Shown here: in pieces, positions 1 through 64,000 of the stretch | Position numbering within the stretch: the stretch's first letter is position 1 | How the letters are laid out: every line of letters begins with the position of its first letter | Virus record (IMG/VR): IMGVR_UViG_3300030419_004471 | Location: 149,602 to 213,601 of that record | DNA length: 64,000 nucleotides | Strand: one strand, 5' to 3' | The notes under the pieces: model-generated | What the model was told of the DNA's origin: nothing | Seen by the model: the letters and a program-made list of their open reading frames with translations, nothing else | Databases searched by the model: none | Translations under genes and position numbers: made by a program

Positions 1-16
1 TCTTTTTTTCTGCCAT
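1..16 (-). CDS. 5' end of a gene running off the window (MAEKK...)
   Basis: ATG at 16..14, just after the stop of the 27..167 ORF; only 5 codons visible. Confidence 0.35.
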
Positions 17-26
17 TAATTGTTAT

Positions 27-167
27 TTAAATTGTTCTGAATCTTCGTGATGAATTCCAATATACTCTTGGTGTATTACCTAAGTATTTTTTACGATATA
101 TTCTATCGTTGAAATCATTACGGATGGAATTTAATTGTGTATTACCGTTTTCTTGATTTTGTTTCAT
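27..167 (-). CDS. small hypothetical protein (46 aa, MKQNQENGNTQLNSIRNDFNDRIYRKKYLGNTPRVYWNSSRRFRTI)
   Basis: Read manually (below the ORF-track cutoff); fills the gap between neighbours with tight spacing. Confidence 0.55.
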   Translation of the reverse strand: MKQNQENGNTQLNSIRNDFNDRIYRKKYLGNTPRVYWNSSRRFRTI

Positions 168-169
168 TT

Positions 170-364
170 TTAAAATTGCGAACCACTTACTTCTAATAAT
201 GTGTATTCATTGATTTCTTCCCTAAAATCTTTATCTTCAACATATTTATCAACCGCTCTATTAACTAATTTTTGAAGTGTAATGTCCGAATCAAAAGATA
301 AACTTTTAAACTTGGAGTAAACATTTTTCAGAATCTTTACTGTTGTTAATTTTGTTTCTACCAT
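170..364 (-). CDS. small ribbon-helix-helix-like DNA-binding protein (putative)
   Basis: Short beta strand (LTTVKI) followed by two amphipathic helices (VYSKFKSL; TLQKLVNRAVDKY); preceded by two late-type motifs. Confidence 0.5.
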   Translation of the reverse strand: MVETKLTTVKILKNVYSKFKSLSFDSDITLQKLVNRAVDKYVEDKDFREEINEYTLLEVSGSQF

Positions 365-421
365 AATCTCTTTTATTTGTTATATATAAGTATATATAAA
401 TATAAGAAAATTATAAAAACA

Positions 422-1279
422 TTAATTCCAAGCCGAACACAATCCTCTTTCTTTAAACTCACACCAATCACATAATCTAGTTTTGTTTGTAAAGTAATCT
501 ATATCCCTATGCTTACCCTCATCATCAAACACAGTTTCAATGAAATTCATAAACCCATTCCAAGCCTTATTAATGGATGGTTTTCCATTAGCTGGAATGT
601 GAGATGATATACGAGGAATAGGAAAATCATAATTCTCATTTATTTTTCTTTTAAGAATCTGAAACTCTACGTGAACTTTATTTAGAGGTAAATTATACTT
701 CTCTGCGTAAATCTTTTTGTACAATAAAATTTGTGCGTTTTTTATTGGGTCTCGCTTTTGGTATTTATTCCAACCTCTTGTTGATGTTTTTAAGTCTATA
801 ATAGTAATTGAGTTATCATATAAATTCCTTATAACAACATCAATAAAACCAAGAAAATTTATATTTGGTTTTACTTTAGCGTTTAAGGGTAGCTCAATAG
901 CTTCTAACTTTTGATTCTTTTTAGAATACCATTTAGCTAATTTTGTTTTAAAAAACTTTAGTATCTGCCTACCATCCCCAAAAAACTCTTCCAATTCAAT
1001 TTGAGTACAGGGTAATCTATCACCTTGCTTTTCTTTTTCTTTCTTAAACTCTTCAACCAATTTATCTTTTAGTAATAAATCCAAGTCTATTTCCATAGCT
1101 TGTTTCTTTGTTACATTGTACATCACATCCAAAAAATGTTGGATGGTTTCGTGCATAGCCGTACCAAAGATTGTGTGAATGTTACCAGAACTTTCACCTA
1201 ATTTATCAATATAGTTTAGTTTGAATTGTTGTGGACATGAACTCCACATATTATATTGTGAGAAAGACACTCTAGCCAT
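422..1279 (-). CDS. PD-(D/E)XK RecB/Cas4-like exonuclease with putative Fe-S cluster
   Basis: HETIQ, FLGFIDVV and IIDLKTS catalytic motifs; one N-terminal Cys (SSCPQQF) plus C-terminal CDWC...GLC. Confidence 0.85.
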   Translation of the reverse strand: MARVSFSQYNMWSSCPQQFKLNYIDKLGESSGNIHTIFGTAMHETIQHFLDVMYNVTKKQAMEIDLDLLLKDKLVEEFKKEKEKQGDRLPCTQIELEEFFGDGRQILKFFKTKLAKWYSKKNQKLEAIELPLNAKVKPNINFLGFIDVVIRNLYDNSITIIDLKTSTRGWNKYQKRDPIKNAQILLYKKIYAEKYNLPLNKVHVEFQILKRKINENYDFPIPRISSHIPANGKPSINKAWNGFMNFIETVFDDEGKHRDIDYFTNKTRLCDWCEFKERGLCSAWN

Positions 1280-1295
1280 ATACTAATTTGTTATA

Positions 1296-1327
1296 TAAAT
1301 ATACAAAAAATTCCTGAGAAATCCAAA
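1296..1327 (-). promoter_or_regulatory. Bacteroidota sigma70-type promoter (Cas4-like gene)
   Basis: TTTG-N20-TATATTTA. Confidence 0.75.
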
Positions 1328-1331
1328 TATT

Positions 1332-2135
1332 TTACCAAAAAGTTTTCTCTCTATCTGAATCAGGTTCGTATGTAGTATGATGTACCACATCTGTATTATA
1401 ATCACTAGCTGATTTTGGATAAGGTTTTGTTTCGTGTTTTAATCTTTTTACCAAATCTCTCTTCTCTTTTTTACTCTGAGGTAGAATCTGAATGTATCTA
1501 TGTTTTGGTGGTTCTTCTCTTCTCCAGAACTCTTTATAACCTTGCTTACCGATTTCTTTTCTAAGGTGTTCTAAGTTACCACTACCCCATAAATTAAATA
1601 CACTTCTACTATGAATCCAATCATATGGGTCTTTACTTAATGAGATACCCCAATTAGGCATAAGAGCGATATCTGTTGATAATCCTTGATAAATCCAATT
1701 GGTAGCTTGATATATTCCTCCTAAGTGTTCTTGTCCATTATCAGCATAAGATAATAAAACTTTTATATTTTTATCATTATCTTTAATCCATTTAAATGTT
1801 TTTGCCAATGCATTAGATTCTATATTTGAACCATACCCATCATCAACATATAATCTAGTCAACTCTAAGATGTTATCTTTAGATAATCCCTCACAAACAG
1901 AAGTTGCTGCTTTTGCTCCTACTGGAAATCCATATATTGCACATCCTATTAGTTTATCTTTATTACCAAATACATCTTCTTCATCTAACTTATAGTAAAT
2001 ACCCAAAGCATATCTACACATAGTCCAAGCATGCGTATAATGCTTCTTTACTATAATATCCTTCGCTATGGATTTAGATATTTGTGCAACGTGCACTCTA
2101 CTAACATCACAATATTCTTTACCTTCTACTTTCAA
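1332..2135 (-). CDS. mom: Mom-family (GNAT-fold) DNA adenine modification enzyme, paralog 1
   Basis: LELTRL, LLSYAD...H.GGIYQATNWIYQG and C-terminal KHRY, as in phage Mu Mom. Confidence 0.8.
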   Translation of the reverse strand: MKVEGKEYCDVSRVHVAQISKSIAKDIIVKKHYTHAWTMCRYALGIYYKLDEEDVFGNKDKLIGCAIYGFPVGAKAATSVCEGLSKDNILELTRLYVDDGYGSNIESNALAKTFKWIKDNDKNIKVLLSYADNGQEHLGGIYQATNWIYQGLSTDIALMPNWGISLSKDPYDWIHSRSVFNLWGSGNLEHLRKEIGKQGYKEFWRREEPPKHRYIQILPQSKKEKRDLVKRLKHETKPYPKSASDYNTDVVHHTTYEPDSDREKTFW

Positions 2136-2880
2136 TTGGTTCTAATTTATGTATTTCTAATTCATCCGTATCATTATTCTTAGGATAAGTTTCTGATGGA
2201 TGTTTTAATGTTTTTAATATTTTCTTTCGTTCACCACCTTTACTCAGTATGTAAACGTATCTATGTTTTCTTGGTTCTTTACGAATCCAAAATGGTTTAT
2301 CAACTTTTTCTTGTATTTTCTTTGGGTCATTAGTTCCATAATATGGGAAGATAGTTCTACCATGCTGCCATTCACCATCTTCATTAAATTTAAAACTCCA
2401 ACTATCATTGTATCTAAGTGAGTTACCCTGATAAATCCAATTGGTAGCTTGATAAATTGTACCAGCGTGTCCTTCTTTTGGGTCTGAATATGATATTAAT
2501 CCTTTAATTTGTGGTGCGTTTTCTCTTAACCATTTAAAACTCTGTCCTATAAACCAACTTTCTATATTCGAACCATAATCATCAAATATAAAAACTCTAA
2601 CTAACTCTAATACTTCTGTTCTATCTAATAAAGGTGATATTGATTGTCCACTTAATCTTCCGATTGGGTCTCCATAACATATTACACCTATAAGTTTTTC
2701 TGATGAATTAAAAAATTGATGTGAATCATCTTCGATATATAATCCTAATGAATAGGATACTTTTGTCCAAAGATGTGAATAATGATTTTTAACTATAATA
2801 TCTTTAGCTACAGATTTGGAAATCTTTCTAATAGATAATTTTGATGTATCACAATATTGCTTCATAAACTTCCAGTCCAA
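2119..2880 (-). CDS. mom: Mom-family DNA adenine modification enzyme, paralog 2
   Basis: LELVRV, LISYSDPKEGHAGTIYQATNWIYQG, KHRY; clearly homologous to the neighbouring ORF. Confidence 0.8.
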   Translation of the reverse strand: MDWKFMKQYCDTSKLSIRKISKSVAKDIIVKNHYSHLWTKVSYSLGLYIEDDSHQFFNSSEKLIGVICYGDPIGRLSGQSISPLLDRTEVLELVRVFIFDDYGSNIESWFIGQSFKWLRENAPQIKGLISYSDPKEGHAGTIYQATNWIYQGNSLRYNDSWSFKFNEDGEWQHGRTIFPYYGTNDPKKIQEKVDKPFWIRKEPRKHRYVYILSKGGERKKILKTLKHPSETYPKNNDTDELEIHKLEPIESRR

Positions 2881-3065
2881 AACTCATTTAAATGTTGCCA
2901 AGTCTTGTTGGTTATGATTTTGTTTATGTTAGCTGGTGAGACTTTATTGTTACGAGCTATGATGGTTATATTTCTATGACCCATTCTCCATAACTTTCTT
3001 ATTTGTATAACCTGTTCATCCGTCAGTTTTGCTGATGGATGTGATTGGCCTCTTCTTATTGGCAT
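2862..3065 (-). CDS. stand-alone HTH DNA-binding module of the type found C-terminal in HNH homing endonucleases
   Basis: RGQSHPSAKLTDEQVIQIR...IARNNKVS...I...KTWQH pattern; no nuclease domain. Confidence 0.6.
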   Translation of the reverse strand: MPIRRGQSHPSAKLTDEQVIQIRKLWRMGHRNITIIARNNKVSPANINKIITNKTWQHLNEFWTGSL

Positions 3066-3329
3066 TTATAAATTTTCATTAATACTATTTGTGTACGCTA
3101 GCTCTGATTGCACTCCTACAAATCTATTTATTTCAACTCCATCCTTCTCTATTACTACTGTAGGAACTGACCTAACGTGGTATTTTTGAGCTTCTTCAAA
3201 TTGTTCGTCTATATTAATATACGAAAAATTTACCGAATTTCCAAATTTTTGATTAACTTTTTCTAAAATCGGTTTTAGAGCTTTGCAAGGTCCACACCAA
3301 GGGGCTTCGAATTTTTTAACTTCTATCAT
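3066..3329 (-). CDS. trxA: thioredoxin
   Basis: WCGPC active site, VPT cis-Pro motif; AGGAG 6 nt upstream. Confidence 0.95.
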   Translation of the reverse strand: MIEVKKFEAPWCGPCKALKPILEKVNQKFGNSVNFSYINIDEQFEEAQKYHVRSVPTVVIEKDGVEINRFVGVQSELAYTNSINENL

Positions 3330-3348
3330 TTTTTTCTCCTATTTAAAT

Positions 3349-5133
3349 TTAACCATCACACGCAACACAATCAGGGTCAACTGCTCTATCTGCAATATCA
3401 CCTCTGAGTACACTTTCCGTTCTCATATAATACAAAGTTTTTATACCTTGTTTCCACGCTTCCATTGTAACTTGATTAATCCACTTCGGTGTTGCAATCG
3501 AAGGGAACGCCAAATTTAATGATACGGATTGGTCAATATACTGCTGTCTAACACCAGCTTGCTTAACCAAATCCATTTGATTAATTTCTTTGAATGTTTT
3601 AAATACTTCTTTTACTGGATAAACCTTATCCCTATCTCCATTTTTAATATCTTTACATAATGTAAGTTTTCCATCTAAATAACACCATTTATCCAATTCT
3701 TTTAATGATTGAACAGAACCACCGTCATCCAATATTTTATCCCAAGTTTCCTTTTTATTTATACCAGCTTTTCTTAGTGCTTTTTCTAGCTCCCCATTCT
3801 TTCTAATAAATGTACCTTTAGAAGTTTGCTCAGTAAATACATTAGCTGCCCAAGGCTCAATACCTGGTGATACATTACCACTAAGTTTTGAATTACTAAC
3901 AGTTGGTGCAACTGCTCTTAAATGTGTATTTCTAAATCCACTTTCTCTACACCATAATGGTTCACCATATTCTTCTGCTAATTGTCTACTAGCTCTTTCT
4001 GATTCAATTTTTAATTGTGAAAATATTTTACGAGTTTCAAACTGAGCTTCCATACCTTCAAATGGAATACCTCTTTGTTGTAAGTAAGTGTGCCATCCTA
4101 AAACTCCTAATCCTAATGCTCTACCTTTTTCAGCAGATGCTACTGAATTTTCAAATCCTCTCATATTTTTAGCTTTCTGAATAAATTCTGAAAGTACTCC
4201 ATCTAAAAATATAGTTGCAGTATGAACTAAATCAGTATCTCTCCACTCATCATACTTTGCTAAGTTAAGTGAAGATAAACAACATACAAATGAATGATTC
4301 TCATCAGTATGTAAAGTGATTTCTGAACAGATATTAGTCATAAATACTTTTAATCCATTCTTTTTGTACATATCAGGATTACCTTTGTTTACATTACCTT
4401 TAAACATAATGTAAGGTTCACCTGTTGCTTTTCTTTTTTGTAATAATTTACCCCATTTTCTTCTTGCATCTTCATTACCATCTTGAAGTTTTCTCATAAA
4501 TTTATCACCAACGATTGCACATTGATGTAAATTAAGTGATTGTCTGTTTACATCACCTTTAGGTTCTCTTATCTCTAACCAATCTTCAAAATCATCGTGT
4601 TCAATGTTTAAGTTAACTGAAGCAGCTCCTCTTCTTACTGAACCTTGATTCGTAGCAAGAATTGTAGAATCATATATTTTTGCGAAAGGTACAACACCAT
4701 CTGATGTACCATTCATAGTAATTATAGAACCTGCTGGTCTAATTTGGTTAATACATATACCAACACCACCACCATGCTTTGCTAATAGCATTAATTCTAA
4801 ATTCTTTTTTCCAATCTCATAGATACTATCACCCACATCTATACCAAAGCAACTTATTGGTAATCCTCTATCTGTTCCAGTATTTGAAAGAACTGGTGTT
4901 GCTAAATTTAACCAACCTTTCCAGATGTAATCAAAGAACTTTGTTGCCATCTGAGGTTTGTTTAATCTTTGTGCAATACGAGTAGCTACTCTCCAATATG
5001 CATCTTTGGGTTTTTCACCAGGTAAAAGATACCCTTTTGAAATTGTTTTAACATATATTTCTGTATTTGCCCAAGATGGAAAATCTACATCAATTTCCCA
5101 TTCAAACTCTTCACCATAATTTTTTGCTGCCAT
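3349..5133 (-). CDS. nrdA: class Ia ribonucleotide reductase alpha subunit
   Basis: PISCF, TNICSEI, CCLSSLN, APTVSNS, TLYY and C-terminal CVAC motifs; short form without an obvious ATP cone. Confidence 0.95.
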   Translation of the reverse strand: MAAKNYGEEFEWEIDVDFPSWANTEIYVKTISKGYLLPGEKPKDAYWRVATRIAQRLNKPQMATKFFDYIWKGWLNLATPVLSNTGTDRGLPISCFGIDVGDSIYEIGKKNLELMLLAKHGGGVGICINQIRPAGSIITMNGTSDGVVPFAKIYDSTILATNQGSVRRGAASVNLNIEHDDFEDWLEIREPKGDVNRQSLNLHQCAIVGDKFMRKLQDGNEDARRKWGKLLQKRKATGEPYIMFKGNVNKGNPDMYKKNGLKVFMTNICSEITLHTDENHSFVCCLSSLNLAKYDEWRDTDLVHTATIFLDGVLSEFIQKAKNMRGFENSVASAEKGRALGLGVLGWHTYLQQRGIPFEGMEAQFETRKIFSQLKIESERASRQLAEEYGEPLWCRESGFRNTHLRAVAPTVSNSKLSGNVSPGIEPWAANVFTEQTSKGTFIRKNGELEKALRKAGINKKETWDKILDDGGSVQSLKELDKWCYLDGKLTLCKDIKNGDRDKVYPVKEVFKTFKEINQMDLVKQAGVRQQYIDQSVSLNLAFPSIATPKWINQVTMEAWKQGIKTLYYMRTESVLRGDIADRAVDPDCVACDG

Positions 5134-5134
5134 T

Positions 5135-5554
5135 TTATAATAATTTTATTTGTGATGAATCACCATAATTTCCAAATAATTCATCGTCTTTTTTAATATC
5201 TCTTAATGCTATTCCTGTATTGCTATCTATATTACCTTTTTCATACATAGTGTTTATCATAGCCAATGGTTCTGAAAATAAAAAATTAGTATCCTTTATC
5301 AATCTAAAACTGATATATGAATAATCATCATTTATTCTACTCCCATATGAACGTAACAAATATGCTAAAACTTCTTTAGGTAACTCCTTAGCTTCTTTAA
5401 ATCTTATTCTATACCATTTAGTTTTTCCTTCCCAATTTGGAAAAACCTGCTCTCCTTTCTTAATATCTACCAAAGCAAACAAACCAACACCGTGCACTTT
5501 GCTTGGTCTTTGATATGATTTTACACTCGTATTAAGATAATCAAATGGTTTCAT
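5135..5554 (-). CDS. SET-domain protein (putative lysine methyltransferase)
   Basis: PSKVHGVGLFALVDIKKGE and ALRDIKKDDELFGNYG motifs; NH motif degenerate (INTM). Start moved from 5620 to MKPFDY at 5554 to remove an 80-nt overlap. Confidence 0.75.
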   Translation of the reverse strand: MKPFDYLNTSVKSYQRPSKVHGVGLFALVDIKKGEQVFPNWEGKTKWYRIRFKEAKELPKEVLAYLLRSYGSRINDDYSYISFRLIKDTNFLFSEPLAMINTMYEKGNIDSNTGIALRDIKKDDELFGNYGDSSQIKLL

Positions 5555-6131
5555 ACTTTTTTCTTTTTTGAAAATCCCCATCGATAAAATAAGTCCAGTT
5601 ACAATTGTGTCCATCTTCAATTATTTTAGGATAATTCTCCCTGTGTGGAGAATTAATCTTAAACCAGTGAGAATGTAAATCTTTTGTATCTCTTATAGAA
5701 AAATAACTAAAAATTGATAAAACACAATTTTCATTTGCAACCATCTTTGCATAATCCTCAAACTTATTATAGTTTGAATCATCATAAGTATCCATAAAGA
5801 TACCATCAAATTTGATATCCAGCTCTGGTATTACATCTATCCAATCTCCAAAATGTATATGAACATTCTCTTTACCCTCAGCCCACTCTAGAGCTTTTGA
5901 ATAAATTTGTGGATTTGATTCGATACAATGATAGTTGCCAACTCTTTTATAAATGGCATCTGCACTATATCCAAGTCCAAATCCTACATCTAATACTTTA
6001 CCACCATTTTGTGTAACTATATTAGAATAAAATTCCATCAATTCTTTAGATACAATATCCATAACAATTGATGAATGGTCATCAGAATAATATATTCTGC
6101 TATCTGTTATTGTAACCTTTTTATTTTTCAA
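5541..6131 (-). CDS. class I SAM-dependent methyltransferase, Rmt2/guanidinoacetate-methyltransferase-like
   Basis: VM...LM...GGKVLDVGFGLG, HCIESNP, GDW, FDGIFMDTY follow the GAMT/Rmt2 pattern. Confidence 0.8.
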   Translation of the reverse strand: MKNKKVTITDSRIYYSDDHSSIVMDIVSKELMEFYSNIVTQNGGKVLDVGFGLGYSADAIYKRVGNYHCIESNPQIYSKALEWAEGKENVHIHFGDWIDVIPELDIKFDGIFMDTYDDSNYNKFEDYAKMVANENCVLSIFSYFSIRDTKDLHSHWFKINSPHRENYPKIIEDGHNCNWTYFIDGDFQKRKKYETI

Positions 6132-6136
6132 TTTTT

Positions 6137-7132
6137 TTAAAATAAATCATCCCAATCTTCTCCCTCATTAGCTTTACTATAATCAGTAGGTCTAATAGCG
6201 AAAAAATCGGTATGAGTGTGTCCACCTGTCAAATGATAAAACCAATCTAAATTATCAGCTTTCTTCTTATCGAATTCAAAGATACCTTTGTATCCTAGTT
6301 CTTCTAATTTAGTATTGGTTCGTTGTTTAATAAACTCTTTTAAATCATCTGCTTTTAAATTTTCCAAATCACCCATCTCAAACATTTTATCAATAAATTT
6401 AAGTTCGAGTTCAACGATTAATTTAGCGGCTTCAGTAATACTCTTTTTACATTGTTTTAATAAGTCTGGATATTCATCACACATATGTCTGAATAATACA
6501 CATCCCATTTTAGAATGTAAAGATTCATCTCGTACTGACCATTTCATTTGCTGACCAATACCTTTGAGTTTATTTCTCATTTGAAATGAATATAGAACAG
6601 CGAATGAAGAATACAAAGAAACTCCTTCAGCAAATGCAGAAAAGATAGCTAAACTTCTACCTACTTCTTGTCTTGCTTTTTCATTTTTTTGTAAATCTTC
6701 ATGTGTCCAATCTGCAGAGGTTTCTGTGAGTAATTCAAATTTTTCCGCTACTGCTGGTTCGTGTAGAAAAGCTTCGAAGTTTTCCAATCCTAATGTTTCA
6801 TTTAGATATGAATATGCAGTTGCATGAATGGTTTCTTGTGAACCAAACATCATTGCCATTTGTCTTATCTCATGCTTAGGAAACCATTTAGTAACCATAT
6901 TAGTCCAATAATCTGAAACTGCACATTCTGTTTGTGCAAATCCCAATAGAATATTACCAACTAAGTTTTTTTCTTCCTTAGTTAAGGTTTCATTCCAATC
7001 CTTGACATCCATTTGCATGGGTATCTCGGTGTGAAGCCAAAATGCTTGTGCTTGTTTTAACCAGCCTTCATTATAATATATTGGATATTCGAATGGTTTG
7101 AACGGAATTCGTTCTTTGAATAGTTTACTCAT
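6137..7132 (-). CDS. nrdB: ribonucleotide reductase beta subunit
   Basis: Di-iron ligands (QTE, ETIH, AEG, DESLH); C-terminal DFF...WDDLF. Confidence 0.95.
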   Translation of the reverse strand: MSKLFKERIPFKPFEYPIYYNEGWLKQAQAFWLHTEIPMQMDVKDWNETLTKEEKNLVGNILLGFAQTECAVSDYWTNMVTKWFPKHEIRQMAMMFGSQETIHATAYSYLNETLGLENFEAFLHEPAVAEKFELLTETSADWTHEDLQKNEKARQEVGRSLAIFSAFAEGVSLYSSFAVLYSFQMRNKLKGIGQQMKWSVRDESLHSKMGCVLFRHMCDEYPDLLKQCKKSITEAAKLIVELELKFIDKMFEMGDLENLKADDLKEFIKQRTNTKLEELGYKGIFEFDKKKADNLDWFYHLTGGHTHTDFFAIRPTDYSKANEGEDWDDLF

Positions 7133-7145
7133 TTTTTTATAACCT

Positions 7146-7316
7146 TTATTTGTTTTCCTCTACAGACGCTTTTCTATAATCTGTAACTAATTTTTTAATT
7201 TCACCAATAGCTTTTCTTGCTCTTGATTTAGCTGCTTTTGATGTTCCATTGTGTTCTAATTCGAATTGTGTGTACAATTCTTTAATTTGTTCGAAAAGTT
7301 CCTGTGATTTTGCCAT
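7146..7316 (-). CDS. histone H1-like Hc1-family small basic protein (56 aa)
   Basis: Manually read MAKSQELFEQIKELYTQFELEHNGTSKAAKSRARKAIGEIKKLVTDYRKASVEENK; KAA.SRARKA..EIKKL...YRK helical-hairpin pattern; AGGAG 9 nt upstream. Confidence 0.7.
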   Translation of the reverse strand: MAKSQELFEQIKELYTQFELEHNGTSKAAKSRARKAIGEIKKLVTDYRKASVEENK

Positions 7317-7410
7317 AATTTATTTCTCCTTTTAATTTAAGTTCGGTGAATATAACTATTGTATATATTTAAAAAAATTCACCAATGTTATTTATTTTTG
7401 TAACTTTTTT

Positions 7411-8772
7411 CTAAAAGTTCATACTCTCCACATATTTCTTATGTAATAATTGCTTCCTTTCTATGTTTCCACTAGCGGATTCTTTAGTAGAAAGTATCCC
7501 TTCGGCTGAAGTTCCTTCGTAAACTTCTATGAATCCTGTATTAGTATCCATCTTACAAGGGAATGTTATTCCATCAGGTCCGAATCTGTTTTTCATAATG
7601 TGAGCTCTTGCAGTATTATTCAATTTATCTTTTGATTTTCTACTCCAACTCATAATGAAATCAGCATTCATAACTTTTGCATAAGAGTCTGAAATTTTAT
7701 CTGCTTCTATAACTTCTGAATCAATTGCTGAACGATTAGTTTGAGATGCTGTCCATATTGGAATACCATATTCACCACTTAATCCTCTTAAGTCAATATA
7801 AACACCACCTTGCTCAGCGTATGTTGAATCAGTTTTATTTGAATGTGATAGTAACAAATCTGCATAATCGATTAAGATTAAATCAGGTTTATTATCTGTT
7901 GCTATCATTTTATCTATGTGTTGTGCAATCTTCTTTGAAGATACACCTTTAGGTGGGAAATATTTAATTAATAATCTTCCCTGCAATCCTTTAATTTTTT
8001 CTTTTACTTTTTCTTTATTTTCTTTAATATCAGCTGATGGTATTTTAGAAAATACAGTATCATATCTTTGTCCTACATAATGTTCTGATAATTCTAATGA
8101 ATAATGAACTACACTTAATCCTTGTTTTACTGCTGATGCTCCTAATGTAGTTAGTATCCAAGTTTTACCAACACCAGATGGTGCAACTACAACTCCCAAT
8201 TCACCTGGTCCTAATCCACCATCCATTAAATCATTCACTGGTTTCCAATCGGTTGGTACGGTATCTCTTTTTACATCATCTATACGAGAATCAAAATCAT
8301 CTTTATAGTCATGTCCTAAATCAGTCTCAATACCTACTTTCATAGCTTTATCAACCAAATCTTTTATCCTATTGTAATTACCAGCTTTTAATAAATCAAC
8401 TGATGTTAATATTACCTGTTTAAGATTTTGATTTCTACAAAACGAAGTAAACTCTTTTTTAATATAATCTAAATCTACATTACCAACTTGAGTATAAACA
8501 TGTCTAAGTTGTTCTTTAACTGTAGTTTTTAAAATTTCATTATCTAATTTAGAAACTTTTACTTTGAAAACATCCATAGTAGGAGGTTTTCTAAACTCTT
8601 CATTATAATCTATGATTTCACCAATAATCCATTTATTAGCTTCTGATTCAAAAAACTTTGGTGATACTACTTCTGAAAGTTTATCTAAGAATTTACCATC
8701 TGTAAGTAATGCTGAAACTACTTTAGATTGGAATGAATTTCCATATTTTGATAAATTATCTATCTCTTGCAT
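7411..8772 (-). CDS. replicative DNA helicase (DnaB/T4 gp41-like)
   Basis: Walker A APSGVGKT, LILIDYADLL, TASQTNR, MKNRFG. Confidence 0.92.
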   Translation of the reverse strand: MQEIDNLSKYGNSFQSKVVSALLTDGKFLDKLSEVVSPKFFESEANKWIIGEIIDYNEEFRKPPTMDVFKVKVSKLDNEILKTTVKEQLRHVYTQVGNVDLDYIKKEFTSFCRNQNLKQVILTSVDLLKAGNYNRIKDLVDKAMKVGIETDLGHDYKDDFDSRIDDVKRDTVPTDWKPVNDLMDGGLGPGELGVVVAPSGVGKTWILTTLGASAVKQGLSVVHYSLELSEHYVGQRYDTVFSKIPSADIKENKEKVKEKIKGLQGRLLIKYFPPKGVSSKKIAQHIDKMIATDNKPDLILIDYADLLLSHSNKTDSTYAEQGGVYIDLRGLSGEYGIPIWTASQTNRSAIDSEVIEADKISDSYAKVMNADFIMSWSRKSKDKLNNTARAHIMKNRFGPDGITFPCKMDTNTGFIEVYEGTSAEGILSTKESASGNIERKQLLHKKYVESMNF

Positions 8773-9221
8773 TAAACTTTTAGTTTAAGTTTTGTTATTT
8801 GTTTCTTCTCTGTTCCGTATTTTTCGCAGATATATTTAATGTGTTCTCTGCCTTCTCTAGTAGAATAAAGTATTTCTAAATATTCATTTGCTTCTTTTTT
8901 TGAACATTCATAATCTACACAAACCAAATCTACTAACCAATCCTCATACTTTTGTGATTTTTTCCCCTTTACATATCTAAGATAATGCCTCCCCTTTGGT
9001 ATGATACCAATGTATGCTAAATATAATGCTTTCGGAGGAAGAGCTTGTGTATATGGTTGTAGTTCCGCTATTAAATCAATCCAATCTGGATTCATTGAAA
9101 GAAACCTATGAATCATATAATTTGACCAACTCTTCAAATCTTCGTCCTCTAACTTATCGAAATATTTAGGGTCTTGATATTGTGTTATCGCTTTTATGTG
9201 GTCAAATAATCCTTTAGCCAT
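8772..9221 (-). CDS. clamp loader small subunit (T4 gp62-like)
   Basis: LFDHI...YMIHRFLSM pattern; position next to clamp loader and clamp. Confidence 0.75.
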   Translation of the reverse strand: MAKGLFDHIKAITQYQDPKYFDKLEDEDLKSWSNYMIHRFLSMNPDWIDLIAELQPYTQALPPKALYLAYIGIIPKGRHYLRYVKGKKSQKYEDWLVDLVCVDYECSKKEANEYLEILYSTREGREHIKYICEKYGTEKKQITKLKLKV

Positions 9222-9504
9222 TCTTCTTAGTGTCTATTTTTTTATCCAAGTGTTTAATCTCTTCAGGTAATAATTGCTCATTTAAAGCCCCACATTCACC
9301 ACAAAGATAAACGTCAATTGGTATCATCACATCTTGCGCTGTACCAGTAATTAAACGAGATATTGTTCTAAGCTTTACACCTGGTAAAAATACATCATAA
9401 CCACATTCAGTACATACCATTGGTTTTGATGTTTTTAAATCTATTTTAGGTTGTTGTTGAGGTGTGTTTCCTGCTCCTCCTGCAGTTCCTATAATTTTTG
9501 CCAT
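9214..9504 (-). CDS. zinc-ribbon hypothetical protein
   Basis: Two CxxC pairs (CTECG, CGECG). Confidence 0.7.
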   Translation of the reverse strand: MAKIIGTAGGAGNTPQQQPKIDLKTSKPMVCTECGYDVFLPGVKLRTISRLITGTAQDVMIPIDVYLCGECGALNEQLLPEEIKHLDKKIDTKKNG

Positions 9505-9505
9505 A

Positions 9506-10456
9506 TTATTTGTTTATCGTTGATAAAATGTTTAGTATCGTAGCCATAAAGGGTATTTCCTTATCGACTGCTAAAGCATCTCTATGTTGACCTTCTGCTA
9601 ATACCAAAATTACTCCACTAACCTTACCTGAAGCATATTCATCTACCTTTTCATAGAGTACTGAATACATTTCTGTAAAATCTTGCATTTTAGAATCCGC
9701 AACCATCTGCCTTATTTTCATATATTTATTCCTACTATCATCTGATGATTTAAGAATATCTAATATTTTAGTTTTGAAATCAGAATCCATCAAATCATTT
9801 TTAGAAAGTTTTAACTCACCCTTAACAGAATTAAGTTGACAAGTATTTATTACTTTTCTTATATCAGGATATGATGAATCTATGATAGGAACTAAATCCT
9901 TTACATCATATTTTATTTCTTCGGAACTAAGTATCTTATCTAATTGTACTGCAACTTCTTTTTTAGAAGGTGGTACAATTTGGAATGTTTGACATCTACT
10001 TTGAATTGGGTCAATTATCTTCTCAACATAATTACAGGTCAAAATAAACCTACAATGTTTTGAAAATGTTTCCATAAGATTTCTTAATATAGCTTGTGCA
10101 TTTGGAGTCATATAATCAAACTCATCCAATATAACAATCTTATATTTCTTAAATCCTTGTGATGATGCAAAGTTCTTAACTTTATTTCTAACTGTATCTA
10201 CATTGTTTTCATCAGATGCATTTATAATCATATAATCACATTCAATTGATTTAACAATGAGTTTAGCCAAAGTTGTTTTACCAGTACCAGCTTTACCAAA
10301 AAGTAAAAGGTGTGGAACATCTGATGTTTCCAAATATCCTGCAACCTTTTCCTTTAGATGTTCATTACCAACATAATCATCTAATTTTACGGGTCTATAT
10401 TTCTCTACCCATAATGAATTATCTATTGTTTCTTCTGTTTGTTCGAAAAATCCCAT
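9506..10456 (-). CDS. clamp loader large subunit (RFC/T4 gp44-like AAA+)
   Basis: WVEKYRP, GKAGTGKTT, ILDEFD, SRC. Confidence 0.95.
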   Translation of the reverse strand: MGFFEQTEETIDNSLWVEKYRPVKLDDYVGNEHLKEKVAGYLETSDVPHLLLFGKAGTGKTTLAKLIVKSIECDYMIINASDENNVDTVRNKVKNFASSQGFKKYKIVILDEFDYMTPNAQAILRNLMETFSKHCRFILTCNYVEKIIDPIQSRCQTFQIVPPSKKEVAVQLDKILSSEEIKYDVKDLVPIIDSSYPDIRKVINTCQLNSVKGELKLSKNDLMDSDFKTKILDILKSSDDSRNKYMKIRQMVADSKMQDFTEMYSVLYEKVDEYASGKVSGVILVLAEGQHRDALAVDKEIPFMATILNILSTINK

Positions 10457-10457
10457 A

Positions 10458-11678
10458 TTATCTTCCTACTTCTTTTAAATAATTGTTTTTCATTGTTTCC
10501 CAATCCATACCAATAGCATCTATATAAAATAAATGTTCTGGTTTCAATCGATTAGAATCATATAACTTTGTATATCTTTTTATGGCTTGTCTTTTCCACC
10601 ACTTATTAATGTAATCAACTCCCTCTTCAAACTTCTTTTTCATCTTTAAATCTTTTTCTTCAATTTCTGAACGAAGAAATTCTGGTCCGTTTTCATACAT
10701 CATAGCAAGATACACTCCTCTTTTGAATCCGTGATGGTAATCAGCTGCTCTGATACCACATTCTTTAAAGATTCTTCCTAAAATCTTTTGTTTAATACCA
10801 CTAACAGGTCCTTGTCGTTGAGATTCAGCTCCATACATATTAGCTCCGTTTCTTTTTCTTTCTTCTGTAATATGTTCTTTATACCAATCCTCTCTGTTTT
10901 CTTTTAACCATTGGTGCCACGGGTCATAAAATTTATCATCAGGTTTAATTGCTATCTTACCAGCAGATTCCCCTAATGTTTTAAAATGTGGAATACCATT
11001 ATATTGAGAATGAATACCATATAAAGAAGTTGTACCAACACCAATTAGAGTTTGTCCATATTTCTTTTTCCAAAAATCTCTAATTTCAGGTACAGTAGTC
11101 ATCATCGCTGTAAGTTTACCACCTAAGAAATTATATCCTAATGGTTGTGTACATACTATCGTAGAAGCGATTGTTGTATAATTTAACTTACCCTTTTTAA
11201 ACTTATCTTCTTTATTCCATCCTATGTATTTATCTCTAACACCCATCGATGTAACATCAGATGCTAAAGATATCATACCCAGCAATTTACCACTTTTCTT
11301 ATCCTTAACAAAAACTTTAACATTTCTACCAGGGTTAGCTGTCCAACTCATTGTATGAATCATCTTTCTAAGATGTGTCCATTTTGTAGCTTCTTTAGTA
11401 TCTTCTACAATTTCAACGTATGGTTCTAACTCTTCAATTTCTTTTATTGTAAGTTCTTTATCATTAATATCTGTAGGTCTCCATTGCCAATCATAATAAG
11501 ATGCTATAGCAGATTTATCTCTAATCATAGAATCTCCTTGCAACTCTACCCACTTTTTATATAAAGTTTGTTCCTCTACAGACATCTGCATAAGATAGTC
11601 CATATTCTCAATGAGCTTTTTCTTCTCATCTTCGAATACAAATTGAGGTTTAGCTGGTTCGGTATCCCAAAAACTCAT
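10458..11678 (-). CDS. DUF4338 (DruA-like) protein, possible DNA-modifying GNAT-like enzyme
   Basis: PGR, LASDV, QPLGYNFLGGKL, TTSLYG...SQY motifs typical of DUF4338. Confidence 0.7.
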   Translation of the reverse strand: MSFWDTEPAKPQFVFEDEKKKLIENMDYLMQMSVEEQTLYKKWVELQGDSMIRDKSAIASYYDWQWRPTDINDKELTIKEIEELEPYVEIVEDTKEATKWTHLRKMIHTMSWTANPGRNVKVFVKDKKSGKLLGMISLASDVTSMGVRDKYIGWNKEDKFKKGKLNYTTIASTIVCTQPLGYNFLGGKLTAMMTTVPEIRDFWKKKYGQTLIGVGTTSLYGIHSQYNGIPHFKTLGESAGKIAIKPDDKFYDPWHQWLKENREDWYKEHITEERKRNGANMYGAESQRQGPVSGIKQKILGRIFKECGIRAADYHHGFKRGVYLAMMYENGPEFLRSEIEEKDLKMKKKFEEGVDYINKWWKRQAIKRYTKLYDSNRLKPEHLFYIDAIGMDWETMKNNYLKEVGR

Positions 11679-12373
11679 TACTTAATCTCTACTAAATAAT
11701 AATTTGATGTATAATCTCCGTCCTCAAATGAAAGATGTGCTAATCCTTTAGATGAAATTTTTAATGAAGATGATTTTGAACCTTTGTTAGCTATAAGAAT
11801 AGCTTTTAGATATTTAGCTGAAAATGCTATAGGTTTTATATCATTATCACATTTACAATTAACATCAATACTAATTCTATTTGAATTAATTGATGAATAA
11901 CCTAAAATGATTTCACCTTTGTTTTTTGTACAAGTAAAAGTAAATGTATCTGCATCTGCTAATGCTCCTTTTGATTTGATAAATTTATTTACAAACTCAT
12001 CATCTAATGTTACCTCAGAATCAAATTCAGGTAATGCCTTTAAATCAGGTACAGCAGGTATAACAGATGGAGCAGCTAGCATATATTGTACTTTCGTACC
12101 CTTATCACTAAATTTAAGAGCTCCTGTTACCTCTTCTACTTTTATTGATGAATCTAATACACTTAACAATCCTCTCAATTGAGAAGTTGTATAAATACCA
12201 AATTCACCACTAGGAAACTCACTATCTTTCACAGATACGTTTCCTAATAATGTCTTATCATCAGAAATCATTCTGACTGACATTGAATCATCAGTAGAGT
12301 TCATCATTACTGATTCAACCTCGCCACCGAGATTATATCGATTTATGAACCCATCTAATTTTAATTTTTCCAT
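11678..12373 (-). CDS. DNA sliding clamp (T4 gp45-like)
   Basis: FGIY...LRGLL and FSAKYLK motifs, 231 aa, adjacent to the clamp loader. Confidence 0.85.
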   Translation of the reverse strand: MEKLKLDGFINRYNLGGEVESVMMNSTDDSMSVRMISDDKTLLGNVSVKDSEFPSGEFGIYTTSQLRGLLSVLDSSIKVEEVTGALKFSDKGTKVQYMLAAPSVIPAVPDLKALPEFDSEVTLDDEFVNKFIKSKGALADADTFTFTCTKNKGEIILGYSSINSNRISIDVNCKCDNDIKPIAFSAKYLKAILIANKGSKSSSLKISSKGLAHLSFEDGDYTSNYYLVEIK

Positions 12374-12404
12374 AATTATCCTTTTATTAATTTATTTATT
12401 GTTA

Positions 12405-12436
12405 CAAATATACGAAAAATTCCTGAGAAATCCAAA
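12405..12436 (-). promoter_or_regulatory. Bacteroidota sigma70-type promoter (sliding clamp operon)
   Basis: TTTG-N20-TATATTTG; near-identical to the 1296 copy. Confidence 0.85.
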
Positions 12437-13483
12437 TTATTTCGTAATTATATTTCCAAAAGTATCCCTCAACCAATCATTAAAATTTTTACCAAATGCA
12501 TCAGTAACCTTATATTTTACTAATGTTTTCATAATATCTAATTTATTGATTGGATTTACTTCTTCATCATATCTATCTAAGATATTCATCTTAATGTTAC
12601 CACTAATATCTGGGTCATGCAATTGCATCAATTCTCTATTCATTAAGATTTGTTCTTTTGAATTTAATATCTCATCATAAATTTTAAGCTTTCCTTTCTT
12701 TTCATCAGCTAATTTTAATAAATCTTCAACTGATATTTTTTTATTTTCTGTAATTTCAGGAAATCTTTTAACTAATGTTTTAATACCACATCCGTGAACA
12801 CCTGGTATATTATCTGAAGTATCACCATCTAATACTCTAAATAGTAATAAATTTTTAGATTCAATACCATATTCTTCCTTTACCAACTCTTTGTTGTAAA
12901 GTTTCTTTTTGGTAGGAGACCAAACGATGGTCGTATCATCTACTAATTGTAGGAAATCCTTATCAGTAGACATAACCACCGCTTGTTCGTTCTCTTTAAG
13001 AAGTTGGGTACTAATGTACGCCATTACATCATCCGCTTCACAACCATCGTAAATCATTGTTGTAATAGGTAAATAATTTAAGATATCAGCTAACCAAACG
13101 AATTGTCTCTTCATTGATTCTCTTTCATCTTCTTCATTCATCAAATCAGCATATTGTCTATTGACTCTTAACTTATTTTTTGAACGTTCTGATTTATACC
13201 CACTAAATCTTTTCTTTCTTTTCTGAGAACCTCCCTTACCATCAAAAACTACAATGACTCTTGTCGGTTGAGTGTTTCTAATCGCATAACCTATTGATTT
13301 CAGAACACCAGTTACACCACCAACGTGGTCACCATCATCATTCATTGTAGGAATGGATGACCAGCATCTGATAAATGTATTTAAACCATCGATAATTAGA
13401 ACTCGGTCATTTCGTTTCCTATCGATATTTTGGTCGTGTGCTCTTTCAACCGAATTAAGTATGTCTTTGTAGAGTTTCTTCAT
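12437..13483 (-). CDS. 5'-3' exonuclease / RNase H (T4 Rnh, PolI 5'-nuclease family)
   Basis: LIIDGLN, VFDGKGGS, EADDV, STDKDFLQL, GDTSDNIPGV. Confidence 0.92.
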   Translation of the reverse strand: MKKLYKDILNSVERAHDQNIDRKRNDRVLIIDGLNTFIRCWSSIPTMNDDGDHVGGVTGVLKSIGYAIRNTQPTRVIVVFDGKGGSQKRKKRFSGYKSERSKNKLRVNRQYADLMNEEDERESMKRQFVWLADILNYLPITTMIYDGCEADDVMAYISTQLLKENEQAVVMSTDKDFLQLVDDTTIVWSPTKKKLYNKELVKEEYGIESKNLLLFRVLDGDTSDNIPGVHGCGIKTLVKRFPEITENKKISVEDLLKLADEKKGKLKIYDEILNSKEQILMNRELMQLHDPDISGNIKMNILDRYDEEVNPINKLDIMKTLVKYKVTDAFGKNFNDWLRDTFGNIITK

Positions 13484-13734
13484 TAAAGTACTTCTTTTGT
13501 TGTTGAAAAATACTTTTCTAATGTTTCTAATCTCTCATCAGCAGATGCTAATAACTTTAAAGCTTGTGTTGCATTATCCCAAAAATCTTTTGTGGAATGG
13601 TCTCCGATTCCAGCAGGAAAGTTTTTCAGTAAATCCAATGATAACAAAGCTTTGTTCTTATCAGCTTCAGCTTCTGATTTTAACATGTCAAATATTCTTT
13701 TATCTATTTTTGCCATAATTTTAATCATTTTCAC
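13483..13734 (-). CDS. hypothetical protein (helical)
   Basis: ORF packed between recA and the exonuclease; true start probably a few codons downstream. Confidence 0.6.
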   Translation of the reverse strand: MKMIKIMAKIDKRIFDMLKSEAEADKNKALLSLDLLKNFPAGIGDHSTKDFWDNATQALKLLASADERLETLEKYFSTTKEVL

Positions 13735-14842
13735 CAGGTAACTCAGTATCTACTTCCATAGCATCTATATCTAATGTATCTGATTTGTATTGAAGTATTG
13801 TTGATTCACATATCTTTTTGTAAATCTGGTCTCTAACTTCTTCTCTATCATCCATCAATTCGATAAAATCCTTAGATTGAAACTTTAGTTCTTCACCAGT
13901 TTCAGTATCTATGTAAGTGTACCAAGCGCCAGCTTGTTTTACTAATTTATTATCTTTCATTACTCGTAACCAAGAACCATAGTTATCAATACCTCTATCG
14001 AAGTAGATTTCAAAATCAGCCGCTCTTAAAGGTGGCCCCATTCGATTCTTTATTACTTGACATCTCACTTTCATACCAACAACCTTATCCAATCCATTCA
14101 CTTTCATTTTGATTTGCCCCATTCCCTTCAATCTCAGTCTAACTGAAGAGTGGAAAGCTAGTGCTTTACCACCTGAAGTAGTCCAAGGGTCACCAAACAT
14201 TGCGTTCATTTTTTGTCTAAGTTGATTAGTAAATACTAATGAAATTTTCTGTCTACCAATCATATTGGTAATCTTTCTCATCGCCTTAGAAATAATAATA
14301 GCTTTATCTGTAGCATATCCATCTTTATTATAATCAGCTGCTAACTCATTCTTAGTTGAAGCTGCTGCTACTGAATCTACTACGATTGTAACTAATTTAT
14401 CTCTTGAGGTTTGTCTTACCTTTTCAATGATAGTTTCACAATAATCAAAGATTTGTTCAACAGAATCCGCTGATACATAAAGAAGTTTAGAAACATCAAC
14501 ACCGATAGCTTCTAAAAATTCTCTACTTACTGCAGTTTCGGTATCAATTAATACAGCTACACCACCTTGCTTTTGTGTTTCAGCAAGACAATGAGCAGAT
14601 ACTAATGATTTACCACTCTGTTCCAAACCTGTAATCTCTGTAATTCTACCAACAGGCAACCCACCATATGGGCGATTAGAAATTGCAACATCCAACATAG
14701 CACATCCAGTCGAAATCCAACCCTCAACATTTGTGGGTGCTTCATCCGAATCAAGGAAAAATGCTACCTTCTGGTCTTTCGCTGATTTATTCAGCTCGCC
14801 AGCTAGAATATCTGCTAGTTCTAATTCTTTTTTCTTTGCCAT
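13721..14842 (-). CDS. recA: RecA/UvsX recombinase
   Basis: GLEQSGKS Walker A, VVDSVAA, FTNQLR, GGKALAFHSSVRL. Confidence 0.95.
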   Translation of the reverse strand: MAKKKELELADILAGELNKSAKDQKVAFFLDSDEAPTNVEGWISTGCAMLDVAISNRPYGGLPVGRITEITGLEQSGKSLVSAHCLAETQKQGGVAVLIDTETAVSREFLEAIGVDVSKLLYVSADSVEQIFDYCETIIEKVRQTSRDKLVTIVVDSVAAASTKNELAADYNKDGYATDKAIIISKAMRKITNMIGRQKISLVFTNQLRQKMNAMFGDPWTTSGGKALAFHSSVRLRLKGMGQIKMKVNGLDKVVGMKVRCQVIKNRMGPPLRAADFEIYFDRGIDNYGSWLRVMKDNKLVKQAGAWYTYIDTETGEELKFQSKDFIELMDDREEVRDQIYKKICESTILQYKSDTLDIDAMEVDTELPGEND

Positions 14843-14855
14843 TTAGTTTTTAATA

Positions 14856-15683
14856 TTATTTGTTAAACAAATCATCAAATGCAGCCGCAACATCATCAGT
14901 TTTCTTAGATGTTTTTGGTTTATCATCAGTATCAAATGGTAAATCATCAACTTCTTTTTCTGATTTAACCTCTTTGTTTGATAATGTTTCCTCAGCTACT
15001 GAAGGTTCACCATCTTCATTTTTATCTGAAGTTGGATTTAACCATCCTTCTAATACTGCTTTTAATTCATCATAAGATAATTCTGAATATAAATCAGTAA
15101 TTTCAGTTTGAGTTTCTAAAAATTTAGTAACATCTTCAGCTTTATCAGATAATGCACTTTGATTTGGTTTAACTCTAATAGTTGTAACAGGATATGAAGT
15201 TCCTGCTTCTTCGGCAGATTGGTATTCTATAGTAATATCTCTACCCGTTTTAGGGTCTGTTATATCACCATAATCTGGGTCTGCTATATATCCAAGAATT
15301 TCTTGATATACAGTTTTACCGAATCCCCAAAATTTGATTCCTTCTCCTTCTTGTCCTCTCACTAAAATAGGAACGAAAGTTCTTAATTTCGGCTCCATCT
15401 GCTTAGCAGCTTTCCAATCTTCCTTATCACCCATTCTTTTCAATCTATCAGCAAACTCAACTATAGGGTCAGGTCTACCAAATGATTGTGGTGAGAGATA
15501 AGTTTTATTATTAATGTTGTAGTGAAAATACAATTCGATGAAAGGATTATCTTTTTCGAATTTGTAGGGAACGATTCTGACTTGATGTTTACCAGGTGTT
15601 GGTTTCCATAGATTGTCAGACTTCTTTTGTGTGTTTTGTAGTTTGTTCAGTCTACCTCTGATTGCGTCAATATTAATTGCCAT
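14856..15683 (-). CDS. single-stranded DNA binding protein (T4 gp32-like)
   Basis: VRIVP, FWGFGKTVY, DITD...GRD; acidic tail ending FDDLFNK. Confidence 0.85.
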   Translation of the reverse strand: MAINIDAIRGRLNKLQNTQKKSDNLWKPTPGKHQVRIVPYKFEKDNPFIELYFHYNINNKTYLSPQSFGRPDPIVEFADRLKRMGDKEDWKAAKQMEPKLRTFVPILVRGQEGEGIKFWGFGKTVYQEILGYIADPDYGDITDPKTGRDITIEYQSAEEAGTSYPVTTIRVKPNQSALSDKAEDVTKFLETQTEITDLYSELSYDELKAVLEGWLNPTSDKNEDGEPSVAEETLSNKEVKSEKEVDDLPFDTDDKPKTSKKTDDVAAAFDDLFNK

Positions 15684-15814
15684 AATTTACTCCTTTTAAG
15701 TGTTAATATAATTTTAAATTTTACAGTTTAGTTTGAGATGCGTTTCTTACATCCGGTGTATATATAAATATAACAAACTTCCAAAAACCACCGATATTTT
15801 TAGAGTTTTTTTAA

Positions 15815-16159
15815 CTATTTTGCCCACTTTTTTCGGTTAACAATTTGAGAGATAACACCATAGACTGAAAGGTCTTGATATGTATCTTCTATTGCTTCAC
15901 CAACCTCATCAGGTTGACCTTTTACAACCAATTGTTTTAACCTCTGAATCTTATCGTTTTTTCTAAACCAAAGACCAGTAAGCGCAACGTTAATATCATC
16001 CGATGATTCCAATACTGAACCTACTGATATATTATCAGGTCCATAATTTCTTTGTTTCTTACAAAATGTATCGTACATCTCATCTAATATTTTTTTAAAT
16101 TCTTGAGTTGTTGCTGGAAATTTATCCTCACAATACTCAATCGCAGTTTGTTTTTTCAT
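15815..16159 (-). CDS. nucleotide-modification-associated domain 1 (DUF1599) protein
   Basis: KKQRNYG, R.NDKIQRL, IEDTYQDLSVYG pattern. Confidence 0.75.
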   Translation of the reverse strand: MKKQTAIEYCEDKFPATTQEFKKILDEMYDTFCKKQRNYGPDNISVGSVLESSDDINVALTGLWFRKNDKIQRLKQLVVKGQPDEVGEAIEDTYQDLSVYGVISQIVNRKKWAK

Positions 16160-16179
16160 ATAATATAACTTTATTTCTA

Positions 16180-16211
16180 CTAATATACAAAAAATTTTTC
16201 ACATTTCCAAA
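16180..16211 (-). promoter_or_regulatory. Bacteroidota sigma70-type promoter (DUF1599 gene)
   Basis: TTTG-N20-TATATTAG. Confidence 0.75.
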
Positions 16212-18725
16212 TTAAAATGAAAAAAACTTTTCAGCTGTTTTTGTTGAGGATAAAACCTCACCCCATTTCATAGCCCCATAAAAATCCTCTAACTTCTTTA
16301 AAAGTTCTCTTTCAAAGATTTTATCATAATCAATATAGGTCTTTACTAAATCCATAATTTCCTTTGGGTCATCATATCCTTTGAATGCTACTCCATCTAA
16401 TCCCATTGGATTTTGTTTAAGATACACCCATTTAACCTTATCACCATTTTTCATAGGTTCATATTTCATCTCACATTTAAAATGAGATAATAGTTGATTA
16501 AATGCTATAGCTGCTTTTACGTGAGCTGGTGTGCCTGATACAAATTGGAACATTCTGATTTGTTTACCCTTTGGAAGATATTTTGTTAAATTCTTTACAG
16601 ATGTATTTTTTGCAATATCTACAACATTCATCTGAGATAAATTATTTTTGAAATCATAAATCTTATCAGTAAGTTCAGTTTCCGTTTTACCTTTTAGAAT
16701 ATCAATTAGAACTTCACTCATAAACTTTCTAAATGCCGCTGGATAAGATGACCTAACAACATCTAAGCCCTTTACATCTAATTTATTAACAGATACACCA
16801 TTATCAGATATAATCCATTGTGCGTATCGTTTTTTAGCTATCCAAATACCTGATTTAGAAACATATTCTTTTTTAATCTCAAATCTATGTTTATCAATAT
16901 TGAAAATTCTTTTTGCAAGTATATCATAAAAATCATTTAGATAATCTTGCATTTCTCCTGCTATTCCATTTACGAAACCAGCGATATCATCATCAGAATT
17001 ATCTCTCCAAGTTGGGTTTCTACTATCAAGTAAGGGAGTAGCACTAAAAAAAACGGAATCAGTGTCAATGTATATATTACTATCCAAATCGGGATTACCC
17101 AATTCTTTATTGTACCTGATGTTAGCCATGTCAGCAGTTGACTTAATAACTGTCTGTCCTGTCGTGGTAACAGCGGTAGCATTATCAACATCATAAAACC
17201 TAAAGGCAGGAAGGCCAAGCACCCCATATAAAGAATTAAGTAGAATTTTTTGTACCAATTGACGTTTTTTATACCATTCATATTTTTCATTATCTCCGCT
17301 TTTTCCATATTGTTTCATTTTATTTTTGAACTCAACTCTTTGATTAAACCAAATATCTAAGATATCAGGTATACAACCAACAGTATCAGTTCTATATAAT
17401 ACACCATTAGATGCAACTGAAAATTTTGAATTATCTAAATACTTTTTAAGATTTTCTTTTGTAATCGTATCTTCACCGATTGTATAAGTATCCTTACCAC
17501 CCTTTACAAACTCATTCGCATCCCAATCATTAATCTTACCAATCTTAGTTTCTGGTGAGATATTAATACTCATAATAATAGATGGATATAGAGAAGTTAA
17601 ATCTAAATCATAAATCCATTCATATTTTCCAACGATAGGTGCTTTTACATATGCTCCGATAAACTTCTCCTCATTGTTATCTCTTAATGCTTGCATTCTC
17701 TCCTGTCTATCAGCTGGTTTATTTGGTGCTACGATACCTTTTCTTTTCAAATAACATAACAATGCTCCTTCTAAGTATTTTGATGAATAAACAAAATCTT
17801 CGTATGGAACGTGACCTGCATGACAAATACCTCTTGCCGTATCGATGAATTGTAACTTCTTATCCATATCAACTACCAACTCAACATCCACTAAGTTATA
17901 CTCAATAAACTTCTCTATATCATCTCTAAATAATTGGTCTAAGTTTCCTTGATATTCTACCTTACCTCTACCTAACTCTTTTGATGCAATACTATCTAAA
18001 CGATAATTGTCTAATTCTGTATAAGTAAAGTTTTTGTAAAGTGCTAAATAATCTAAATAAGATACACCAGCCATAAAGAATCTCTTACGATAAGGTGACC
18101 AGAAACATTCACCGATTGGTGATAATCTATTTGCGTTTCTTTTACCTATAACATTTTTTATTCTATTATAAAGATATGGTGTATCAAAGTAATCTATATT
18201 CCATCCAGTAACAATAGTTGGATTAATATATTCATATAGTTCTAAATATTTTTCTAATAATTCTGCTTCACTTCTAAATGGTAGTACAATAGCTTTATCA
18301 GTTTTCTTATTTGATAAAACATTATCTTTATCTAAAACCAAAACATAATATTGATTGGTAGCTGAATCATGCAATGCTATAGAAGTAATTTCATTCTTAG
18401 CTTCTTGCATATCAGGTAAACCTGTTTCCATCTCTACCTCAATATCATATGTAAGAGTTATATGCCCTTCTGATGGTAAATCCGAATCAGTATATGTATC
18501 TACTAAAACTCTAGTCGTTTCTGCAACATCTGATTCAAAAAGATTAGGATTATCTTTATTGAATTTATATATCTTAGTTAACCTATCTCCATACAAAGAT
18601 ACACACTCACCATTTTCTGCTTTTTCATATGCATATCTTGTATAAGGGAAAGTTCTGTAACCTAATTTATCATCCCATAAGTGTATGAGATTCTTCTGTC
18701 TTTGGTAATATACGTTTTGGTACAT
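16212..18725 (-). CDS. family B DNA polymerase (T4 gp43-like)
   Basis: Exo DIEVE; pol motifs DLTSLYPSI, KILLNSLYG, YIDTDS, KKRYA. Confidence 0.97.
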   Translation of the reverse strand: MYQNVYYQRQKNLIHLWDDKLGYRTFPYTRYAYEKAENGECVSLYGDRLTKIYKFNKDNPNLFESDVAETTRVLVDTYTDSDLPSEGHITLTYDIEVEMETGLPDMQEAKNEITSIALHDSATNQYYVLVLDKDNVLSNKKTDKAIVLPFRSEAELLEKYLELYEYINPTIVTGWNIDYFDTPYLYNRIKNVIGKRNANRLSPIGECFWSPYRKRFFMAGVSYLDYLALYKNFTYTELDNYRLDSIASKELGRGKVEYQGNLDQLFRDDIEKFIEYNLVDVELVVDMDKKLQFIDTARGICHAGHVPYEDFVYSSKYLEGALLCYLKRKGIVAPNKPADRQERMQALRDNNEEKFIGAYVKAPIVGKYEWIYDLDLTSLYPSIIMSINISPETKIGKINDWDANEFVKGGKDTYTIGEDTITKENLKKYLDNSKFSVASNGVLYRTDTVGCIPDILDIWFNQRVEFKNKMKQYGKSGDNEKYEWYKKRQLVQKILLNSLYGVLGLPAFRFYDVDNATAVTTTGQTVIKSTADMANIRYNKELGNPDLDSNIYIDTDSVFFSATPLLDSRNPTWRDNSDDDIAGFVNGIAGEMQDYLNDFYDILAKRIFNIDKHRFEIKKEYVSKSGIWIAKKRYAQWIISDNGVSVNKLDVKGLDVVRSSYPAAFRKFMSEVLIDILKGKTETELTDKIYDFKNNLSQMNVVDIAKNTSVKNLTKYLPKGKQIRMFQFVSGTPAHVKAAIAFNQLLSHFKCEMKYEPMKNGDKVKWVYLKQNPMGLDGVAFKGYDDPKEIMDLVKTYIDYDKIFERELLKKLEDFYGAMKWGEVLSSTKTAEKFFSF

Positions 18726-19855
18726 TAACTATTTAATTGTTTATGAAGTTCTTTAATCATTTTATCTTCGTTATTGGATAATTGTTTAGCTCTTTCGATT
18801 GAACGAAGTTCTTGTGTAAATCTAAATATATCATCATCCAACATTTTATCTAACATTTCAAAGAAATCTTTCTTTTTTGTGAAAAATAATCCATCTGGGT
18901 CTATTTCTCTATAACATAAAGAATCTTGAAATATCATTGGAGTACCATTCATCATACAATCAGTACCACTAACACTCCAACCATAATTTGTTTGTCTCAT
19001 CTGTACACCAACTTTACAATTTTGTAATCTTTCGTAGTATTCATGCTTTGGAACTTTTGTATTATCAATCCAAGATTCACTTGGTTTACCTTTAAGTTGT
19101 GGCACCCATAAAACAAAATCATCTCTTTGTTTTCTATATTCCTTCATAAGTTTTAAAAACGCAGGCCATCCTTTGTAACCAGCAGCCCTATGATTGAATA
19201 CAATAACATTTCTTTTTTCGTTTGAAGGTTTTTCAACTATAAATTCTTTTGGTAATCCTAAATTCCATACTGTAAGAATATCATCTAATTTATTTACAAA
19301 TTCTTCAGTAAATGTTTCTTTAGCTTCTTCTAATACTCTATTCTTTTGGTCTTGTGTATTTAAATAACAAGTATCCATTTGAGATACTCCTAATAATTCT
19401 ATAGGTAACCACATCCATTTTGCTTTACCCGGCCTTCTATCTGCTCCATTTGCCGATTTCATTTCCCACCAATGACAATAACCAATTATTTTTGTATCCA
19501 TATTCTTTTTATATCTACCAGTCTGAACCCAATCTGGTAAATGAGAATATATTACATCATAATCTATGTCTTTTGATAATTTTATTAAATCTAATGGAGG
19601 GAATGCTCTTTGATTCATCATATCACCACTAAATGGTGCAATATGTTGTTTTACATTTTCTAAATTAAGTTTTCTTACTGGTTTTGGTAATATTACATTC
19701 CAAAAGTAATCACCTAATTTATCCAATGCAATAATATGGTTGTATAAAACATCCACAAATGAATCTTTTTCAATACTACCAGCATTCGTGATATTTGGTA
19801 TCACCAACACTTTTCTAGCATCTTTGTAATCTATTTTAGTTTCCCAAAAACTCAT
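18725..19855 (-). CDS. GT-B glycosyltransferase, translationally coupled to the DNA polymerase
   Basis: IVFNHR, YGWSVSGTDCMMNGTPMIF (GT4-like region); 1-nt overlap with the pol start. Confidence 0.75.
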   Translation of the reverse strand: MSFWETKIDYKDARKVLVIPNITNAGSIEKDSFVDVLYNHIIALDKLGDYFWNVILPKPVRKLNLENVKQHIAPFSGDMMNQRAFPPLDLIKLSKDIDYDVIYSHLPDWVQTGRYKKNMDTKIIGYCHWWEMKSANGADRRPGKAKWMWLPIELLGVSQMDTCYLNTQDQKNRVLEEAKETFTEEFVNKLDDILTVWNLGLPKEFIVEKPSNEKRNVIVFNHRAAGYKGWPAFLKLMKEYRKQRDDFVLWVPQLKGKPSESWIDNTKVPKHEYYERLQNCKVGVQMRQTNYGWSVSGTDCMMNGTPMIFQDSLCYREIDPDGLFFTKKKDFFEMLDKMLDDDIFRFTQELRSIERAKQLSNNEDKMIKELHKQLNS

Positions 19856-19864
19856 TATCTCTAT

Positions 19865-20371
19865 TTAGTGTATTTGGATTCCATTCTCATATATTTCTTT
19901 AGTTTGTAGGTGAGCTGCTAATCTTGGGTCTTTACCTTTATTCTTCTTCTTAAATTGTTTTTTTAGTTTTGGTAAAAGTAAATTATAAACAGTATCTCCA
20001 TCCAATTTCCATATCTCTGCTATTGGATTGCTTGGGTCTGTAGTAAATCTAGCAATATAATGGTTTTTATATTTTTTAATTTTTTCTTTTTTTAAATAAT
20101 CATTTTGTTCTTTCCAAGTATTAAATACGGAAATTCCAGAATATGCAGCTTTTATTTTATCAGCTGTTGTTGATTTATATTCACAATCTCCATCGGAGTC
20201 TATCCCATCAGCTCCACTCAATGTTTCCGCCACTTTATGACCAAGTTTAATTGCTATCAAAATCTCTCTACTTCGTGCATAAGAAAATGGGTCTCCCCAA
20301 TTTCCTTCTTTACAAGCCTCCATCATAAGATTCCAAGCTTTTGAATATTTTTGTTCTGGTGTTATACGCAT
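19865..20371 (-). CDS. PvuII-like PD-(D/E)XK restriction-type endonuclease (putative)
   Basis: GADGIDSDGDCEYKS resembles the recalled PvuII catalytic segment GNDAVDNAGQEYELKS; similar size and C-terminus (ENGIQIH vs EHGTKIY). Confidence 0.6.
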   Translation of the reverse strand: MRITPEQKYSKAWNLMMEACKEGNWGDPFSYARSREILIAIKLGHKVAETLSGADGIDSDGDCEYKSTTADKIKAAYSGISVFNTWKEQNDYLKKEKIKKYKNHYIARFTTDPSNPIAEIWKLDGDTVYNLLLPKLKKQFKKKNKGKDPRLAAHLQTKEIYENGIQIH

Positions 20372-20390
20372 ATTTTAGGGTTTTATGTTA

Positions 20391-20422
20391 CTAATATACG
20401 AAATTATTTTGAATTATCCAAG
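20391..20422 (-). promoter_or_regulatory. Bacteroidota sigma70-type promoter (PvuII-like/GT/PolB operon)
   Basis: CTTG-N20-TATATTAG. Confidence 0.75.
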
Positions 20423-20446
20423 GAAAAAGTGAAGTTTTTTTCAGTT

Positions 20447-20842
20447 TTATGAAAATTTTATTACATCGAATACTCTTGTGTTGATTTTCTTAGTGCCTTC
20501 AACATTAGTTACTATGATTGAGTTTCTGAATTTATCCCAATCTACTGTAAAAGATTTATCAATTACACCATTATTCTCTTCTTTTATCAGTTCGTTTAAT
20601 GCGTTTATTGTGTACAATGTATTTGATTGTTTTTTTCTATGTACCAATATAGTATCAGATAATGGTTTATCTGGTTTATATTTAGTGTCTATATTATAAG
20701 TTACGAACAACTCTTCTAAATCTGATTTATTTTGAAGAACATAAATGTAGTTATAAACTATATGGTATGTTTCTCTGATGTCTTGAAGTGTTGTTTGTAA
20801 CCTCTCTTTTGTTGTAAAAGTACACAATAGTTGAGTTTTCAT
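20447..20842 (-). CDS. hypothetical phage protein
   Basis: LLCTFT...LVHRKK.SNTLYTINALN; preceded by a late-type motif at 20870. Confidence 0.7.
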   Translation of the reverse strand: MKTQLLCTFTTKERLQTTLQDIRETYHIVYNYIYVLQNKSDLEELFVTYNIDTKYKPDKPLSDTILVHRKKQSNTLYTINALNELIKEENNGVIDKSFTVDWDKFRNSIIVTNVEGTKKINTRVFDVIKFS

Positions 20843-20899
20843 AAATCTTTCTTCCGATTTTTATACACCTATAAGTATTAATCGCAAAAAGATTAATTA

Positions 20900-22924
20900 T
20901 TATGATGGTTTCTTATCACCTGATTTCAAACATTTCTGTAAAGATGGATGATAATTGTATACTGTTGATAGTTTACCTAAGATTCCTGTCTTAGAACGTT
21001 GTTTCTTTTCACCAATTGGATATCTATCACCACCTTCTGTTACTGCATATATTATTTTAGAAGCACCTGTTATTGCTGTTCCACCTCTTTGAGTCTGTTC
21101 AGATTCTTCACTTACTTCAAAGTTTTTAATCATTTGATTTTTATTTTCAAATGGTAGACAGTTTGATAATGATTTTTTATCTACTTTTACACCACCACTT
21201 TCTTGATAAAATGCGTCTTGGTCTTGGAAAACACCTTCACCACCAAACATCATACCTAAGTGAAGTTTTTCTGCAACTGATTCTGCTTCTAATACAGTAC
21301 CCATACCCATTTCTTTACCATCCACCATCACTTTAGTTTCGTTCAACTTTTTAATAGTATCTAAATCTGTACCAATTGTTGCTTTTCTAATTTTACCAAT
21401 TTCTGCACCAATTCGAGGACCACCTGTTGCATTTGATAAATCTGCTACAATTCTTTGTTCATCCTTTGTTAAATCATTTGGGTTTTTATTAGCGTAGTTT
21501 ACAAATCCCTTCATAATCTGTTCATCTGTTGGTGGGGTATCCGAACCATCAGGTAAATATTCAGTTTTCTTTGAAATCTTTTTTTCCATCGCTTTCCAAT
21601 ATTTTAAAGGGTCTTTTCCTTTTGATAATGTTTTTGAAAGTTCCACTAACTCACTTGTATTAACACTATCTAAATGTTTTCCAGGTCCTGAAGTTACAGT
21701 ATTTAGTTTTTCTTCCAATTCTGAATATTTCTTTTCTTGGTCATCCATTATCGTTTTAGCAATCTCACCTTGTTTTTTATCTAGTGTACCCTTTGATACT
21801 AAATTATCTACTTCTTTCTTTTTTAAAGTAAATTCTGCTTTTAATGATGATTGTGCTACTAAGGCGTTAACATTATCTTTATCAGAATAAAAAGTCATAT
21901 GTAAATCACCTGTATCTTCATTGGTAACGAATATTGCTGTATCCGATGGATTTGCTCCACCACCACCACTTTTGATTATATCAATTGCTTCTTCTTTACT
22001 AACTTCTGTATTTCCTAAAAATACTTTACCTGTTACACCATTTACCATATTTTCTTGGGCTTTTAAACCTTTTGAATCTCCGAAAAATGGTTCTGCTTTA
22101 GCATTTGTGATATTATTTTTGCTAAGAATATTTTGTCTAACGTGGTCATTTTTACTTTGTGCTGCTCGAGTAGCGATTATTGCTTTACCAGCCTCACCTA
22201 TTGATATACCATATTTTTCTGCTATTGGGGCCGCTTCTTTTTTTGTTATACCTGTTGGTAGGTTATCACTTTTATTATCTTTTCCTAAACCACTTCCTTT
22301 TAATTGGTTACAAGTATTCTCTAAAACGGAATCATAATTAAATTCTTTTCCCGAGTTTATTGAGTCTGTTGCTCCTGTAGATGAAAATATCTCATTTAAC
22401 ATTGAACCTGCTGAACCTGGCGCACCTTTTTCAAATCCCGTTTCAATAAATTTATCCATTGATGCTCTATTATCTTCTGATGAAAAAGTATCTGATTCTT
22501 CACTCGGTTTATCAGTTTTTTCTTTTTCCTTCTCTATCTTTTTCTTTATATCAGGTGCATGAGCAAAATCACCTTTACCACTTATAGCAGTTTTTGGTTT
22601 TTCTTCTGTTGATTGTGCATCTGTATCTATTGGTGTATATTTTCCACCATCATCTTTTTTAAAGGTTTGTGCATCTTTTTTATCCTTATCACCTATCTTA
22701 ACATAAACACCTTTTCCTTTATGATGGTATTTCTCATCTTCCTTTTCATCTTCCTTTAATAAGTTTTTGATTAGTTCGTATTTGACATCAGTCAATCCCA
22801 TTTCAGTAAGAACCTCACTCAAAATACTAATATGAGCAGGTTTACTAAAATTAGGATATCCTTCATCTGAACGATAGGATATTTCTAATAGTATATCTTT
22901 TATAATGTCATCTTTATTCACCAC
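20900..22924 (-). CDS. large hypothetical protein, possibly virion-packaged
   Basis: 674-aa ORF; N-terminus rich in LxE sites, then a K/D/E-rich linker; late-type motif abuts the start. Confidence 0.7.
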   Translation of the reverse strand: MVNKDDIIKDILLEISYRSDEGYPNFSKPAHISILSEVLTEMGLTDVKYELIKNLLKEDEKEDEKYHHKGKGVYVKIGDKDKKDAQTFKKDDGGKYTPIDTDAQSTEEKPKTAISGKGDFAHAPDIKKKIEKEKEKTDKPSEESDTFSSEDNRASMDKFIETGFEKGAPGSAGSMLNEIFSSTGATDSINSGKEFNYDSVLENTCNQLKGSGLGKDNKSDNLPTGITKKEAAPIAEKYGISIGEAGKAIIATRAAQSKNDHVRQNILSKNNITNAKAEPFFGDSKGLKAQENMVNGVTGKVFLGNTEVSKEEAIDIIKSGGGGANPSDTAIFVTNEDTGDLHMTFYSDKDNVNALVAQSSLKAEFTLKKKEVDNLVSKGTLDKKQGEIAKTIMDDQEKKYSELEEKLNTVTSGPGKHLDSVNTSELVELSKTLSKGKDPLKYWKAMEKKISKKTEYLPDGSDTPPTDEQIMKGFVNYANKNPNDLTKDEQRIVADLSNATGGPRIGAEIGKIRKATIGTDLDTIKKLNETKVMVDGKEMGMGTVLEAESVAEKLHLGMMFGGEGVFQDQDAFYQESGGVKVDKKSLSNCLPFENKNQMIKNFEVSEESEQTQRGGTAITGASKIIYAVTEGGDRYPIGEKKQRSKTGILGKLSTVYNYHPSLQKCLKSGDKKPS

Positions 22925-22936
22925 CTATAAATATCC

Positions 22937-23569
22937 TTATATAATAGTTTTACTTCTTCTATTAACCTGACATTGGATTTCGTAATCACTCCAATGTTTT
23001 GTTGGTACTGAATTTGGAAAGTAAAAACATTCTTTTCTACCATCTGGGAATGTTATATGTTTCCAATAACCATTTGGTACATGCCCACCAGTTGGTAATA
23101 TTAAATGGTCTTTTTCAAAATGTAAAACAATTCTTACTTTTAAAGTACCATATTTTTTAGCCCATTCTCTTTCTTGAGCTTCCAACTCTCTCCACGCACC
23201 TCTATTTAACTTATCAAATTGTAGAGAACAATTTAAATAAGAAAATGTAGTTTTTAAATTTTCTTTAGTGTCGGTAAAAGCAGCGGCTGGTGCCATATGA
23301 CCTTTATCCCACACATTATTTTTATAATCATCATTATCTGATGTATAAACTCCTTTAGGAACATAAAAATCCATACTACCTCTATCGAATTTTTTAACAA
23401 TATTCCTAACTTCATACTCAACCCAATTTGGTTGTTCTAATGTTTCATTGTAAGAAACTTTAAATACATCATTCTCAATTCTTACATCTGTTCTGTTTTG
23501 TCCAAAGCTACTAAGGAAAACTCCTACGCATAATAGTAGGGATAAGCTTAATTTCAATTTGTATTTCAT
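22937..23569 (-). CDS. secreted DNA/RNA non-specific endonuclease (NucA/Serratia type)
   Basis: N-terminal signal peptide (MKYKLKLSLSLLLCVGVFLSSFG); DKGHMAP, NRGAWRELE, VPNGYWK. Confidence 0.9.
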   Translation of the reverse strand: MKYKLKLSLSLLLCVGVFLSSFGQNRTDVRIENDVFKVSYNETLEQPNWVEYEVRNIVKKFDRGSMDFYVPKGVYTSDNDDYKNNVWDKGHMAPAAAFTDTKENLKTTFSYLNCSLQFDKLNRGAWRELEAQEREWAKKYGTLKVRIVLHFEKDHLILPTGGHVPNGYWKHITFPDGRKECFYFPNSVPTKHWSDYEIQCQVNRRSKTII

Positions 23570-23618
23570 AATCTATCTTTACTTGTAATCACTTCTAATA
23601 TATAAATATTAGATTTAT

Positions 23619-24857
23619 CTAAATAAGTTTTATTTTTGGCTTTTCAGGTTCTTTACTATCTAATTCTTCACCATCTAATAAATGGTATAAATTTGAATGT
23701 ACAAAGGGTATTGGGTCTGAATCACCTCTCGGGTTTTGCTTGGTTCTTCGTACTAATTTTTTAAGTTGTTCTATAAGTATAGGATATTTTGGATGTGTAG
23801 ATACACACACATTTCTATCATTATACCATTCCTCTGTATGCACTCTCCAATCTTGAATCGCTCTAAACATTATATGATAATCTGTAAAAGAATCTTTGAA
23901 TATATCTTCTATCATATCAACGAAATCTATCATTTGTTCTACATTATGGTCTTGTACAACAAAAGAGAAGGTACAATTTAATATTGGTTCATCTATAGTA
24001 GCTATAAATTTTAAATTCTCCATTAATACATCCCATCTACCATTTAATCTTACTTTATTTTCATAAGTTTCTTTTTCTGCCGCATCTATTGATATTTCTA
24101 TACCTTCAATAATTGGATGTACATTAGATATGGAGTTCCACATCTTTTCAGTAAGCATATTACCATTTGTAACTATAAAAAGATTTTTAAGTTTTGGATA
24201 TTTCTTTATGTCTAAATTTTGTAACCATTTTCTAAATACATTAGAATAAAATGGGTCACCACTACCTGTACATATTATTTTTTCTACTCCTTCACTAAAC
24301 TGAGTATCGAATGAATTCATTATACTTTCTGCGTTAGGATTATGAGCATTTGTATTTAAATGTATTCTACAAGATGGACATTTAAGATTACAACTAGCAT
24401 CGAAATTTAAATAAACTTGGTCTGGTAATTTTTGATGTTGAATATATTCAAATTCTTTTAAAGAATAGTTTTTTCCAGTATGAGGGTCAATGAATTTAGC
24501 CTTAAATTCCTTTTCTGGTAATGAACTATGTTCATTTACCCAAGGACACATCATAGAACAATACTTATAATCTCCTTCAGATATTGCTTCTCTTAATTTA
24601 GTATGAAATTTATTATTCCAATTTTTAGAAAGGTCATTTATATCTTCTATTTCTGATACATCGTGAGCTGATAATTGTCTAGGGAAATTTTTTTTATCCT
24701 TATGTCTTGATAATAGTTCGGCTTCAAATTCTTTTTTAAGAGTATCTTGGTCGAACCATTCTGGACAACAAGGGGATGTTGAGGTGTTAAATATCTGTAA
24801 CTCCCTGAATGGGGCTGGACATCTAAAATCTTTTAATCTTTTTAGATTCTTCTTCAT
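23619..24857 (-). CDS. radical SAM enzyme with an extra N-terminal Cys cluster
   Basis: CNLKCPSC (CxxxCxxC), GSGDPF, TNG, ISIDAA; N-terminal CPAP...PCC...CSMMC. Confidence 0.9.
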   Translation of the reverse strand: MKKNLKRLKDFRCPAPFRELQIFNTSTSPCCPEWFDQDTLKKEFEAELLSRHKDKKNFPRQLSAHDVSEIEDINDLSKNWNNKFHTKLREAISEGDYKYCSMMCPWVNEHSSLPEKEFKAKFIDPHTGKNYSLKEFEYIQHQKLPDQVYLNFDASCNLKCPSCRIHLNTNAHNPNAESIMNSFDTQFSEGVEKIICTGSGDPFYSNVFRKWLQNLDIKKYPKLKNLFIVTNGNMLTEKMWNSISNVHPIIEGIEISIDAAEKETYENKVRLNGRWDVLMENLKFIATIDEPILNCTFSFVVQDHNVEQMIDFVDMIEDIFKDSFTDYHIMFRAIQDWRVHTEEWYNDRNVCVSTHPKYPILIEQLKKLVRRTKQNPRGDSDPIPFVHSNLYHLLDGEELDSKEPEKPKIKLI

Positions 24858-24869
24858 ATACTATATATA

Positions 24870-25943
24870 TTATACCTTCGAATAATCTTTTATTACCATC
24901 GCACCATTTATATATGTAAAATCTTCAAACATTTTTTGAAGTTCATAATTAGAAAACTTTTTATGTAATCCGTTATGACATTCATTACATAGAATTTGTA
25001 TATCATTTTCTTCTTCAAACCCCATTCTTTTATAGGTATTATGATGGGCATGATATTCCGATTCTTTTTTTGATGCATCTCCACACATCTGACACTTACA
25101 TCCTCTTTTTTTAAGTAGATATTTTCTTTTTCTTTTCCAACAACCAGAACCTATGTAGAGAGAATGTTGATTCTCAAATTGCACTTCTGATAAATTAAAT
25201 TTTTCAGAAAAGGGATTCTTCACATCTTCCTTTAATGATAAATCACCATTTAATATTAGATATATTAAATCTCTATTTTGTCGTATTACTCTCAAAGAAC
25301 TATTATCATAAATTGGTGATAAAGCTTTCTGAATAATATTCAAATGTTTATCATTTAAAATACCACCATAGGTTATTGATGAAGAAATCATAGTTCTGGA
25401 CTGAGAGTTGATTTGTTTCCAAACTTTTTTATTTTGTTTAATTTGAATTAACATATTAATCATCTCTTCGTTAAGATAATATTTATAATTTACTTCTGTT
25501 TTTGGAATTTTTCTAACATATGGTTTTGTTTCAAGTGATGTTACTTTGGGTTTTTTAATTCTTGTTATTTTTGTGGGTTTTATTTCTTTAACTTTAGCGT
25601 AAAAGAATCGTGGATTCGATTCATCTAATATATCCATTATACCCTTTATCTTAACTGCTTTTTGAATTGGTTTAAGATGTTTTGAGTTTAGAATTCCTTT
25701 TCTTCTAATAGATTGAGTAATTAATCCTTTTGTATTTGGGTTAACTTTTTTATAATCTTTAGATTGTTTAAATAACTTTAAAAATTCTATTTGTCCAGGG
25801 TTCAATGGATACATTACCCTACCCCTCGACTTTTTCTTTTTCTTTCTTTTGGGTTTTGATTTAGTATTTTTAGTGCGTTTTTTAGAAGGTAGAGTAAGTT
25901 CTCCACTTTTATATTTTTTAAATATAATATCCATTTCACTCAT
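24870..25943 (-). CDS. HNH endonuclease with a duplicated basic N-terminal domain
   Basis: C-terminal CQMCG...HAHH...LCNECHNGLH. Confidence 0.8.
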   Translation of the reverse strand: MSEMDIIFKKYKSGELTLPSKKRTKNTKSKPKRKKKKKSRGRVMYPLNPGQIEFLKLFKQSKDYKKVNPNTKGLITQSIRRKGILNSKHLKPIQKAVKIKGIMDILDESNPRFFYAKVKEIKPTKITRIKKPKVTSLETKPYVRKIPKTEVNYKYYLNEEMINMLIQIKQNKKVWKQINSQSRTMISSSITYGGILNDKHLNIIQKALSPIYDNSSLRVIRQNRDLIYLILNGDLSLKEDVKNPFSEKFNLSEVQFENQHSLYIGSGCWKRKRKYLLKKRGCKCQMCGDASKKESEYHAHHNTYKRMGFEEENDIQILCNECHNGLHKKFSNYELQKMFEDFTYINGAMVIKDYSKV

Positions 25944-25946
25944 ACC

Positions 25947-27224
25947 TTAAACTTTCGAATAATCTTTACCAAAGCTCATTCTAGTCGGAAATCCAAAACT
26001 TTCAATAGTTGATTGAACATCCATTAACCATTGAACATCTTTTGGAGCTTCTTCCGCAAGTTCAAATAAGAATGAATCATATGTATATAAAATCGGTAAG
26101 GGTAAACTCTTTTCCTTCAGCTTTTTCATAACCTCAATATTAAATTCAGTTTCAGTCGCTTGAAGTAGATAATTGAAGTACTTTTGTCCAGTCGGTTGTT
26201 CTATCCAACCTATAGGTATTCTTCTACCTTTTGGGGTTTTGATATAACCATTCTTTATAGCTTCTTCTTGCATCTTTCTAATAAATCTATCAACTTTATC
26301 AAAGAATGGGATTTTTCTATCTTCATCAGTTACACCACCATAAAGTATTTTAAATGTTCTTCCTTTTGAATCATCATAGGAACATCCATATTGGTCTGCT
26401 AACCATTGGTGAACGGATGTATCGGGTAATTTATACTTAATCATTTTAGCAATAATCCTAACGTGATATGCATCATAATCGAATTGTACAAACTTTTTAC
26501 CTTTTGGGGGAATGAATATCTCTCTACTACCATCACTTTTATTAAGAGCTGAATAATTAATACCCAAATGCCTGTTGGATGGTCTGCTTGTTATTGTATA
26601 TGGATTGTATTCTGTAAATGTTCGAGAGAACCAAAGTGATTTCTTATTATCTGGCCATCTATCAAGAAATTTTTCCCTATCGACCTGAATCCCCTTTTGT
26701 TCGATTTCTGAAAGAATAGGTATCATAGTATCATCAATCCACGAATTTGTTGATGGAATTAGTAATTGTTGTCTTAATTCATCTAAAATATCCTTTATAA
26801 CCTCTATAAACTTCATTATAGGGATACTTTTACCTAAACTATCTCTTATACCCAAACGAGTGTAAAAGTTCGTTAAATCCTCTATTTTCTCTCCATAAGG
26901 ATATAGTTTGTTATTTTCAAAGAAAAGATTTGATTGTATATCCTTAGTATTCTTTATATTTAACTTAGTTTGTAGTAGCCCTTTCTTATTCCATACCCAT
27001 TTTTCTTTTTTTGATTTTGATAAATCTATTTCTAATTTTTCACAATCATTATGATTAAATGGTAAAATAAAATGTAAATTTTCAAATGCTACATATAAAA
27101 AGGATATATCAGAAGTCATTGGATGACGCTCTAAATCCTCCCAAATAGGCATAATTAATGAAGTTTCATTATTCCAATATTCGAGAAATTGTTCTTTTTC
27201 ACTATGTGACTCAACAATAATCAT
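25947..27224 (-). CDS. short, divergent family A DNA polymerase
   Basis: Motif A FDYDAYHVR, motif B KGRTFKILYG, NYLLQATE, motif C YTYDSFLF. Confidence 0.8.
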   Translation of the reverse strand: MIIVESHSEKEQFLEYWNNETSLIMPIWEDLERHPMTSDISFLYVAFENLHFILPFNHNDCEKLEIDLSKSKKEKWVWNKKGLLQTKLNIKNTKDIQSNLFFENNKLYPYGEKIEDLTNFYTRLGIRDSLGKSIPIMKFIEVIKDILDELRQQLLIPSTNSWIDDTMIPILSEIEQKGIQVDREKFLDRWPDNKKSLWFSRTFTEYNPYTITSRPSNRHLGINYSALNKSDGSREIFIPPKGKKFVQFDYDAYHVRIIAKMIKYKLPDTSVHQWLADQYGCSYDDSKGRTFKILYGGVTDEDRKIPFFDKVDRFIRKMQEEAIKNGYIKTPKGRRIPIGWIEQPTGQKYFNYLLQATETEFNIEVMKKLKEKSLPLPILYTYDSFLFELAEEAPKDVQWLMDVQSTIESFGFPTRMSFGKDYSKV

Positions 27225-27228
27225 TGTA

Positions 27229-27260
27229 CAAATATACGAAAAATATTTTAATTTTCCAAA
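27229..27260 (-). promoter_or_regulatory. Bacteroidota sigma70-type promoter (family A polymerase)
   Basis: TTTG-N20-TATATTTG, ending 4 nt before the ATG. Confidence 0.85.
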
Positions 27261-27673
27261 TCTTTTTGAGATATTTTGATAAGTGGGAATATAATTCCAA
27301 CTGTTTTTCTCATTTTAGAATAATTGAAGAAGAATCTTATAGGATATTCTTTTAATGGTTTTACTGTTGCTATAGCAAATGGTTTAGTATCAGCGTGTCC
27401 ACCAATAATAATACCCCCACCTAAACTAAATTGTTCGAAATGATATTGTGAATTAACCATAACCTTTCCTTTGTTTAGATTTTCTATTGGAGTCATATAA
27501 GCAATCCCAACTGATACTATTGTATCATACCTTTGATTTAAAGATATTCCAATCATATCGTCTCCTACATTAAGTGCTCTTCCAGTCATAACTCCTACAG
27601 TTGTTTGTGCAAATGTAGTAGTTGATAGCAATAATAATAAAATTATTGCAATTATAATTTTAAAAGTTCTCAT
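27248..27673 (-). CDS. exported beta-rich protein (signal peptide)
   Basis: MRTFKIIIAIILLLLLSTTTFA signal peptide; alternating hydrophobic strands. Confidence 0.65.
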   Translation of the reverse strand: MRTFKIIIAIILLLLLSTTTFAQTTVGVMTGRALNVGDDMIGISLNQRYDTIVSVGIAYMTPIENLNKGKVMVNSQYHFEQFSLGGGIIIGGHADTKPFAIATVKPLKEYPIRFFFNYSKMRKTVGIIFPLIKISQKDLEN

Positions 27674-28569
27674 TTTATAAATGGTAATATTGATAATTCT
27701 TTTGCTTTAGATTCCACCATAACATCCACATCATTACCATAAGTATTTGGTAAAGTATCAATATAATCCGAATGTGCTTGTGGTTTAAGTTTTTCGTTAC
27801 CTTCGTGTAATGATTTAGATTCTGAATAGTGAACAATTGGTTTGATACCTTTAGGCCAAGTAGATATTGCTAACTCTAAAGCTTCTTGCTCTGATAAATC
27901 ACCTGTACAAAATTTGTGGTGATGATAATCAAATACAATAGGGATACCGATTCTTTCGTGTATGTACATCAAATCTTTTACTGAGTACATAGATGCTTTA
28001 TCATCGTTTTCTACAGTCAATCTAGTCTGAACTGATTCTGGTAATCTTTCGAAGTTTTTACAAAACCTATCCATAGCGGATATCTTATCACCATAAACAC
28101 CATTACAATGAATATTGATTTTGTTATAAGGTGAACGTTCTAAACCAATCATATCGAAAACTTCGCCATGTATCCGTAAATCAGTAATAGTTTTTTCTAC
28201 AACACTTTCTCGTGGTGAAACCAATACATTGAATGGACCTGGATGTGAAGTCAAACGTAATCCGTTGTTTTTTGCATAAAACCCACAACCAGCCAATAAT
28301 GTTTTGATTCTTAGGTATTGTGGTAAATCTTCAAATTTGTATTCAGATGCCCAAGGAAAGAACTCTGATGATATTCTGAAACATTTGATTCCATTCTTTA
28401 CATTCCATCTAAGTATCCTACCTAAATCAGCTGCGTTTAACATACCCAACTCACCAGCATAATCCAAACCTCTTTCTTTAAAGGTTCTTTTTATCATACT
28501 ACGATTAGTTGTTATTTTTGGTTTTTGACTAGATAAAGTCATATTGATGCAAGCGTATCCTAAATTCAT
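27670..28569 (-). CDS. uvsE: UV DNA damage repair endonuclease
   Basis: LGYACIN, FRISSEFFP, RLTSHP, VENDD, FDYHHH, QAHSD, DVMVESKAKE. Confidence 0.92.
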   Translation of the reverse strand: MNLGYACINMTLSSQKPKITTNRSMIKRTFKERGLDYAGELGMLNAADLGRILRWNVKNGIKCFRISSEFFPWASEYKFEDLPQYLRIKTLLAGCGFYAKNNGLRLTSHPGPFNVLVSPRESVVEKTITDLRIHGEVFDMIGLERSPYNKINIHCNGVYGDKISAMDRFCKNFERLPESVQTRLTVENDDKASMYSVKDLMYIHERIGIPIVFDYHHHKFCTGDLSEQEALELAISTWPKGIKPIVHYSESKSLHEGNEKLKPQAHSDYIDTLPNTYGNDVDVMVESKAKELSILPFIK

Positions 28570-28589
28570 ATATTATTATTTGTGTTATA

Positions 28590-28621
28590 CAAATATACGA
28601 AAAATTATTGAAATATCCAAG
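28590..28621 (-). promoter_or_regulatory. Bacteroidota sigma70-type promoter (uvsE)
   Basis: CTTG-N20-TATATTTG. Confidence 0.8.
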
Positions 28622-28638
28622 GAAAAAGTGAATTATTT

Positions 28639-29028
28639 TTAAAGTTTTTTAGAATATGTGTGAAGTGATTCATTTTGAATTTTAATCCAATCTTCTATAT
28701 TTACTTTAATACCCAATTCATTAGCGAATAGTAATCCTTTTTTCCAAGCGTTGATTTCGTTAATATATTGGTAGAATTTAAACTTTTTAGGTTCTTTATC
28801 CTCATCTATAGTTTTAAAATAATTATCTTTATCAGTTTGAAGAAAATGTCCTACTTCGTGTAAAAGAGAATATAATCCGTTTTTTTCTAAATTGTGATTA
28901 TGGTGAATAAATATCTTTTTATTCTTATGCCCCATAAAAGCAGTGATTTGTCCAAGTAATACATCGATTCCAAATTTCTCCTTGAGATAATCAGAAACTT
29001 TTTTAAATTGTTTAGGGTATTTTTTCAT
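28639..29028 (-). CDS. small zincin-like metallopeptidase (ImmA/IrrE-like)
   Basis: LLHEVGH (HExxH) and downstream EINAW. Confidence 0.65.
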   Translation of the reverse strand: MKKYPKQFKKVSDYLKEKFGIDVLLGQITAFMGHKNKKIFIHHNHNLEKNGLYSLLHEVGHFLQTDKDNYFKTIDEDKEPKKFKFYQYINEINAWKKGLLFANELGIKVNIEDWIKIQNESLHTYSKKL

Positions 29029-29533
29029 ATTTTACTATTCGTTCACAATCCCACCTAAACCATCTTGTTACCTGTTTTTGAGATGGATAACATTCTTTGA
29101 GTATATTACCTTTTAATTTTTTTGTATCTTCATCAAGTGGTTGTTTATAACAAGTATCAAATACCCATAATTTTTCAGGGCATAACCTACTCATTACATT
29201 ATGAGTTCCAATATGTCTATAATGACCATATTCACCACCTTGATTATGTGTTACTACTTTTTCCCAATTCCTTTCGTTCAAAACTCGTTCCAAACGAGGA
29301 ATCAAAATCGATTCATTATATGCTGTGGAAGATTTGTAAGGTTCTCCATCCCAATGTTCCCATTTCTCTACTCCCAACATTTCCATCGCTTTGATGAATT
29401 CTTTATGTCTTATTAAGTGGTTTCCATAATCTAATACAACCACTTTGTATTCATTTGGATGTTTAATTAACTCTCCACCACCAAATAGTGTCTCATCATC
29501 TGGATGAGCAACTACCATTAATTTGTTAATCAC
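29012..29533 (-). CDS. PIG-L/LmbE-family deacetylase
   Basis: VAHPDDE, R..EF, VTHN..GEYGHYRH. Confidence 0.88.
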   Translation of the reverse strand: MINKLMVVAHPDDETLFGGGELIKHPNEYKVVVLDYGNHLIRHKEFIKAMEMLGVEKWEHWDGEPYKSSTAYNESILIPRLERVLNERNWEKVVTHNQGGEYGHYRHIGTHNVMSRLCPEKLWVFDTCYKQPLDEDTKKLKGNILKECYPSQKQVTRWFRWDCERIVKYEKIP

Positions 29534-29536
29534 ATC

Positions 29537-29568
29537 TAAATATAGACAATTTTTAGGAAAAATCCAAG
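29537..29568 (-). promoter_or_regulatory. Bacteroidota sigma70-type promoter (PIG-L operon)
   Basis: CTTG-N20-TATATTTA. Confidence 0.7.
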
Positions 29569-29574
29569 GAAAAT

Positions 29575-30330
29575 TTAAGATATTTTTGCAGAACCTACAT
29601 CAATTGGTTCTCTTTTCATATGATTTCCTTTAGCGAAGTTTGCACCTTCTTTGATATAACCAGTTAAGAATGCTCTTCTGAATCTTTTTGAAGTGTTTGG
29701 TTCTGAACCGTGTACTACATTTGAATGAAGTAATGCAACCTGTCCTTTCCTTAGATACCCATCTATATGTGGAAAATTATGGTCATCTGGTAATACACAA
29801 GGTTTTCCTCTTTCGTTCCTCCAATTCTTAGGATTTGAACCAGCTCTTTCTTCATCTACTTCTATTGGTAATCTACCTAAGTGATGAGAACCTTCCAAAT
29901 ACCAAACAGAACCATTGTTAGGGTCGTGATTATCAAGTGCAATAGAAACATTAACTATTTCATTTGCATTACATTGTGTATAGAATATGTTTTGATGTTG
30001 GTCTCTTCCTAATTGACCTGGTGGTTTGAAGTATGCCCAAGTTTGTACTCCAAATATTTTAGAATTCATCAGAAACTCACACGCTTCTATAATCTTAGGA
30101 TGTTTCATTAAACCAGTTAGAACCTTTGATTCTTTGTGTGGATACATATATGGGTCATATTCTCCCCATTCACCTTCTGTATCATTTTCTTGTCTTTTAA
30201 CTCTGACTCTTTCTAATTCATCTCCTATAGCATCAGCTTCTGATTCTGTTAAGAGGTTTAAAATAGATACTCCTTTGTATCTCCAGTCAAATTGTAATTG
30301 TTGTTTTTCTAATTCGGTAAGATAACTCAT
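29575..30330 (-). CDS. PhyH/EctD-family Fe(II)/2-oxoglutarate dioxygenase
   Basis: YFKPPG...HQN, IALD...NG...GSH, HSNVVHGS.PN.S.RFRR. Confidence 0.88.
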   Translation of the reverse strand: MSYLTELEKQQLQFDWRYKGVSILNLLTESEADAIGDELERVRVKRQENDTEGEWGEYDPYMYPHKESKVLTGLMKHPKIIEACEFLMNSKIFGVQTWAYFKPPGQLGRDQHQNIFYTQCNANEIVNVSIALDNHDPNNGSVWYLEGSHHLGRLPIEVDEERAGSNPKNWRNERGKPCVLPDDHNFPHIDGYLRKGQVALLHSNVVHGSEPNTSKRFRRAFLTGYIKEGANFAKGNHMKREPIDVGSAKIS

Positions 30331-30363
30331 ATAACTTTAATTTATGTTGTATATGTATATATA

Positions 30364-30720
30364 TTAGTTTTTTGAATATTCCAATAAATTTACTAATCTA
30401 TTTTTTAATTGTGGCATTACTTTCAATTGTTCACCAATACTAGCTTTGTTGGATTTTTTGATTTCTTCTTTAGTTCCAGTAATTCTCCATTTTAAACTTG
30501 CAACTCTAAATAGTGGATTTCCTCTTAGTATCGCAAACCTGTCACTGGATACTTCTGAAATTGGTGATAAATTATCATTTGTTTTTTGTGCAAATCGTCT
30601 TACAATATATCCTCTATTAATATCGTATTTTGAAATTTTAGGAATATGTGGTTTTATCTCAGCTGAAAGCTTTATATTTCTTGATACAGTTAATCCTTTA
30701 TATTGTTCGTTATTATCCAT
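30364..30720 (-). CDS. hypothetical baseplate-region protein
   Basis: Coupled to the upstream hub-like gene; DINRGYIVRRF...LKWRITG. Confidence 0.65.
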   Translation of the reverse strand: MDNNEQYKGLTVSRNIKLSAEIKPHIPKISKYDINRGYIVRRFAQKTNDNLSPISEVSSDRFAILRGNPLFRVASLKWRITGTKEEIKKSNKASIGEQLKVMPQLKNRLVNLLEYSKN

Positions 30721-33038
30721 TATGCTTTAGGTCTAAATTGCCCCTCTATTGTTGTTTTCCAATTCATACCATCTATCGAATGTTCTACAGATGTAGTAGT
30801 AAATTCTCCGGTTCTAGTATATTTCTCAGGAATACCAGTTATTGTGAATGTATCCCCAAATGCTATACCACTATTACCGTGTATATCAAAATTATATTTT
30901 ACTGTTCCCATTAACGGACCTGTTCCTTTGATTGCTTTTCCGTCTGAATCATAATTTGGATTATCTTTTGTTTGATTTTTCTTCCATAACATTTCATCAT
31001 CATATGTTGGGAACATTATTACAGAATCTAAATCTGTAGTATCTAAATCTATATGACCATCTTTTACGGATGGATATGCTCCTATCTTTTCTAAGAAAGA
31101 GTTGTACAAATCAGCTTTATCTTTTTCGGGAATATCACTTTCTACATCCTCCATTGGTTTTGTATCATCTTTATTTACTGCAGCTTTAGCATTATGTAAA
31201 TCTAATACAGAATCTCTAAATGTGGGTTGATTAAATAATGCATTGTTAGTTTCTCTCTCATCCGCATCTCCAGATATATTAGCTGCTCCACCATCGGCAG
31301 CTTTTCTATCAGCTATTATAGAACTTGCCATATCTCCAGGTAAATCTATATCTAATGTACCTCCTAAGAAAAATGATTGTTCACCATTATGTACAAATGG
31401 TGTTGGTGAAGATTCTTCGTGAGTTGTACACGCCATATCAACTACTTGTAGACATCTCTGTCCTTGTTTTAAATCCATTATAGCTTCAGGAGCAGCTGAT
31501 TCTACTATTTCAAACTTCCATAAGTTACCACAAGCTGCTGACATACCATTTAATATTTCCATTAAAACATCTCTATATGTTGTTGATTCTTTTTCTAATA
31601 CCCCAATGATAAAATCCATATTAACATAAAGATTATCTAAATATCCCCAAGTATTTGCATCTCTAGCTATTGTTCTAAATCCATGCTCTGTAGGTTCTAA
31701 TTGTCTTGAAGCTAAAGCTGTTGGTTCTGGGAATTGTACAGCTATATTTCCTGATTCATCTCTTTGTGCGCAAGGATTCGGTGGATTTTTTTTCTGTTCT
31801 TGTGTTCCTTCACTTATTATTTCAAGAAATCCAAAATCAGGACAATTTTCATTTGGTACTAACAATACATCTTTTTTAGTTGAAAACATACTTTTAAATC
31901 CACCACAAACTGTCCATTCTGTAAATATTTTTATTGGATAATTATTAGGTCCAACTTGGAATCCCTTTTCTAACATTATTTTATCGTTAGTATCTAATAC
32001 TTTCTTTATTACAGAAAATTTAACAAATCTTTCCGTTCCAATTAAATCCGTACCATTTGGTATTTCTAATTGTGAACCATTTAACTGAACATCATTTGTG
32101 AAAATCCACCAACCACCTTCTGATTCACCACCTAATTTATTTCTAGTTGAAGTATTGAAATTTATATAATTTTCTTCTTTACTAAGTTCACCAGCTAAAG
32201 CTTTTATTGCAGCTGTTTGTTTATGATTTGGTAATGAATTAAAGAAATATCTCCAATTTTTTTCTCCTGCTGTTAGGCTTGATGTACTTTTTTTCCCTAA
32301 GTCAGCATATTTTAAACCTGGTGTTGGTTGTTTCTCTTTAGAATCATCATCATCACCTTTATCAGATGATATAATAGGTTTTGTAGTTTGAATCATTCCC
32401 GGCATATTACCCATACCTTTGATGGTTACATCCAATTTATAAACATCACCATCACTTCCTACTTTAAATCCAGTTATAAATCCTAAAATAGCGTTATAAT
32501 CTCCTTGTGAATCTTTTCTTTTTTTCAAAAGTAAATTGAAATCCATACCCACATTTGCAATAGCTTCTGTATTTAAATCAATTAATTCATTATGAGCTCT
32601 ATGTAAATCCCAACCAAACTCAACCAATATAGTATGACCTGGTTCACCAAAATATTTTTGAAGTACATCTACTTGACCACTTGTATATGCATCTATTGTG
32701 AAGTTACATTCTCTAGCTAATCCCCAATCATTATCCTTTAAAGTTAATCCACTAATTGTTGGAGATGGTCTTATTCCTCTATCTTCGCCTTGTACCGTAA
32801 CTGGCTCTCCTGCCCAATTTAATCCAACTACACCAGGAGAATCTGCAGTTCCATAAACCGAACTGGTACTACCAAATAGAGGTAAATCAGGATTTGATTG
32901 TAAAACCAATCCTTCTCCAGAATTACCAATTACTCGTATCCATGCATTTAATCTAGTTGTATAGTGTGCTTCTCTCTTTCTATAAAGATTATCTACAACC
33001 CATTCTGGTATCGCTCTGTATGCTGGCCATTTGCTCAT
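30720..33038 (-). CDS. baseplate hub-like tail protein (putative)
   Basis: Follows the LysM and tube-initiator genes; C-terminal GIAFGDTF.ITGIP...TSVEHSIDG..WKTTI typical of hub proteins. Confidence 0.6.
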   Translation of the reverse strand: MSKWPAYRAIPEWVVDNLYRKREAHYTTRLNAWIRVIGNSGEGLVLQSNPDLPLFGSTSSVYGTADSPGVVGLNWAGEPVTVQGEDRGIRPSPTISGLTLKDNDWGLARECNFTIDAYTSGQVDVLQKYFGEPGHTILVEFGWDLHRAHNELIDLNTEAIANVGMDFNLLLKKRKDSQGDYNAILGFITGFKVGSDGDVYKLDVTIKGMGNMPGMIQTTKPIISSDKGDDDDSKEKQPTPGLKYADLGKKSTSSLTAGEKNWRYFFNSLPNHKQTAAIKALAGELSKEENYINFNTSTRNKLGGESEGGWWIFTNDVQLNGSQLEIPNGTDLIGTERFVKFSVIKKVLDTNDKIMLEKGFQVGPNNYPIKIFTEWTVCGGFKSMFSTKKDVLLVPNENCPDFGFLEIISEGTQEQKKNPPNPCAQRDESGNIAVQFPEPTALASRQLEPTEHGFRTIARDANTWGYLDNLYVNMDFIIGVLEKESTTYRDVLMEILNGMSAACGNLWKFEIVESAAPEAIMDLKQGQRCLQVVDMACTTHEESSPTPFVHNGEQSFFLGGTLDIDLPGDMASSIIADRKAADGGAANISGDADERETNNALFNQPTFRDSVLDLHNAKAAVNKDDTKPMEDVESDIPEKDKADLYNSFLEKIGAYPSVKDGHIDLDTTDLDSVIMFPTYDDEMLWKKNQTKDNPNYDSDGKAIKGTGPLMGTVKYNFDIHGNSGIAFGDTFTITGIPEKYTRTGEFTTTSVEHSIDGMNWKTTIEGQFRPKA

Positions 33039-33054
33039 TTTTCATCTTTTAAGT

Positions 33055-33858
33055 TTACCAAGCTTTACAACTCCAATATCTAGCCTTATGTCTTGGGCCT
33101 GGATTATCACAATTGTGTCTTGCTCTGAATGCTTTTCTTCTTGAAGGAATATCTTTTTGAATCTGCATTGTTTTTTGACCTGCTTTTTTTGCGGAAGTTC
33201 CACCGTGTCCAAAGTTTACTTTTACTACATTTCCTTTTGGATTTTTTACATATACTTTAAATTTCTTTACATCACCTCTCATTGGTTTGTTTAATTTAAC
33301 TTTTCTTCCTTGATATTCTGCTTCATTGATTTCAGATTTTAAAGTTTTCATAAATTCTATAAATTCTTTTATATCTTGCTGATTAACAACATCATATTCA
33401 CCGATTTGTTCTTTTTTCCAACCACCACCAGCTGCTTTATATTTTTTAGCTGCCCAAGCATTTGCATAAGCTGATGGATATACATCAAACTTCTTTTTAG
33501 CTTGAGATTTATAATAAGACCATTTAGATGGATTTGTTGGTACATTTTTTTCTAAAAATAATTCTAATTTTTCTTGTATTTCTTTTTTTGTCTTTACCAT
33601 AATCGGTTTCCTTCCTTGTCCTGGTTGGTTTTTACCACCTCTACCAGCTTTGTTTTGTGCTGCTCTTTTTCTACGAGTTGCAGATTCTTTTTCTTTCTTA
33701 CTCATACTACGAGCTTTACTAGCAGGAACACATTTTGCATATCCCCTTTTGTCTCCACTTGTTCCACATTCAGGATGTTTTCCTGATTTATCTTTTTTTC
33801 CAATGTTTACCCATTTCTGTTTAAACCACTTTCTTAAATCTTCGTGTACACTATGCAT
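33055..33858 (-). CDS. basic multi-module phage protein (DUF5872-like modules)
   Basis: Three K/R/W/C-rich modules: LRKWFKQKWV..., AKKKFDVYPSAYAN..., RKAFRARHNC...ARYWSCKAW. Confidence 0.7.
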   Translation of the reverse strand: MHSVHEDLRKWFKQKWVNIGKKDKSGKHPECGTSGDKRGYAKCVPASKARSMSKKEKESATRRKRAAQNKAGRGGKNQPGQGRKPIMVKTKKEIQEKLELFLEKNVPTNPSKWSYYKSQAKKKFDVYPSAYANAWAAKKYKAAGGGWKKEQIGEYDVVNQQDIKEFIEFMKTLKSEINEAEYQGRKVKLNKPMRGDVKKFKVYVKNPKGNVVKVNFGHGGTSAKKAGQKTMQIQKDIPSRRKAFRARHNCDNPGPRHKARYWSCKAW

Positions 33859-34150
33859 TACTAGTCTCCTTTCTTACAATTTCTGTAAAATCTTTTGGTA
33901 TTCTTAAAATAGTACCATCTGTTAATCCTAACTTAGCATCGTGTATATTATTAGCGTTAGCTATAATCCACCAATAAGCAGGAGTTCCATAATATTGTTT
34001 TGATAATAAATCTAATCTATCACCAGTTTGTGTAGCAACATATATATCATCATTCTTTAAAGGTATTCTTTTTAACCTCTTAGATTTATATACAGTCTTT
34101 CCATCTGTACTCTTTTTTGTTATATTTTTGTGATATCTACTAATTGCCAT
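33851..34150 (-). CDS. LysM-domain baseplate wedge protein (gp53-like)
   Basis: GDRLDLLSKQYYG...WWIIANAN...G..LRIP. Confidence 0.85.
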   Translation of the reverse strand: MAISRYHKNITKKSTDGKTVYKSKRLKRIPLKNDDIYVATQTGDRLDLLSKQYYGTPAYWWIIANANNIHDAKLGLTDGTILRIPKDFTEIVRKETSNA

Positions 34151-34164
34151 TTTTATTATAAATA

Positions 34165-35859
34165 TTATCCACTTGTATTATATGTTAAAGGTGTAAACCC
34201 ATATAAATTTTCTCTTCTTTCAGTATTTCTTCTTTGTTCTAAAAACTTCATTGTTATTGAAACTTCTACTAAATGTGGTAATTTGTATCCTTTTTCTACT
34301 GTTGGTACATTTTTTACACCAGCTTTTTCAAAAAATGCAGCACTTGATTCATATTCTTTAACTTGTTCTGTAGTTCCATCTAACTGCCAATTAGAATTAT
34401 CAGGAACAGTATATTGTAATGATTCAATAAAAGCTTCTCTCTTTTTATATAAATCACCTAAAGTAAAATATAAAAGTGGTGCTCTTACTGAACCAATTGA
34501 AGATTGATAACCTGATTTAATATCTGGATTACCTAATGGATATGTTAAAGATGTTAAAAATCCAATCTTACTCCAATTATTAAGTAATTCTTTTGAATTC
34601 ATTGGATATATTGTAAAATTAAAAGTAACACTTCTTTCTACACCATCATATGTGTAAAAATTAAATGGGTTACCACTAAATTTAGCTCCTGCCCAAGATG
34701 GAGATACCGTTTCTGAAAGTCCTGTAATAGTTCCTCTGAAGTTTACAGTTTCATCAGTAACAACACTTTGAAATTTTAATGGTACAAAATCCCAGTCATC
34801 TATTGATTTATTATTAATTTTTAAATCTTCTGAAGTATAGATTCCAGTTTGATTTATTGCATCATCTGTGTTTGTAAATCCTTTATCAGAAATTAATTTG
34901 TTTCCTAACTCATCCTTCTCAGTACTGAATTTATTTTCTTCATTAAACTTTACTGAATCAACATTTGTTTTTATATTAACACCTTCTGCTCCATCTTTTG
35001 TTACTTGTTTACCAAGAGCGTCTTTCCCAGTAACTTGTACATATCCTTTTCCAACTCTTAAAGCAGCTAATTGGGCTTCAGGTGTTTCGTATTTGATGTA
35101 AGTACTACTTTTTTCATCTATATTTAATTTATTTTCTAATGCTTTTTCTGAATATGTAGTACCTGTTACACTTTCAAAAATACCAGGTGATGGTTTTGTC
35201 TCTTTTTCCTTATATGGTTCTTTTTTACCAAATCTACTTTTTAAATTATTTTTAAAACTACTATCATTAAATAATGTATCTCTAAGTGTATCCTTTGCTT
35301 CTTTTAGTAATTTACCAGCTGCTTGTTGAGCAATTGTCTTTGGAGTTCCACCACTTAATAGTCCACCAATAAAACTTCCTTGTGCACCTCTTTTTATTTT
35401 TATTAGTCTTTCTTCATAACCTGATTGAACACCAAGCGTTGGGTCATTTAGTGTACCACCACGACCAAATTTATCACTAGCTTTTGTTACTGCATCATTA
35501 GCAAGTTTTGCTAATCCTTTTAATTCATCACCATCACCACCACCAGCTTTTTTTGTATATGAACTTGGTATAAGAGTTTGAGGTACACCTAATGTAGAGT
35601 TAACTACAGTTCTTAGATTTTTTATCGTACCACCAATTAAACCACCATCACCTTCATCGGTACGCATCTTATCCATATCAGGTGTTGAACGAAGAGCTAT
35701 ACGAGTAGCTTCGTTGCCATATATTAATGGATTGTTAAGTTCTACTGCAGATTTTACTCTAACACCAGTAAGTTCTTGCTCAACACCAGTCAATCTATCT
35801 GGTTTTACTTGTTTATCTAATCCTGCTCCCCTAAATAATTCTAATATTGTTCTTCCCAT
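34165..35859 (-). CDS. tail tube initiator / baseplate protein (gp48/gp54-like C-terminal domain)
   Basis: FRGTITGLSETVSPSW...YTYDGVERSVTFNF; located between TMP and LysM genes. Confidence 0.65.
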   Translation of the reverse strand: MGRTILELFRGAGLDKQVKPDRLTGVEQELTGVRVKSAVELNNPLIYGNEATRIALRSTPDMDKMRTDEGDGGLIGGTIKNLRTVVNSTLGVPQTLIPSSYTKKAGGGDGDELKGLAKLANDAVTKASDKFGRGGTLNDPTLGVQSGYEERLIKIKRGAQGSFIGGLLSGGTPKTIAQQAAGKLLKEAKDTLRDTLFNDSSFKNNLKSRFGKKEPYKEKETKPSPGIFESVTGTTYSEKALENKLNIDEKSSTYIKYETPEAQLAALRVGKGYVQVTGKDALGKQVTKDGAEGVNIKTNVDSVKFNEENKFSTEKDELGNKLISDKGFTNTDDAINQTGIYTSEDLKINNKSIDDWDFVPLKFQSVVTDETVNFRGTITGLSETVSPSWAGAKFSGNPFNFYTYDGVERSVTFNFTIYPMNSKELLNNWSKIGFLTSLTYPLGNPDIKSGYQSSIGSVRAPLLYFTLGDLYKKREAFIESLQYTVPDNSNWQLDGTTEQVKEYESSAAFFEKAGVKNVPTVEKGYKLPHLVEVSITMKFLEQRRNTERRENLYGFTPLTYNTSG

Positions 35860-37961
35860 TATTCTCGTTCTCCGTAATTGTTAGATTGGCTTCTTGATAC
35901 TACTTTAGAAACCCCGTCTGTAACTTTTTTACCATCCATATTTACAACAACCTGTAAATTTCTAATATCTTCACCTAAAGTATTTATAGCTGCTACTACT
36001 GCTCTATTATCTCCACCACCTCCACCTCTATTACCAAATAAACCACCAAATAAACCTGGAGCTGCTACTAAATCATCATTATCCGATAATTGGAACAATC
36101 CTCCTTCTTTAGTAGATACTTGTGTTTTACCATCAGCAGGAGATGCCATATCACCAGCTTCACCATATAGTTTACTAAATCCAGTTCCTATAATAGCGGC
36201 TGCTGTAGCAGCACCCAAAATCGGTCCTACTATTGGTATCCAAGCTAATGCACCATATGCTGCATATGCAGCCATTAATATCATAGCTGCTGCCACCAAT
36301 TTTATCATTCCCGCAAAAGGGCCTAAAGCATCTGCCCATCCTCTAATATAGTCTGCAACAGTTCCAACCATAGTAATCATCGAAGTAAAAAAACCTACTA
36401 TACCACTAACAACCCACATTACTCCTTCTAAAGCTGGCATAACACCTTCCATTATTGGTGCAAATGCCAATACTAATTGAGTACCTATTTCTGAAAATGA
36501 GTTCGCTACATTATCTAATACTGATTGCATTTCTTTTTGGTCTTTAATTTTTTGTGTTTGATTTGCTAAATCAGTTTTTGAAATATTATTTAAATCTTTA
36601 CCAGAAGCGATAAGTGCATCATAAGCAGCTTGTTGGTCTGCATTCATTTTACCAAACTTTTGCCTTACATTAAGTTGATTTTGTATTTCACTAAACTCCA
36701 TACCAGCAGCTTCAGCTAATTTCTGCTTTTGGAAGTAATTTAAATTATCTAAATCAATTGTACCTTGTATTTGGTCTAATACTGCTTGTTGTGATTTAAC
36801 TATATCACCAGTAGCTGCTAATTCTCTAGCTCTGTTAAAATTAACTGATTGTCCTAACATAGCAGATGCTTCTAATTCAGCGTTAATACTATTATTAAAA
36901 TCTAATAATCCTTCTGCTACTTTAGATGCCTGACCTATTGATGTTCCTAATCTTGCTGCTTGAACTGCTGCTTTGGTTAAATCTTGTACTGAACCTGAGA
37001 AATGCATTGCTGCTGCTTCTGAGTTTTCAGCTATATCTTTTATTACTTTTGATGGAGCTACTCCAGCAGCTGCAGCTAATTGTGTAGTAAATTCAACTTG
37101 ATATTGTGCAGCTTCGGCAGATAATCCTCCTAATTGTTGGAATATAGAATTTAATTTTGCTCCATCTGCAGCTGCTACTCCGAAGTTCTTTTCCAATGCA
37201 ACTGTACTTTCTAATACTTCTTTTGATGGTTTTCCTATTCCTTCAAATTCATTAATAAATGCTGCAGCTGCCTTACCCACATCTTCCATTGATGCACCTA
37301 AACCTGCCGTACCTTTTGTTACTGCAGCTATATCACCTTTTAATCCTTTAGTTTGGGAGTTTAATAAACCTGTTTCTTCTCTAACTGCCTTTGCAGCTCC
37401 TTCTAATTTTTGAAACCCAACAAAAGCTAATGCTAATGCCGCGAGTAATCCCATAGCAATAAACATAGGTCCTAATTTTGCAAGCATACCTGACATTGAT
37501 TTTAATGAAGCAGTTCCTCCTGCTACACCAGCTCGAAAAGATTTGAAGAATCCAGCCCCTCCTTTTTGTGCAGCTTGAAATGATGATGTAAATCTACTAC
37601 TGAATCTATGTGCAGCTACATCAAATACTCTACCTGCTTTTGCTGCAAATGGGTCAAATACTTTTCCTAATGATGTACCAATTACTGGAACATCTTTTAC
37701 CATATCGCCTATTTTTTCTAATCCAGCTTTGAATCCTTCTGCTGTTTCTTTTGCTTTTTTATTTACAGATGTTAATACTGCATTTTGTTGTTTAGTTGCT
37801 TTAAGAGCTGCTCTAAGGGCTTTAGCTTTTTCTATTTGATTTTTCTTAACGGCACCACTAGTTTTTTCTATAATTTTCTCACTTGCTAAAATTTCAGCAT
37901 TAAGTGAAGAAATCTGTTTTAAGTTTTCTATTTGCCCTATGTAGTCTTGTTCTCTTGCCAT
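35859..37961 (-). CDS. tape measure protein
   Basis: 700 aa, Ala/Gly-rich helical, hydrophobic C-terminal stretches; downstream of tube and chaperone. Confidence 0.85.
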   Translation of the reverse strand: MAREQDYIGQIENLKQISSLNAEILASEKIIEKTSGAVKKNQIEKAKALRAALKATKQQNAVLTSVNKKAKETAEGFKAGLEKIGDMVKDVPVIGTSLGKVFDPFAAKAGRVFDVAAHRFSSRFTSSFQAAQKGGAGFFKSFRAGVAGGTASLKSMSGMLAKLGPMFIAMGLLAALALAFVGFQKLEGAAKAVREETGLLNSQTKGLKGDIAAVTKGTAGLGASMEDVGKAAAAFINEFEGIGKPSKEVLESTVALEKNFGVAAADGAKLNSIFQQLGGLSAEAAQYQVEFTTQLAAAAGVAPSKVIKDIAENSEAAAMHFSGSVQDLTKAAVQAARLGTSIGQASKVAEGLLDFNNSINAELEASAMLGQSVNFNRARELAATGDIVKSQQAVLDQIQGTIDLDNLNYFQKQKLAEAAGMEFSEIQNQLNVRQKFGKMNADQQAAYDALIASGKDLNNISKTDLANQTQKIKDQKEMQSVLDNVANSFSEIGTQLVLAFAPIMEGVMPALEGVMWVVSGIVGFFTSMITMVGTVADYIRGWADALGPFAGMIKLVAAAMILMAAYAAYGALAWIPIVGPILGAATAAAIIGTGFSKLYGEAGDMASPADGKTQVSTKEGGLFQLSDNDDLVAAPGLFGGLFGNRGGGGGDNRAVVAAINTLGEDIRNLQVVVNMDGKKVTDGVSKVVSRSQSNNYGERE

Positions 37962-37974
37962 AGTTAGCTATTAC

Positions 37975-38235
37975 TTATTTTATTCCAAATTGTTTCATAG
38001 CTTTTGCTAACGCTGGAGATGGTTTTAAACCTTTGGCTTTCATCTTAGCGGTTGCTTTTTTTAAATCATCTAAAGCTTTATCACCATCTGCTAAAGCTTG
38101 TTGAAGTGATTTATCTTTAGCCAATACTTTTTGAATTTTTCTTTTGAAAAAATTAACTAAAAATCCTTCTCTTTTTAGATTGTGTTTTTTAACAATATTA
38201 GAGAATAGTATCTTATCGTTTTCGTTTATTTTCAT
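37975..38235 (-). CDS. small basic hypothetical protein (MKINE...)
   Basis: Own late-type motif (38269) and AGGAG; very Lys-rich. Confidence 0.75.
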   Translation of the reverse strand: MKINENDKILFSNIVKKHNLKREGFLVNFFKRKIQKVLAKDKSLQQALADGDKALDDLKKATAKMKAKGLKPSPALAKAMKQFGIK

Positions 38236-38282
38236 AGTTTTTCTCCTTTGTGGGTATTTTTATACAACTATAAATATAAAGT

Positions 38283-38312
38283 AAAAAAAAAGTGAGGAAT
38301 TATCTCCTCACT
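38283..38312 (-). terminator. intrinsic terminator after the GT chaperone
   Basis: 8-bp stem AGTGAGGA/TCCTCACT (38291-38312) followed by a U run on the minus strand. Confidence 0.8.
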
Positions 38313-38536
38313 CTTATGTTTGGTTTTCTGACATTTGGTGATGATTTTTTCATCGCCTTATCATGCTCTTCTTTCTCTTTTTTCTTTGCCTCTCCAAGTT
38401 TTTTATAATGAAACATTCTAATATGAACAGGCATTTGATACACATCATTAAATGTGAAACCATTTCCATAGTAGCACATTTCAAATATTTGATTATGTAG
38501 TTGAGATGAGTAGTTACTCGGTAGGGTAAAAAAACC
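38300..38536 (-). CDS. frameshifted T segment of the tail assembly chaperone (GT fusion)
   Basis: Open frame starts right after a TAG at the GGG-T7 run and reads GFFTLPSNYSSQLHNQIFEMCYYGNGF...RVRR; first ATG is about 20 codons in. Confidence 0.75.
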   Translation of the reverse strand, partial: GFFTLPSNYSSQLHNQIFEMCYYGNGFTFNDVYQMPVHIRMFHYKKLGEAKKKEKEEHDKAMKKSSPNVRKPNIRVRR

Positions 38537-39281
38537 CTATCCCCAAAGGGATAATCATCTCCTCTTTCTCTCCTGTTTCGATATCTTCGTGCTCAAACTT
38601 CATATTCATATCTGGTTGGAGTTCCATAATATGATTTCTAAAAGCTCTAGTATCTCGTGATAAAAATTTATTATTAATAAAGTTATTAATTGATTTGGTA
38701 TCTTCTTTTCCATCTACAGATTGAATCATATATCTGTATCTTGTTGTAAGCTCAGCGGATACACCACCTTTATTTAATCTATCCATAGCTTTAACATCAA
38801 TATCGATTTTCTTCTCATCACCGTGTGAAAGTAATTTAAATTTTATTATATTTTTACCTATAGGAGTTACCCACTCATATAAGTTTTCTCTACTAAGTTT
38901 AGATAAATCTACATCTTTTGTTTGAATTTTTGCTAAATCAATATTAACATCTTCCTTATCACCATATTTGTTGGTAATTTCTGCTTTATATTCAGGCCCA
39001 TAACCCAAAATACGAGTTGCTAATACTATTGCGTTTTTATCTCCAAGAAGTATATCATCTGGATTTATTCCTTTATCAACTATTATTGATTCGAATAATT
39101 TATCTAATACTACACCTTTTTTAATTAAGTTTTGAGAAGCAAGTATTTCTTCTTCTTTTGCTGTCATATACTTGATTTCTACTTGTCCTTTTGCTAATGG
39201 GTGTTTTTCGGGATAACATTTTCCCTCTGAAGGTAACGATATGATTTCTGTAGGAAAATCATACTTTTTCTTTTCTGCCAT
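38514..39281 (-). CDS. tail assembly chaperone G (T4 gp26-like)
   Basis: Between tube and TMP; LPSEG..Y, YMTAKEEEIL, GDKNAI...RILGYG; ends in IGFFYPTE across a T7 run. Confidence 0.75.
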   Translation of the reverse strand: MAEKKKYDFPTEIISLPSEGKCYPEKHPLAKGQVEIKYMTAKEEEILASQNLIKKGVVLDKLFESIIVDKGINPDDILLGDKNAIVLATRILGYGPEYKAEITNKYGDKEDVNIDLAKIQTKDVDLSKLSRENLYEWVTPIGKNIIKFKLLSHGDEKKIDIDVKAMDRLNKGGVSAELTTRYRYMIQSVDGKEDTKSINNFINNKFLSRDTRAFRNHIMELQPDMNMKFEHEDIETGEKEEMIIPLGIGFFYPTE

Positions 39282-39343
39282 AATTTTTCTCTTATTGGTT
39301 TGTATATAAATATATAACTTTCAAAAAGTTGGAAAAAAAGCAT

Positions 39344-39378
39344 AAAAAAAGTTCTCACATAGAGAACTTTCTTTTTTT
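39344..39378. terminator. intrinsic (possibly bidirectional) terminator after the tail tube gene
   Basis: AAAGTTCTC-acata-GAGAACTTT hairpin flanked by A and T runs. Confidence 0.75.
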
Positions 39379-39393
39379 AAATATATTTTAGTA

Positions 39394-39882
39394 TTAGAAT
39401 TCTAAGATTGCGTAATCATAAGATAACGTCAATGTGATTTCAGCTGGGTCATTAGAAGCCCAATCTAAATCATTAAATGCAGCAGATGTAATAAATGCAC
39501 CTTTTAGTGTCCATTGTTCAATTTTATCACCAACTGGCCCTAACATATAGAAATTTACATCTTTCTTATAGAAATCTGCGTATCCATCTCTACCCGTTAA
39601 AGATTCGTGTGATGTTCTAACCCATTCCATCACTTGTTGTGCTCCTGAAGGAACGATAGGGTCATATAGAGTAATCTCTACATCTTGCCATTCACCTTTA
39701 CCTTTTAGTTTTCTCTTAACGTTAATATGGTCTAACGTTACAGGTTCAAACTGAATAGTAGGTCTGTTGGCTGTTTTTATTAAATATGAGTCTATACCAT
39801 CAATGTTCATAATGAACCTGTTCTTCATCTTCGGTTCGAAGTTGGTATAAAACATTTCGTTGAATTCTAATACTTCTGCCAT
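39394..39882 (-). CDS. tail tube protein (gp19-like)
   Basis: EPKMKNRF, W.D...TLYD, V..W.LKGAF, LTLSYDYA. Confidence 0.9.
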   Translation of the reverse strand: MAEVLEFNEMFYTNFEPKMKNRFIMNIDGIDSYLIKTANRPTIQFEPVTLDHINVKRKLKGKGEWQDVEITLYDPIVPSGAQQVMEWVRTSHESLTGRDGYADFYKKDVNFYMLGPVGDKIEQWTLKGAFITSAAFNDLDWASNDPAEITLTLSYDYAILEF

Positions 39883-39932
39883 TTTAATTTTCTCCTATTA
39901 TATAATATAAATATATAGTTTTTAAATTTTCA

Positions 39933-42311
39933 TTATGCTGAGAACGAAGCCCCTGTCGGTAGAATGTTGAAATCAATTACTATGAATTCAGCTGTCTTAG
40001 TAGGTTGTAAAAATATTTGTCCTGCTAAGATGTTTCTATCGATTACATCAGGAGTGTTGTTTGTTTCATCCATCACCACTTTGAATGCGTATAACCCTTG
40101 TCTTTGCTGTACACCTTCTAAATATGGTTGTACAGTGTTTATAAATCTATTTCTAGTCTGTGCCGTATTTTGTTCAAAGATTAAGTATCTTGAAGTACTT
40201 GCTACAAACTTTTTAACTTTAATCAATAATCTTCTTACATTAATTCTATCTAATGCTGAAGCTTTATCTTGTAATGTTTTTTGTCCGAATGCTACGATTC
40301 CTTCTCCAGGGAACGATGCGATTGGATTAACCTTACCTTCATAAAGTGTATCTCTTTCAGCGTGCGTTAATCTGTTCATTACAGAAACTGCTCCTACAAT
40401 TCCACCTCTGTTTAATCCAGCAGGTGCGAACCATTCGGCTGCTATTCTATCGTTAGCTGCGTAAATACCTGGCATCAATACTGATGGTGGTACTGCAGTT
40501 AATTTGTTAGTATTAATATCGATTGTTTTAACCCAAGGATAATAAGTACCAACATAGTTAGAATCTACTGCATCTGCTTGAGTTGTTGCTTGTGCTATAG
40601 TATCACTATGTGCGGTTGTATCTCCAATGAAGAAACAATCTGCTCTATCTTCACAAGTATCAACAATTTTATCAAACACATAAGAGTGTAATCTACGAAT
40701 AACACCTGGTGCTGATACTAAATTAATATCGAAATCATCAGGGTTAGAAATTGCGTTGATTGCTTTAACATATGCAACTGAACCACTACTTGTCGAATTT
40801 GTTAAGTTAAATCCTTGAGAGTTACCTGCTGTTATATCTGAACCAAGTTTCTTTCTTATCGTTGGAGAAACTCCATCGTATCCACTTTGGAACATTACAG
40901 TAAACTGTCTCTTAGCGATATCAACTGCTGCTGAACCTGTCATCTCATATGAGTATGAATGAGTACTACCGTCTATCTGAACACTTGTATCAAATGCAAA
41001 TACTCCGTTAGAACCTGTTCCTGCTGATTGAGGAATCGGTGCAACATAGTTTTTGTTATCAATCTTAATTGTAGCTGATTCTATATCCATACCAGCGTAT
41101 TTAACTTTTGAACTAGCCGTATTTGAATCAGAACCTGTACTGAATATTACTGCAGGTACTAAATCTTCTTCTGCTGAAGTAGCTGTACCACTAATATTAA
41201 TTGGGTTTTGATATTCACCGTGTCCAAATGGTGCTGATGTTATTGGGAATGCTCCTTCTGCTACACACTCAACATAAATATAATCAGAGTAATTTGCATA
41301 ATCTCCAGTTTCAGTTTGTTTACCATCTGAATCGATTGTTATGTATCTATCACCAATTACTTTTTTAATGTATTGAGGTGAAGCTGGGTCTAAGTTAACA
41401 TTATTAAATGTTTCTAAAACATTCTTTCTTTTATCAGTATCACTAAATTTTCTAACTGCTATAGAGAACGTTGCATAATCTGTAGATGCGTTGCTTCCTG
41501 CAGGTTTAACATTAAATACTGAGATTTTATATGCTTGGTTCGTATCAGTACCATGCGATATAGTATGGAATCTAAATAAGTTATGTCTTTGACCTGATAT
41601 TAATTGTGATTTAATATAAGGTGTGGTTGCTCTCTGAGTATCAACATTAAAGTCTTGGTCTGCTAATGATAAAAACTCAACTGATGAACCACTATTAATA
41701 AAGTAATCTACTTGATTCGTAGCGTTGTTTTCAAAATATTTGTAAACATATGCGTTTTTGCTTCCAAGCGGTGATTCCCCAAATAAATCTCTGATGTCAC
41801 TACCAGATGCTGGGATTACCGATGCGGATACTGCTGTTCCTAATTGTGAACCACTAATATTAAAAGTAGAAGAAGATAACTGACATTCAATTGTGTTAGT
41901 AGCTGATGGGAATCCAGTTCCTTCAGTTCCATTTTCAGTTGCAAATAGTGTACCTACTAATGTTCTAGCTCCAGCACTACCTGTAGTAGCTGCTGCATCT
42001 CTAGAACCAGATACTACGATACCTACTGGGTCAACCATAGTATATCCACCTAAGTGTCCTACTTTAACAATTGTTACAGTTCCTGCTTCTCTTAAATAGT
42101 TTTGTACGGTATATCCTGTATAGTATGTTCCATCAGGTACACCGAAAATTTCTTCAAATTCTGATTGGGTATTTACGATTGTTGGTACGAATGCAGGTCC
42201 TTTTTTGAAAGGTCCTATAATTGCGGCACCAATCTCACCTATTCCTTGCGAAATAAATGATAAATCATTTTCTCTTGTAAATACGCCAGGTGATACGATT
42301 TTTTCTGCCAT
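39933..42311 (-). CDS. tail sheath protein (gp18-like)
   Basis: SPGVFTRE, YYPWV, WFAPAGLNRG, NPIASFPG, GQKTLQ, RINVRRL. Confidence 0.95.
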   Translation of the reverse strand: MAEKIVSPGVFTRENDLSFISQGIGEIGAAIIGPFKKGPAFVPTIVNTQSEFEEIFGVPDGTYYTGYTVQNYLREAGTVTIVKVGHLGGYTMVDPVGIVVSGSRDAAATTGSAGARTLVGTLFATENGTEGTGFPSATNTIECQLSSSTFNISGSQLGTAVSASVIPASGSDIRDLFGESPLGSKNAYVYKYFENNATNQVDYFINSGSSVEFLSLADQDFNVDTQRATTPYIKSQLISGQRHNLFRFHTISHGTDTNQAYKISVFNVKPAGSNASTDYATFSIAVRKFSDTDKRKNVLETFNNVNLDPASPQYIKKVIGDRYITIDSDGKQTETGDYANYSDYIYVECVAEGAFPITSAPFGHGEYQNPINISGTATSAEEDLVPAVIFSTGSDSNTASSKVKYAGMDIESATIKIDNKNYVAPIPQSAGTGSNGVFAFDTSVQIDGSTHSYSYEMTGSAAVDIAKRQFTVMFQSGYDGVSPTIRKKLGSDITAGNSQGFNLTNSTSSGSVAYVKAINAISNPDDFDINLVSAPGVIRRLHSYVFDKIVDTCEDRADCFFIGDTTAHSDTIAQATTQADAVDSNYVGTYYPWVKTIDINTNKLTAVPPSVLMPGIYAANDRIAAEWFAPAGLNRGGIVGAVSVMNRLTHAERDTLYEGKVNPIASFPGEGIVAFGQKTLQDKASALDRINVRRLLIKVKKFVASTSRYLIFEQNTAQTRNRFINTVQPYLEGVQQRQGLYAFKVVMDETNNTPDVIDRNILAGQIFLQPTKTAEFIVIDFNILPTGASFSA

Positions 42312-42378
42312 TTTTTGTTCTCCTTTAGTGATAATGTAATATTATACACATATAAGTATTAAATAAAATTTCAAAAAG

Positions 42379-42675
42379 TTATTTTTTCTCTTCAGTTCTT
42401 GGTGTAAAAGTACCACTTACTGGGTCTAAGTCTCCATCACCATACTTTTCATTAAGAGATTTATATAACTCTGACTCTTTCTGAACTAAAGCATCATGCC
42501 TCTGTTCCATTTCGAGTTCTCTATTGTCCATATCAGCCATTACATTTCTTCTTCTAATATGTAATTGACCTAATTGAACAAAAATTTGAGATGCTTCATT
42601 TCTTATTTCAGAAATAGAATCCATCTCTTCTTTGGTAAACTTTTTTACGTTTTCTTGTACTTTTTCTTTTGCCAT
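42379..42675 (-). CDS. coiled-coil hypothetical protein
   Basis: Heptad pattern, ends KYGDGDLDP.SG.F. Confidence 0.7.
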   Translation of the reverse strand: MAKEKVQENVKKFTKEEMDSISEIRNEASQIFVQLGQLHIRRRNVMADMDNRELEMEQRHDALVQKESELYKSLNEKYGDGDLDPVSGTFTPRTEEKK

Positions 42676-42754
42676 TTTTGTAAAATTTAATGTAACATTA
42701 TTATATATATAAATATATAGTTTTTTTCAAAACGAAATATTTTTTTGTAGATTC

Positions 42755-44071
42755 TTATGAACTTATAGTAAAGGTCAAAGTTGCACTCCAGTCACTAGCT
42801 AAACCTTGGTCATAAGCTCTTACTCTAAGATATCTAGTTCCTGTTCCTATACCACTTATACCACTAACACTACTAATACTAGTTGCAACATGCCCAGTTA
42901 CATTAGCTATTGTTGAACCAAAATCATTATTATCATCAATTTGGTAATCATATGCGGTAATTCCGCCTGTACCCGTTGATGATGGTGCTGTCCAACTAAG
43001 AACATCTGTTCCTGAATTATATGCTAATGATGATGGTGCATCTGGTGCGGTTAAATCAGTATGGGAATTCCCACCTTTATTGTGAGTAACATATCCATTT
43101 ACTAAATAAGTATCTTGTACTTCTACATCTAAAGATACTATTTCTATTTCATCAGTATCTATTGTTATTGAAGTAATTTCTTTTTCTGTTAATACATCTC
43201 TTATCTCTTGAATTAAATAATCTCCGATTTCTAATCTTACTAATTCTTTAAATCTGTATTTTCCATCCGATTTATCTTTTACTAACATTGGGTGTTCGGA
43301 TGTACCTTTTACTTCACCATTATTAATGTTGTATATTTTATTACTAAAAGAGTAAGTTACATTTACTACTTTTACATTTTTTTGAGTTTCTCCAATTGTA
43401 TCAGATTCCCATTCTAAAAAATCACCATCTGAATCTTCTGATAATCCAGCTAATGCATATCCTTTTAATTCATCACCTTCATTTAAATCTCCAACCTCAA
43501 CTACATTTCCATCTGCTTTTGTTATAGGTGAATCAGATACTAAACATAATGCAGCTGCATTACCATCATATGAATCTACGGAATATATTGTTTTTGTAAC
43601 TGCAGTATTATATTTGTTTCCTGAACCTAAATGGTCATTAAATCCATCAGCGAATTTTACTTGAAGTGTATGTGCTTGAGCTCCAACTAATTGAGTTTGA
43701 GTTGCTGCATTTGTCATATTTCCAGCAGTAATAGTTATAGAACCACTACCAGCTGCAGCTGCATCATATGATGCTGATGTGAAATATGTAGTTCCAGCTG
43801 AAGTTATTGTCCAATCATAATTTTTCTTTTGGTCTTTTATTTTTTTAAATCGTCCACCTTCATTACTAAATGTTACAGTATAATCTTCTGCTGTACTTTC
43901 AACTACATAAGTATATCCACTTATTGAACTCACTGCATCTATAGAAAATGCTGACATTGATATTGGAGTTGCTGTACTACCAGCACAAGTACCCAATGAT
44001 TTGGTACTTTCATCACAAGCCGTTGCTAAACTATTTAGTGAGAGTGTATTTCCTGCTGCTAATGTTGCCAT
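42755..44071 (-). CDS. virion-type protein with Hint (intein-like) domain and C-terminal fibronectin type III domain
   Basis: Hint from C176 (CLVSD, 43546) through TSEH to HN (43079); FN3 PDAP...SWTAP...Y...VRA. Confidence 0.85.
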   Translation of the reverse strand: MATLAAGNTLSLNSLATACDESTKSLGTCAGSTATPISMSAFSIDAVSSISGYTYVVESTAEDYTVTFSNEGGRFKKIKDQKKNYDWTITSAGTTYFTSASYDAAAAGSGSITITAGNMTNAATQTQLVGAQAHTLQVKFADGFNDHLGSGNKYNTAVTKTIYSVDSYDGNAAALCLVSDSPITKADGNVVEVGDLNEGDELKGYALAGLSEDSDGDFLEWESDTIGETQKNVKVVNVTYSFSNKIYNINNGEVKGTSEHPMLVKDKSDGKYRFKELVRLEIGDYLIQEIRDVLTEKEITSITIDTDEIEIVSLDVEVQDTYLVNGYVTHNKGGNSHTDLTAPDAPSSLAYNSGTDVLSWTAPSSTGTGGITAYDYQIDDNNDFGSTIANVTGHVATSISSVSGISGIGTGTRYLRVRAYDQGLASDWSATLTFTISS

Positions 44072-44081
44072 ATATGTTCCC

Positions 44082-45077
44082 TTATATGTTATAAATATTT
44101 AATAATGAATCAATCCACAATTGTTTGTCTGAATAATTATCAATCATATACTTTTTTATTGTATTAAACCAATGATTTTTCGTTCCATATGAATCACTAC
44201 ATATCTTATTATAAATATCTTTAAATTCTTTTTTATTAGAAACTCTGTATGGATATTCGAAATCTTTACACCAAGATGTATGTAAAATCGGTAATTTTCC
44301 TCTATCTACTGCTTCAAATATACCATACCCAAATGGTTCATATGTAAATGCCGAATGAGATATTCCCCAATCCATTCCATAAAACTTTTCTTTAAAATTA
44401 CTATAATAATGATAAATCTTTGCTTTATCTAAATCAAGTTTTACACCATTTTTCCAAAATAAATTAAATTCAAACGAATTTGTAAATACTAAAGATTCCA
44501 ATCCATCTAAGTAATGTGGATTTTTTCTTCCCTCACATCTAGCAGCAAATCCTAGTTTGTTAGATTTACTTAATGGAAGATTGTGTTTAAATTCATAAAA
44601 GTTTGGTAATTTTTTATTTGGGATTAAAATATCAAATAATCCAACCCACAAAGAATGCTTCGCCCATTTATTAATTTTTTGTTCCCACGCCGAATCTACC
44701 CAAGGATGCCAACCTATTCCTGCATCTGTTCCAACTTGTGATTTTAAAATGTGGTCTACTGAATTATGTAATATATTTGAATGTATTTTATCTTTATTTT
44801 CTACTATTGCTTTCATTGGTGTATAGTGACCATGTAATATATTGATTCTTCTAGCACCATCACATATTTTTTTAAATTCACCAACATCATCACCTTGCCA
44901 ATGAGCTTCTATTGGAAATTTATAATCTTCGAATCCTTTGGGTTTTGTTCTATGTATAAGAAGTTTTGGTGTAACTTTTAAATGTGGTACAACTAATTCT
45001 AAGAAATCATTAACCCACATATCAGTACCAGCGTTTACCCAAGGCCCTCCGCCTGTAGTATAATAAACATCGTACAT
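44082..45077 (-). CDS. GT-B glycosyltransferase embedded in the tail fibre cluster
   Basis: FAARCEGRKNP; YEPFGYGIFEAVDRGKLPI (ExFG...EA motif). Confidence 0.8.
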   Translation of the reverse strand: MYDVYYTTGGGPWVNAGTDMWVNDFLELVVPHLKVTPKLLIHRTKPKGFEDYKFPIEAHWQGDDVGEFKKICDGARRINILHGHYTPMKAIVENKDKIHSNILHNSVDHILKSQVGTDAGIGWHPWVDSAWEQKINKWAKHSLWVGLFDILIPNKKLPNFYEFKHNLPLSKSNKLGFAARCEGRKNPHYLDGLESLVFTNSFEFNLFWKNGVKLDLDKAKIYHYYSNFKEKFYGMDWGISHSAFTYEPFGYGIFEAVDRGKLPILHTSWCKDFEYPYRVSNKKEFKDIYNKICSDSYGTKNHWFNTIKKYMIDNYSDKQLWIDSLLNIYNI

Positions 45078-45941
45078 TTATTTCATTTTTGATTCTAACT
45101 CTTCTACTCGTTTGATAAGTTCTTTATTTGATTCTATAAGAAGTGCTACTATCTTTTCGTATTTTACTGCTTTATATCCACTATCTCTTGTAGTTACAAT
45201 TTCAGGTAATACCTTTTCAACTTCTTGTGCGATTACACCAATATCATGCGTACCTTTATATATTTCGTGTTTATCGTTCCAATCAAATTCATATCCATTT
45301 AGTTGTTTTATCTTATCGTTTGGATTGGATATTCTTATTACATTATCTTTATATCTTTTATCAGATGATGCGTACGCAGTTACATCTTCTCCAACATTTA
45401 ATGCTTTTGCAATACCAACACCACCATCCACTATTAATGCTCCAGTAGTTTTAGTTGTTGATTGTGTGGTTGCATCAATATTAACTGCAGCAGCAAAATT
45501 TGTTGCTTTAGCTGCTTCTATTGTTGATGCACTACCATCTATAGTAAGGTATGTTTCAACTCCTCCAGAGCCATTATCTGATTGAAATATTATATCTTTA
45601 TCGTTAGTATCGTTGATGATATATAAATCACCTGTTTCGTTTTCTAACTTAGTATCGGTGCCATCGTGATGAATGGTAAAATCATCTCCTGTACCTAGCT
45701 TTATATATTTACTATCATTTAATTCAATTTGTCCGAATGAACCTGTTTGGGTTAATTCAATTGAACCTGTAGTAACAGAATCCGTAGTTACAATTTGCAC
45801 TATAGCAGCAGAACCATCATTCTTTTCGAAGAATATTCTACCATCGTATGTATTTATTGCTAATTCACCAAGCGATAGATTGGAAGTGCTTGGAACTTTT
45901 CCTTGTGTGGAAGAACGCCTTAATAATATTGTTTGTGCCAT
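45078..45941 (-). CDS. short tail fibre with C-terminal peptidase S74 chaperone
   Basis: N-terminal ILLRRS...LGELAINTYDGRIF; SSDKRYKDN...GVIAQEVEKVLPE...LLIES coiled coil. Confidence 0.88.
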   Translation of the reverse strand: MAQTILLRRSSTQGKVPSTSNLSLGELAINTYDGRIFFEKNDGSAAIVQIVTTDSVTTGSIELTQTGSFGQIELNDSKYIKLGTGDDFTIHHDGTDTKLENETGDLYIINDTNDKDIIFQSDNGSGGVETYLTIDGSASTIEAAKATNFAAAVNIDATTQSTTKTTGALIVDGGVGIAKALNVGEDVTAYASSDKRYKDNVIRISNPNDKIKQLNGYEFDWNDKHEIYKGTHDIGVIAQEVEKVLPEIVTTRDSGYKAVKYEKIVALLIESNKELIKRVEELESKMK

Positions 45942-45953
45942 TTAACTAAAATT

Positions 45954-48900
45954 CTATTTAGATTTCAGTTCCTCAATTTCTTGTTTCAATTCTTTAATTG
46001 CTTCAATCAGTAAAGGAACAATTTTGTCATATTTTACTGCTAAGTAACCATTATCCCTCGTATCTACGAGTTCAGGCATTACTGCCTTAATTTCTTGTGC
46101 GATTACTCCGTAATCTCTACCTTTATATATATTCTGTTTTTCTTCATTCCATTCAAAAGTGTTACCACTTATTTGTGAAACTTTACTTAAAGCCCCACCA
46201 ATTGGTTGAATATTATCTTTTAATCTCTCATCCGATGATGCGTATGCGATTACATCACCACCAGCACTTATTGTATTTAAAATACCTAAACCACCACTAA
46301 CAATTAATGTTCCAGTAGTTTTAGATGTCGAATCCGTTCCATCACCAGTAGTCCATTTTTGTCCTAATAAAGAACCAGTAACCATAGCTGCAGTTGCATT
46401 CCAAGTACCACCTGAACCACTAATTACTGTTGAGCCAAGGAATACCTGAGAAGAACCACTAACTAAGTTGGAACCTGATAGGTTTAATTTAGTATGTGCG
46501 ATTTGAGCTGCATCATTTACTTGTGTATTTGTAACAGCCCCATTTGCCATTTTAGCTGCTGTAACACCTAAATCTTTTATTCTTACTGCATCTGAATTAA
46601 TTTCAAGTGTTGAATTATCTGTGTTTACTGCAAAAGTTCTTCCAGTTGTTATATCACCACCACCCGTTAAACCATCTCCTGCAGTTAATGTTACATTACT
46701 ATGGTCAATGTGTTCGTTACCAACAAAACCTGTAGTATCATCGTGAACTATTTGAGATGAACCTGATACAACACCATTTGTTGCTCCGATTGAACCAACA
46801 ACTCTACCAAATGAACCTGATGTTGTAGTTATATCACCACTTGCACTTATATGCCCACTTGCGGTTATGTGTGAATTTGTATATAAATTTCCATCAACAG
46901 CAAGTTTAGCTACTGGTGTATTGTATCCTATACCAACTCTATCATTTGAAGCTTGTGTGAATAATAAGTAAGCATCGTCATCTCCTTCTATTCTAACATC
47001 TAAATCAGCTCCAGCTTCATTAAAAGTTATTTCGCTATTACCATTCGCGCCACCACTACCCTCTGTAAAGTCTAAACAATTTACATTACCAACTGTGATA
47101 TTTAAATCATCATTTCCAGTTTGACCGAAGGTTATTTTAGTATCCGTATCACCTTTATGGTAAATTGCTCCATCAATATATATTTCTCTCGTTATTACAT
47201 CACCACTTGCACTTATATCATTAGCAACATCCACATAACCTGAGAATGAACCACTTCCACCAACATTTAATACATTACTAGCGAAAGTTAAATTTGCCGA
47301 TGAATCAACTCCGTGTGTACCAGAGAATAGTGCTACTCTATTATCTACTCCACTACCACTTATTACTGTATCTCCATTACCTAATAACACTTTGTGTTCA
47401 AGTCCTTTTTGACCAGCCACCCAATAATCAGCACTAGCATCCCACAATAAAGAACCTGAAGTTCCTGTCCCATCTACATCTCCTACATACATCCCAGCAT
47501 CACCACTAGTGCCTAAATAATTTAATTCTATAATTCTATCACCAATTGTTACATTTGATGAGGAAACATATGTTGTTGTCCCATTAACTGTAAAGTTTCC
47601 AGTTACAGTAAGGTTATCGTTTATCGTTGTTTCTGAAGTTGTGTGTCCTATTTTAACTGGAACACCTGAGGTTACAGTACCTATAGAGATACCACCAGTT
47701 GTATCCGTAGTATCTATTGTAATATCGTCTGATGCATCTATATCTAAAGTAGTAGCATCTATATCAATTGGTTTATCTGTTGTAGTACCAATGTTAATTT
47801 GTGTTTGTGAATCTAAAGTAAGTGCACCTGATGATGATATATGAGTTGAACTTTCACCATTTATTGTAATTGCACCACTTGCATCTATATCCAATGTAGA
47901 AGAATCTATATCTATTGGAACATCTGCCGCAACACCGATATCAATTCCATCTGAACCATCAATAGTAACTTTACCATTTGATGTATCTATATCTACTCCA
48001 GTGTGTCCATCTAATATTAAATTACCTGCAACTGAATCTACTGTAATATTTCCAGCTGATGTTGTAAGATTTGTAGCTCCTGCACCATCAATAGAAACAG
48101 TAGAAGTACCATCTATAGTAATTGCCCCACTTGCATCTATATCTAAAGTAGTTGAATCTATATCAATTGGCTTATCAACGGCAACTCCAATATCAATACC
48201 ATCCGCACCGTCTATGGTAACTTTACCACTATTTGATGCGTCTATATCTACACCTGTATGCCCATCTAATGTTAAACTACCAGCTTCTGAATTTATTTCT
48301 ATATTACCTACCGAAGTATTAAGGTTTGTTGTTCCATCTACATCAATAGATAAAGTAGAAGTACCATCTATTGTTATTGCTCCACTTGCATCTATATCAA
48401 GGGTTGATGCATCTATATCGATTGGTTTATCAGTAGTTGTACCGATATTAATTCCTGTTTCTGAATTTAAACTAAGTGCTCCAGATGATGAAATCGCTGT
48501 AGTTGATTCACCATTAATAGTTATTGCACCAGTTATATCTACATCTAAGAAAGTTCCAGCTGATGCTGATATGTAAGTATCAGAATGTAAATTGATTGGT
48601 CCACCTTGTATATCTAATGCTCCACTTTGGTATAAAGATTTCCATCTTTGTGAATCTGAACCTAAATCGAATTTTGCGTTTTTATCTGGGATTATAGAAG
48701 AACTAATATCTGCTTTAAATACAATATTATCAGTTGCAGAGTCTCCAAAATCAAGACCACTGCCTCCCATTGTGATATTACCTCTTATTGTTGCATTTCC
48801 ATGCAAAAAAAGATTTGAACCACTAATATCTGCGGTTGTTATGAATGAACCAGTGTTAATATAATCAATTAACGCTACCCTATATAACGAGCCACTCGCT

Positions 48901-49043
48901 ATATTGGGAGTAACCTCCGTATTTGTATATTCACTCATCGAACCACTAATCAATAATGTGTTCGAATCGGTGTGAAATAAAGGTTCTGCGTATGATAATG
49001 AACTGGATTCAGAATTTCCTTGTTTAAAAATCAGTACTGCCAT
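45954..49043 (-). CDS. long tail fibre with beta-repeats and peptidase S74 chaperone
   Basis: Repeats IDIDxxTLDIDASGAITIxG; SSDERLKDN...GVIAQE...LLIEAIKEL. Confidence 0.88.
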   Translation of the reverse strand: MAVLIFKQGNSESSSLSYAEPLFHTDSNTLLISGSMSEYTNTEVTPNIASGSLYRVALIDYINTGSFITTADISGSNLFLHGNATIRGNITMGGSGLDFGDSATDNIVFKADISSSIIPDKNAKFDLGSDSQRWKSLYQSGALDIQGGPINLHSDTYISASAGTFLDVDITGAITINGESTTAISSSGALSLNSETGINIGTTTDKPIDIDASTLDIDASGAITIDGTSTLSIDVDGTTNLNTSVGNIEINSEAGSLTLDGHTGVDIDASNSGKVTIDGADGIDIGVAVDKPIDIDSTTLDIDASGAITIDGTSTVSIDGAGATNLTTSAGNITVDSVAGNLILDGHTGVDIDTSNGKVTIDGSDGIDIGVAADVPIDIDSSTLDIDASGAITINGESSTHISSSGALTLDSQTQINIGTTTDKPIDIDATTLDIDASDDITIDTTDTTGGISIGTVTSGVPVKIGHTTSETTINDNLTVTGNFTVNGTTTYVSSSNVTIGDRIIELNYLGTSGDAGMYVGDVDGTGTSGSLLWDASADYWVAGQKGLEHKVLLGNGDTVISGSGVDNRVALFSGTHGVDSSANLTFASNVLNVGGSGSFSGYVDVANDISASGDVITREIYIDGAIYHKGDTDTKITFGQTGNDDLNITVGNVNCLDFTEGSGGANGNSEITFNEAGADLDVRIEGDDDAYLLFTQASNDRVGIGYNTPVAKLAVDGNLYTNSHITASGHISASGDITTTSGSFGRVVGSIGATNGVVSGSSQIVHDDTTGFVGNEHIDHSNVTLTAGDGLTGGGDITTGRTFAVNTDNSTLEINSDAVRIKDLGVTAAKMANGAVTNTQVNDAAQIAHTKLNLSGSNLVSGSSQVFLGSTVISGSGGTWNATAAMVTGSLLGQKWTTGDGTDSTSKTTGTLIVSGGLGILNTISAGGDVIAYASSDERLKDNIQPIGGALSKVSQISGNTFEWNEEKQNIYKGRDYGVIAQEIKAVMPELVDTRDNGYLAVKYDKIVPLLIEAIKELKQEIEELKSK
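47712..48530 (-). repeat. nested A-B-B-A repeat region of the tail fibre
   Basis: Four copies of IGxxxDxPIDIDxxTLDIDAS; two ~85-aa B units with LDGHTGVDID; two A units with GAITINGES. Confidence 0.85.
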
Positions 49044-49100
49044 CTATTGTAAACCCCTTATAGTTGTTATAGTAATAAATATTGAGAAAACAAATTAACC

Positions 49101-49130
49101 AAAAAAAATCCCCATTATTTAATAGGGATT
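49101..49130 (-). terminator. probable intrinsic terminator
   Basis: AATCCC...GGGATT imperfect stem followed by U8 on the minus strand. Confidence 0.55.
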
Positions 49131-49155
49131 GAATAATTAATATTTATTTTACTAA

Positions 49156-51276
49156 TTAATATGTTCCCCCATCTATTGTTAATGTTAAAGATGATATGTC
49201 AGTTGTTGAAGTCAATTGTTTAGAACCATTTGTTACAACTAACTGAGAAGCCGTTAGTCCACTAACTATTACATTATTTGCAATTGTTAATGTTGTTCCA
49301 CTTTCAGAAAGTATAGAATCAGCGATTACACCAGCTGAACTAAATTTAGTAATTTTATCTCCAGTACCAGTACCAACTACTACTCTTGCTTCAGAACCTA
49401 AAGCTCCAGCAATCCAATAATCCTCACTTGCATCCCATAGTAATGAACCTGATGTACCAGTTGAAACTGCATCTTTTACTAAGATACCAGCATCAGCCGC
49501 AGTACCAGCATAATTTAACTCTAATACATTATCACCTATGTTCAAATTAGATGATGAAATAAAAGTCTTTGTCCCATTAACTGTTAAATCACCAGGTATG
49601 ACAACCGTAGTACCTGCTGCACCTACTGTAAGTGTATTAGAACCGATTGTATCAAATATTGTTTTATCACCTGATGTTAAATCTAAATCTGTTAATCCAA
49701 CGAGTGCAGTAATCGTACCACCCAAAGAAGTATCAGTAGTACCAATTGTGATTCCATCATTTGCAAGTTTTGCATTTGCAATTGAACCAGCCAACATAGC
49801 GTTACTAACTGTACCCCAAGAAGCATCTGTTCCATCTGATTGTAAAACAGTGTTTGCTCCACCAACAGATAAAGCCGCAGGGTCTCCACTAGCATCACCA
49901 TATATAATACTACCTCTTGTAAGTCCTGCCATTTTAGCTAGGGTTATAGCGTTATCTGCTATATATGCAGTTGCTATAGTTGTACCATTCCAAACACCAG
50001 TAGTAATTGTACCCAATGTTGTAATATTTGTAGTACCAGCAGCTGCTACTGCAGTTCCTCCGATAGTCAATGCATCCGTTTCTAATGTACCATCAACATC
50101 AATATCTCCTGCTAAATCAATATTACCAGGTATTGTTACAGTAGAACTTGCTCCAGCTCCAAGAGTTACATCTACCTCTCCATCAGTTGCATGTTCACCT
50201 TCTAATACTAAACCTGCTGTTAATTGTGTAGTAGTTCCATCACTTTCTGCTACAAGTAATGATAACTTACCTGCTTCATCCGTATTATCTGCCTCTGAAA
50301 CTTGTGCTACAATTTTTGCGAAAGTAGTTTGTGTTTGCCCTGCATCATCACCAATAAATTCGATATTACCAATAATATCTCCATCTGCTCCTGCTGAACC
50401 TTTATCTTTTGAAAATCTTAAACGAGCTCCGTTTGTATCAGAAGTAGTATTTTTGATTTCAATAAGCGGGTCGGTTGAATTAGCTGATGTAAATGTTACT
50501 GTATCTTGTGTTATCGTTCCAACACCCGTTATTTGTGCTGCTCCACTAATCAATGTGTGAGAAGCTCCTGCTCTACCTTCATAAGTTGTAGCTAAAGAAG
50601 CCGTAGTGGATTCAATATTATCTAATCGATTATCAAAAGAAGCCGTAGTGGATTCTAAATTTGTAATATCTATTGTATTTGAAGCTGTATAAGCATTCAA
50701 TGAAGTATTTTCTTCTGATTGAGAAATAAATCCTAAATCAGTTATTTGTTTTGAAGAACTTATATATCCCGTTGTAAGTACTGAACCAGTAAAAGAATGA
50801 ATATTACTGATATTAATTGTATTTGAAGCCGTATAAGCATTTAATAAGGTAACAGATGCTTCCGTAGAACCCTCTAATGCTGCGTTTATAGTTACACCTC
50901 CACTTCCAGAAGATACTGTTACATTTGTACCTCCTATAAAGGCTGTATCGGGAGTATTTGGTATATCTGCATAAACTATTTGAGTTGAACCACTTACTGT
51001 TCCAGTTGGAAGTTGTGCTGCACCAGATATAATATTACTACCACCTAATATTTGTATAGATTGAGATACTATTCCTCTACCAGCTAACTCTACTCCAGTT
51101 AATTGAGTACCACCTCCAATAAAATCTGAAGCTGATATATCACCACTTGCGGTTAGAGAACCTGTTAATTGTAATGAACCTGTATTAATAAAAGAACCGC
51201 TAACTTGAAATTCTCCGTGAATTATCGATGCGGTTACTATACCTTCTATTTGTTTACTTGAAATTAACGTTGCCAT
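49156..51276 (-). CDS. tail fibre / proximal fibre protein
   Basis: G/S/T-rich; shares the ELNY...GTSGSLLWDAS.DYW module with 45954..49043. Confidence 0.75.
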   Translation of the reverse strand: MATLISSKQIEGIVTASIIHGEFQVSGSFINTGSLQLTGSLTASGDISASDFIGGGTQLTGVELAGRGIVSQSIQILGGSNIISGAAQLPTGTVSGSTQIVYADIPNTPDTAFIGGTNVTVSSGSGGVTINAALEGSTEASVTLLNAYTASNTINISNIHSFTGSVLTTGYISSSKQITDLGFISQSEENTSLNAYTASNTIDITNLESTTASFDNRLDNIESTTASLATTYEGRAGASHTLISGAAQITGVGTITQDTVTFTSANSTDPLIEIKNTTSDTNGARLRFSKDKGSAGADGDIIGNIEFIGDDAGQTQTTFAKIVAQVSEADNTDEAGKLSLLVAESDGTTTQLTAGLVLEGEHATDGEVDVTLGAGASSTVTIPGNIDLAGDIDVDGTLETDALTIGGTAVAAAGTTNITTLGTITTGVWNGTTIATAYIADNAITLAKMAGLTRGSIIYGDASGDPAALSVGGANTVLQSDGTDASWGTVSNAMLAGSIANAKLANDGITIGTTDTSLGGTITALVGLTDLDLTSGDKTIFDTIGSNTLTVGAAGTTVVIPGDLTVNGTKTFISSSNLNIGDNVLELNYAGTAADAGILVKDAVSTGTSGSLLWDASEDYWIAGALGSEARVVVGTGTGDKITKFSSAGVIADSILSESGTTLTIANNVIVSGLTASQLVVTNGSKQLTSTTDISSLTLTIDGGTY

Positions 51277-51665
51277 TATCTATCTGTTATCTTCCCCTTA
51301 ACTAAAAAGTCACTAGCTACTATATCGCCTGGACTATCTACTATACTTTGATTAAACGTAACTACCACATTTGTACCATTATCTTCTACTCCATATCTTG
51401 ATGATGGTTGTTTAACACCTTGTAAATAAATATCAACAAAATCAGAATGATTATCAACTTTTAGCTCTTCATATATAATTTTTTTATCAGAAAGGGTTAA
51501 AATGAACAATACACCCGATAAAGTTATGGAGTCTGGAGTATGATTTGTAACGAACATATCATCAAAAACATTTTGTGCAAAGTCATTAACTTTACCCTTA
51601 TCATTTATAGGCATTACCAAATCAGGTTTTTTCCTATAGCTGCCATGTTTTTCAAAAGTTTTCAT
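51276..51665 (-). CDS. hypothetical structural protein
   Basis: Coupled ORF in the neck/fibre operon; DIYLQG...Y motif. Confidence 0.6.
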   Translation of the reverse strand: MKTFEKHGSYRKKPDLVMPINDKGKVNDFAQNVFDDMFVTNHTPDSITLSGVLFILTLSDKKIIYEELKVDNHSDFVDIYLQGVKQPSSRYGVEDNGTNVVVTFNQSIVDSPGDIVASDFLVKGKITDR

Positions 51666-51997
51666 TATACTGATTCTAAATCTCCTTCTATAACTATTAT
51701 ATCACTATTACTTAATGCATAATCAAAATTTGCTTTTTTAAATTTTATAAATAAATCATTGTCAATTTGCTCAGTTATATAATCATCTTCTATTATAAAC
51801 TGTCCATTTACAAAAATATCATATCTTGCATGAACCGGTCTTAGCTTTTCATATCTACTACGAAGATTTTTTATTTTAACATTCGATACCTTCCAAACAT
51901 AATATGTTGTATCATCTACTAAATCAACTTCTTCTAATTGATATTCATTAGGTTCATTTAATTCGTTTAAAATATCTCTAATTTCTTTTACACTCAT
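51665..51997 (-). CDS. hypothetical structural protein
   Basis: Coupled ORF; IFVNGQ...D.I.IEG motif. Confidence 0.6.
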   Translation of the reverse strand: MSVKEIRDILNELNEPNEYQLEEVDLVDDTTYYVWKVSNVKIKNLRSRYEKLRPVHARYDIFVNGQFIIEDDYITEQIDNDLFIKFKKANFDYALSNSDIIVIEGDLESV

Positions 51998-53136
51998 ACT
52001 TCCTCAAACTTTCCTACAATTCCAAGTTCGTGAGATGCAGTTATAATATATCCTAATGATGATGTAGTTGCTACTAAATCATCTGGATATGTTCCTCCTT
52101 CACTAAGAGAACCTGTTGTAAAATTAAATTCAACTTCATTTTCAGAACCACTTACGTGATAAGTGTATTTTTTAGGGTCTATGAATAATCCATTAATATA
52201 AACTCTAAACCATTTTTCTGTATCAAAGTTTCCAACTAATGATGGTGGTAATTTTGGTACTTTAGCATTATAAATTTTAACTGTATCTGCATCTATACGA
52301 CTTCCAGTTGTAGAACCTCTAATCGCAAGAAAATCTAATACATCCGAATATTGATTTTGTGCGCTTGTATCTGATGGGTTTAGTACATTCCCACCACCTC
52401 CAGTTAAATCAGTCTCATATCCAAAAACTACTCTCTTTGGTGTAAATTCTTTAGTGATTGTTGGTTTATTATCAAACTCTTCAGGTAATAAATATGCATT
52501 AACTGCCATAGTGAACGTTGTTCTAACTATTCTTTCACTACCTTCTCCTACTTCTGTCTGATTATCAAACGAATCAACTCTTACCCTAAATTTATATTTT
52601 TTCTTATCTCCCCAATATTCATCAGTAGCGTATTGAAATGCTTCTACTATTTTATTCATATGTTCTGTAAAGTTTGTCCAAATCATTACTTCATATGAAA
52701 CTGTAACATAATCGGGCATTGCTATATTAAATGATTCTGCATTTGGTTTAACTCCATTCATTAAACCAAACTTGTCATATTTCTGTCTTTTATTATATTT
52801 TGTTATTGATGGGTATGATATTTTTCTATTCATTGTATTAGCTAAAGTATCATCTCTAGCTATACTATTTCTTTTGTACATTACTAATGGAATTTGGATT
52901 CTTCCTCGTACATCTCTTATGAATCCATCTTTACTTGCGGCTTTCCATCTTTCTGGATTACCATAGATAAGAGGAACTTTTACTTTTGTTCCATTTTCAT
53001 CAACATCAGGAATTACAACATCAGTCATATATTCCATCATAGCATAATCTATATCATATAAAGTTATACCAAATTTCTCATTTACAGCTATTTGCTGTCC
53101 TCTATTCTTTACCTTATCTAACGGGTCTTTTGCCAT
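51994..53136 (-). CDS. tail completion / sheath terminator (gp15-like) with C-terminal extension
   Basis: VPLIYGNPERW, QIPL, PDYVTVSYE...WT...MNKIVE. Confidence 0.7.
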   Translation of the reverse strand: MAKDPLDKVKNRGQQIAVNEKFGITLYDIDYAMMEYMTDVVIPDVDENGTKVKVPLIYGNPERWKAASKDGFIRDVRGRIQIPLVMYKRNSIARDDTLANTMNRKISYPSITKYNKRQKYDKFGLMNGVKPNAESFNIAMPDYVTVSYEVMIWTNFTEHMNKIVEAFQYATDEYWGDKKKYKFRVRVDSFDNQTEVGEGSERIVRTTFTMAVNAYLLPEEFDNKPTITKEFTPKRVVFGYETDLTGGGGNVLNPSDTSAQNQYSDVLDFLAIRGSTTGSRIDADTVKIYNAKVPKLPPSLVGNFDTEKWFRVYINGLFIDPKKYTYHVSGSENEVEFNFTTGSLSEGGTYPDDLVATTSSLGYIITASHELGIVGKFEEV

Positions 53137-53591
53137 TATACTATTCTACTTTCTAAATTTAATTGAGAACGTCTTGTCATAAATGTAGAAACAATAATTG
53201 AGAATTTCTCTCCACTTCTTCCTCCTATCAGTTGGTCCTCTCTGACATTACTAATCTCAAAATATGCTTCATTATGAAATACTATATCTCCAATCTCAGG
53301 ATATACATCCTTTTCTTCTAAAGTAAATCTGTTGAATCTGAATTCTACATTTTGACCTGTATCTGGTCCGAATCCTTCATAATTGGTGATAGTATCTTCT
53401 CTTTCTATGATACAATTTATTGTAACTCCTTGATGATATGATTTATTTAAAGATTCTCCATACAGATTTGTTCTACTTTCAGAAATTGAAAGCTTGAAGA
53501 ATTGTATTGCAGTTGATACTACATCTTCAACTAACTCTTTTGATATCTTTTCGAAAAAAGCTAAATCTTTACTTTGTATAAATCTTGCCAT
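53136..53591 (-). CDS. head-closure / neck protein (gp14-like)
   Basis: NLYGES, YPEIGDIV...YFEI; follows the gp13-like gene. Confidence 0.7.
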   Translation of the reverse strand: MARFIQSKDLAFFEKISKELVEDVVSTAIQFFKLSISESRTNLYGESLNKSYHQGVTINCIIEREDTITNYEGFGPDTGQNVEFRFNRFTLEEKDVYPEIGDIVFHNEAYFEISNVREDQLIGGRSGEKFSIIVSTFMTRRSQLNLESRIV

Positions 53592-53596
53592 CTTTA

Positions 53597-54742
53597 TTAT
53601 CCAATATAAATGTTCAGCGGTATTTTGGCCACTACTCTTTGTTGTGCATCAGCTTGGTCCGCTTCACTGGTATATCTTTCTTTATCTGATAAATCTTCAA
53701 GTACTTGTCTTAATTGTTCTATCAGAGTATCTTTTTCAGTTTGTGCTTCAGCTCTAAGAGCGCCTCCATCTAATGTTACCTCCGAACCCGGTATTGGAAC
53801 AGATGAAAATTTTTCTCTTACTGCACCTAATAACTCTTTTGCTAAAGCTAAGGTGTATTTTCTAATCCATTGTTTACCAACATCATTTATTTTACTATAA
53901 GTGTGAAAATCATATCCAGTATTTGAATAATCTGCAACTACACCATCTGTTACTGAAGTTGCATTGTCATCAAACTCTTTTTGAACAATATATTCAAACC
54001 ATAATGTTTCTGCCTTTGCTGGTTTTGGGAATATTCTTAATTTGTTATTAACAATATTGAACGAAAATGCCGATTTTCTATATGAATCATTAAATTCAAT
54101 AGCTTGAATTCTTAATAAATCTTCATATATTGGCATCAATATAAATTGTGCTGCTGGTGAGAATGAACCGAATCCAAACTCATCAACTAAATTTAATGTT
54201 CCTTGTCCACTTATAGAATATGGGTCAAAGAATCTATTAGTAGCTGGAGTTGCTTCATAGAATACTTTAGTTACTTGTATTCTATTTTCACTTTCGGAAA
54301 CATCACCCCATAATGCTTGTAAATCATATGTTTGTGAACCCGAATCTATTGTTATACTACCGCTTTTTATATCCACATTACCACCTACTCCTGCGTAAGT
54401 ACCATAAGAATTAGCTATTTGAATAAGATTTGGTAGTGGGTTACCTTCTATGTTCTTTTGTGTATAATTAGAACCTGTTGGTTGACCTTGTAAAGAACTA
54501 AGGTTATTTTTTATATTAAATTGGTTTACCTGTGCTGAATATTCGGAAACTGCTTCTTCAAAACAAGCGTAAAAGTTTAAATCCACCAATTCAACATCTA
54601 CAATTGGGTATCCCATTCTCTTAGCACACCAACTTGCTACTTTAGGTCCTTCTGTTTGATATTCTGTATCTGTATCGTATATACCAAACGGAGTTGAACC
54701 TGATATATCATTCTCTACTGAACCAGTCCAATAATTTGCCAT
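53597..54742 (-). CDS. neck / head-tail adaptor protein (gp13-like)
   Basis: LGYPIVDVEL-like, WIRKYTLALAKELLG.VR.KF..VPIPG..VTLDG. Confidence 0.8.
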   Translation of the reverse strand: MANYWTGSVENDISGSTPFGIYDTDTEYQTEGPKVASWCAKRMGYPIVDVELVDLNFYACFEEAVSEYSAQVNQFNIKNNLSSLQGQPTGSNYTQKNIEGNPLPNLIQIANSYGTYAGVGGNVDIKSGSITIDSGSQTYDLQALWGDVSESENRIQVTKVFYEATPATNRFFDPYSISGQGTLNLVDEFGFGSFSPAAQFILMPIYEDLLRIQAIEFNDSYRKSAFSFNIVNNKLRIFPKPAKAETLWFEYIVQKEFDDNATSVTDGVVADYSNTGYDFHTYSKINDVGKQWIRKYTLALAKELLGAVREKFSSVPIPGSEVTLDGGALRAEAQTEKDTLIEQLRQVLEDLSDKERYTSEADQADAQQRVVAKIPLNIYIG

Positions 54743-54771
54743 TGTATTTCTCCTATATATAGTTTATCTTA

Positions 54772-54780
54772 TATAAATAT
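54772..54780 (-). promoter_or_regulatory. candidate late promoter ATA(T/C)TTATA (representative; about 15 copies in the window)
   Basis: The same 9-mer precedes genes at 385, 395, 15763, 20870, 22926, 23601, 34157, 38269, 39305, 39906, 42351, 42708, 44090, 54772 and 57818. Confidence 0.7.
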
Positions 54781-54808
54781 CAAATAATATTAATATCCAA
54801 AAAAGACA

Positions 54809-54837
54809 CAAAAAAAAGGGGAAATTTCTTTCCCCTT
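54809..54837 (-). terminator. intrinsic terminator after the major capsid gene
   Basis: 9-bp stem AAGGGGAAA/TTTCCCCTT followed by a U run on the minus strand. Confidence 0.85.
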
Positions 54838-54876
54838 AATTTTTTACTAGATTCTATGAATCTACTGAATTAAATC

Positions 54877-56511
54877 TTATAAAGTATCTAAATCAGCGAT
54901 TTCAATCTTACCATAGAATTCTGGTCTTACCATCTTCTTAGCGTATCTAGTCATTACACCTCTTCTTGGTGTAAAGTTCGCTGGGTCATAAACCAACGGA
55001 GTCATTATAAGCGGTACATATGGTGCATAAACTGCTCCACTTTCAAGGAAGTTGCTACCTTTAAATCCTAATAAGATTTCGTTAGAAGTCATATAAGGGT
55101 TTTTGTAAACAGTATATCTGTTTGCAAGAGCACCTACTTGAGTTACACCAGCTGCGAATTCCATAGCGTTTGCATCAGCGTTAACTGAGAAACCTGGAAT
55201 TGATTCTAGAATAGTACAAGCATCAGGACTAGCCACGATGAAGTTTGCACCACCTCTTAGAGTCAATTGGTGAATTCTGTTTGAAACTTTGTTGATTTTA
55301 ACACCTAATGTTTGGAACCAGGTATTTCTTTGGTATGCTACAGAAGAACTTGGTGCAGTCCATCCAGTACCATCCCACTCTTTACCAATAGTTACAGACC
55401 ATTTTTCACTTGATAATGCATTAGTTTTTAACATATCTAAGATTTCTAAGTCAATCTCTAATGAGATATACTCAGATAACATAGAAGTTAATTCAGCTTC
55501 TGCATCAATTGAGTGATAAGCGTTAAGGTCTTGCGCTAATTCAGGAGTCCATACTGCTTTTAACTTTCTAGTCTTAGCAACGATTGCCTCTGATTTCAAT
55601 TCAAGATCGATTTCAGGGATATCAAGTATAGTTCCAGAAGATGCAGCTCCAGCATTCATAACTGGGTCTCTATCTTCGAAATCACCTCTGTTAGTAGAAG
55701 CAGGTACATCAGCGTAGTTAATAGTACACGCGTCGATACCAGCATCTTCTGATGCAGATACAAAGAATACATAGTTTGAACCGTCAACTTTGTTGAAGTC
55801 ACCAAGTGTTTCAACTAGCTCAGTTCCACCAGTACCAGCGTTTACAACAGTAAATGCTCTAATTGCATCGTCATCAGCATTAGATGATACGTTAGATTTA
55901 GCGATTGTAATTTTTATGACCTCATTTGCTGCAATAGATGCAGTAAAGTTTGAGTCATATCTTAAGTCAGCGTTAGATGCAGTTGCAACAGTTGTGTTAC
56001 CTGCAGATACCGCTACTGATTGGTCGTTAAGGGTATAACCATAACGTCCACTACCATATAAACCATCTTTAGCTACGTTAGTTGAACCTAAATCACTTCC
56101 GTCTCCACCGAAAATCGATGAACCAGAATATGGAGTTACGTCCGAACCACTACCAAATTGATTGTTAAAGTACTTAAAGTCTAAATAGAAGATAAGTCCT
56201 GAAGGTAAGTTCATAGGTTGAACAGAAACGAAATTCTTCGCACTGATTTCACCAAAAATTCTTCTTACCAATGGTAGAGCTACACCATTCCACTCTTCAT
56301 TACCTGAAGCGGCAGAAGTAGCGTTAGCTTCATCAAGCAATTGTTTTGCTTGGTTTTCTAAAAGAACAGCCATCTGTGATTGTTCTCTTTCTTTTAAGCC
56401 TTCAAGAAGTCCAGTTTTTTCCCATTTGTTTTTCAAACCTCTAGTTTGCTCAAGCATTACTGCTTGTGGGTTCTTTCCTTCTGTTAGCTTTGATAAATCA
56501 AAATTTGCCAT
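54877..56511 (-). CDS. major capsid protein (T4 gp23-like)
   Basis: LPLVRR, VQPMNLPSGLIFYL, KTRKLKA.WT.ELAQDL, YAPYVPL, GVMTRYA. Confidence 0.97.
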   Translation of the reverse strand: MANFDLSKLTEGKNPQAVMLEQTRGLKNKWEKTGLLEGLKEREQSQMAVLLENQAKQLLDEANATSAASGNEEWNGVALPLVRRIFGEISAKNFVSVQPMNLPSGLIFYLDFKYFNNQFGSGSDVTPYSGSSIFGGDGSDLGSTNVAKDGLYGSGRYGYTLNDQSVAVSAGNTTVATASNADLRYDSNFTASIAANEVIKITIAKSNVSSNADDDAIRAFTVVNAGTGGTELVETLGDFNKVDGSNYVFFVSASEDAGIDACTINYADVPASTNRGDFEDRDPVMNAGAASSGTILDIPEIDLELKSEAIVAKTRKLKAVWTPELAQDLNAYHSIDAEAELTSMLSEYISLEIDLEILDMLKTNALSSEKWSVTIGKEWDGTGWTAPSSSVAYQRNTWFQTLGVKINKVSNRIHQLTLRGGANFIVASPDACTILESIPGFSVNADANAMEFAAGVTQVGALANRYTVYKNPYMTSNEILLGFKGSNFLESGAVYAPYVPLIMTPLVYDPANFTPRRGVMTRYAKKMVRPEFYGKIEIADLDTL

Positions 56512-56532
56512 TTGTTTTCTCTCCTTTAAAAA

Positions 56533-57684
56533 TTATTTAATGTTAGCTAACTTCTTAAATCTGTTAGCGATTTCGTTACCTTCAGAAATAATTTCTTTCT
56601 TAGGAGCAGTAGATTTAGTTACTGTAGATGCGATACCTTCAGTAATTTTTCTAGTCTGTCTTTTTTCTCCCGTGAATTTCATTGATTCTGCTAAAGTAGC
56701 GAATACCAATTTCACCTCTCTTACAGATTTTGTTCTGTCAAGAGTTTCAACAACTTTATGTTTTTGGTCATTGTTCATAACATATGAACGGAATAACTTA
56801 TTAGCATAAAGTAATTTTGCGTTTAGAAGGTTAACTTCATTGATAGTCTTTTTAAGTTCTTTGATAGTAGAGTATGCCTCTTCAAGTTCCTTATTAGTTT
56901 CTTCAAGTTCGTTAGATTCTTCAACTGCTTCTTCTTCAGATTCTTCTTCTTCTCCGTATCCCATTTCTCTTAGGATTTCGTCTAAGTCGATGTCATCTTC
57001 TTCTTCTTCAGTTTCAGCTTCTTCCTCAGTTGCTTCTTCTTCTGATGCTTCTTCTTCAGATTCTACTTCAGCTTCAGCTTCAGTTTCTTCTTCAGTTTCT
57101 TCATCATGCAATTCTTCAACCGAATCACCTTCCTCTTCTTCTTCACCTTCTTCTTCAGAAAGTTCAGATTCTAATTCTTTGATGATATCTTCAAGGTTAA
57201 GTTCTTCATCAACCTCTTCTTCATCATCACCATCTTCTTCAGATATTTCTTCAGATTCAGTTACTTCTTCTTCTTCGTCAGCTTCTTCATTAACTTCAGC
57301 TTCCTCAGAAACTTCTTCTTTATCTTCTGTTACGTCTGCTTCTTTTTCCTCAGAAACTTCTTCAGTTTCTTCGTTAACTTCTGCTTCTTTTTCTTCAGAT
57401 ACTTCTTCAGTTTCTTCGTTAACTTCTGCTTCTTCAGTTACTTCTTCAGTAGCTTCTTCAACTTTTTCTTCAGATACTTCTTCTGTAGACTCTTCAACTG
57501 CTTCTTCTACATCTTCTGTATCTTCATCTTCTTCTTCCATTTCTGATTGAAGTTTCTTAGATAAGATAGATTGTAGTTTTGGAGTAAATGCTTCTTCTAA
57601 TGCGATTTTTGCATTAGCGATTGCAGTTTCTCTTACAGCTTTAGCGTCAGCGATGGCTTCTTTTAATAATTTAGAATTTGCCAT
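56533..57684 (-). CDS. prohead core / scaffolding protein (gp22-like), highly acidic
   Basis: Directly upstream of MCP; Glu-rich core; C-terminal EVNLLNAKLLY...FKKLANIK. Confidence 0.85.
   Translation of the reverse strand: MANSKLLKEAIADAKAVRETAIANAKIALEEAFTPKLQSILSKKLQSEMEEEDEDTEDVEEAVEESTEEVSEEKVEEATEEVTEEAEVNEETEEVSEEKEAEVNEETEEVSEEKEADVTEDKEEVSEEAEVNEEADEEEEVTESEEISEEDGDDEEEVDEELNLEDIIKELESELSEEEGEEEEEGDSVEELHDEETEEETEAEAEVESEEEASEEEATEEEAETEEEEDDIDLDEILREMGYGEEEESEEEAVEESNELEETNKELEEAYSTIKELKKTINEVNLLNAKLLYANKLFRSYVMNNDQKHKVVETLDRTKSVREVKLVFATLAESMKFTGEKRQTRKITEGIASTVTKSTAPKKEIISEGNEIANRFKKLANIK
57298..57432 (-). repeat. 45-nt tandem repeat in the scaffold gene (EAEVNEETEEVSEEK)
   Basis: Copies at 57343-57387 and 57388-57432 differ at 2 nt; a degenerate third copy lies at 57298-57342. 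Confidence 0.85.
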
Positions 57685-57845
57685 AATTGCCTTCCTTTTT
57701 GTTTTCTGAAAATATTAATGTGGATTTTCAATAAGATTAGGTCGGTTGTTCGGTCACCTCATAAAAATGGGTATTCATTAACCAACGAAAAACACACATA
57801 GAACGTGTGTTACTGAGTATAAGTATTATAATATATTAAAAAACG

Positions 57846-64000: not shown

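What the first reader, a model, noticed from the sequence alone, without database searches (positions are those of the whole stretch)
1332..20371. Replisome-embedded DNA modification plus restriction system
Candidate modifiers are threaded through the core replication operons. The GT-B gene overlaps the PolB start by 1 nt, DUF1599 follows PolB, DUF4338 sits between clamp and clamp loader (1-nt overlap), and two Mom genes lie downstream. A PvuII-like nuclease heads the GT-PolB transcript. This parallels T4 (modify own DNA, cut unmodified host DNA), but no hydroxymethylase or thymidylate synthase is visible here, so the chemistry may be a new adenine acylation/glycosylation scheme.
Basis: inference. 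Interest (0 to 1): 0.75.

Follow-up and report, generated by a model that had tools for sequence, protein, structure and literature searches.

The report
Replisome-embedded Mom/GT/DruA DNA-modification module
An abundant uncultured marine T4-like phage has a conserved set of likely DNA-modifying enzymes (two Mom adenine modifiers, a glycosyltransferase and a Mom-like "DruA" acyltransferase) built into its DNA-replication operons, whereas the neighbouring PvuII-like nuclease is a strain-variable add-on that has lost its usual methyltransferase partner and is not part of that set.

Summary
All the named genes exist at the stated coordinates on the minus strand, and the 1-nt overlaps (GT/PolB, clamp/DruA) are real.

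The restriction half does not hold as a system. The 168-aa protein really is PvuII-like in fold and keeps its catalytic motif. However, it is absent from all 80 related loci and from three complete relatives. Its coverage collapses in four other marine metagenomes. In other phages it is usually paired with a small DNA methyltransferase, which this genome lacks.

The genome has a canonical thymidylate synthase outside the window, and DUF1599 is not specific to the module. No modified base has been observed, so the chemistry is unknown.

The parts
2862..3065 (-). o67: a 67-aa helix-turn-helix protein that sits immediately upstream of the Mom genes
   Evidence: Upstream neighbour of MomA in 29 loci and of MomB in 11 loci, out of 43 orthologs. 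Weak match to the DNA-binding C-terminus of HNH endonuclease PHROGs, E 1.7e-4. About half of the orthologs carry ...NEFWSGS near the C-terminus.
2119..2880 (-). MomA: Mom-family GNAT, predicted aminoacyl-tRNA-dependent adenine-N6 modifier
   Evidence: PF25680 156.9 bits. phmmer to Mu Mom 8bv8 E 2e-13 over chain positions 29-232. Keeps the equivalents of H58, Y59, R111, S124, D149 and Y159; R151 is Lys. A MomA-type gene is present in 35 of the 54 loci that contain a Mom gene.
1332..2135 (-). MomB: second Mom-family paralog, present in every Mom-bearing relative
   Evidence: PF25680 155.8 bits. Mu Mom E 1.9e-5. Keeps H58, Y59, R111, S124, D149 and Y159; R151 is Gly. C-terminal [FY]W in 54 of 54 orthologs. 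Apparent TTG start that overlaps the end of MomA by 17 nt.
18725..19855 (-). GT-B (GT4-like) glycosyltransferase; its stop overlaps the PolB start by 1 nt
   Evidence: Sub-threshold PF13439 and PF00534 hits. Atlas feature score 0.98 to GT4 clusters, and structure TM 0.75-0.82 between the nearest cluster's model and bacterial GT4. PolB is its downstream neighbour in 61 of 80 loci. N-terminal M-x-F-W-[EDG] in 75 of 79 orthologs. No homolog in 50,697 cultured-phage records.
10458..11678 (-). DruA/DUF4338-family Mom-like GNAT between the clamp and clamp loader gp44 (1-nt overlap upstream, 1-nt gap downstream)
16212..18725 (-). Family B DNA polymerase (gp43-like) with a C-terminal ...KFFSF tail
   Evidence: PF00136 and PF03104. 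C-terminal FF-x-F in 56 of 58 orthologs.
11678..12373 (-). Sliding clamp (gp45-like)
   Evidence: phrog_223, DNA polymerase processivity factor, E 4e-13. Syntenic with the clamp gene in relatives.
9506..10456 (-). Clamp loader large subunit (gp44-like); N-terminus MGFFEQTE
   Evidence: AAA and DNA_pol3_delta2. An N-terminal F[FW][EDQ] motif occurs in only 18 of 54 orthologs.
19865..20371 (-). PvuII-like PD-(D/E)XK nuclease: a strain-variable cassette in the slot upstream of GT, without a methyltransferase partner
   Evidence: Foldseek top 12 hits are PvuII. D55, D58, E64 and K66 are invariant in 36 homologs. Absent from the 80 GT loci and from 3 complete or near-complete relatives. A methyltransferase is the +1 neighbour in about 60 of 67 other phage loci. 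No such methyltransferase in this genome. Metagenome depth falls to 0-6 against 10-24 on the flanks.
15815..16159 (-). DUF1599 (NMAD1) small helical protein; conserved, but not specific to the module
   Evidence: PF07659 at 21.8 bits, below the cut-off. phrog_1485. Atlas. Present in Mel-JY01, which lacks Mom. Its position varies between relatives.

Best explanation
Proposed mechanism: the core feature is a post-replicative DNA hypermodification module that is wired, by translational coupling, into the replication operons of a clade of uncultured marine T4-like myoviruses.

Shown here:
- The module consists of o67 (a small HTH protein), one to three Mom-family enzymes, a GT-B glycosyltransferase and a DruA/DUF4338 GNAT whose nearest solved structure is Mu Mom.
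- These genes stay together, and stay next to PolB, the clamp and the clamp loader, through several genome rearrangements.
- In distant relatives they are more conserved than the replisome proteins around them.

Inferred from the established Mu Mom mechanism:
- MomA and MomB transfer an aminoacyl group from charged tRNA to adenine N6 in double-stranded DNA. The group then rearranges to a carbamoylmethyl-type adduct.
- Because Mu Mom is an obligate dimer, MomA and MomB may act as a heterodimer where both are present.
- Arg151 of Mu Mom is replaced by Lys in MomA and by Gly in MomB. This leaves room for a different donor or sequence context.

Inferred from context only:
- The GT and the DruA-type GNAT elaborate the same adduct or another base.
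- GT, DruA and MomB are recruited to newly made DNA through their conserved terminal F-W peptides, in the way the polymerase uses its FFSF tail on the sliding clamp.

The PvuII-like nuclease is a separate, strain-variable cassette inserted into the hypervariable slot upstream of GT. It came from an ordinary phage nuclease-methyltransferase pair and has lost the methyltransferase. If it is active, this strain must be protected from it either by the module's modification or because its recognition site is absent.
For: Gene identities.

Synteny over 80 loci:
- The canonical order plus three alternative arrangements keep GT and DruA adjacent to each other and/or to Mom and replisome genes.

Conservation in relatives with PolB below 70% identity:
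- MomA 71, MomB 67, GT 69, DruA 69.
- PolB 58, clamp 60, gp44 61, gp41 44.

Mom:
- Catalytic residues retained (read against PMC13219725).
- The tRNA-dependent Mom mechanism and the obligate dimer are described in PMC13219725.

DruA:
- DUF4338 is described as a GNAT in PMC10853773.
- DruA relatives occur fused to ParB_N and UDG domains.
- A DruA-like gene sits directly after clamp loader gp44 in the cultured cyanophage S-PRM1.

Terminal FW motifs:
- GT 75/79, DruA 61/61, MomB 54/54, PolB FFxF 56/58. GT and DruA are the only two of 261 ORFs that start this way.

Other routes:
- Canonical ThyA, and no match to four DNA methyltransferase families. A TET/JBP search also found nothing, but it had no positive control.

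PvuII-like gene as an accessory cassette.
Against: - No modified base has been observed. Everything about the chemistry and about the targets of GT and DruA is inference.
- The GT has only sub-threshold Pfam hits and no homolog in cultured phages. GT4 enzymes usually act on sugars, lipids or proteins.
- DruA-like genes occur without Mom or GT in cyanophages, pelagiphages and a temperate-phage-like contig. DruA may therefore have an independent role.
- Strong depletion of GATC, CATG, CTAG and GGTACC shows that the DNA is not generally protected from restriction, at least at those sites.
- The clamp-docking reading of the FW motif has no direct support. A search for internal controls among other ORFs with terminal aromatic residues was uninformative, and cultured-phage DruA-likes lack the motif.
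Confidence: 0.6

Rival explanations
1. One reading: a coupled modification-restriction system like T4's. The phage modifies its own DNA with Mom, GT and DruA, and the PvuII-like nuclease at the head of the GT-PolB operon destroys unmodified host or competitor DNA.
For: - PvuII-like fold with an intact, invariant D...E-x-K motif.
- It lies 9 nt upstream of GT on the same strand.
- It has lost the methyltransferase that accompanies it in about 60 of 67 other phage loci. The genome matches none of four DNA methyltransferase families, so some other form of self-protection is needed.
- PMC7824862 describes Mom domains fused to REase domains in jumbo phages.
- Other occupants of the same slot include GmrSD_N/NsnA-like proteins.
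Against: - Absent from 80 of 80 related loci and from 3 of 3 complete or near-complete relatives that keep Mom, GT and DruA.
- In two relatives that have it, it lies about 50 kb from the module.
- Its depth falls to 0-6 against 10-24 in four other metagenomes of the same phage population.
- Self-protection could equally come from absence of its recognition site.
Confidence: 0.15
2. The genes are co-located with replication genes only because they share early or middle timing. They act on targets other than DNA: the GT on host envelope or phage or host proteins, and the DruA-type GNAT on a protein or on aminoacyl-tRNA (as TacT/AtaT-type GNAT toxins do), for host takeover. Only the Mom genes would modify DNA.
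For: - The nearest named relatives of the GT are bacterial GT4 cell-wall-type enzymes.
- Generic GNATs score almost as well as Mom against the DruA model, and hhalign is not significant.
- DruA-likes occur without Mom or GT in cultured phages.
- Restriction-site avoidance implies incomplete protection of the DNA.
Against: - GT and DruA remain adjacent to each other or to Mom in three independent rearrangements.
- DruA relatives are fused to the DNA-associated domains ParB_N and UDG.
- GT, DruA and MomB share a terminal FW motif.
- DruA is translationally coupled between the clamp and the clamp loader.
Confidence: 0.2
3. The PvuII-like gene is a selfish or competition cassette. It would act as a homing-type or superinfection-exclusion nuclease that moves between phage genomes, with no functional link to the neighbouring GT.
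For: - 422 viral homologs lie in many unrelated contexts.
- At least 10 unrelated families occupy the same slot.
- It varies at strain level.
Against: It normally travels with a methyltransferase, as a classical R-M pair. Its loss of that partner here still needs an explanation.
Confidence: 0.5

Closest known systems
Phage Mu Mom (tRNA-Gly-dependent N6-carbamoylmethyl-adenine synthesis; PMC13219725; PDB 8bv8)
   Same: - MomA and MomB are clear PF25680 members.
- They keep the equivalents of H58, Y59, R111, S124, D149 and Y159.
- The expected reaction is post-replicative modification of adenine in double-stranded DNA.
   Different: - The genes occur as a tandem pair of paralogs (about 44% identical by tblastn cross-hits) in a lytic T4-like phage.
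- The essential Arg151 is replaced by Lys (MomA) or Gly (MomB).
- An HTH protein (o67) lies upstream, instead of the Com zinc finger.
- The genes are linked to a GT-B and a DruA-type GNAT and are embedded in replication operons.
- MomB has a conserved C-terminal FW.
DruA (DUF4338) of Druantia type I anti-phage defence
   Same: Same Pfam and PADLOC family, with a GNAT core.
   Different: - It is encoded by a phage, between the clamp and the clamp loader.
- No MZB/DUF1998 (PF09369) match, the domain of DruE/YprA-type helicases, was found in the genome, and the flanking genes are replisome genes rather than DruB-E.
- It has an N-terminal FW peptide.
- It is extremely conserved: 77-90% identity among the top 120 clusters.
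T4 hydroxymethylcytosine glucosylation combined with host-DNA nucleases
   Same: The general logic of a lytic myovirus carrying DNA-modification enzymes near its replication genes.
   Different: - No dCMP hydroxymethylase was found. The only thymidylate synthase family gene is a canonical ThyA.
- The GT is GT4-like and gives no hit to the T4 alpha- or beta-glucosyltransferase families.
- The nuclease is not conserved together with the modifiers.
PvuII and phage-borne type II R-M pairs
   Same: Fold, size and the PD-(D/E)XK motif. Homologs in other phages sit next to NPPF-motif or N6_N4 methyltransferases.
   Different: - There is no Pfam PF09225 hit at E 0.01 or better.
- From memory of the PvuII sequence, its DNA-contact residues do not appear to be conserved, so the specificity is probably not CAGCTG. 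That site is not depleted (71 observed vs 61 expected).
- The methyltransferase partner is missing.
DruA-like genes of cultured marine myophages (Synechococcus phage S-PRM1 and 24 other Synechococcus records; Pelagibacter phages Mosig and HTVC008M)
   Same: Same family. In S-PRM1 the gene directly follows clamp loader gp44.
   Different: - No GT homolog exists in any cultured phage.
- No Synechococcus or Pelagibacter record appears among the rows and organism groups shown for the MomB search.
- They lack the N-terminal FW motif.
- They are only 24-32% identical.

Membership tests
Mom family (PF25680) | Profile score above Pfam's gathering cut-off over the full domain | tested here: met
   156.9 and 155.8 bits against a cut-off of 27.1, covering profile positions 2-202 of 202.
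Mom family (PF25680) | Residues required for Mu Mom activity (R111, S124, D149, R151) plus H58, Y59 and Y159 | tested here: inconclusive
   Six of the seven are conserved in both paralogs. R151 is Lys in MomA and Gly in MomB (chain index +9 gives the residue number; residue roles from PMC13219725).
Mom family (PF25680) | Aminoacyl-tRNA-dependent modification of adenine N6 in dsDNA | not testable with these tools
   Needs an enzyme assay or nucleoside mass spectrometry.
DruA / DUF4338 (PF14236) | Profile score above the gathering cut-off | tested here: met
   73.3 bits against a cut-off of 27. PADLOC DruA E 1.4e-19.
Druantia type I defence system | DruA encoded together with DruB-DruE, including a DUF1998-type helicase | tested here: not met
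   The neighbours are the clamp and the clamp loader. There is no PF09369 match in the genome.
Type II restriction-modification (PvuII-like) | PvuII fold with the PD-(D/E)XK catalytic motif | tested here: met
   The top 12 Foldseek hits are PvuII. D55, D58, E64 and K66 are invariant.
Type II restriction-modification (PvuII-like) | A cognate DNA methyltransferase in the same genome | tested here: not met
   No homolog of the partner methyltransferases. No PF01555, PF02086, PF05869 or PF00145 match.
Type II restriction-modification (PvuII-like) | Sequence membership in Pfam Endonuc-PvuII (PF09225) | tested here: not met
   No Pfam hit at E 0.01 or better. One homolog, P0119, has a precomputed PF09225 hit.
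T4-type modify-and-restrict strategy | Synthesis of a modified pyrimidine nucleotide (hydroxymethylase) | tested here: not met
   The only thymidylate synthase family gene is a ThyA equivalog, 344.9 bits against a cut-off of 327. No ThyX.
T4-type modify-and-restrict strategy | A nuclease conserved together with the modification genes | tested here: not met
   The PvuII-like gene is absent from 80 loci and from 3 complete or near-complete relatives.
GT-B glycosyltransferase (GT4-like) | Profile or fold match to the GT4/GT1 families | tested here: inconclusive
   Pfam hits are below the cut-offs. Atlas feature score is 0.98, and the nearest cluster's model aligns to bacterial GT4 models at TM 0.75-0.82. 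The window protein itself was not folded.
GT-B glycosyltransferase (GT4-like) | DNA as the acceptor | not testable with these tools
   Only gene context bears on this.
DUF1599 / NMAD1 (PF07659) | Profile score above the gathering cut-off | tested here: inconclusive
   21.8 bits against a cut-off of 25. 79 of 100 atlas hits are DUF1599 clusters.

The most novel reading that the evidence does not exclude
A clamp-tethered, multi-enzyme pathway builds a new hypermodified adenine on nascent DNA in abundant marine myoviruses. Mom paralogs would install an aminoacyl-derived N6 adduct from charged tRNA. The DruA-type Mom-like GNAT and the GT-B would then extend it, for example by glycosylating the adduct's amide or a side-chain hydroxyl. 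All three would be docked on the sliding clamp through terminal F-W peptides. This would also give the first biochemical role for the DruA family of Druantia defence.
Probability: 0.2. Interest if true: 0.85.

Novelty: new variant of a known kind. Interest (0 to 1): 0.66.

Why it matters
- Mom's tRNA-dependent chemistry was only established in 2026 (PMC13219725). Here Mom paralogs with an altered essential residue are hard-wired to a glycosyltransferase and a second Mom-like acyltransferase, in phages that recur in seawater metagenomes worldwide. This is a concrete lead to a new kind of DNA base modification.
- No function was assigned to DruA in any paper the searches returned. A Mom-like fold, fusions to ParB and UDG domains, and a conserved position beside the clamp and clamp loader all point to a nucleic-acid-modifying role. 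That idea can be tested directly.
- If the shared terminal FW peptides bind the clamp, this would be an example of DNA-modifying enzymes recruited by the replisome in a virus.
- The work also corrects a published annotation: by sequence, the "mom" of cyanophage S-SCSM2R belongs to the DruA family.

Tried and rejected
- Sequence searches of the PvuII-like, GT, DruA and DUF1599 proteins against PDB chains gave nothing.
- A megablast of the region against cultured phages gave nothing.
- hhalign of the DruA and Mom profiles was not significant.
- Inferring the nuclease's recognition site from palindrome depletion failed. GATC depletion is clade-wide, and it also occurs in Mel-JY01 and Mosig, which lack the nuclease context. 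Phages carrying the nuclease-methyltransferase pair deplete different sites (AGCT, CATG).
- The promoter and terminator scan found fewer promoter-like sites than shuffled sequence, so 'heads the transcript' could not be tested. No RNA run holds the phage.
- The neighbourhoods of distant DruA homologs and of the fusion proteins lay on contigs too short to be informative.
- A search for internal controls for a clamp-binding motif, among other ORFs with terminal aromatic residues, found no recognisable gp33- or gp55-type clients.
- A first literature search for 'DruA' matched 'Druantia' by word start and was useless.
- o67 was considered as a Com-like zinc finger and rejected: it has no cysteine motif and looks like an HTH protein.

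Full report
**Context.** The window is the last 64 kb of a 213.6 kb IMG/VR virus record that CheckV rates as complete. The genome has 31% G+C, and 252 of its 261 non-overlapping ORFs lie on one strand. Its PolB is 53% identical to that of Microcystis phage Mel-JY01, and 30-34% identical to those of Synechococcus and Pelagibacter T4-like myophages. Near-identical sequence recurs in marine and seawater metagenomes from 2014 to 2025.

- Two Mom genes lie at 2119-2880 and 1332-2135 (PF25680, E about 1e-46).
- A DruA/DUF4338 gene lies at 10458-11678 (E 2.4e-20).
- PolB lies at 16212-18725.
- A glycosyltransferase lies at 18725-19855. It has only sub-threshold Pfam GT4/GT1 hits, but the atlas search places it with GT4-type GT-B enzymes.
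- A small DUF1599-like ORF lies at 15815-16159. It is below the Pfam cut-off but is supported by PHROG and atlas results.
- The clamp (phrog_223) and clamp loader gp44 flank DruA.

The junctions are as described. GT and PolB share one base, and so do the clamp and DruA (both TAATG). DruA and gp44 are separated by 1 nt, and the 168-aa ORF ends 9 nt before GT.

The 'PvuII-like' label could not be confirmed by sequence. A confident model (pLDDT 93.7) does confirm it: its twelve best PDB matches are all PvuII, followed by Eco15I-N and NhoI. D55, D58, E64 and K66 are invariant in 36 homologs.

**The conserved unit.** A scan of viral contigs with the GT returned 166 relatives. I mapped all the window's proteins onto the best 80 loci.

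The commonest order is RNR small - RNR large - thioredoxin - o67 - MomA - MomB - [variable slot] - GT - PolB - clamp - DruA - gp44 - Zn-ribbon - gp62. Three other arrangements exist:

- Mom-DruA-GT-PolB-clamp-gp44
- PolB-clamp-DruA-GT-gp44
- clamp-GT-DruA(-DruA)-gp44

In each of these, GT and DruA become direct neighbours while still touching replisome genes.

PolB follows GT in 61 of 80 loci. The clamp precedes DruA in 53 cases. The small HTH protein o67 precedes Mom in 40 of 43 cases. A MomB-type gene is present in every locus that reaches that region (54 loci), and a MomA-type gene is present in 35 of them.

In relatives whose PolB is below 70% identical, mean identities are:

| Protein | Mean identity (%) |
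|---|---|
| MomA | 71 |
| MomB | 67 |
| GT | 69 |
| DruA | 69 |
| PolB | 58 |
| clamp | 60 |
| gp44 | 61 |
| gp41 | 44 |

Mel-JY01, the closest cultured relative, has PolB-clamp-gp44 with no GT or DruA at these positions, and it has no Mom anywhere. Repeated re-association after rearrangement, together with this conservation, is the main evidence that Mom, GT and DruA form one functional module embedded in the replication genes.

**What the parts are.**

*Mom.* Mu Mom has recently been shown to transfer glycine from Gly-tRNA(Gly) to adenine N6 in dsDNA. The glycyl group then rearranges on the base to N6-carbamoylmethyl-dA. Mom is an obligate dimer, and R111, S124, D149 and R151 are required for activity (PMC13219725). 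When aligned to the Mom crystal chain (index +9 gives the residue number), both window paralogs keep H58, Y59, R111, S124, D149 and Y159. R151 is Lys in MomA and Gly in MomB.

*GT.* The GT has no homolog in 50,697 cultured-phage records.

**A shared terminal motif.** The counts across the clade are:

| Protein | Motif | Orthologs with it |
|---|---|---|
| GT | N-terminal M-x-F-W-(E/D/G) | 75 of 79 |
| DruA | N-terminal M-x-F-W-(D/E)-(T/A)-E | 61 of 61 |
| MomB | ends in (F/Y)-W | 54 of 54 |
| PolB | ends in F-F-x-F | 56 of 58 |
| gp44 | N-terminal F-[FW]-[EDQ] | 18 of 54 |

About half of the o67 orthologs carry NEFW near the C-terminus. Of the 261 ORFs in the genome, only GT and DruA start this way.

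From established knowledge of T4-type polymerases, their C-terminal aromatic tail binds the sliding clamp. I therefore propose that these peptides dock the modifiers on the clamp. This is inference only. An attempt to find internal controls failed, and cultured-phage DruA-likes lack the motif.

**The nuclease.** The PvuII-like gene is not part of the module.

- It is absent from all 80 GT loci and from three complete or near-complete clade genomes that keep Mom, GT and DruA.
- In two relatives that do have it, it lies about 50 kb from the module.
- Contigs from four independent marine metagenomes cover GT and PolB at 10-24x with only 3-7 differences over the longest GT-PolB contigs. Depth falls to 0-6x across 19804-20304, contigs break at both gene boundaries, and they continue into other sequence. 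The tool warns that gaps in contigs are not proof of absence.
- In relatives, the slot between Mom and GT holds at least ten unrelated families: GmrSD_N/NsnA-like proteins, a GHKL ATPase and a common 425-aa family of unknown function. In six loci it is empty.
- Elsewhere, 422 viral homologs of the nuclease exist. In 55 of 67 analysed loci the next gene is a 185-aa protein with an NPPF motif and weak adenine-methylase hits, and in several others it is an N6_N4 methylase. These are ordinary R-M pairs.
- This genome has neither partner and matches none of four DNA methyltransferase families.

The nuclease here has therefore lost its methyltransferase partner. Whether the Mom-type modification protects the genome from it, or its site is simply absent, is open.

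**Other routes.** The genome has a canonical thymidylate synthase (NCBIfam equivalog, above its cut-off) and no ThyX. A TET/JBP search also found nothing, but it had no positive control. Pyrimidine hypermodification is therefore not indicated.

DUF1599 is conserved but changes position between relatives, and it occurs in Mel-JY01, which has no Mom.

GATC is almost absent: 5 observed against 786 expected. CATG, CTAG and GGTACC are also depleted. The GATC depletion is clade-wide, and it also occurs in Mel-JY01 and Mosig but not in S-PRM1. It is therefore independent of the module, and it shows that the DNA is not generally immune to restriction.

**Verdict.** The modification half stands, as a well-supported inference without any chemical data. 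The restriction half describes a strain-specific accessory cassette, not a system. I rate this a new variant of a known kind (Mom-type phage DNA hypermodification). Its new features are the partners (a GT-B and a DruA-type Mom-like GNAT), the translational coupling to PolB and to the clamp and clamp loader, and a shared terminal motif.

Noticed in passing
Whole genome (one of the five sites is in the window, at 55605); clade loci L004-L083: GATC is almost absent: 5 observed against 786 expected, z -34. CATG (139 vs 642), CTAG (192 vs 489) and GGTACC (1 vs 34) are also depleted. The GATC depletion is clade-wide (O/E 0.03 over 1.17 Mb). It also occurs in the Mel-JY01 and Mosig loci but not in S-PRM1, so it is independent of Mom/GT/DruA and probably reflects host restriction.
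   Followed up: partly
window 18725-19855, 10458-11678, 1332-2135, 16212-18725, 9506-10456, 2862-3065: Conserved terminal aromatic peptides: an N-terminal M-x-F-W-acidic motif in GT and DruA, a C-terminal F/Y-W in MomB, an FFxF tail in PolB, MGFFEQ at the gp44 N-terminus, and NEFW near the o67 C-terminus. These may be clamp-docking motifs.
   Followed up: partly
window 5135-5620 and 5541-6131: A SET-domain ORF and a small SAM-dependent methyltransferase ORF (PCMT/Methyltransf_25-like) are wedged between the two ribonucleotide reductase subunit genes. As called, the two ORFs overlap by 80 nt. Both are rare in relatives: SET in 3 loci and the methyltransferase in 1.
   Followed up: no
window 7146-7316: A 56-aa Hc1 histone H1-like protein (PF07432, E 5e-10) lies between the gp41 helicase and the RNR small subunit. 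It is conserved in 22 related loci at 70-93% identity.
   Followed up: no
window 19800-22500: A hypervariable island. Metagenome contig depth collapses over the PvuII-like gene and over the 674-aa ORF of unknown function (20900-22924) in four independent marine runs, while the flanking genes stay covered.
   Followed up: partly
window 22937-25943: Just upstream of the finding lie a non-specific DNA/RNA endonuclease (Endonuclease_NS, E 8e-29), a radical SAM protein (412 aa, twitch/SPASM-like) and an HNH endonuclease (357 aa). The non-specific nuclease is a better candidate for host-DNA degradation than the PvuII-like gene, and some relatives share it.
   Followed up: no
PQ898602.1 (Synechococcus phage S-SCSM2R) 134000-134773, hit H47: The gene published as 'methylcarbamoylase mom' in this cyanophage is matched by the DruA query (24.8% identity, E 4e-12). 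It belongs to the DruA/DUF4338 family, not to PF25680 Mom.
   Followed up: partly
window 2119-2135: MomB has no ATG near its start. The ORF begins at a TTG that overlaps the end of MomA by 17 nt. MomA's listed TTG start is probably replaced by the ATG five codons downstream.
   Followed up: no
L067 and L068, 3833-7844: In these relatives PolB is split into ORFs of 1007 aa and 286 aa with extra inserted sequence. This may be an intein or another insertion.
   Followed up: no
Genome positions 77143-93366 (outside the window): The phage encodes tRNA-Glu(ttc), tRNA-Ala(tgc) and tRNA-Cys(gca) but no tRNA-Gly. This is of possible relevance because Mom enzymes use charged tRNA as the donor.
   Followed up: no
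L010, L039, L042, L073 and L017 (the slot between Mom and GT): In relatives, the slot that holds the PvuII-like gene here carries GmrSD_N/NsnA-like proteins or a GHKL ATPase. In 22 loci it carries a 425-aa family with a weak ParB_N/GmrSD_N lead from the atlas. This suggests a hotspot for conflict genes next to the modification genes.
   Followed up: partly

What the first reader, a model, noticed from the sequence alone, without database searches (positions are those of the whole stretch)
19865..20371. PvuII-like endonuclease without a cognate methyltransferase, first gene of the GT-PolB operon
It resembles PvuII in size, catalytic segment (D...D...ExK) and C-terminus. No C5/N4/N6 methyltransferase is visible in the window, so self-protection would have to come from the Mom/GT-type modification or from lacking the target site.
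Basis: inference. Interest (0 to 1): 0.6.

Follow-up and report, generated by a model that had tools for sequence, protein, structure and literature searches.

The report
Solitary PvuII-like endonuclease in marine phage
A large marine T4-like phage encodes a small restriction-type DNA-cutting enzyme with the PvuII fold; in nearly all related viruses this gene sits beside a protective DNA methyltransferase, but here that partner is gone and the genome is almost free of GATC and a few other short palindromes, so the phage probably survives its own enzyme by lacking the target.

Summary

The family is essentially virus-restricted and behaves as the R half of R-M modules. In 78 of 86 loci it lies within 1.5 kb of a DNA methyltransferase, with overlapping reading frames wherever the junction was inspected. 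That includes all three closest relatives checked (67-72% id).

This 213.6-kb genome (CheckV 100%) has no detectable DNA methyltransferase. The slot is occupied by GT-PolB-DUF1599, a module that relatives keep about 50 kb away from the endonuclease, so the link to the GT is incidental.

The PvuII site CAGCTG is not avoided (71 copies). GATC is nearly absent (5 against about 600 expected), as it is in the other MTase-less relatives, and TGATCA and TCATGA are absent outright.

Best reading: a solitary restriction endonuclease tolerated because its target is missing, not because of glycosylation. Its specificity is unproven and host-imposed avoidance remains a rival. It is a new variant of a known kind, of moderate interest.

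The parts
19865..20371 (-). PvuII-fold endonuclease gene (168 aa, P0001). Invariant D55, D58, E64, K66. Predicted homodimer through residues 5-44.
   Evidence: ORF. Fold. Conservation. Dimer ipSAE 0.69 against best control 0.00.
20372..20446 (-). 75-nt AT-rich spacer upstream of the endonuclease gene, a possible promoter region. It holds only a weak sigma-70-like match (20420-20393, 9 of 12).
   Evidence: The promoter scan found no more hits than chance (39 against 47.5 in shuffles), so this is not evidence of a promoter.
18725..19855 (-). GT4-like glycosyltransferase (376 aa), starting 9 nt after the endonuclease stop codon. Together with PolB and DUF1599 it occupies the position where relatives carry the cognate methyltransferase.
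   Evidence: Weak Pfam GT4/GT1 hits (E about 5e-4). 71% id ortholog directly upstream of PolB in G003 and G001, far from their R gene. No homolog in cultured phages. Virus-only ESM clusters and GT4-like neighbours.
16212..18725 (-). Family-B DNA polymerase (837 aa); its start overlaps the GT stop.
   Evidence: Best cultured match is Microcystis phage Mel-JY01 PolB at 53% id.
15815..16159 (-). DUF1599 ('nucleotide modification associated domain 1') protein, the last gene of the module inserted between the endonuclease and gp32.
   Evidence: PF07659 E 2.4e-4, sub-threshold. phrog_1485 E 1.4e-14. 78% id ortholog in G003.
13721..15683 (-). gp32-like ssDNA-binding protein (14856-15683) and RecA/UvsX-like recombinase (13721-14842). 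These are synteny anchors that directly follow the R-M pair in relative L086.
   Evidence: Pfam. Synteny 63-69% id with L086.
20447..22924 (-). orf131 (20447-20842) and orf674 (20900-22924), the upstream synteny anchors shared with L086.
   Evidence: 61% and 29% id to L086 genes in the same order.

Best explanation
The gene encodes a homodimeric, Mg2+-dependent PD-(D/E)XK restriction-type endonuclease of the PvuII structural class. It belongs to a virus-restricted family that normally forms a two-gene restriction-modification module with an overlapping N6-adenine DNA methyltransferase.

In this phage lineage the methyltransferase has been lost. Its place between the endonuclease and gp32-RecA is now taken by the GT-PolB-DUF1599 module, leaving a solitary endonuclease.

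The phage most likely tolerates the enzyme because its recognition site is missing from its own genome, not because its DNA is glycosylated. The best candidate is a GATC-core or similar short palindrome that is absent or nearly absent from this and the other methyltransferase-less relatives.

The enzyme would then cut only site-bearing, unprotected DNA. That means the host chromosome (shut-off and nucleotide salvage) or co-infecting phages, as described for chlorovirus and marseillevirus R-M systems.

Shown: fold, conserved motif, predicted dimer, family-wide MTase linkage, absence of an MTase here, site statistics.
Inferred: catalytic activity, specificity, biological role, direction of the evolutionary change.

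The confidence given is for the composite. By part: PvuII-fold nuclease about 0.9; solitary on this contig about 0.85; protection by site absence about 0.55; GATC-core as the site about 0.35.
For: Fold and active site
- PvuII is the best PDB match by a clear margin, and an Atlas PvuII-domain cluster matches at TM 0.74.
- D55, D58, E64 and K66 are invariant in 28 homologs.
- A symmetric homodimer is predicted: ipSAE 0.69, best control 0.00, runs agree in at least 92% of contacts, partner pLDDT at least 86. The calibration was 21 of 30 solved pairs against 0 of 23 single chains.

R-M family
- 78 of 86 loci have an MTase within 1.5 kb: 67 a mini-MTase, 9 a PF01555 MTase, 2 both.
- The mini-MTase (NPPF) hits phrog_799 'DNA methyltransferase' at E 3e-37, has weak adenine-MTase Pfam hits in 21 of 21 members, and has fold hits to M.TaqI and METTL5.
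- The PF01555 partner (DPPY) overlaps the R stop by 20-26 nt in L086, L092, L093 and L006. Its best PDB relative is a small N6-adenine MTase, 5hek, at E 6e-32.

Loss here
- The window's enzyme groups (SH-aLRT 93) with L086, L092 and L093, which all carry the MTase. A second MTase-less clade (L005, L010, L011; support 98) is separate.
- Synteny in L086 is orf674-orf131-R-M-gp32-RecA. Here it is orf674-orf131-R-GT-PolB-DUF1599-gp32-RecA.

No MTase in the genome
- PF01555, PF00145, PF02086, PF05869 and PF02384 give no hit at E<=1.
- There is no tblastn or profile hit to either partner MTase.
- Only one ORF of 60 aa or more in the whole genome carries [DNS]PP[YFWH]; it has no motif I and no Pfam, NCBIfam or PHROG match. 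No PCQ motif was found.

Site statistics
- GATC observed/expected: 5/604 here; 1/547, 0/307 and 0/133 in the MTase-less contigs G003, G001 and G002; 41/51 and 41/52 in the MTase-bearing contigs G004 and L086.
- GATC is the site that flips most clearly between the two classes (6/1591 against 82/102 pooled). CTAG flips more weakly.
- TGATCA and TCATGA are absent from all four MTase-less contigs.

The junction is real in nature: independent contigs bridge it, and the stretch is held in runs from at least 7 further studies.

The role is argued by analogy only: chlorovirus virion REases degrade host DNA (PMC7019647) and marseillevirus GATC R-M excludes competitors (PMC7253447).
Against: - No biochemical evidence of cleavage or specificity exists.
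- Five GATC sites remain in the genome (and one in G003). That would be lethal for a fully active GATC cutter unless the true site is longer (YGATCR and TGATCA are at zero) or the residual sites are tolerated.
- The two short MTase-bearing contigs closest to this phage (L092, L093) are themselves GATC-poor (1 against 11 expected). Their MTases are 67-78% identical to that of GATC-normal L086. So GATC depletion does not strictly track MTase absence and may be imposed by the host.
- The same genomes avoid several other palindromes (CATG, CTAG, CTTAAG, TACGTA), as expected from host R-M pressure in general.
- More distant family members without a nearby MTase (L078, P-SSM2) have normal GATC. P-SSM2 has two PF01555 genes elsewhere, and G005 is only 15% complete.
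- The contig is 'linear' and its 100% completeness is an estimate.
- The equivalence of D55/E64/K66 to PvuII's catalytic residues was not verified by residue-level superposition.
Confidence: 0.5

Rival explanations
1. The endonuclease is kept harmless because the phage DNA is hypermodified by the neighbouring glycosyltransferase (perhaps with DUF1599). This would be a T4-like strategy in which unmodified host DNA is cut and glycosylated phage DNA is spared.
For: The GT starts 9 nt after the R stop and overlaps PolB. The GT is highly conserved (71% id) next to PolB in related phages. A DUF1599 'nucleotide modification associated' gene is in the same block. CAGCTG, the site of the structural prototype, is frequent in the genome (71 copies).
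Against: R and GT are about 50 kb apart in G003 and G001, so the adjacency is lineage-specific. The closest relatives pair R with an MTase, not a GT. No hydroxymethylase-type enzyme was found: ThyA scores as canonical at 323 bits and there is no Tet/JBP. The GT resembles generic GT4 enzymes and has no detected link to known DNA glycosyltransferases. Genome-wide purging of GATC, CATG, CTAG and others would be unnecessary for comprehensively modified DNA.
Confidence: 0.12
2. It is a genuine solitary restriction endonuclease, but the GATC depletion is unrelated to it and is imposed by host R-M systems. Its real site is some other sequence, either rare in the phage or left uncut because of timing, compartment or an inhibitor.
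For: Many palindromes are avoided at once. MTase-bearing L092 and L093 are also GATC-poor. Avoidance of host R-M sites is widespread in phages (PMC6286503).
Against: Two phylogenetically separate MTase-less lineages are both almost GATC-free, while MTase-bearing G004 and L086 are normal. GATC is the site that switches most clearly between the classes.
Confidence: 0.25
3. It is a modification-dependent (Type IIM/IV-like) nuclease, as DpnI or the BisI-family enzymes NhoI and Eco15I are. It needs no methyltransferase and attacks methylated host or competitor DNA.
Confidence: 0.06
4. It is not a restriction enzyme but a structure-specific recombination or repair nuclease (RecU/Hjc-like resolvase) belonging to the replication-recombination gene block (PolB, gp32, RecA).
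Against: The resolvase matches cover only residues 30-168 and score well below PvuII. The position is not conserved: the gene lies elsewhere in G003. The strong, repeated linkage with DNA MTases is unexplained by this role.
Confidence: 0.05
5. A protective methyltransferase exists but was missed. It could be too divergent to detect, encoded on an unassembled part of the genome, or supplied by the host.
For: The contig is 'linear' and completeness is CheckV's estimate. One ORF (genome 138525-139199) has an NPPH motif. P-SSM2 keeps its PF01555 MTases 12-23 kb away from R.
Against: Five MTase Pfam families, both partner-MTase types and a family-agnostic motif scan over all ORFs of 60 aa or more were negative. 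The NPPH ORF has no motif I and no family hit.
Confidence: 0.08

Closest known systems
R.PvuII (Type IIP restriction endonuclease, CAG^CTG; PDB 1PVI, 1F0O; Pfam PF09225)
   Different: Only about 15-18% identity, and below Pfam's threshold. The partner MTases carry DPPY or NPPF (adenine-type, from my own knowledge of motif IV) rather than an N4-cytosine type. CAGCTG is frequent in this genome and in MTase-less relatives, so the specificity is almost certainly different. The family is virus-restricted. The MTase is missing here.
Virus-encoded R-M systems of chloroviruses (such as CviAI, GATC) and marseilleviruses (mel_015/mel_016, GATC)
   Same: A lytic virus carries a Type II endonuclease next to its methyltransferase. 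The proposed roles are host-DNA degradation and nucleotide salvage, or exclusion of competitors (PMC7019647, PMC7253447).
   Different: Those viruses infect eukaryotes, and their R genes are reported always next to an M gene. Their enzymes were not compared with this one here. In this case the virus is a tailed phage and the R is solitary.
T4 host-DNA nucleases EndoII/EndoIV (denA/denB) with hmC-glucosyl self-protection (own knowledge)
   Same: The concept of a phage nuclease that attacks host DNA while phage DNA is exempt.
   Different: Different folds. T4's exemption rests on a dCMP hydroxymethylase, a dCTPase and glucosyltransferases. No hydroxymethylase was found here, and the GT linkage is not conserved.
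BisI-family (NhoI, Eco15I) and DpnI modification-dependent endonucleases
   Different: Lower structural similarity than PvuII. The family-wide pairing with MTases argues for a methylation-sensitive enzyme, not a methylation-dependent one.

Membership tests
Pfam PF09225 Endonuc-PvuII | Score at or above the gathering threshold (25 bits) against the family HMM | tested here: not met
   No hit for the window's protein at E<=1 by hmmscan or E<=10 by the six-frame genome search. 15 of 28 homologs hit at 13-20 bits, with a best E of 1.6e-4, colinear over profile positions 9-150.
PvuII-like structural class of PD-(D/E)XK restriction endonucleases | PvuII-type fold over the whole chain | tested here: met
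PvuII-like structural class of PD-(D/E)XK restriction endonucleases | Catalytic acidic residue plus an (D/E)-x-K motif on adjacent strands, conserved | tested here: inconclusive
   D55, D58, E64 and K66 are invariant in 28 homologs, and they flank or lie in the hairpin formed by strands 56-58 and 61-68. Residue-by-residue superposition on PvuII D58/E68/K70 could not be obtained: no PvuII sequence or coordinates were available to the alignment tools.
PvuII-like structural class of PD-(D/E)XK restriction endonucleases | Symmetric homodimer | tested here: met
   Prediction only. ipSAE 0.69 against best control 0.00; 21 of 30 solved homodimers and 0 of 23 monomers reach the mark; at least 92% contact agreement; pLDDT at least 86. 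The interface comprises residues 5-44 plus 109-116. The pass may partly reflect likeness to solved PvuII dimers.
Type IIP restriction-modification system | Cognate DNA methyltransferase encoded with the endonuclease | tested here: not met
   None in the window or in the 213.6-kb contig. The feature is met in relatives: 78 of 86 loci, including the three closest checked.
Type IIP restriction-modification system | Sequence-specific cleavage within a short palindrome, blocked by cognate methylation | not testable with these tools
   Only indirect site statistics are available: GATC 5/604, TGATCA 0/89, TCATGA 0/89; CAGCTG has 71 copies.
Modification-dependent endonucleases (DpnI; BisI family NhoI/Eco15I) | Closest structural kinship, and independence from a methyltransferase across the family | tested here: not met
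RecU/Hjc Holliday-junction resolvases | Best fold match and conserved placement in recombination modules | tested here: not met

The most novel reading that the evidence does not exclude
A lytic marine phage keeps a restriction endonuclease as an offensive weapon with no methyltransferase at all. It is immune only because its 214-kb genome has been purged of the enzyme's GATC-core target. This 'R-only, site-free' state arose at least twice independently from ancestral phage R-M modules. That would make genome-wide site loss a heritable substitute for modification, and the family a widespread, unannotated class of R-M modules in T4-like marine phages.
Probability: 0.3. Interest if true: 0.7.

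Novelty: new variant of a known kind. Interest (0 to 1): 0.52.

Why it matters
Restriction endonucleases without a methyltransferase are expected to be lethal, and virus-encoded R-M systems are well documented mainly in giant viruses of eukaryotes.

This work identifies an unannotated, virus-restricted family of PvuII-fold endonucleases. It is 'hypothetical' in GenBank phage records and 'unknown function' in PHROGs. The family forms R-M modules in many T4-like marine phages, including cultured Prochlorococcus phages P-TIM68, P-SSM2 and P-SSM5.

It also includes natural cases where the methyltransferase has disappeared in genomes that lack GATC. If the specificity is confirmed, this is a clean natural experiment. 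It would show how a mobile R-M module can decay to a solitary nuclease, how phages might use restriction offensively (host DNA salvage or exclusion of competitors in nutrient-poor seas), and how far site avoidance can replace modification. It could also yield new small restriction enzymes and mini adenine methyltransferases.

Tried and rejected
- Direct sequence links to PvuII failed. Single-sequence and profile searches of the PDB found nothing: P0001, P0119 and the A1 profile. Pfam and NCBIfam gave nothing on the window's protein, and neither did PF09225 searched on the genome.
- I tried to fetch the PvuII plasmid record for a residue-level alignment, using an accession recalled from memory. 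It is not held, so the catalytic-residue mapping remains an inference.
- The promoter/terminator scan gave no more hits than chance, so operon structure is not established.
- megablast of the region against cultured phages found no match. The GT has no tblastn match in cultured phages.
- The NPPH-containing ORF (genome 138525-139199) was considered as a hidden MTase and rejected: no Pfam, NCBIfam or PHROG hit and no motif I.
- Motif-IV-bearing ORFs in the MTase-less relatives turned out to be an HNH, GT4-like proteins and a GT+2OG-oxygenase fusion.
- CAGCTG, GATATC, AGCT and GTAC are rejected as targets because they are common in the genome. Bare CATG is rejected for this phage because 139 sites remain.
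- The mini-MTase fold model has low overall confidence (pLDDT 58), so its fold hits are supportive only.
- The careful maximum-likelihood tree did not finish in time. The quick IQ-TREE tree was used.
- RNA evidence is limited to two 151-nt contigs in one metatranscriptome library, which is not proof of transcription.

Full report
OBSERVATION

The ORF reported at 19865-20371 exists on the minus strand (ATG to stop, 168 aa). The window is the last 64 kb of a 213,601-bp IMG/VR viral contig. The contig is about 31% G+C, is rated 100% complete by CheckV, and has almost all genes on the minus strand.

PolB's nearest cultured relative is Microcystis phage Mel-JY01 (53% id), and T4-like cyanophages sit near 34%. 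gp32, RecA/UvsX-like and UvdE genes lie nearby. So this is a deep-branching T4-like marine myovirus of unknown host.

The gene is conserved: 386 homologs of 163-190 aa, mostly from marine metagenomes. It matches PHROG 35715, 'unknown function', at E 9e-61. Homologs at 43-47% id are annotated 'hypothetical' in Prochlorococcus phages P-SSM2, P-SSM5 and P-TIM68.

IS IT PvuII-LIKE?

By sequence, only faintly. The window's protein hits nothing in Pfam, NCBIfam or the PDB. However, 15 of 28 diverse homologs give colinear, sub-threshold hits to PF09225 Endonuc-PvuII (13-20 bits against a cut-off of 25).

By structure, clearly.
- An AlphaFold2 model built on a 28-sequence alignment has pLDDT 93.2.
- Its ten best Foldseek hits in the PDB are all PvuII (prob 1.00, TM 0.53-0.61).
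- That stands above NhoI/Eco15I-N (8.0-9.3), DpnI (7.1-7.4), RecU/Hjc (about 7) and EcoRV (about 4).
- An independent shape search of the ESM Atlas returns viral 'hypothetical' clusters (TM 0.78-0.80). It also returns a cluster named for the PvuII domain, with PF09225 in 55% of members (TM 0.74, rmsd 2.3 Å over 142 residues).

The segment G53-A-D55-G-I-D58-x-D-G-x-C-E64-Y-K66-S is invariant in the family. It sits on the hairpin formed by strands 56-58 and 61-68, which is the canonical place for the PD...(D/E)xK site.

From my memory of the PvuII sequence (a lead, not a test), D55/E64/K66 would correspond to D58/E68/K70. I could not obtain a residue-level superposition.

A homodimer is predicted with ipSAE 0.69 against a best control of 0.00. 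In calibration, 21 of 30 solved homodimers and 0 of 23 monomers reach this mark. The runs agree in at least 92% of contacts and pLDDT is at least 86. The symmetric interface is built from the N-terminal helices, residues 5-44. This is as expected for a Type IIP enzyme, though the pass may partly reflect likeness to solved PvuII dimers.

WHAT THE FAMILY IS

I fetched 80 IMG/VR loci (of 411 contigs that encode a relative). To these I added three assembly contigs for the closest proteins and two cultured phages.

In 67 of the 86 loci the endonuclease gene is followed by a 175-200-aa protein, 74-85% identical to P-TIM68 AIR93421. Where inspected, the two reading frames overlap. This partner has these properties:
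- an invariant ...SNPPF... motif IV;
- a hit to phrog_799 'DNA methyltransferase' at E 3e-37;
- weak hits to the EcoRI-methylase, Eco57I and MTS Pfam models in 19-21 of 21 members;
- fold hits that are all SAM-dependent methyltransferases, led by METTL5 and M.TaqI, from a model that is only partly confident.

It is a mini N6-adenine-type DNA methyltransferase.

Nine further loci have a roughly 250-aa PF01555 (beta-class, DPPY) methyltransferase within 1.5 kb, and two loci have both types. In the four PF01555 loci examined closely (L086, L092, L093, L006) the MTase start overlaps the endonuclease stop by 20-26 nt.

The best solved relative of the L086 MTase is the small adenine MTase 5hek/5hfj (E 6e-32), followed by CcrM. 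M.PvuII itself is a weaker hit. P-TIM68 has a PF01555 gene (E 3e-58) directly upstream and the mini-MTase directly downstream.

So 78 of 86 loci are R-M-like modules. Among 185,579 cellular species genomes, only one 2.3-kb MAG contig encodes a relative, so the family looks virus-restricted. That scan works through peptide patterns, so distant cellular relatives could be missed.

WHAT IS SPECIAL HERE

The three closest relatives for which context could be retrieved all carry the overlapping PF01555 MTase: P0005 (72% id), P0007 (69%) and P0008 (67%).

L086, a 61-kb contig, is syntenic with the window:
- L086: PolA-like - orf674 - orf131 - (two small ORFs) - R - M - gp32 - RecA.
- Window: PolA-like ... 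orf674 - orf131 - R - GT - PolB - DUF1599 - gp32 - RecA.

The MTase slot is therefore occupied by GT-PolB-DUF1599.

That module is conserved in the related contigs G003 (167 kb) and G001 (93 kb): GT 71% id and directly upstream of PolB, DUF1599 78% id. There it lies about 50 kb from their PvuII-like gene, while orf131, gp32 and RecA stay together. The R-GT adjacency is thus a lineage-specific rearrangement, not a conserved functional unit.

The junction is not an assembly artefact. Contigs from two other studies bridge it (X2: 19715-20455, 3 differences; X3: 19718-20418, about 97% id). The stretch is held in DNA runs from at least seven studies besides the probable source.

Two 151-nt contigs from one metatranscriptome library lie inside the gene. 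That is only weak evidence of transcription.

IS THERE A METHYLTRANSFERASE ANYWHERE?

- Six-frame HMM searches of the whole contig for PF01555, PF00145, PF02086, PF05869 and PF02384 found nothing at E<=1, while the control genomes rang.
- tblastn with three partner MTases, and a profile of the mini-MTase, found nothing.
- A family-agnostic scan of all 421 ORFs of 60 aa or more found one [DNS]PP[YFWH] motif (NPPH, genome 138525-139199). That ORF lacks motif I and has no Pfam, NCBIfam or PHROG match. The scan found no PCQ motif.

Within the limits of a 'linear' contig, the endonuclease is solitary.

HOW DOES THE PHAGE SURVIVE IT?

(a) Modification by the GT. I found no support beyond adjacency.
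- ThyA scores as a canonical thymidylate synthase (323 bits), and there is no Tet/JBP domain.
- The GT resembles generic GT4 enzymes and belongs to virus-only clusters.
- The genome shows extreme avoidance of many short palindromes. Comprehensively modified DNA would not need that.

(b) Absence of the target.
- The prototype site CAGCTG is frequent: 71 in the genome and 27 in the window, and it is also present in the other MTase-less contigs. So the specificity must differ from PvuII's.
- GATC occurs 5 times against about 600-790 expected (O/E 0.01).
- TGATCA and TCATGA are at 0 against about 89 expected, TACGTA at 0 against 24, and YCATGR at 1 against 206.
- The other MTase-less relatives are the same: GATC is 1/547, 0/307 and 0/133 in G003, G001 and G002. 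G003 is 87% complete and has no PF01555 gene.
- The MTase-bearing contigs G004 and L086 are near normal (41/51 and 41/52).
- Over all 4-8-bp palindrome classes tested, GATC is the site that flips most clearly between the two groups: 6 against 1591 expected, versus 82 against 102. CTAG shows a weaker flip.

In the quick ML tree the window's enzyme groups with the MTase-bearing L086, L092 and L093 (SH-aLRT 93). L005, L010 and L011 form a separate MTase-less clade (support 98), and L006-9 (with MTase) lie outside both. The simplest reading is two independent MTase losses, each in a GATC-free genome.

CAVEATS TO THE GATC READING

- L092 and L093 carry the MTase yet are GATC-poor (1 against 11 expected). 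Their MTases are 67-78% identical to L086's. So depletion may have preceded MTase loss, or may be host-imposed.
- Five GATC sites persist here, all with a 5' purine on at least one strand, and none is YGATCR. The numbers are too small to be significant.
- CATG, CTAG and CTTAAG are also avoided, which is what general host R-M pressure produces (PMC6286503).
- More distant family members without a nearby MTase have normal GATC. P-SSM2 has two PF01555 genes elsewhere, and G005 is only 15% complete.

I therefore treat 'target missing from its own genome' as the favoured mechanism. 'GATC-core site' is the leading guess, not a conclusion.

LIKELY ROLE (inference by analogy)

Chloroviruses package their restriction endonucleases and use them to degrade host DNA within minutes of infection. 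Their R and M genes are always adjacent (PMC7019647). Marseillevirus GATC R-M systems do not degrade host DNA but can destroy competitors that lack the system (PMC7253447).

A solitary endonuclease in a site-free phage could do either without the cost of an MTase. If the host methylates the same site, only competitor exclusion would remain.

RIVALS CONSIDERED

- GT-based protection (0.12).
- A true REase whose site is unrelated to the GATC depletion (0.25).
- A methyl-dependent enzyme like DpnI or NhoI (0.06). This is contradicted by the family-wide MTase linkage.
- A RecU/Hjc-like resolvase (0.05). It has a lower, partial fold match and a non-conserved position.
- A missed or host-supplied MTase (0.08).

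COMPARISON AND NOVELTY

It works like, and folds like, PvuII, but it fails Pfam's membership threshold and almost certainly has another specificity. It is best described as a new, virus-restricted family within the PvuII-like branch of PD-(D/E)XK restriction endonucleases.

I found no description of such R-M modules in T4-like marine phages in the literature searched. The MTase-less state coupled to a site-free genome is a new variant of a known kind.

I rate the interest moderate (0.52). The fold assignment and the orphan status are solid. The striking part, immunity by site loss with repeated MTase loss, is plausible but unproven.

Noticed in passing
whole genome G000 (window = C1:149602-213601); the only GATC in the window is at 55605: Extreme avoidance of many palindromes at once: GATC 5/604, CATG 139/738 (YCATGR 1/206), CTAG 192/509, TGATCA 0/89, TCATGA 0/89, TACGTA 0/24, CTTAAG 4/64, and GGTACC 1 against 34 under a maximal-order Markov model. 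The related contigs G003 and G001 have 0 CATG against 668 and 374 expected.
   Followed up: partly
L013-L083 (IMG/VR loci), L002:6512-7042 (P-TIM68 AIR93421): T4-like cyanophages carry an unannotated two-gene module. The PvuII-like gene overlaps a 175-200-aa mini DNA methyltransferase (invariant NPPF; phrog_799 at E 3e-37; fold hits to M.TaqI and METTL5). P-TIM68 also has a PF01555 MTase directly upstream.
   Followed up: partly
window 18725-19855 and 16212-18725; G003:103980-107629: A GT4-like glycosyltransferase fused head-to-tail with PolB is conserved at 71% id, more conserved than PolB itself (56%), in related phages. It has no homolog in cultured phages. Its substrate is unknown.
   Followed up: partly
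window 15815-16159: A DUF1599 ('nucleotide modification associated domain 1') protein lies between PolB and gp32 (PF07659 E 2.4e-4; phrog_1485). It hints at some nucleotide or DNA modification chemistry that I did not resolve.
   Followed up: no
window 22937-23569: A DNA/RNA non-specific endonuclease (PF01223, E 8e-29) has a hydrophobic, signal-peptide-like N-terminus. This is a second nuclease, two genes upstream of the operon, and it is also found near the PvuII-like gene in G003 and G001.
   Followed up: no
window 23619-27224: A radical-SAM protein (412 aa), an HNH-domain protein (357 aa) and a 425-aa protein with a weak family-A polymerase match lie in a row. A phage with both PolB and a PolA-like fragment is unusual.
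   Followed up: no
G003:142936-144618 (L102:2939-4618, minus strand): A 560-aa fusion of a GT1-type glycosyltransferase with an OGFOD2-like 2OG-Fe(II) oxygenase domain occurs in the related MTase-less phage. It is a candidate hydroxylate-then-glycosylate enzyme. I did not check whether the window's genome has one.
   Followed up: no
window 19875-19917 (C-terminal codons of the endonuclease): A natural variant in run X3 carries a paired 1-nt deletion (19899) and 1-nt insertion (19906), plus a cluster of substitutions. The last roughly 15 codons are recoded while the frame is kept.
   Followed up: no
L112 (JAKUSK010000074.1, 2.3 kb, Nitrososphaerales MAG): This is the only 'cellular' genome hit for the family among 185,579 species. 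It is a short contig and is probably viral DNA binned into the MAG.
   Followed up: no
L010:1885-3600 (G002): In one MTase-less relative the gene directly downstream of the PvuII-like gene is a 571-aa HNH-domain protein. Its N-terminal DPPY motif mimicked an MTase motif IV.
   Followed up: partly

What the first reader, a model, noticed from the sequence alone, without database searches (positions are those of the whole stretch)
38300..39281. Programmed +1 (or -2) frameshift in the tail assembly chaperone, not the usual -1
G ends ...GGG TTT TTT TAC CCT ACC GAG TAA (T7 run at 38528-38534). The +1 frame is closed by TAG immediately before the run (38537-38539), then stays open for a further 75 aa after the run (TLPSNYSSQLHNQIFEMCYYGNGF...RVRR) to 38300, followed by a terminator. 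It has no ATG for about 20 codons. tRNA-Phe can re-pair on UUU in either direction. This fits the lambda G/GT arrangement between tube and tape measure but with +1/-2 geometry, giving a ~326-327-aa fusion missed by ORF callers.
Basis: partly seen in the sequence, partly recalled or inferred. Interest (0 to 1): 0.7.

Follow-up and report, generated by a model that had tools for sequence, protein, structure and literature searches.

The report
Forward-shifting tail chaperone gene
A marine giant phage most likely makes the long form of its tail-assembly chaperone by slipping one base forward (not the usual one base back) on a run of seven U's, a signal conserved in about 155 related phages; this shows how relatives of phage T4, long listed as the exception to this rule, make the two forms.

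Summary
The minus-strand ORF 39281..38514 (255 aa) ends GGG TTT TTT TAC CCT ACC GAG TAA. The +1 frame is closed by TAG just before the T7 run, then stays open for 75 more codons to 38300, followed by a terminator.

The gene lies between the tube gene and a tape-measure-like gene. It belongs to the T4 gp26/gp51 family (PF12322, phrog_150).

Across 157 unique related loci, the conserved downstream domain ("T") is in the +1 frame in 155 and in the -1 frame in 2.
- All 155 keep TTT followed by T or C. 139 have T7 and 11 have only TTC TTT TGG.
- The next Pro codon is CCT in 143/147, as the +1-frame Leu requires.
- No conserved start codon exists in the T frame.
- One relative has two genes: G alone without a slip site, and G fused to T in frame.
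- T4 does the same with gp26 and gp51.

A hairpin directly 5' of the run is selected across the family.

Best explanation: a ribosomal +1 shift of tRNA-Phe at UUU_U, probably stimulated by the hairpin. Main rival: hairpin-assisted loss of one U during transcription.

This is a new variant of the known G/GT chaperone system. No relative's record that I checked annotates it.

The parts
38514..39281 (-). G (TAC-N): 255-aa ORF of the T4 gp26/gp51 family, frame 0, including the stop TAA 38516..38514
   Evidence: ORF list. phrog_150 'baseplate hub' E 2.5e-7. 7/10 aligned relatives hit PF12322, best E 1.5e-28. AF2 model pLDDT 89.7. BFVD matches to 'baseplate hub subunit / hub assembly' proteins, TM up to 0.84.
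38528..38534 (-). Slip site: U7 run (frame 0: GGG UUU UUU UAC). The proposed shift codon is the second UUU (38531..38529), followed by U.
   Evidence: All 155 unique +1 loci keep TTT_Y, and 139 have T7. The Phe codons are TTT far more often than elsewhere in the same ORFs.
38537..38554 (-). Hairpin directly 5' of the run (UUAUCCC-UUUG-GGGAUAG), 2 nt before U7. Its 3' arm holds the +1-frame TAG.
   Evidence: Flagged as terminator-like. MFE -8.4 kcal/mol against a mean of -2.8 for synonymous recodings, 0/60 as stable. The family-wide excess of structure is confined to this position.
38300..38536 (-). T (TAC-C) extension in the +1 frame: 78 codons (GFF + 75) plus the stop TAA 38302..38300. It overlaps the last 23 nt of G.
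   Evidence: AF2 gives three helices, pLDDT 81. The T profile matches the C-terminus of the naturally fused L176 gene, hhalign 99.6 %, E 1.8e-24.
38523..38525 (-). Dual-coding Pro codon CCT. Its CT plus the next base give the conserved +1-frame Leu (CTA).
   Evidence: CCT in 143/147 loci against 29 % CCT among other Pro codons. The +1 frame reads Leu in 148/155.
38288..38315 (-). Intrinsic-terminator-like hairpin plus T9 ending the G-T unit
   Evidence: 12 pairs, 4 GC, then TTTTTACTTT.
39305..39314 (-). TATATTTATA motif upstream of G, a possible late promoter
   Evidence: 8 copies in the window, all on the minus strand, against 1.46 expected. Copies also lie upstream of the sheath, the tube and the 86-aa ORF.
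39344..39374 (-). Terminator-like hairpin after the tube gene, upstream boundary of the G-T unit
   Evidence: 13 pairs.
39394..39882 (-). Tail tube protein (T4 gp19-like), 162 aa
   Evidence: PF06841 E 1.4e-9; phrog_4542 E 2.2e-31.
39933..42311 (-). Tail sheath protein, 792 aa
   Evidence: phrog_23 E 4.4e-66; PF04984 and PF17482.
37975..38235 (-). Small ORF (86 aa) of unknown function between T and the tape measure. An ORF of similar size sits at this place in relatives.
35859..37961 (-). Tape-measure-like protein, 700 aa
   Evidence: BLASTP E 2e-13 to the annotated tape measure protein of Flavobacterium phage immuto, and synteny.

Best explanation
Most ribosomes translating the 255-aa gene stop at TAA 38516..38514 and release G, the short chaperone form (TAC-N). 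A minority shift one base forward on GGG UUU UUU UAC. Peptidyl-tRNA-Phe on the second UUU re-pairs with the overlapping UUU, made of the codon's last two U's and the U of UAC. The next codon read is then ACC. These ribosomes continue for 75 more codons and make a 326-aa G-T fusion, the long form (TAC-NC), with the junction ...GIGFF-TLPSNYSSQLHNQIF...

The hairpin directly 5' of the run probably stimulates the forward shift, in the way the internal Shine-Dalgarno duplex does in prfB. By analogy with lambda G/GT and T4 gp26/gp51, the two forms act together on the tape measure protein and the tube to build a tail of the right length.

Shown here: the anatomy; its conservation; the dual-coding overlap; the absence of a conserved start; a natural in-frame fusion; and the selected hairpin.

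Inferred: that the shift is ribosomal, its efficiency, and the binding partners.
For: **1. Frame.** T is in the +1 frame in 155 of 157 unique loci from two samples of IMG/VR and phage records.

**2. Site.**
- All 155 keep TTT followed by a pyrimidine (151 TTT_T, 4 TTT_C).
- 11 loci have only TTC TTT TGG. Others have TTT CTT, TTT CTA, TTT TTT CAC and TTC TTT CGT. tRNA-Phe can re-pair +1 on all of these. It cannot re-pair -2 on TTC TTT, and a run of 3-4 T is a poor substrate for polymerase stuttering.
- The literature describes UUU_Ynn as especially prone to +1 shifting in bacteria without a stop codon. Influenza PA-X uses UCC_UUU_CGU (Atkins et al. 2016, PMC5009743).

**3. Nucleotide-level selection.**
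- At the two motif codons, 3 TTC among 173 Phe codons against 24 % TTC elsewhere in the same ORFs (P 2.7e-17).
- The first Phe codon is TTT in 141/153 against 75 % (P 7e-8).
- The Pro codon is CCT in 143/147 against 29 %.
- These P values are not corrected for relatedness.

**4. Bounds.** The tightest bounds across loci confine the shift to six codons around the run. In the window itself the bound is 23 nt.

**5. Translation ahead of any start.** The +1 peptide is conserved from the run onward (FF.L..Y..LH..IFE). The ATG at index 18 occurs in only 42/87 loci, and 6 have none.

**6. The fusion product is real.**
- L176 has G alone (TTT ATG TGG, no slip site, no T ORF after it) followed by a second gene with G (E 2e-34) and T (E 2.7e-24) in one frame. 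Its junction is VFGISS....
- T4 gp26 and gp51 are both PF12322, and gp51 has the extra tail.

**7. No fusion in the frameshift-type genes.** None of 150 mutually <50 %-identical family representatives carries T in frame, so the split is maintained.

**8. Hairpin.**
- The 27 nt 5' of the run fold at -5.70 kcal/mol against -3.41 for synonymous recodings. 47 % of loci are in their own top tenth.
- Eight control offsets show nothing.
- An upstream hairpin juxtaposed to the E site stimulates +1 frameshifting on 70S ribosomes (Huang, Cho & Chang 2018, PMC6321510).

**9. The -1 relatives.** Both carry the canonical ribosomal heptamer T_TTT_TTC. This suggests the family solves the problem at the ribosome.
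Against: - There is no direct evidence: no peptide and no RNA reads across the site. No RNA run holding the stretch was listed.
- No consistent 'hungry' frame-0 A-site codon is evident (TGG 101, TAC 46, TAT 4, others 4). No tRNA abundance data exist for the unknown host.
- T7 is conserved beyond what UUU_U alone requires.
- A hairpin followed by a U tract is also the geometry of terminators and of hairpin-driven polymerase slippage.
- RNAalifold finds no positionally conserved structure. The hairpin signal is statistical, and its P values ignore phylogeny.
- The predicted complex of T with the tube protein gave no answer.
Confidence: 0.58

Rival explanations
1. Transcriptional recoding. RNA polymerase, destabilised by the nascent hairpin that forms directly 5' of the U run, realigns forward on the A7 template and makes a minority of mRNAs with U6. 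Ordinary translation of those mRNAs gives the same 326-aa G-T fusion.
For: - A hairpin followed 2 nt later by U7 is scored as an intrinsic-terminator-like site.
- The hairpin is selected family-wide, and only at this position.
- T7 is kept in 139/155 loci although UUU_U would suffice. The first Phe codon is biased to TTT.
[quoted passage not shown] 2015, as described in PMC5009743).
- A one-base deletion gives exactly the +1 frame. That would explain why +1, and not the usual -1, is fixed.
Against: - 16 loci have runs of only 3-4 T, or runs interrupted by C. Without context, slippage is undetectable even at T5C5, and it is efficient only at about 9 A/T.
- The two -1 relatives need an insertion, and they carry a canonical ribosomal heptamer.
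- The stems are modest. In the window the base of the stem is A-U-rich, unlike typical terminators.
- The same hairpin geometry is documented as a stimulator of ribosomal +1 shifting.
Confidence: 0.25
2. A ribosomal -2 shift on the U7 run. tRNA-Phe slips back two bases, giving a 327-aa fusion with an extra Phe (GIGFFF-TLPS...).
For: In the window, and in the 139 T7 loci, re-pairing two bases back is perfect. The frame reached is the same.
Against: - In TTC TTT TGG (11 loci), TTC TTT CGT and TTT CTA TTC, -2 re-pairing fails while +1 works.
- -2 shifts are rare, and in the known cases they depend on special stimulators (PMC5009743).
- The natural fusion in L176 has a single aromatic residue before G-I-S-S. 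This is not decisive.
Confidence: 0.05
3. There is no recoding. T is made on its own from the ATG at 38479 (MCYYGNGF..., 59 aa), or it is not expressed at all.
For: Gene callers list the 59-aa ORF. In one side branch (L177) an ATG with a weak purine-rich stretch precedes the T frame.
Against: - That Met lies inside the conserved core and is Leu or Ile in other loci. It is present in 42/87, and 6 loci have no ATG.
- There is no Shine-Dalgarno-like sequence before it, unlike the neighbouring genes.
- The +1 peptide is conserved upstream of it, right up to the run. The overlap is dual-coding.
- The natural in-frame fusion begins T at the junction.
Confidence: 0.04
4. Sequencing or assembly error in the homopolymer, or a decaying gene. 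The true sequence would have G and T in one frame.
For: Homopolymers are error-prone in some sequencing chemistries.
Against: - Independent assemblies from other studies agree, with no indel.
- 155 unique loci from different metagenomes and four cultured phages show the same frame relation.
- 143 of 150 family representatives end 1-7 residues after the FFx motif.
Confidence: 0.01

Closest known systems
Lambda G/GT-type tail assembly chaperones with programmed frameshift (Levin et al. 1993; Xu, Hendrix & Duda 2004; summarised in PMC5009743)
   Same: - Two overlapping ORFs lie between the tail tube gene and the tape measure gene.
- The short product comes from normal termination, and the long product from a shift a few codons before the stop.
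- The second ORF has no start of its own.
- The arrangement is conserved despite sequence divergence.
   Different: - The direction is +1 on UUU_U, not -1 on an X_XXY_YYZ heptamer.
- There is no detectable sequence similarity to gpG.
- G is large (255 aa, a two-lobed alpha/beta fold). Fold matches to solved chaperones are only weak (HK97 2ob9 Z 4.2, YqbN 3klu Z 5.2).
- The stimulator candidate is a 5' hairpin.
T4 gp26 / gp51 pair, PF12322 (proposed T4-type chaperones: Vladimirov, Gautam & Davidson 2022, Virology 566:9; paper not held, known here through PMC10274946 and PMC12846349)
   Same: - Same protein family.
- gp26 ends right after the same E-F-F motif.
- gp51 is the same domain plus a C-terminal tail that corresponds to T.
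   Different: - T4 and the relative L176 encode the short and long forms as two paralogous genes and need no recoding.
- The window's phage and about 155 relatives encode both in one gene with a +1 shift.
- The window's G has lost the two CxxC pairs that most members carry.
+1 frameshifting at UUU_Y (E. coli argI, Fu & Parker 1994; proposed for Yersinia YopN-TyeA; influenza A PA-X UCC_UUU_CGU), per PMC5009743
   Same: - The same tetranucleotide, with no stop codon needed.
- Streptococcus phage GXN1 has TTC TTT CGT, close to the PA-X cassette.
   Different: - Here it is embedded in a longer U run in most members and paired with a 5' hairpin.
- It is used for a phage assembly chaperone.
Other +1 shifts in phage structural genes: Listeria phages PSA/A118/A500 (CCC_UGA, ACA_CCC); haloarchaeal myovirus HSTV-2 chaperone 'very likely +1' (PMC5009743)
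   Same: The forward direction, in tail or capsid genes of tailed viruses.
   Different: - Those use Pro codons next to a stop codon or a pseudoknot. Here the site is Phe UUU_U with a sense codon following.
- The HSTV-2 case is a single prediction, not a conserved family.
Hairpin-dependent transcriptional slippage of Roseiflexus IS630 (Penno et al. 2015, via PMC5009743)
   Same: A stem-loop 5'-adjacent to a slippery run, and a required one-base deletion (equivalent to the +1 frame).
   Different: - The motif is U7, and U3-U4 in some relatives, not T5C5.
- There is no transcript evidence here.
- The gene is a phage late structural gene, not a transposase.

Membership tests
G/GT-type frameshifted tail assembly chaperone | Gene lies between the major tail/tube gene and the tape measure gene | tested here: met
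   Order: sheath, tube (PF06841), G, T, 86-aa ORF, 700-aa tape-measure-like ORF. The same order holds in Mel-JY01, immuto and SP-15.
G/GT-type frameshifted tail assembly chaperone | A second ORF overlaps the 3' end of the first in another frame and lacks its own conserved start | tested here: met
   23-nt overlap. The +1 frame is closed by TAG just before the run. ATG occurs in only 42/87 relatives, and none in 6.
G/GT-type frameshifted tail assembly chaperone | A conserved slippery sequence lies a few codons before the stop of the first ORF | tested here: met
   TTT_Y in 155/155 unique +1 loci, T7 in 139, lying 3-7 codons before the stop.
G/GT-type frameshifted tail assembly chaperone | -1 shift on an X_XXY_YYZ heptamer | tested here: not met
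   In the window T is in the +1 frame. Only 2 of 157 relatives are -1, with T_TTT_TTC.
G/GT-type frameshifted tail assembly chaperone | Both the short and the fused long protein are made, at a fixed ratio | not testable with these tools
   No proteomic or RNA data. The indirect support is a natural in-frame fusion next to a G-only gene in L176.
G/GT-type frameshifted tail assembly chaperone | The G part binds the tape measure and the T part binds the tube protein | tested here: inconclusive
   Complex prediction of tube plus T returned 'no answer', score 0.00. This is not evidence either way.
G/GT-type frameshifted tail assembly chaperone | Fold related to solved tail assembly chaperones | tested here: inconclusive
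   Foldseek against PDB found nothing, best E 0.14. VIA-align gave 3fgx Z 6.6, YqbN 3klu Z 5.2 and HK97 chaperone 2ob9 Z 4.2. All are below the level the tool calls reliable.
PF12322 T4_baseplate (T4 gp26/gp51) | Sequence match to the family profile | tested here: met
   - The window's G misses Pfam at E 0.01 but hits phrog_150 at E 2.5e-7.
- 7/10 aligned relatives hit PF12322, best E 1.5e-28.
- hhalign of the family alignment against T4 gp26 gives E 5e-5, aligned through the terminal FF.
- T4 gp26 and gp51 both belong to PF12322 and phrog_150.
PF12322 T4_baseplate (T4 gp26/gp51) | Shared fold with annotated baseplate hub / hub assembly proteins | tested here: met
   61 BFVD matches at E < 1e-3. 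SP-15 'baseplate hub subunit' TM 0.84, and 'baseplate hub assembly protein, T4-like' TM 0.73.
PF12322 T4_baseplate (T4 gp26/gp51) | Two CxxC pairs (zinc-ribbon-like) | tested here: not met
   Present in most relatives. Replaced in the window by NKYGDKED and TGEKEE.
+1 ribosomal frameshift at UUU_Y | UUU codon followed by a pyrimidine, allowing tRNA-Phe to re-pair +1 | tested here: met
   Window UUU_UUU_U. Family: 151 TTT_T and 4 TTT_C.
+1 ribosomal frameshift at UUU_Y | A slowly decoded frame-0 codon in the A site | tested here: inconclusive
   The following codon is TGG 101, TAC 46, TAT 4, others 4. The host and its tRNA pool are unknown, and the window has no tRNA genes.
+1 ribosomal frameshift at UUU_Y | A 5' stimulator (SD-like duplex or hairpin next to the E site) | tested here: met
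   Position-specific excess of structure against synonymous recodings. Window hairpin -8.4 kcal/mol. Precedent on 70S ribosomes.
Hairpin-dependent transcriptional slippage | A nascent-RNA stem-loop directly 5' of the slippage motif | tested here: met
   The hairpin at 38554..38537 ends 2 nt before U7. In most loci its 3' end lies 0-7 nt from the slip codon.
Hairpin-dependent transcriptional slippage | A motif long enough for the RNA-DNA hybrid to realign | tested here: inconclusive
   T7 in the window and in 139 loci, but only T3-T4 or C-interrupted runs in 16 loci.
Hairpin-dependent transcriptional slippage | A fraction of transcripts lacks one nucleotide | not testable with these tools
   No RNA run holding the site was listed. 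One RNA-library contig covers only 39113..39281.

The most novel reading that the evidence does not exclude
The T4-type tail chaperone family (gp26/gp51, thousands of clusters in marine and other myoviruses) ancestrally makes its long form through a dedicated forward-recoding cassette: a hairpin abutting a U run. That cassette would work at the level of RNA polymerase, by hairpin-driven loss of one U. This would be the first such case in a phage structural gene. The T4 two-gene solution would then be a later escape from recoding. Alternatively, the same cassette would define a new, widespread class of hairpin-stimulated UUU_U +1 ribosomal frameshift signal.
Probability: 0.25. Interest if true: 0.75.

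Novelty: new variant of a known kind. Interest (0 to 1): 0.58.

Why it matters
- **The 'T4 exception'.** A standard review says that tail chaperone frameshifting is nearly universal in long-tailed phages 'except T4'. This locus and its roughly 155 relatives show that the T4-type chaperone family does use recoding in most of its members. It does so forwards (+1) on UUU_U rather than backwards. T4 itself, and at least one other lineage, replaced recoding by gene duplication (a short gene plus a fused long gene).

- **Annotation.** Gene callers and annotators miss the fusion. None of the four cultured relatives' records joins the two ORFs. Existing predictors perform poorly on forward shifts (PMC10274946). 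So thousands of phage genomes likely carry a mis-annotated 'hypothetical protein' here.

- **A natural test set.** The family offers many variants for dissecting +1 signals. Run lengths are 3, 4, 6 and 7. The site is UUU_U or UUU_C. 110 different 5' hairpins occur. There are two -1 revertants and a no-recoding control.

Tried and rejected
- **Conserved downstream or surrounding RNA structure.** RNAalifold on 43 diverse junctions (-45..+105) gave 0 pairs. Single-sequence folds downstream showed nothing consistent.
- **Sequence search of the G profile against PDB.** Nothing.
- **Foldseek of the G model against PDB.** Nothing significant.
- **Complex prediction, tube plus T domain.** 'No answer'. 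Not used as evidence.
- **RNA evidence.** No RNA run holding the site was listed. The three metatranscriptome runs offered have no contig across the run.
- **hhalign of the G and T profiles against the single T4 gp51 sequence.** Not significant. The link to gp51 was made instead through Pfam/PHROG profiles and the fused L176 gene.
- **prfB-like internal Shine-Dalgarno stimulator.** The window has AGGG 3 nt before the slip codon, but the codon there varies across the family (GGG, GAC, AAC, GAG, TCA). A GGAGG about 25 nt upstream is common but too far away, and it encodes the conserved G-E-x-E. Rejected as the general stimulator.
- **First structure job.** I rebuilt the alignments only from the window and loci fetched by the search for related loci.
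- **The Vladimirov et al. 2022 paper.** It is not held. Its content is known here only through two citing papers.
Full report
**Observation.** On the minus strand, the ORF 39281..38514 (255 aa, called "G" here) ends ATC CCT TTG GGG ATA GGG TTT TTT TAC CCT ACC GAG TAA. The run of seven T is 38534..38528. In the +1 frame a TAG (38539..38537) lies directly before the run. After it, that frame stays open for 78 codons (GFF TLPSNYSSQLHNQIFEMCYYGNGF...RVRR) down to TAA 38302..38300. A hairpin plus T9 terminator follows at 38315..38288. The first ATG of that frame is at 38479, and no Shine-Dalgarno-like sequence precedes it, unlike the neighbouring genes.

Contigs from independent metagenome studies cross the run without any insertion or deletion. 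The only nearby difference, 38513 G>A, is synonymous in the +1 frame.

**Context.** The window is part of a complete 213.6-kb virus record, and runs holding the stretch are marine or seawater metagenomes. Upstream of G lie a 792-aa tail sheath gene and a 162-aa T4 gp19-like tube gene. Downstream lie an 86-aa ORF and a 700-aa ORF. The 700-aa ORF shares a core with the annotated tape measure protein of Flavobacterium phage immuto, E 2e-13. G therefore sits where tail assembly chaperone genes sit.

**What G is.**
- G hits phrog_150 'baseplate hub' at E 2.5e-7.
- Seven of ten aligned relatives hit Pfam PF12322 (T4_baseplate), best E 1.5e-28.
- The family alignment aligns with T4 gp26 right through gp26's C-terminal E-F-F.
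- The AlphaFold model is confident (pLDDT 89.7). It matches predicted viral 'baseplate hub subunit' and 'hub assembly' proteins at TM 0.6-0.84.
- It matches no solved structure convincingly. A Foldseek-independent search puts 3fgx (Z 6.6), the prophage protein YqbN (Z 5.2) and the HK97 tail assembly chaperone (Z 4.2) on top. I treat this as suggestive only.
- The family is large: 5,874 clusters at 50 % identity.

**Comparative test of the frame relation.** I collected loci from annotated phage records and two IMG/VR scans. In each locus I located G and the downstream domain ("T") with profile HMMs. Of 157 unique loci, T is in the +1 frame in 155 and in the -1 frame in 2. Four cultured phages share the +1 layout: Microcystis phage Mel-JY01, Flavobacterium phage immuto, Bacillus phage SP-15 and Streptococcus phage GXN1. 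None of their records joins the two ORFs.

**The site.** All 155 unique +1 loci keep TTT followed by a pyrimidine: 151 TTT_T and 4 TTT_C. Of these, 139 have the full T7, and 11 have TTC TTT TGG. Single loci have TTT CTT TGG, TTT CTA TTC, TTT TTT CAC and TTC TTT CGT.

Three counts show selection at the nucleotide level. None of the P values is corrected for relatedness.
- The two motif Phe codons include 3 TTC among 173, against 24 % TTC elsewhere in the same ORFs (P 2.7e-17).
- The first Phe codon is TTT in 141/153 against 75 % (P 7e-8).
- The Pro codon two positions on is CCT in 143/147 against 29 %. The +1 frame needs this to read Leu, which it does in 148/155 loci.

So both frames are read across the overlap. 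Combining the tightest limits across loci confines the shift to six codons around the run. The +1 frame opens 2 codons before the slip codon in 32 loci, and frame 0 ends 3 sense codons after it in 19 loci.

**Independent initiation is not the family mechanism.** The +1 peptide is conserved from the run onward (FF.L..Y..LH..IFE). Six loci have no ATG at all.

**The fusion is real.** One relative (L176) has no slip site in G. It reads TCA TTT ATG TGG, has no T ORF in any frame after it, and ends ...SFMWPNVS. A second family gene follows it, in which a diverged G domain (E 2e-34) and the T domain (E 2.7e-24) are in one frame. The T profile aligns to that protein at 99.6 % probability, starting at the junction residue (VFGISS... 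against FFGLSS...).

T4 does the same.
- gp26 (208 aa) and gp51 (249 aa) are both PF12322, and gp51 has an extra tail of about 48 residues.
- In phrog_150, gp26 and the G-only gene stop near position 235, while gp51 and the fused gene run on to position 280.
- The gp51 tail resembles T weakly (E 0.005). Three T-domain members hit phrog_634, which matches the C-terminal part of gp51 (residues 147-246).

This agrees with how two citing papers summarise Vladimirov, Gautam & Davidson 2022, which I could not read. Conversely, none of the 150 best family representatives, all mutually <50 % identical, has T in frame. 143 of them end 1-7 residues after the FFx motif. The split is therefore maintained, as expected if a fixed ratio of short to long form matters.

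**A stimulator candidate.** The terminator scan flagged a hairpin (UUAUCCC-UUUG-GGGAUAG, 38554..38537) that ends 2 nt before the U7 run. Pro and Gly codons pair with each other by nature, so I compared each locus with synonymous recodings that keep the peptide.
- The 27 nt 5' of the run fold at a mean of -5.70 kcal/mol against -3.41 for the recodings.
- 47 % of loci fall in their own most stable tenth.
- For the window the values are -8.4 against -2.8, and none of 60 recodings was as stable.
- Eight control offsets further upstream show no such excess, with 5-15 % of loci in the top tenth.
- The hairpins differ in sequence (110 distinct). In most loci they end 0-7 nt before the slip codon.
- RNAalifold sees no positionally conserved pairs.

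**Mechanism.** UUU_Ynn is known to be especially prone to +1 shifting in bacteria without a stop codon, and influenza PA-X uses UCC_UUU_CGU (PMC5009743). An upstream hairpin juxtaposed to the E site stimulates +1 shifting on 70S ribosomes, mimicking the prfB internal SD duplex (PMC6321510). The loci with only TTC TTT T or TTT C allow +1 re-pairing of tRNA-Phe but not -2, and they are poor substrates for polymerase stuttering. The two -1 relatives carry the canonical ribosomal heptamer T_TTT_TTC. I therefore favour a ribosomal +1 shift at the second UUU, confidence about 0.58.

The main rival, at about 0.25, is hairpin-assisted forward realignment of RNA polymerase. It would yield U6 transcripts, as in Roseiflexus IS630. 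In its favour: the hairpin plus U-tract geometry is terminator-like, T7 is conserved beyond what UUU_U needs, and a one-base deletion gives exactly the +1 frame. Protein sequencing cannot separate these two models. Transcript sequencing can. The -2 shift, independent initiation and sequencing error are all unlikely (see rivals).

**Not obtained.**
- A prediction of T bound to the tube protein gave no answer.
- No RNA run holding the site was listed.

**Comparison and novelty.** Functionally this is the lambda G/GT system. By descent it is the T4 gp26/gp51 family. It differs from the classical system in three ways: direction (+1), slip site (UUU_U) and the likely 5' hairpin stimulator. It differs from T4 in using one recoded gene instead of two genes.

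A standard review lists T4 as the exception to G-T frameshifting and cites only one 'very likely +1' chaperone case, HSTV-2. A later paper says poly-T signals in TAC-N genes of T4-like phages are known, calling them -1 signals. So part of this is probably in the literature. I rate it a new variant of a known kind, of moderate to good interest. The family-wide +1 rule, the dual-coding overlap, the selected hairpin and the natural no-recoding control are, as far as I could check, not described.

Noticed in passing
window 395-404, 1294-1303, 15763-15772, 38269-38278, 39305-39314, 39906-39915, 42708-42717, 62177-62186 (all minus strand): The motif TATATTTATA occurs 8 times, always on the minus strand, against 1.46 expected by chance. 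It sits just upstream of the sheath, tube, G and 86-aa ORFs. It looks like a late-promoter motif; from memory, T4 late promoters are TATAAATA.
   Followed up: partly
window 39344-39374 and 38288-38315 (minus strand): Terminator-like hairpins bracket the G-T unit, each followed by the promoter-like motif of the next gene. These tail genes therefore look like separate small transcription units, perhaps to set their very different dosages.
   Followed up: partly
window 38514-39281 (G), residues about 104-111 and 234-240: Most family members carry two CxxC pairs (zinc-ribbon-like, hitting several Zn-ribbon Pfam families weakly). The window's copy and its close relatives have lost all four cysteines (NKYGDKED, TGEKEE).
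   Followed up: partly
L011 (LR756511.1, uncultured 595-kb phage) and L094 (IMGVR_UViG_3300047160_013445): Two related megaphage-type loci have T in the -1 frame behind a canonical T_TTT_TTC heptamer (GGT/AGT TTT TTC TTC CCA) and a long frame-0 tail. The direction of recoding has switched within one protein family.
   Followed up: partly
L176 1201-2055 and 2076-3002: A two-gene arrangement: G alone without a slip site, followed by a diverged G fused in frame to T. This parallels T4 genes 26 and 51.
   Followed up: yes
L174 about 1300-1390; L177 about 1570-1665: In a small subgroup the canonical position has degenerated (ATC TTA TAT; CTT TTC TAT), yet T is still in the +1 frame. Both loci keep TTT CGT about 15 codons before the stop. 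L174's +1 frame encodes its own 'LLDIDTSFF...' strand. L177 has an ATG in the T frame. The mechanism there is unresolved: an upstream UUU_C shift, a CUU_U shift or separate initiation.
   Followed up: partly
window 37975-38235 (minus strand): An 86-aa ORF of unknown function, with a strong Shine-Dalgarno sequence, lies between T and the tape measure gene. ORFs of similar size sit at this place in Mel-JY01, L174 and L177. It has no family match.
   Followed up: no
window 42755-44071 (minus strand, 438 aa): Weak sub-threshold matches to intein splicing and HINT domains (E 0.004-0.008, below Pfam cut-offs) in the ORF upstream of the sheath gene.
   Followed up: no
alignment A2 columns about 13-20 (window about 38560-38575): A GGAGG-like purine stretch about 25 nt upstream of the run is common in the family. 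It encodes the conserved G-E-x-E of the degenerate zinc ribbon. It lies too far upstream for a prfB-like effect on the slip codon.
   Followed up: partly
window 1-64000: ARAGORN finds no tRNA or tmRNA genes in this 64-kb part of the jumbo phage genome.
   Followed up: yes
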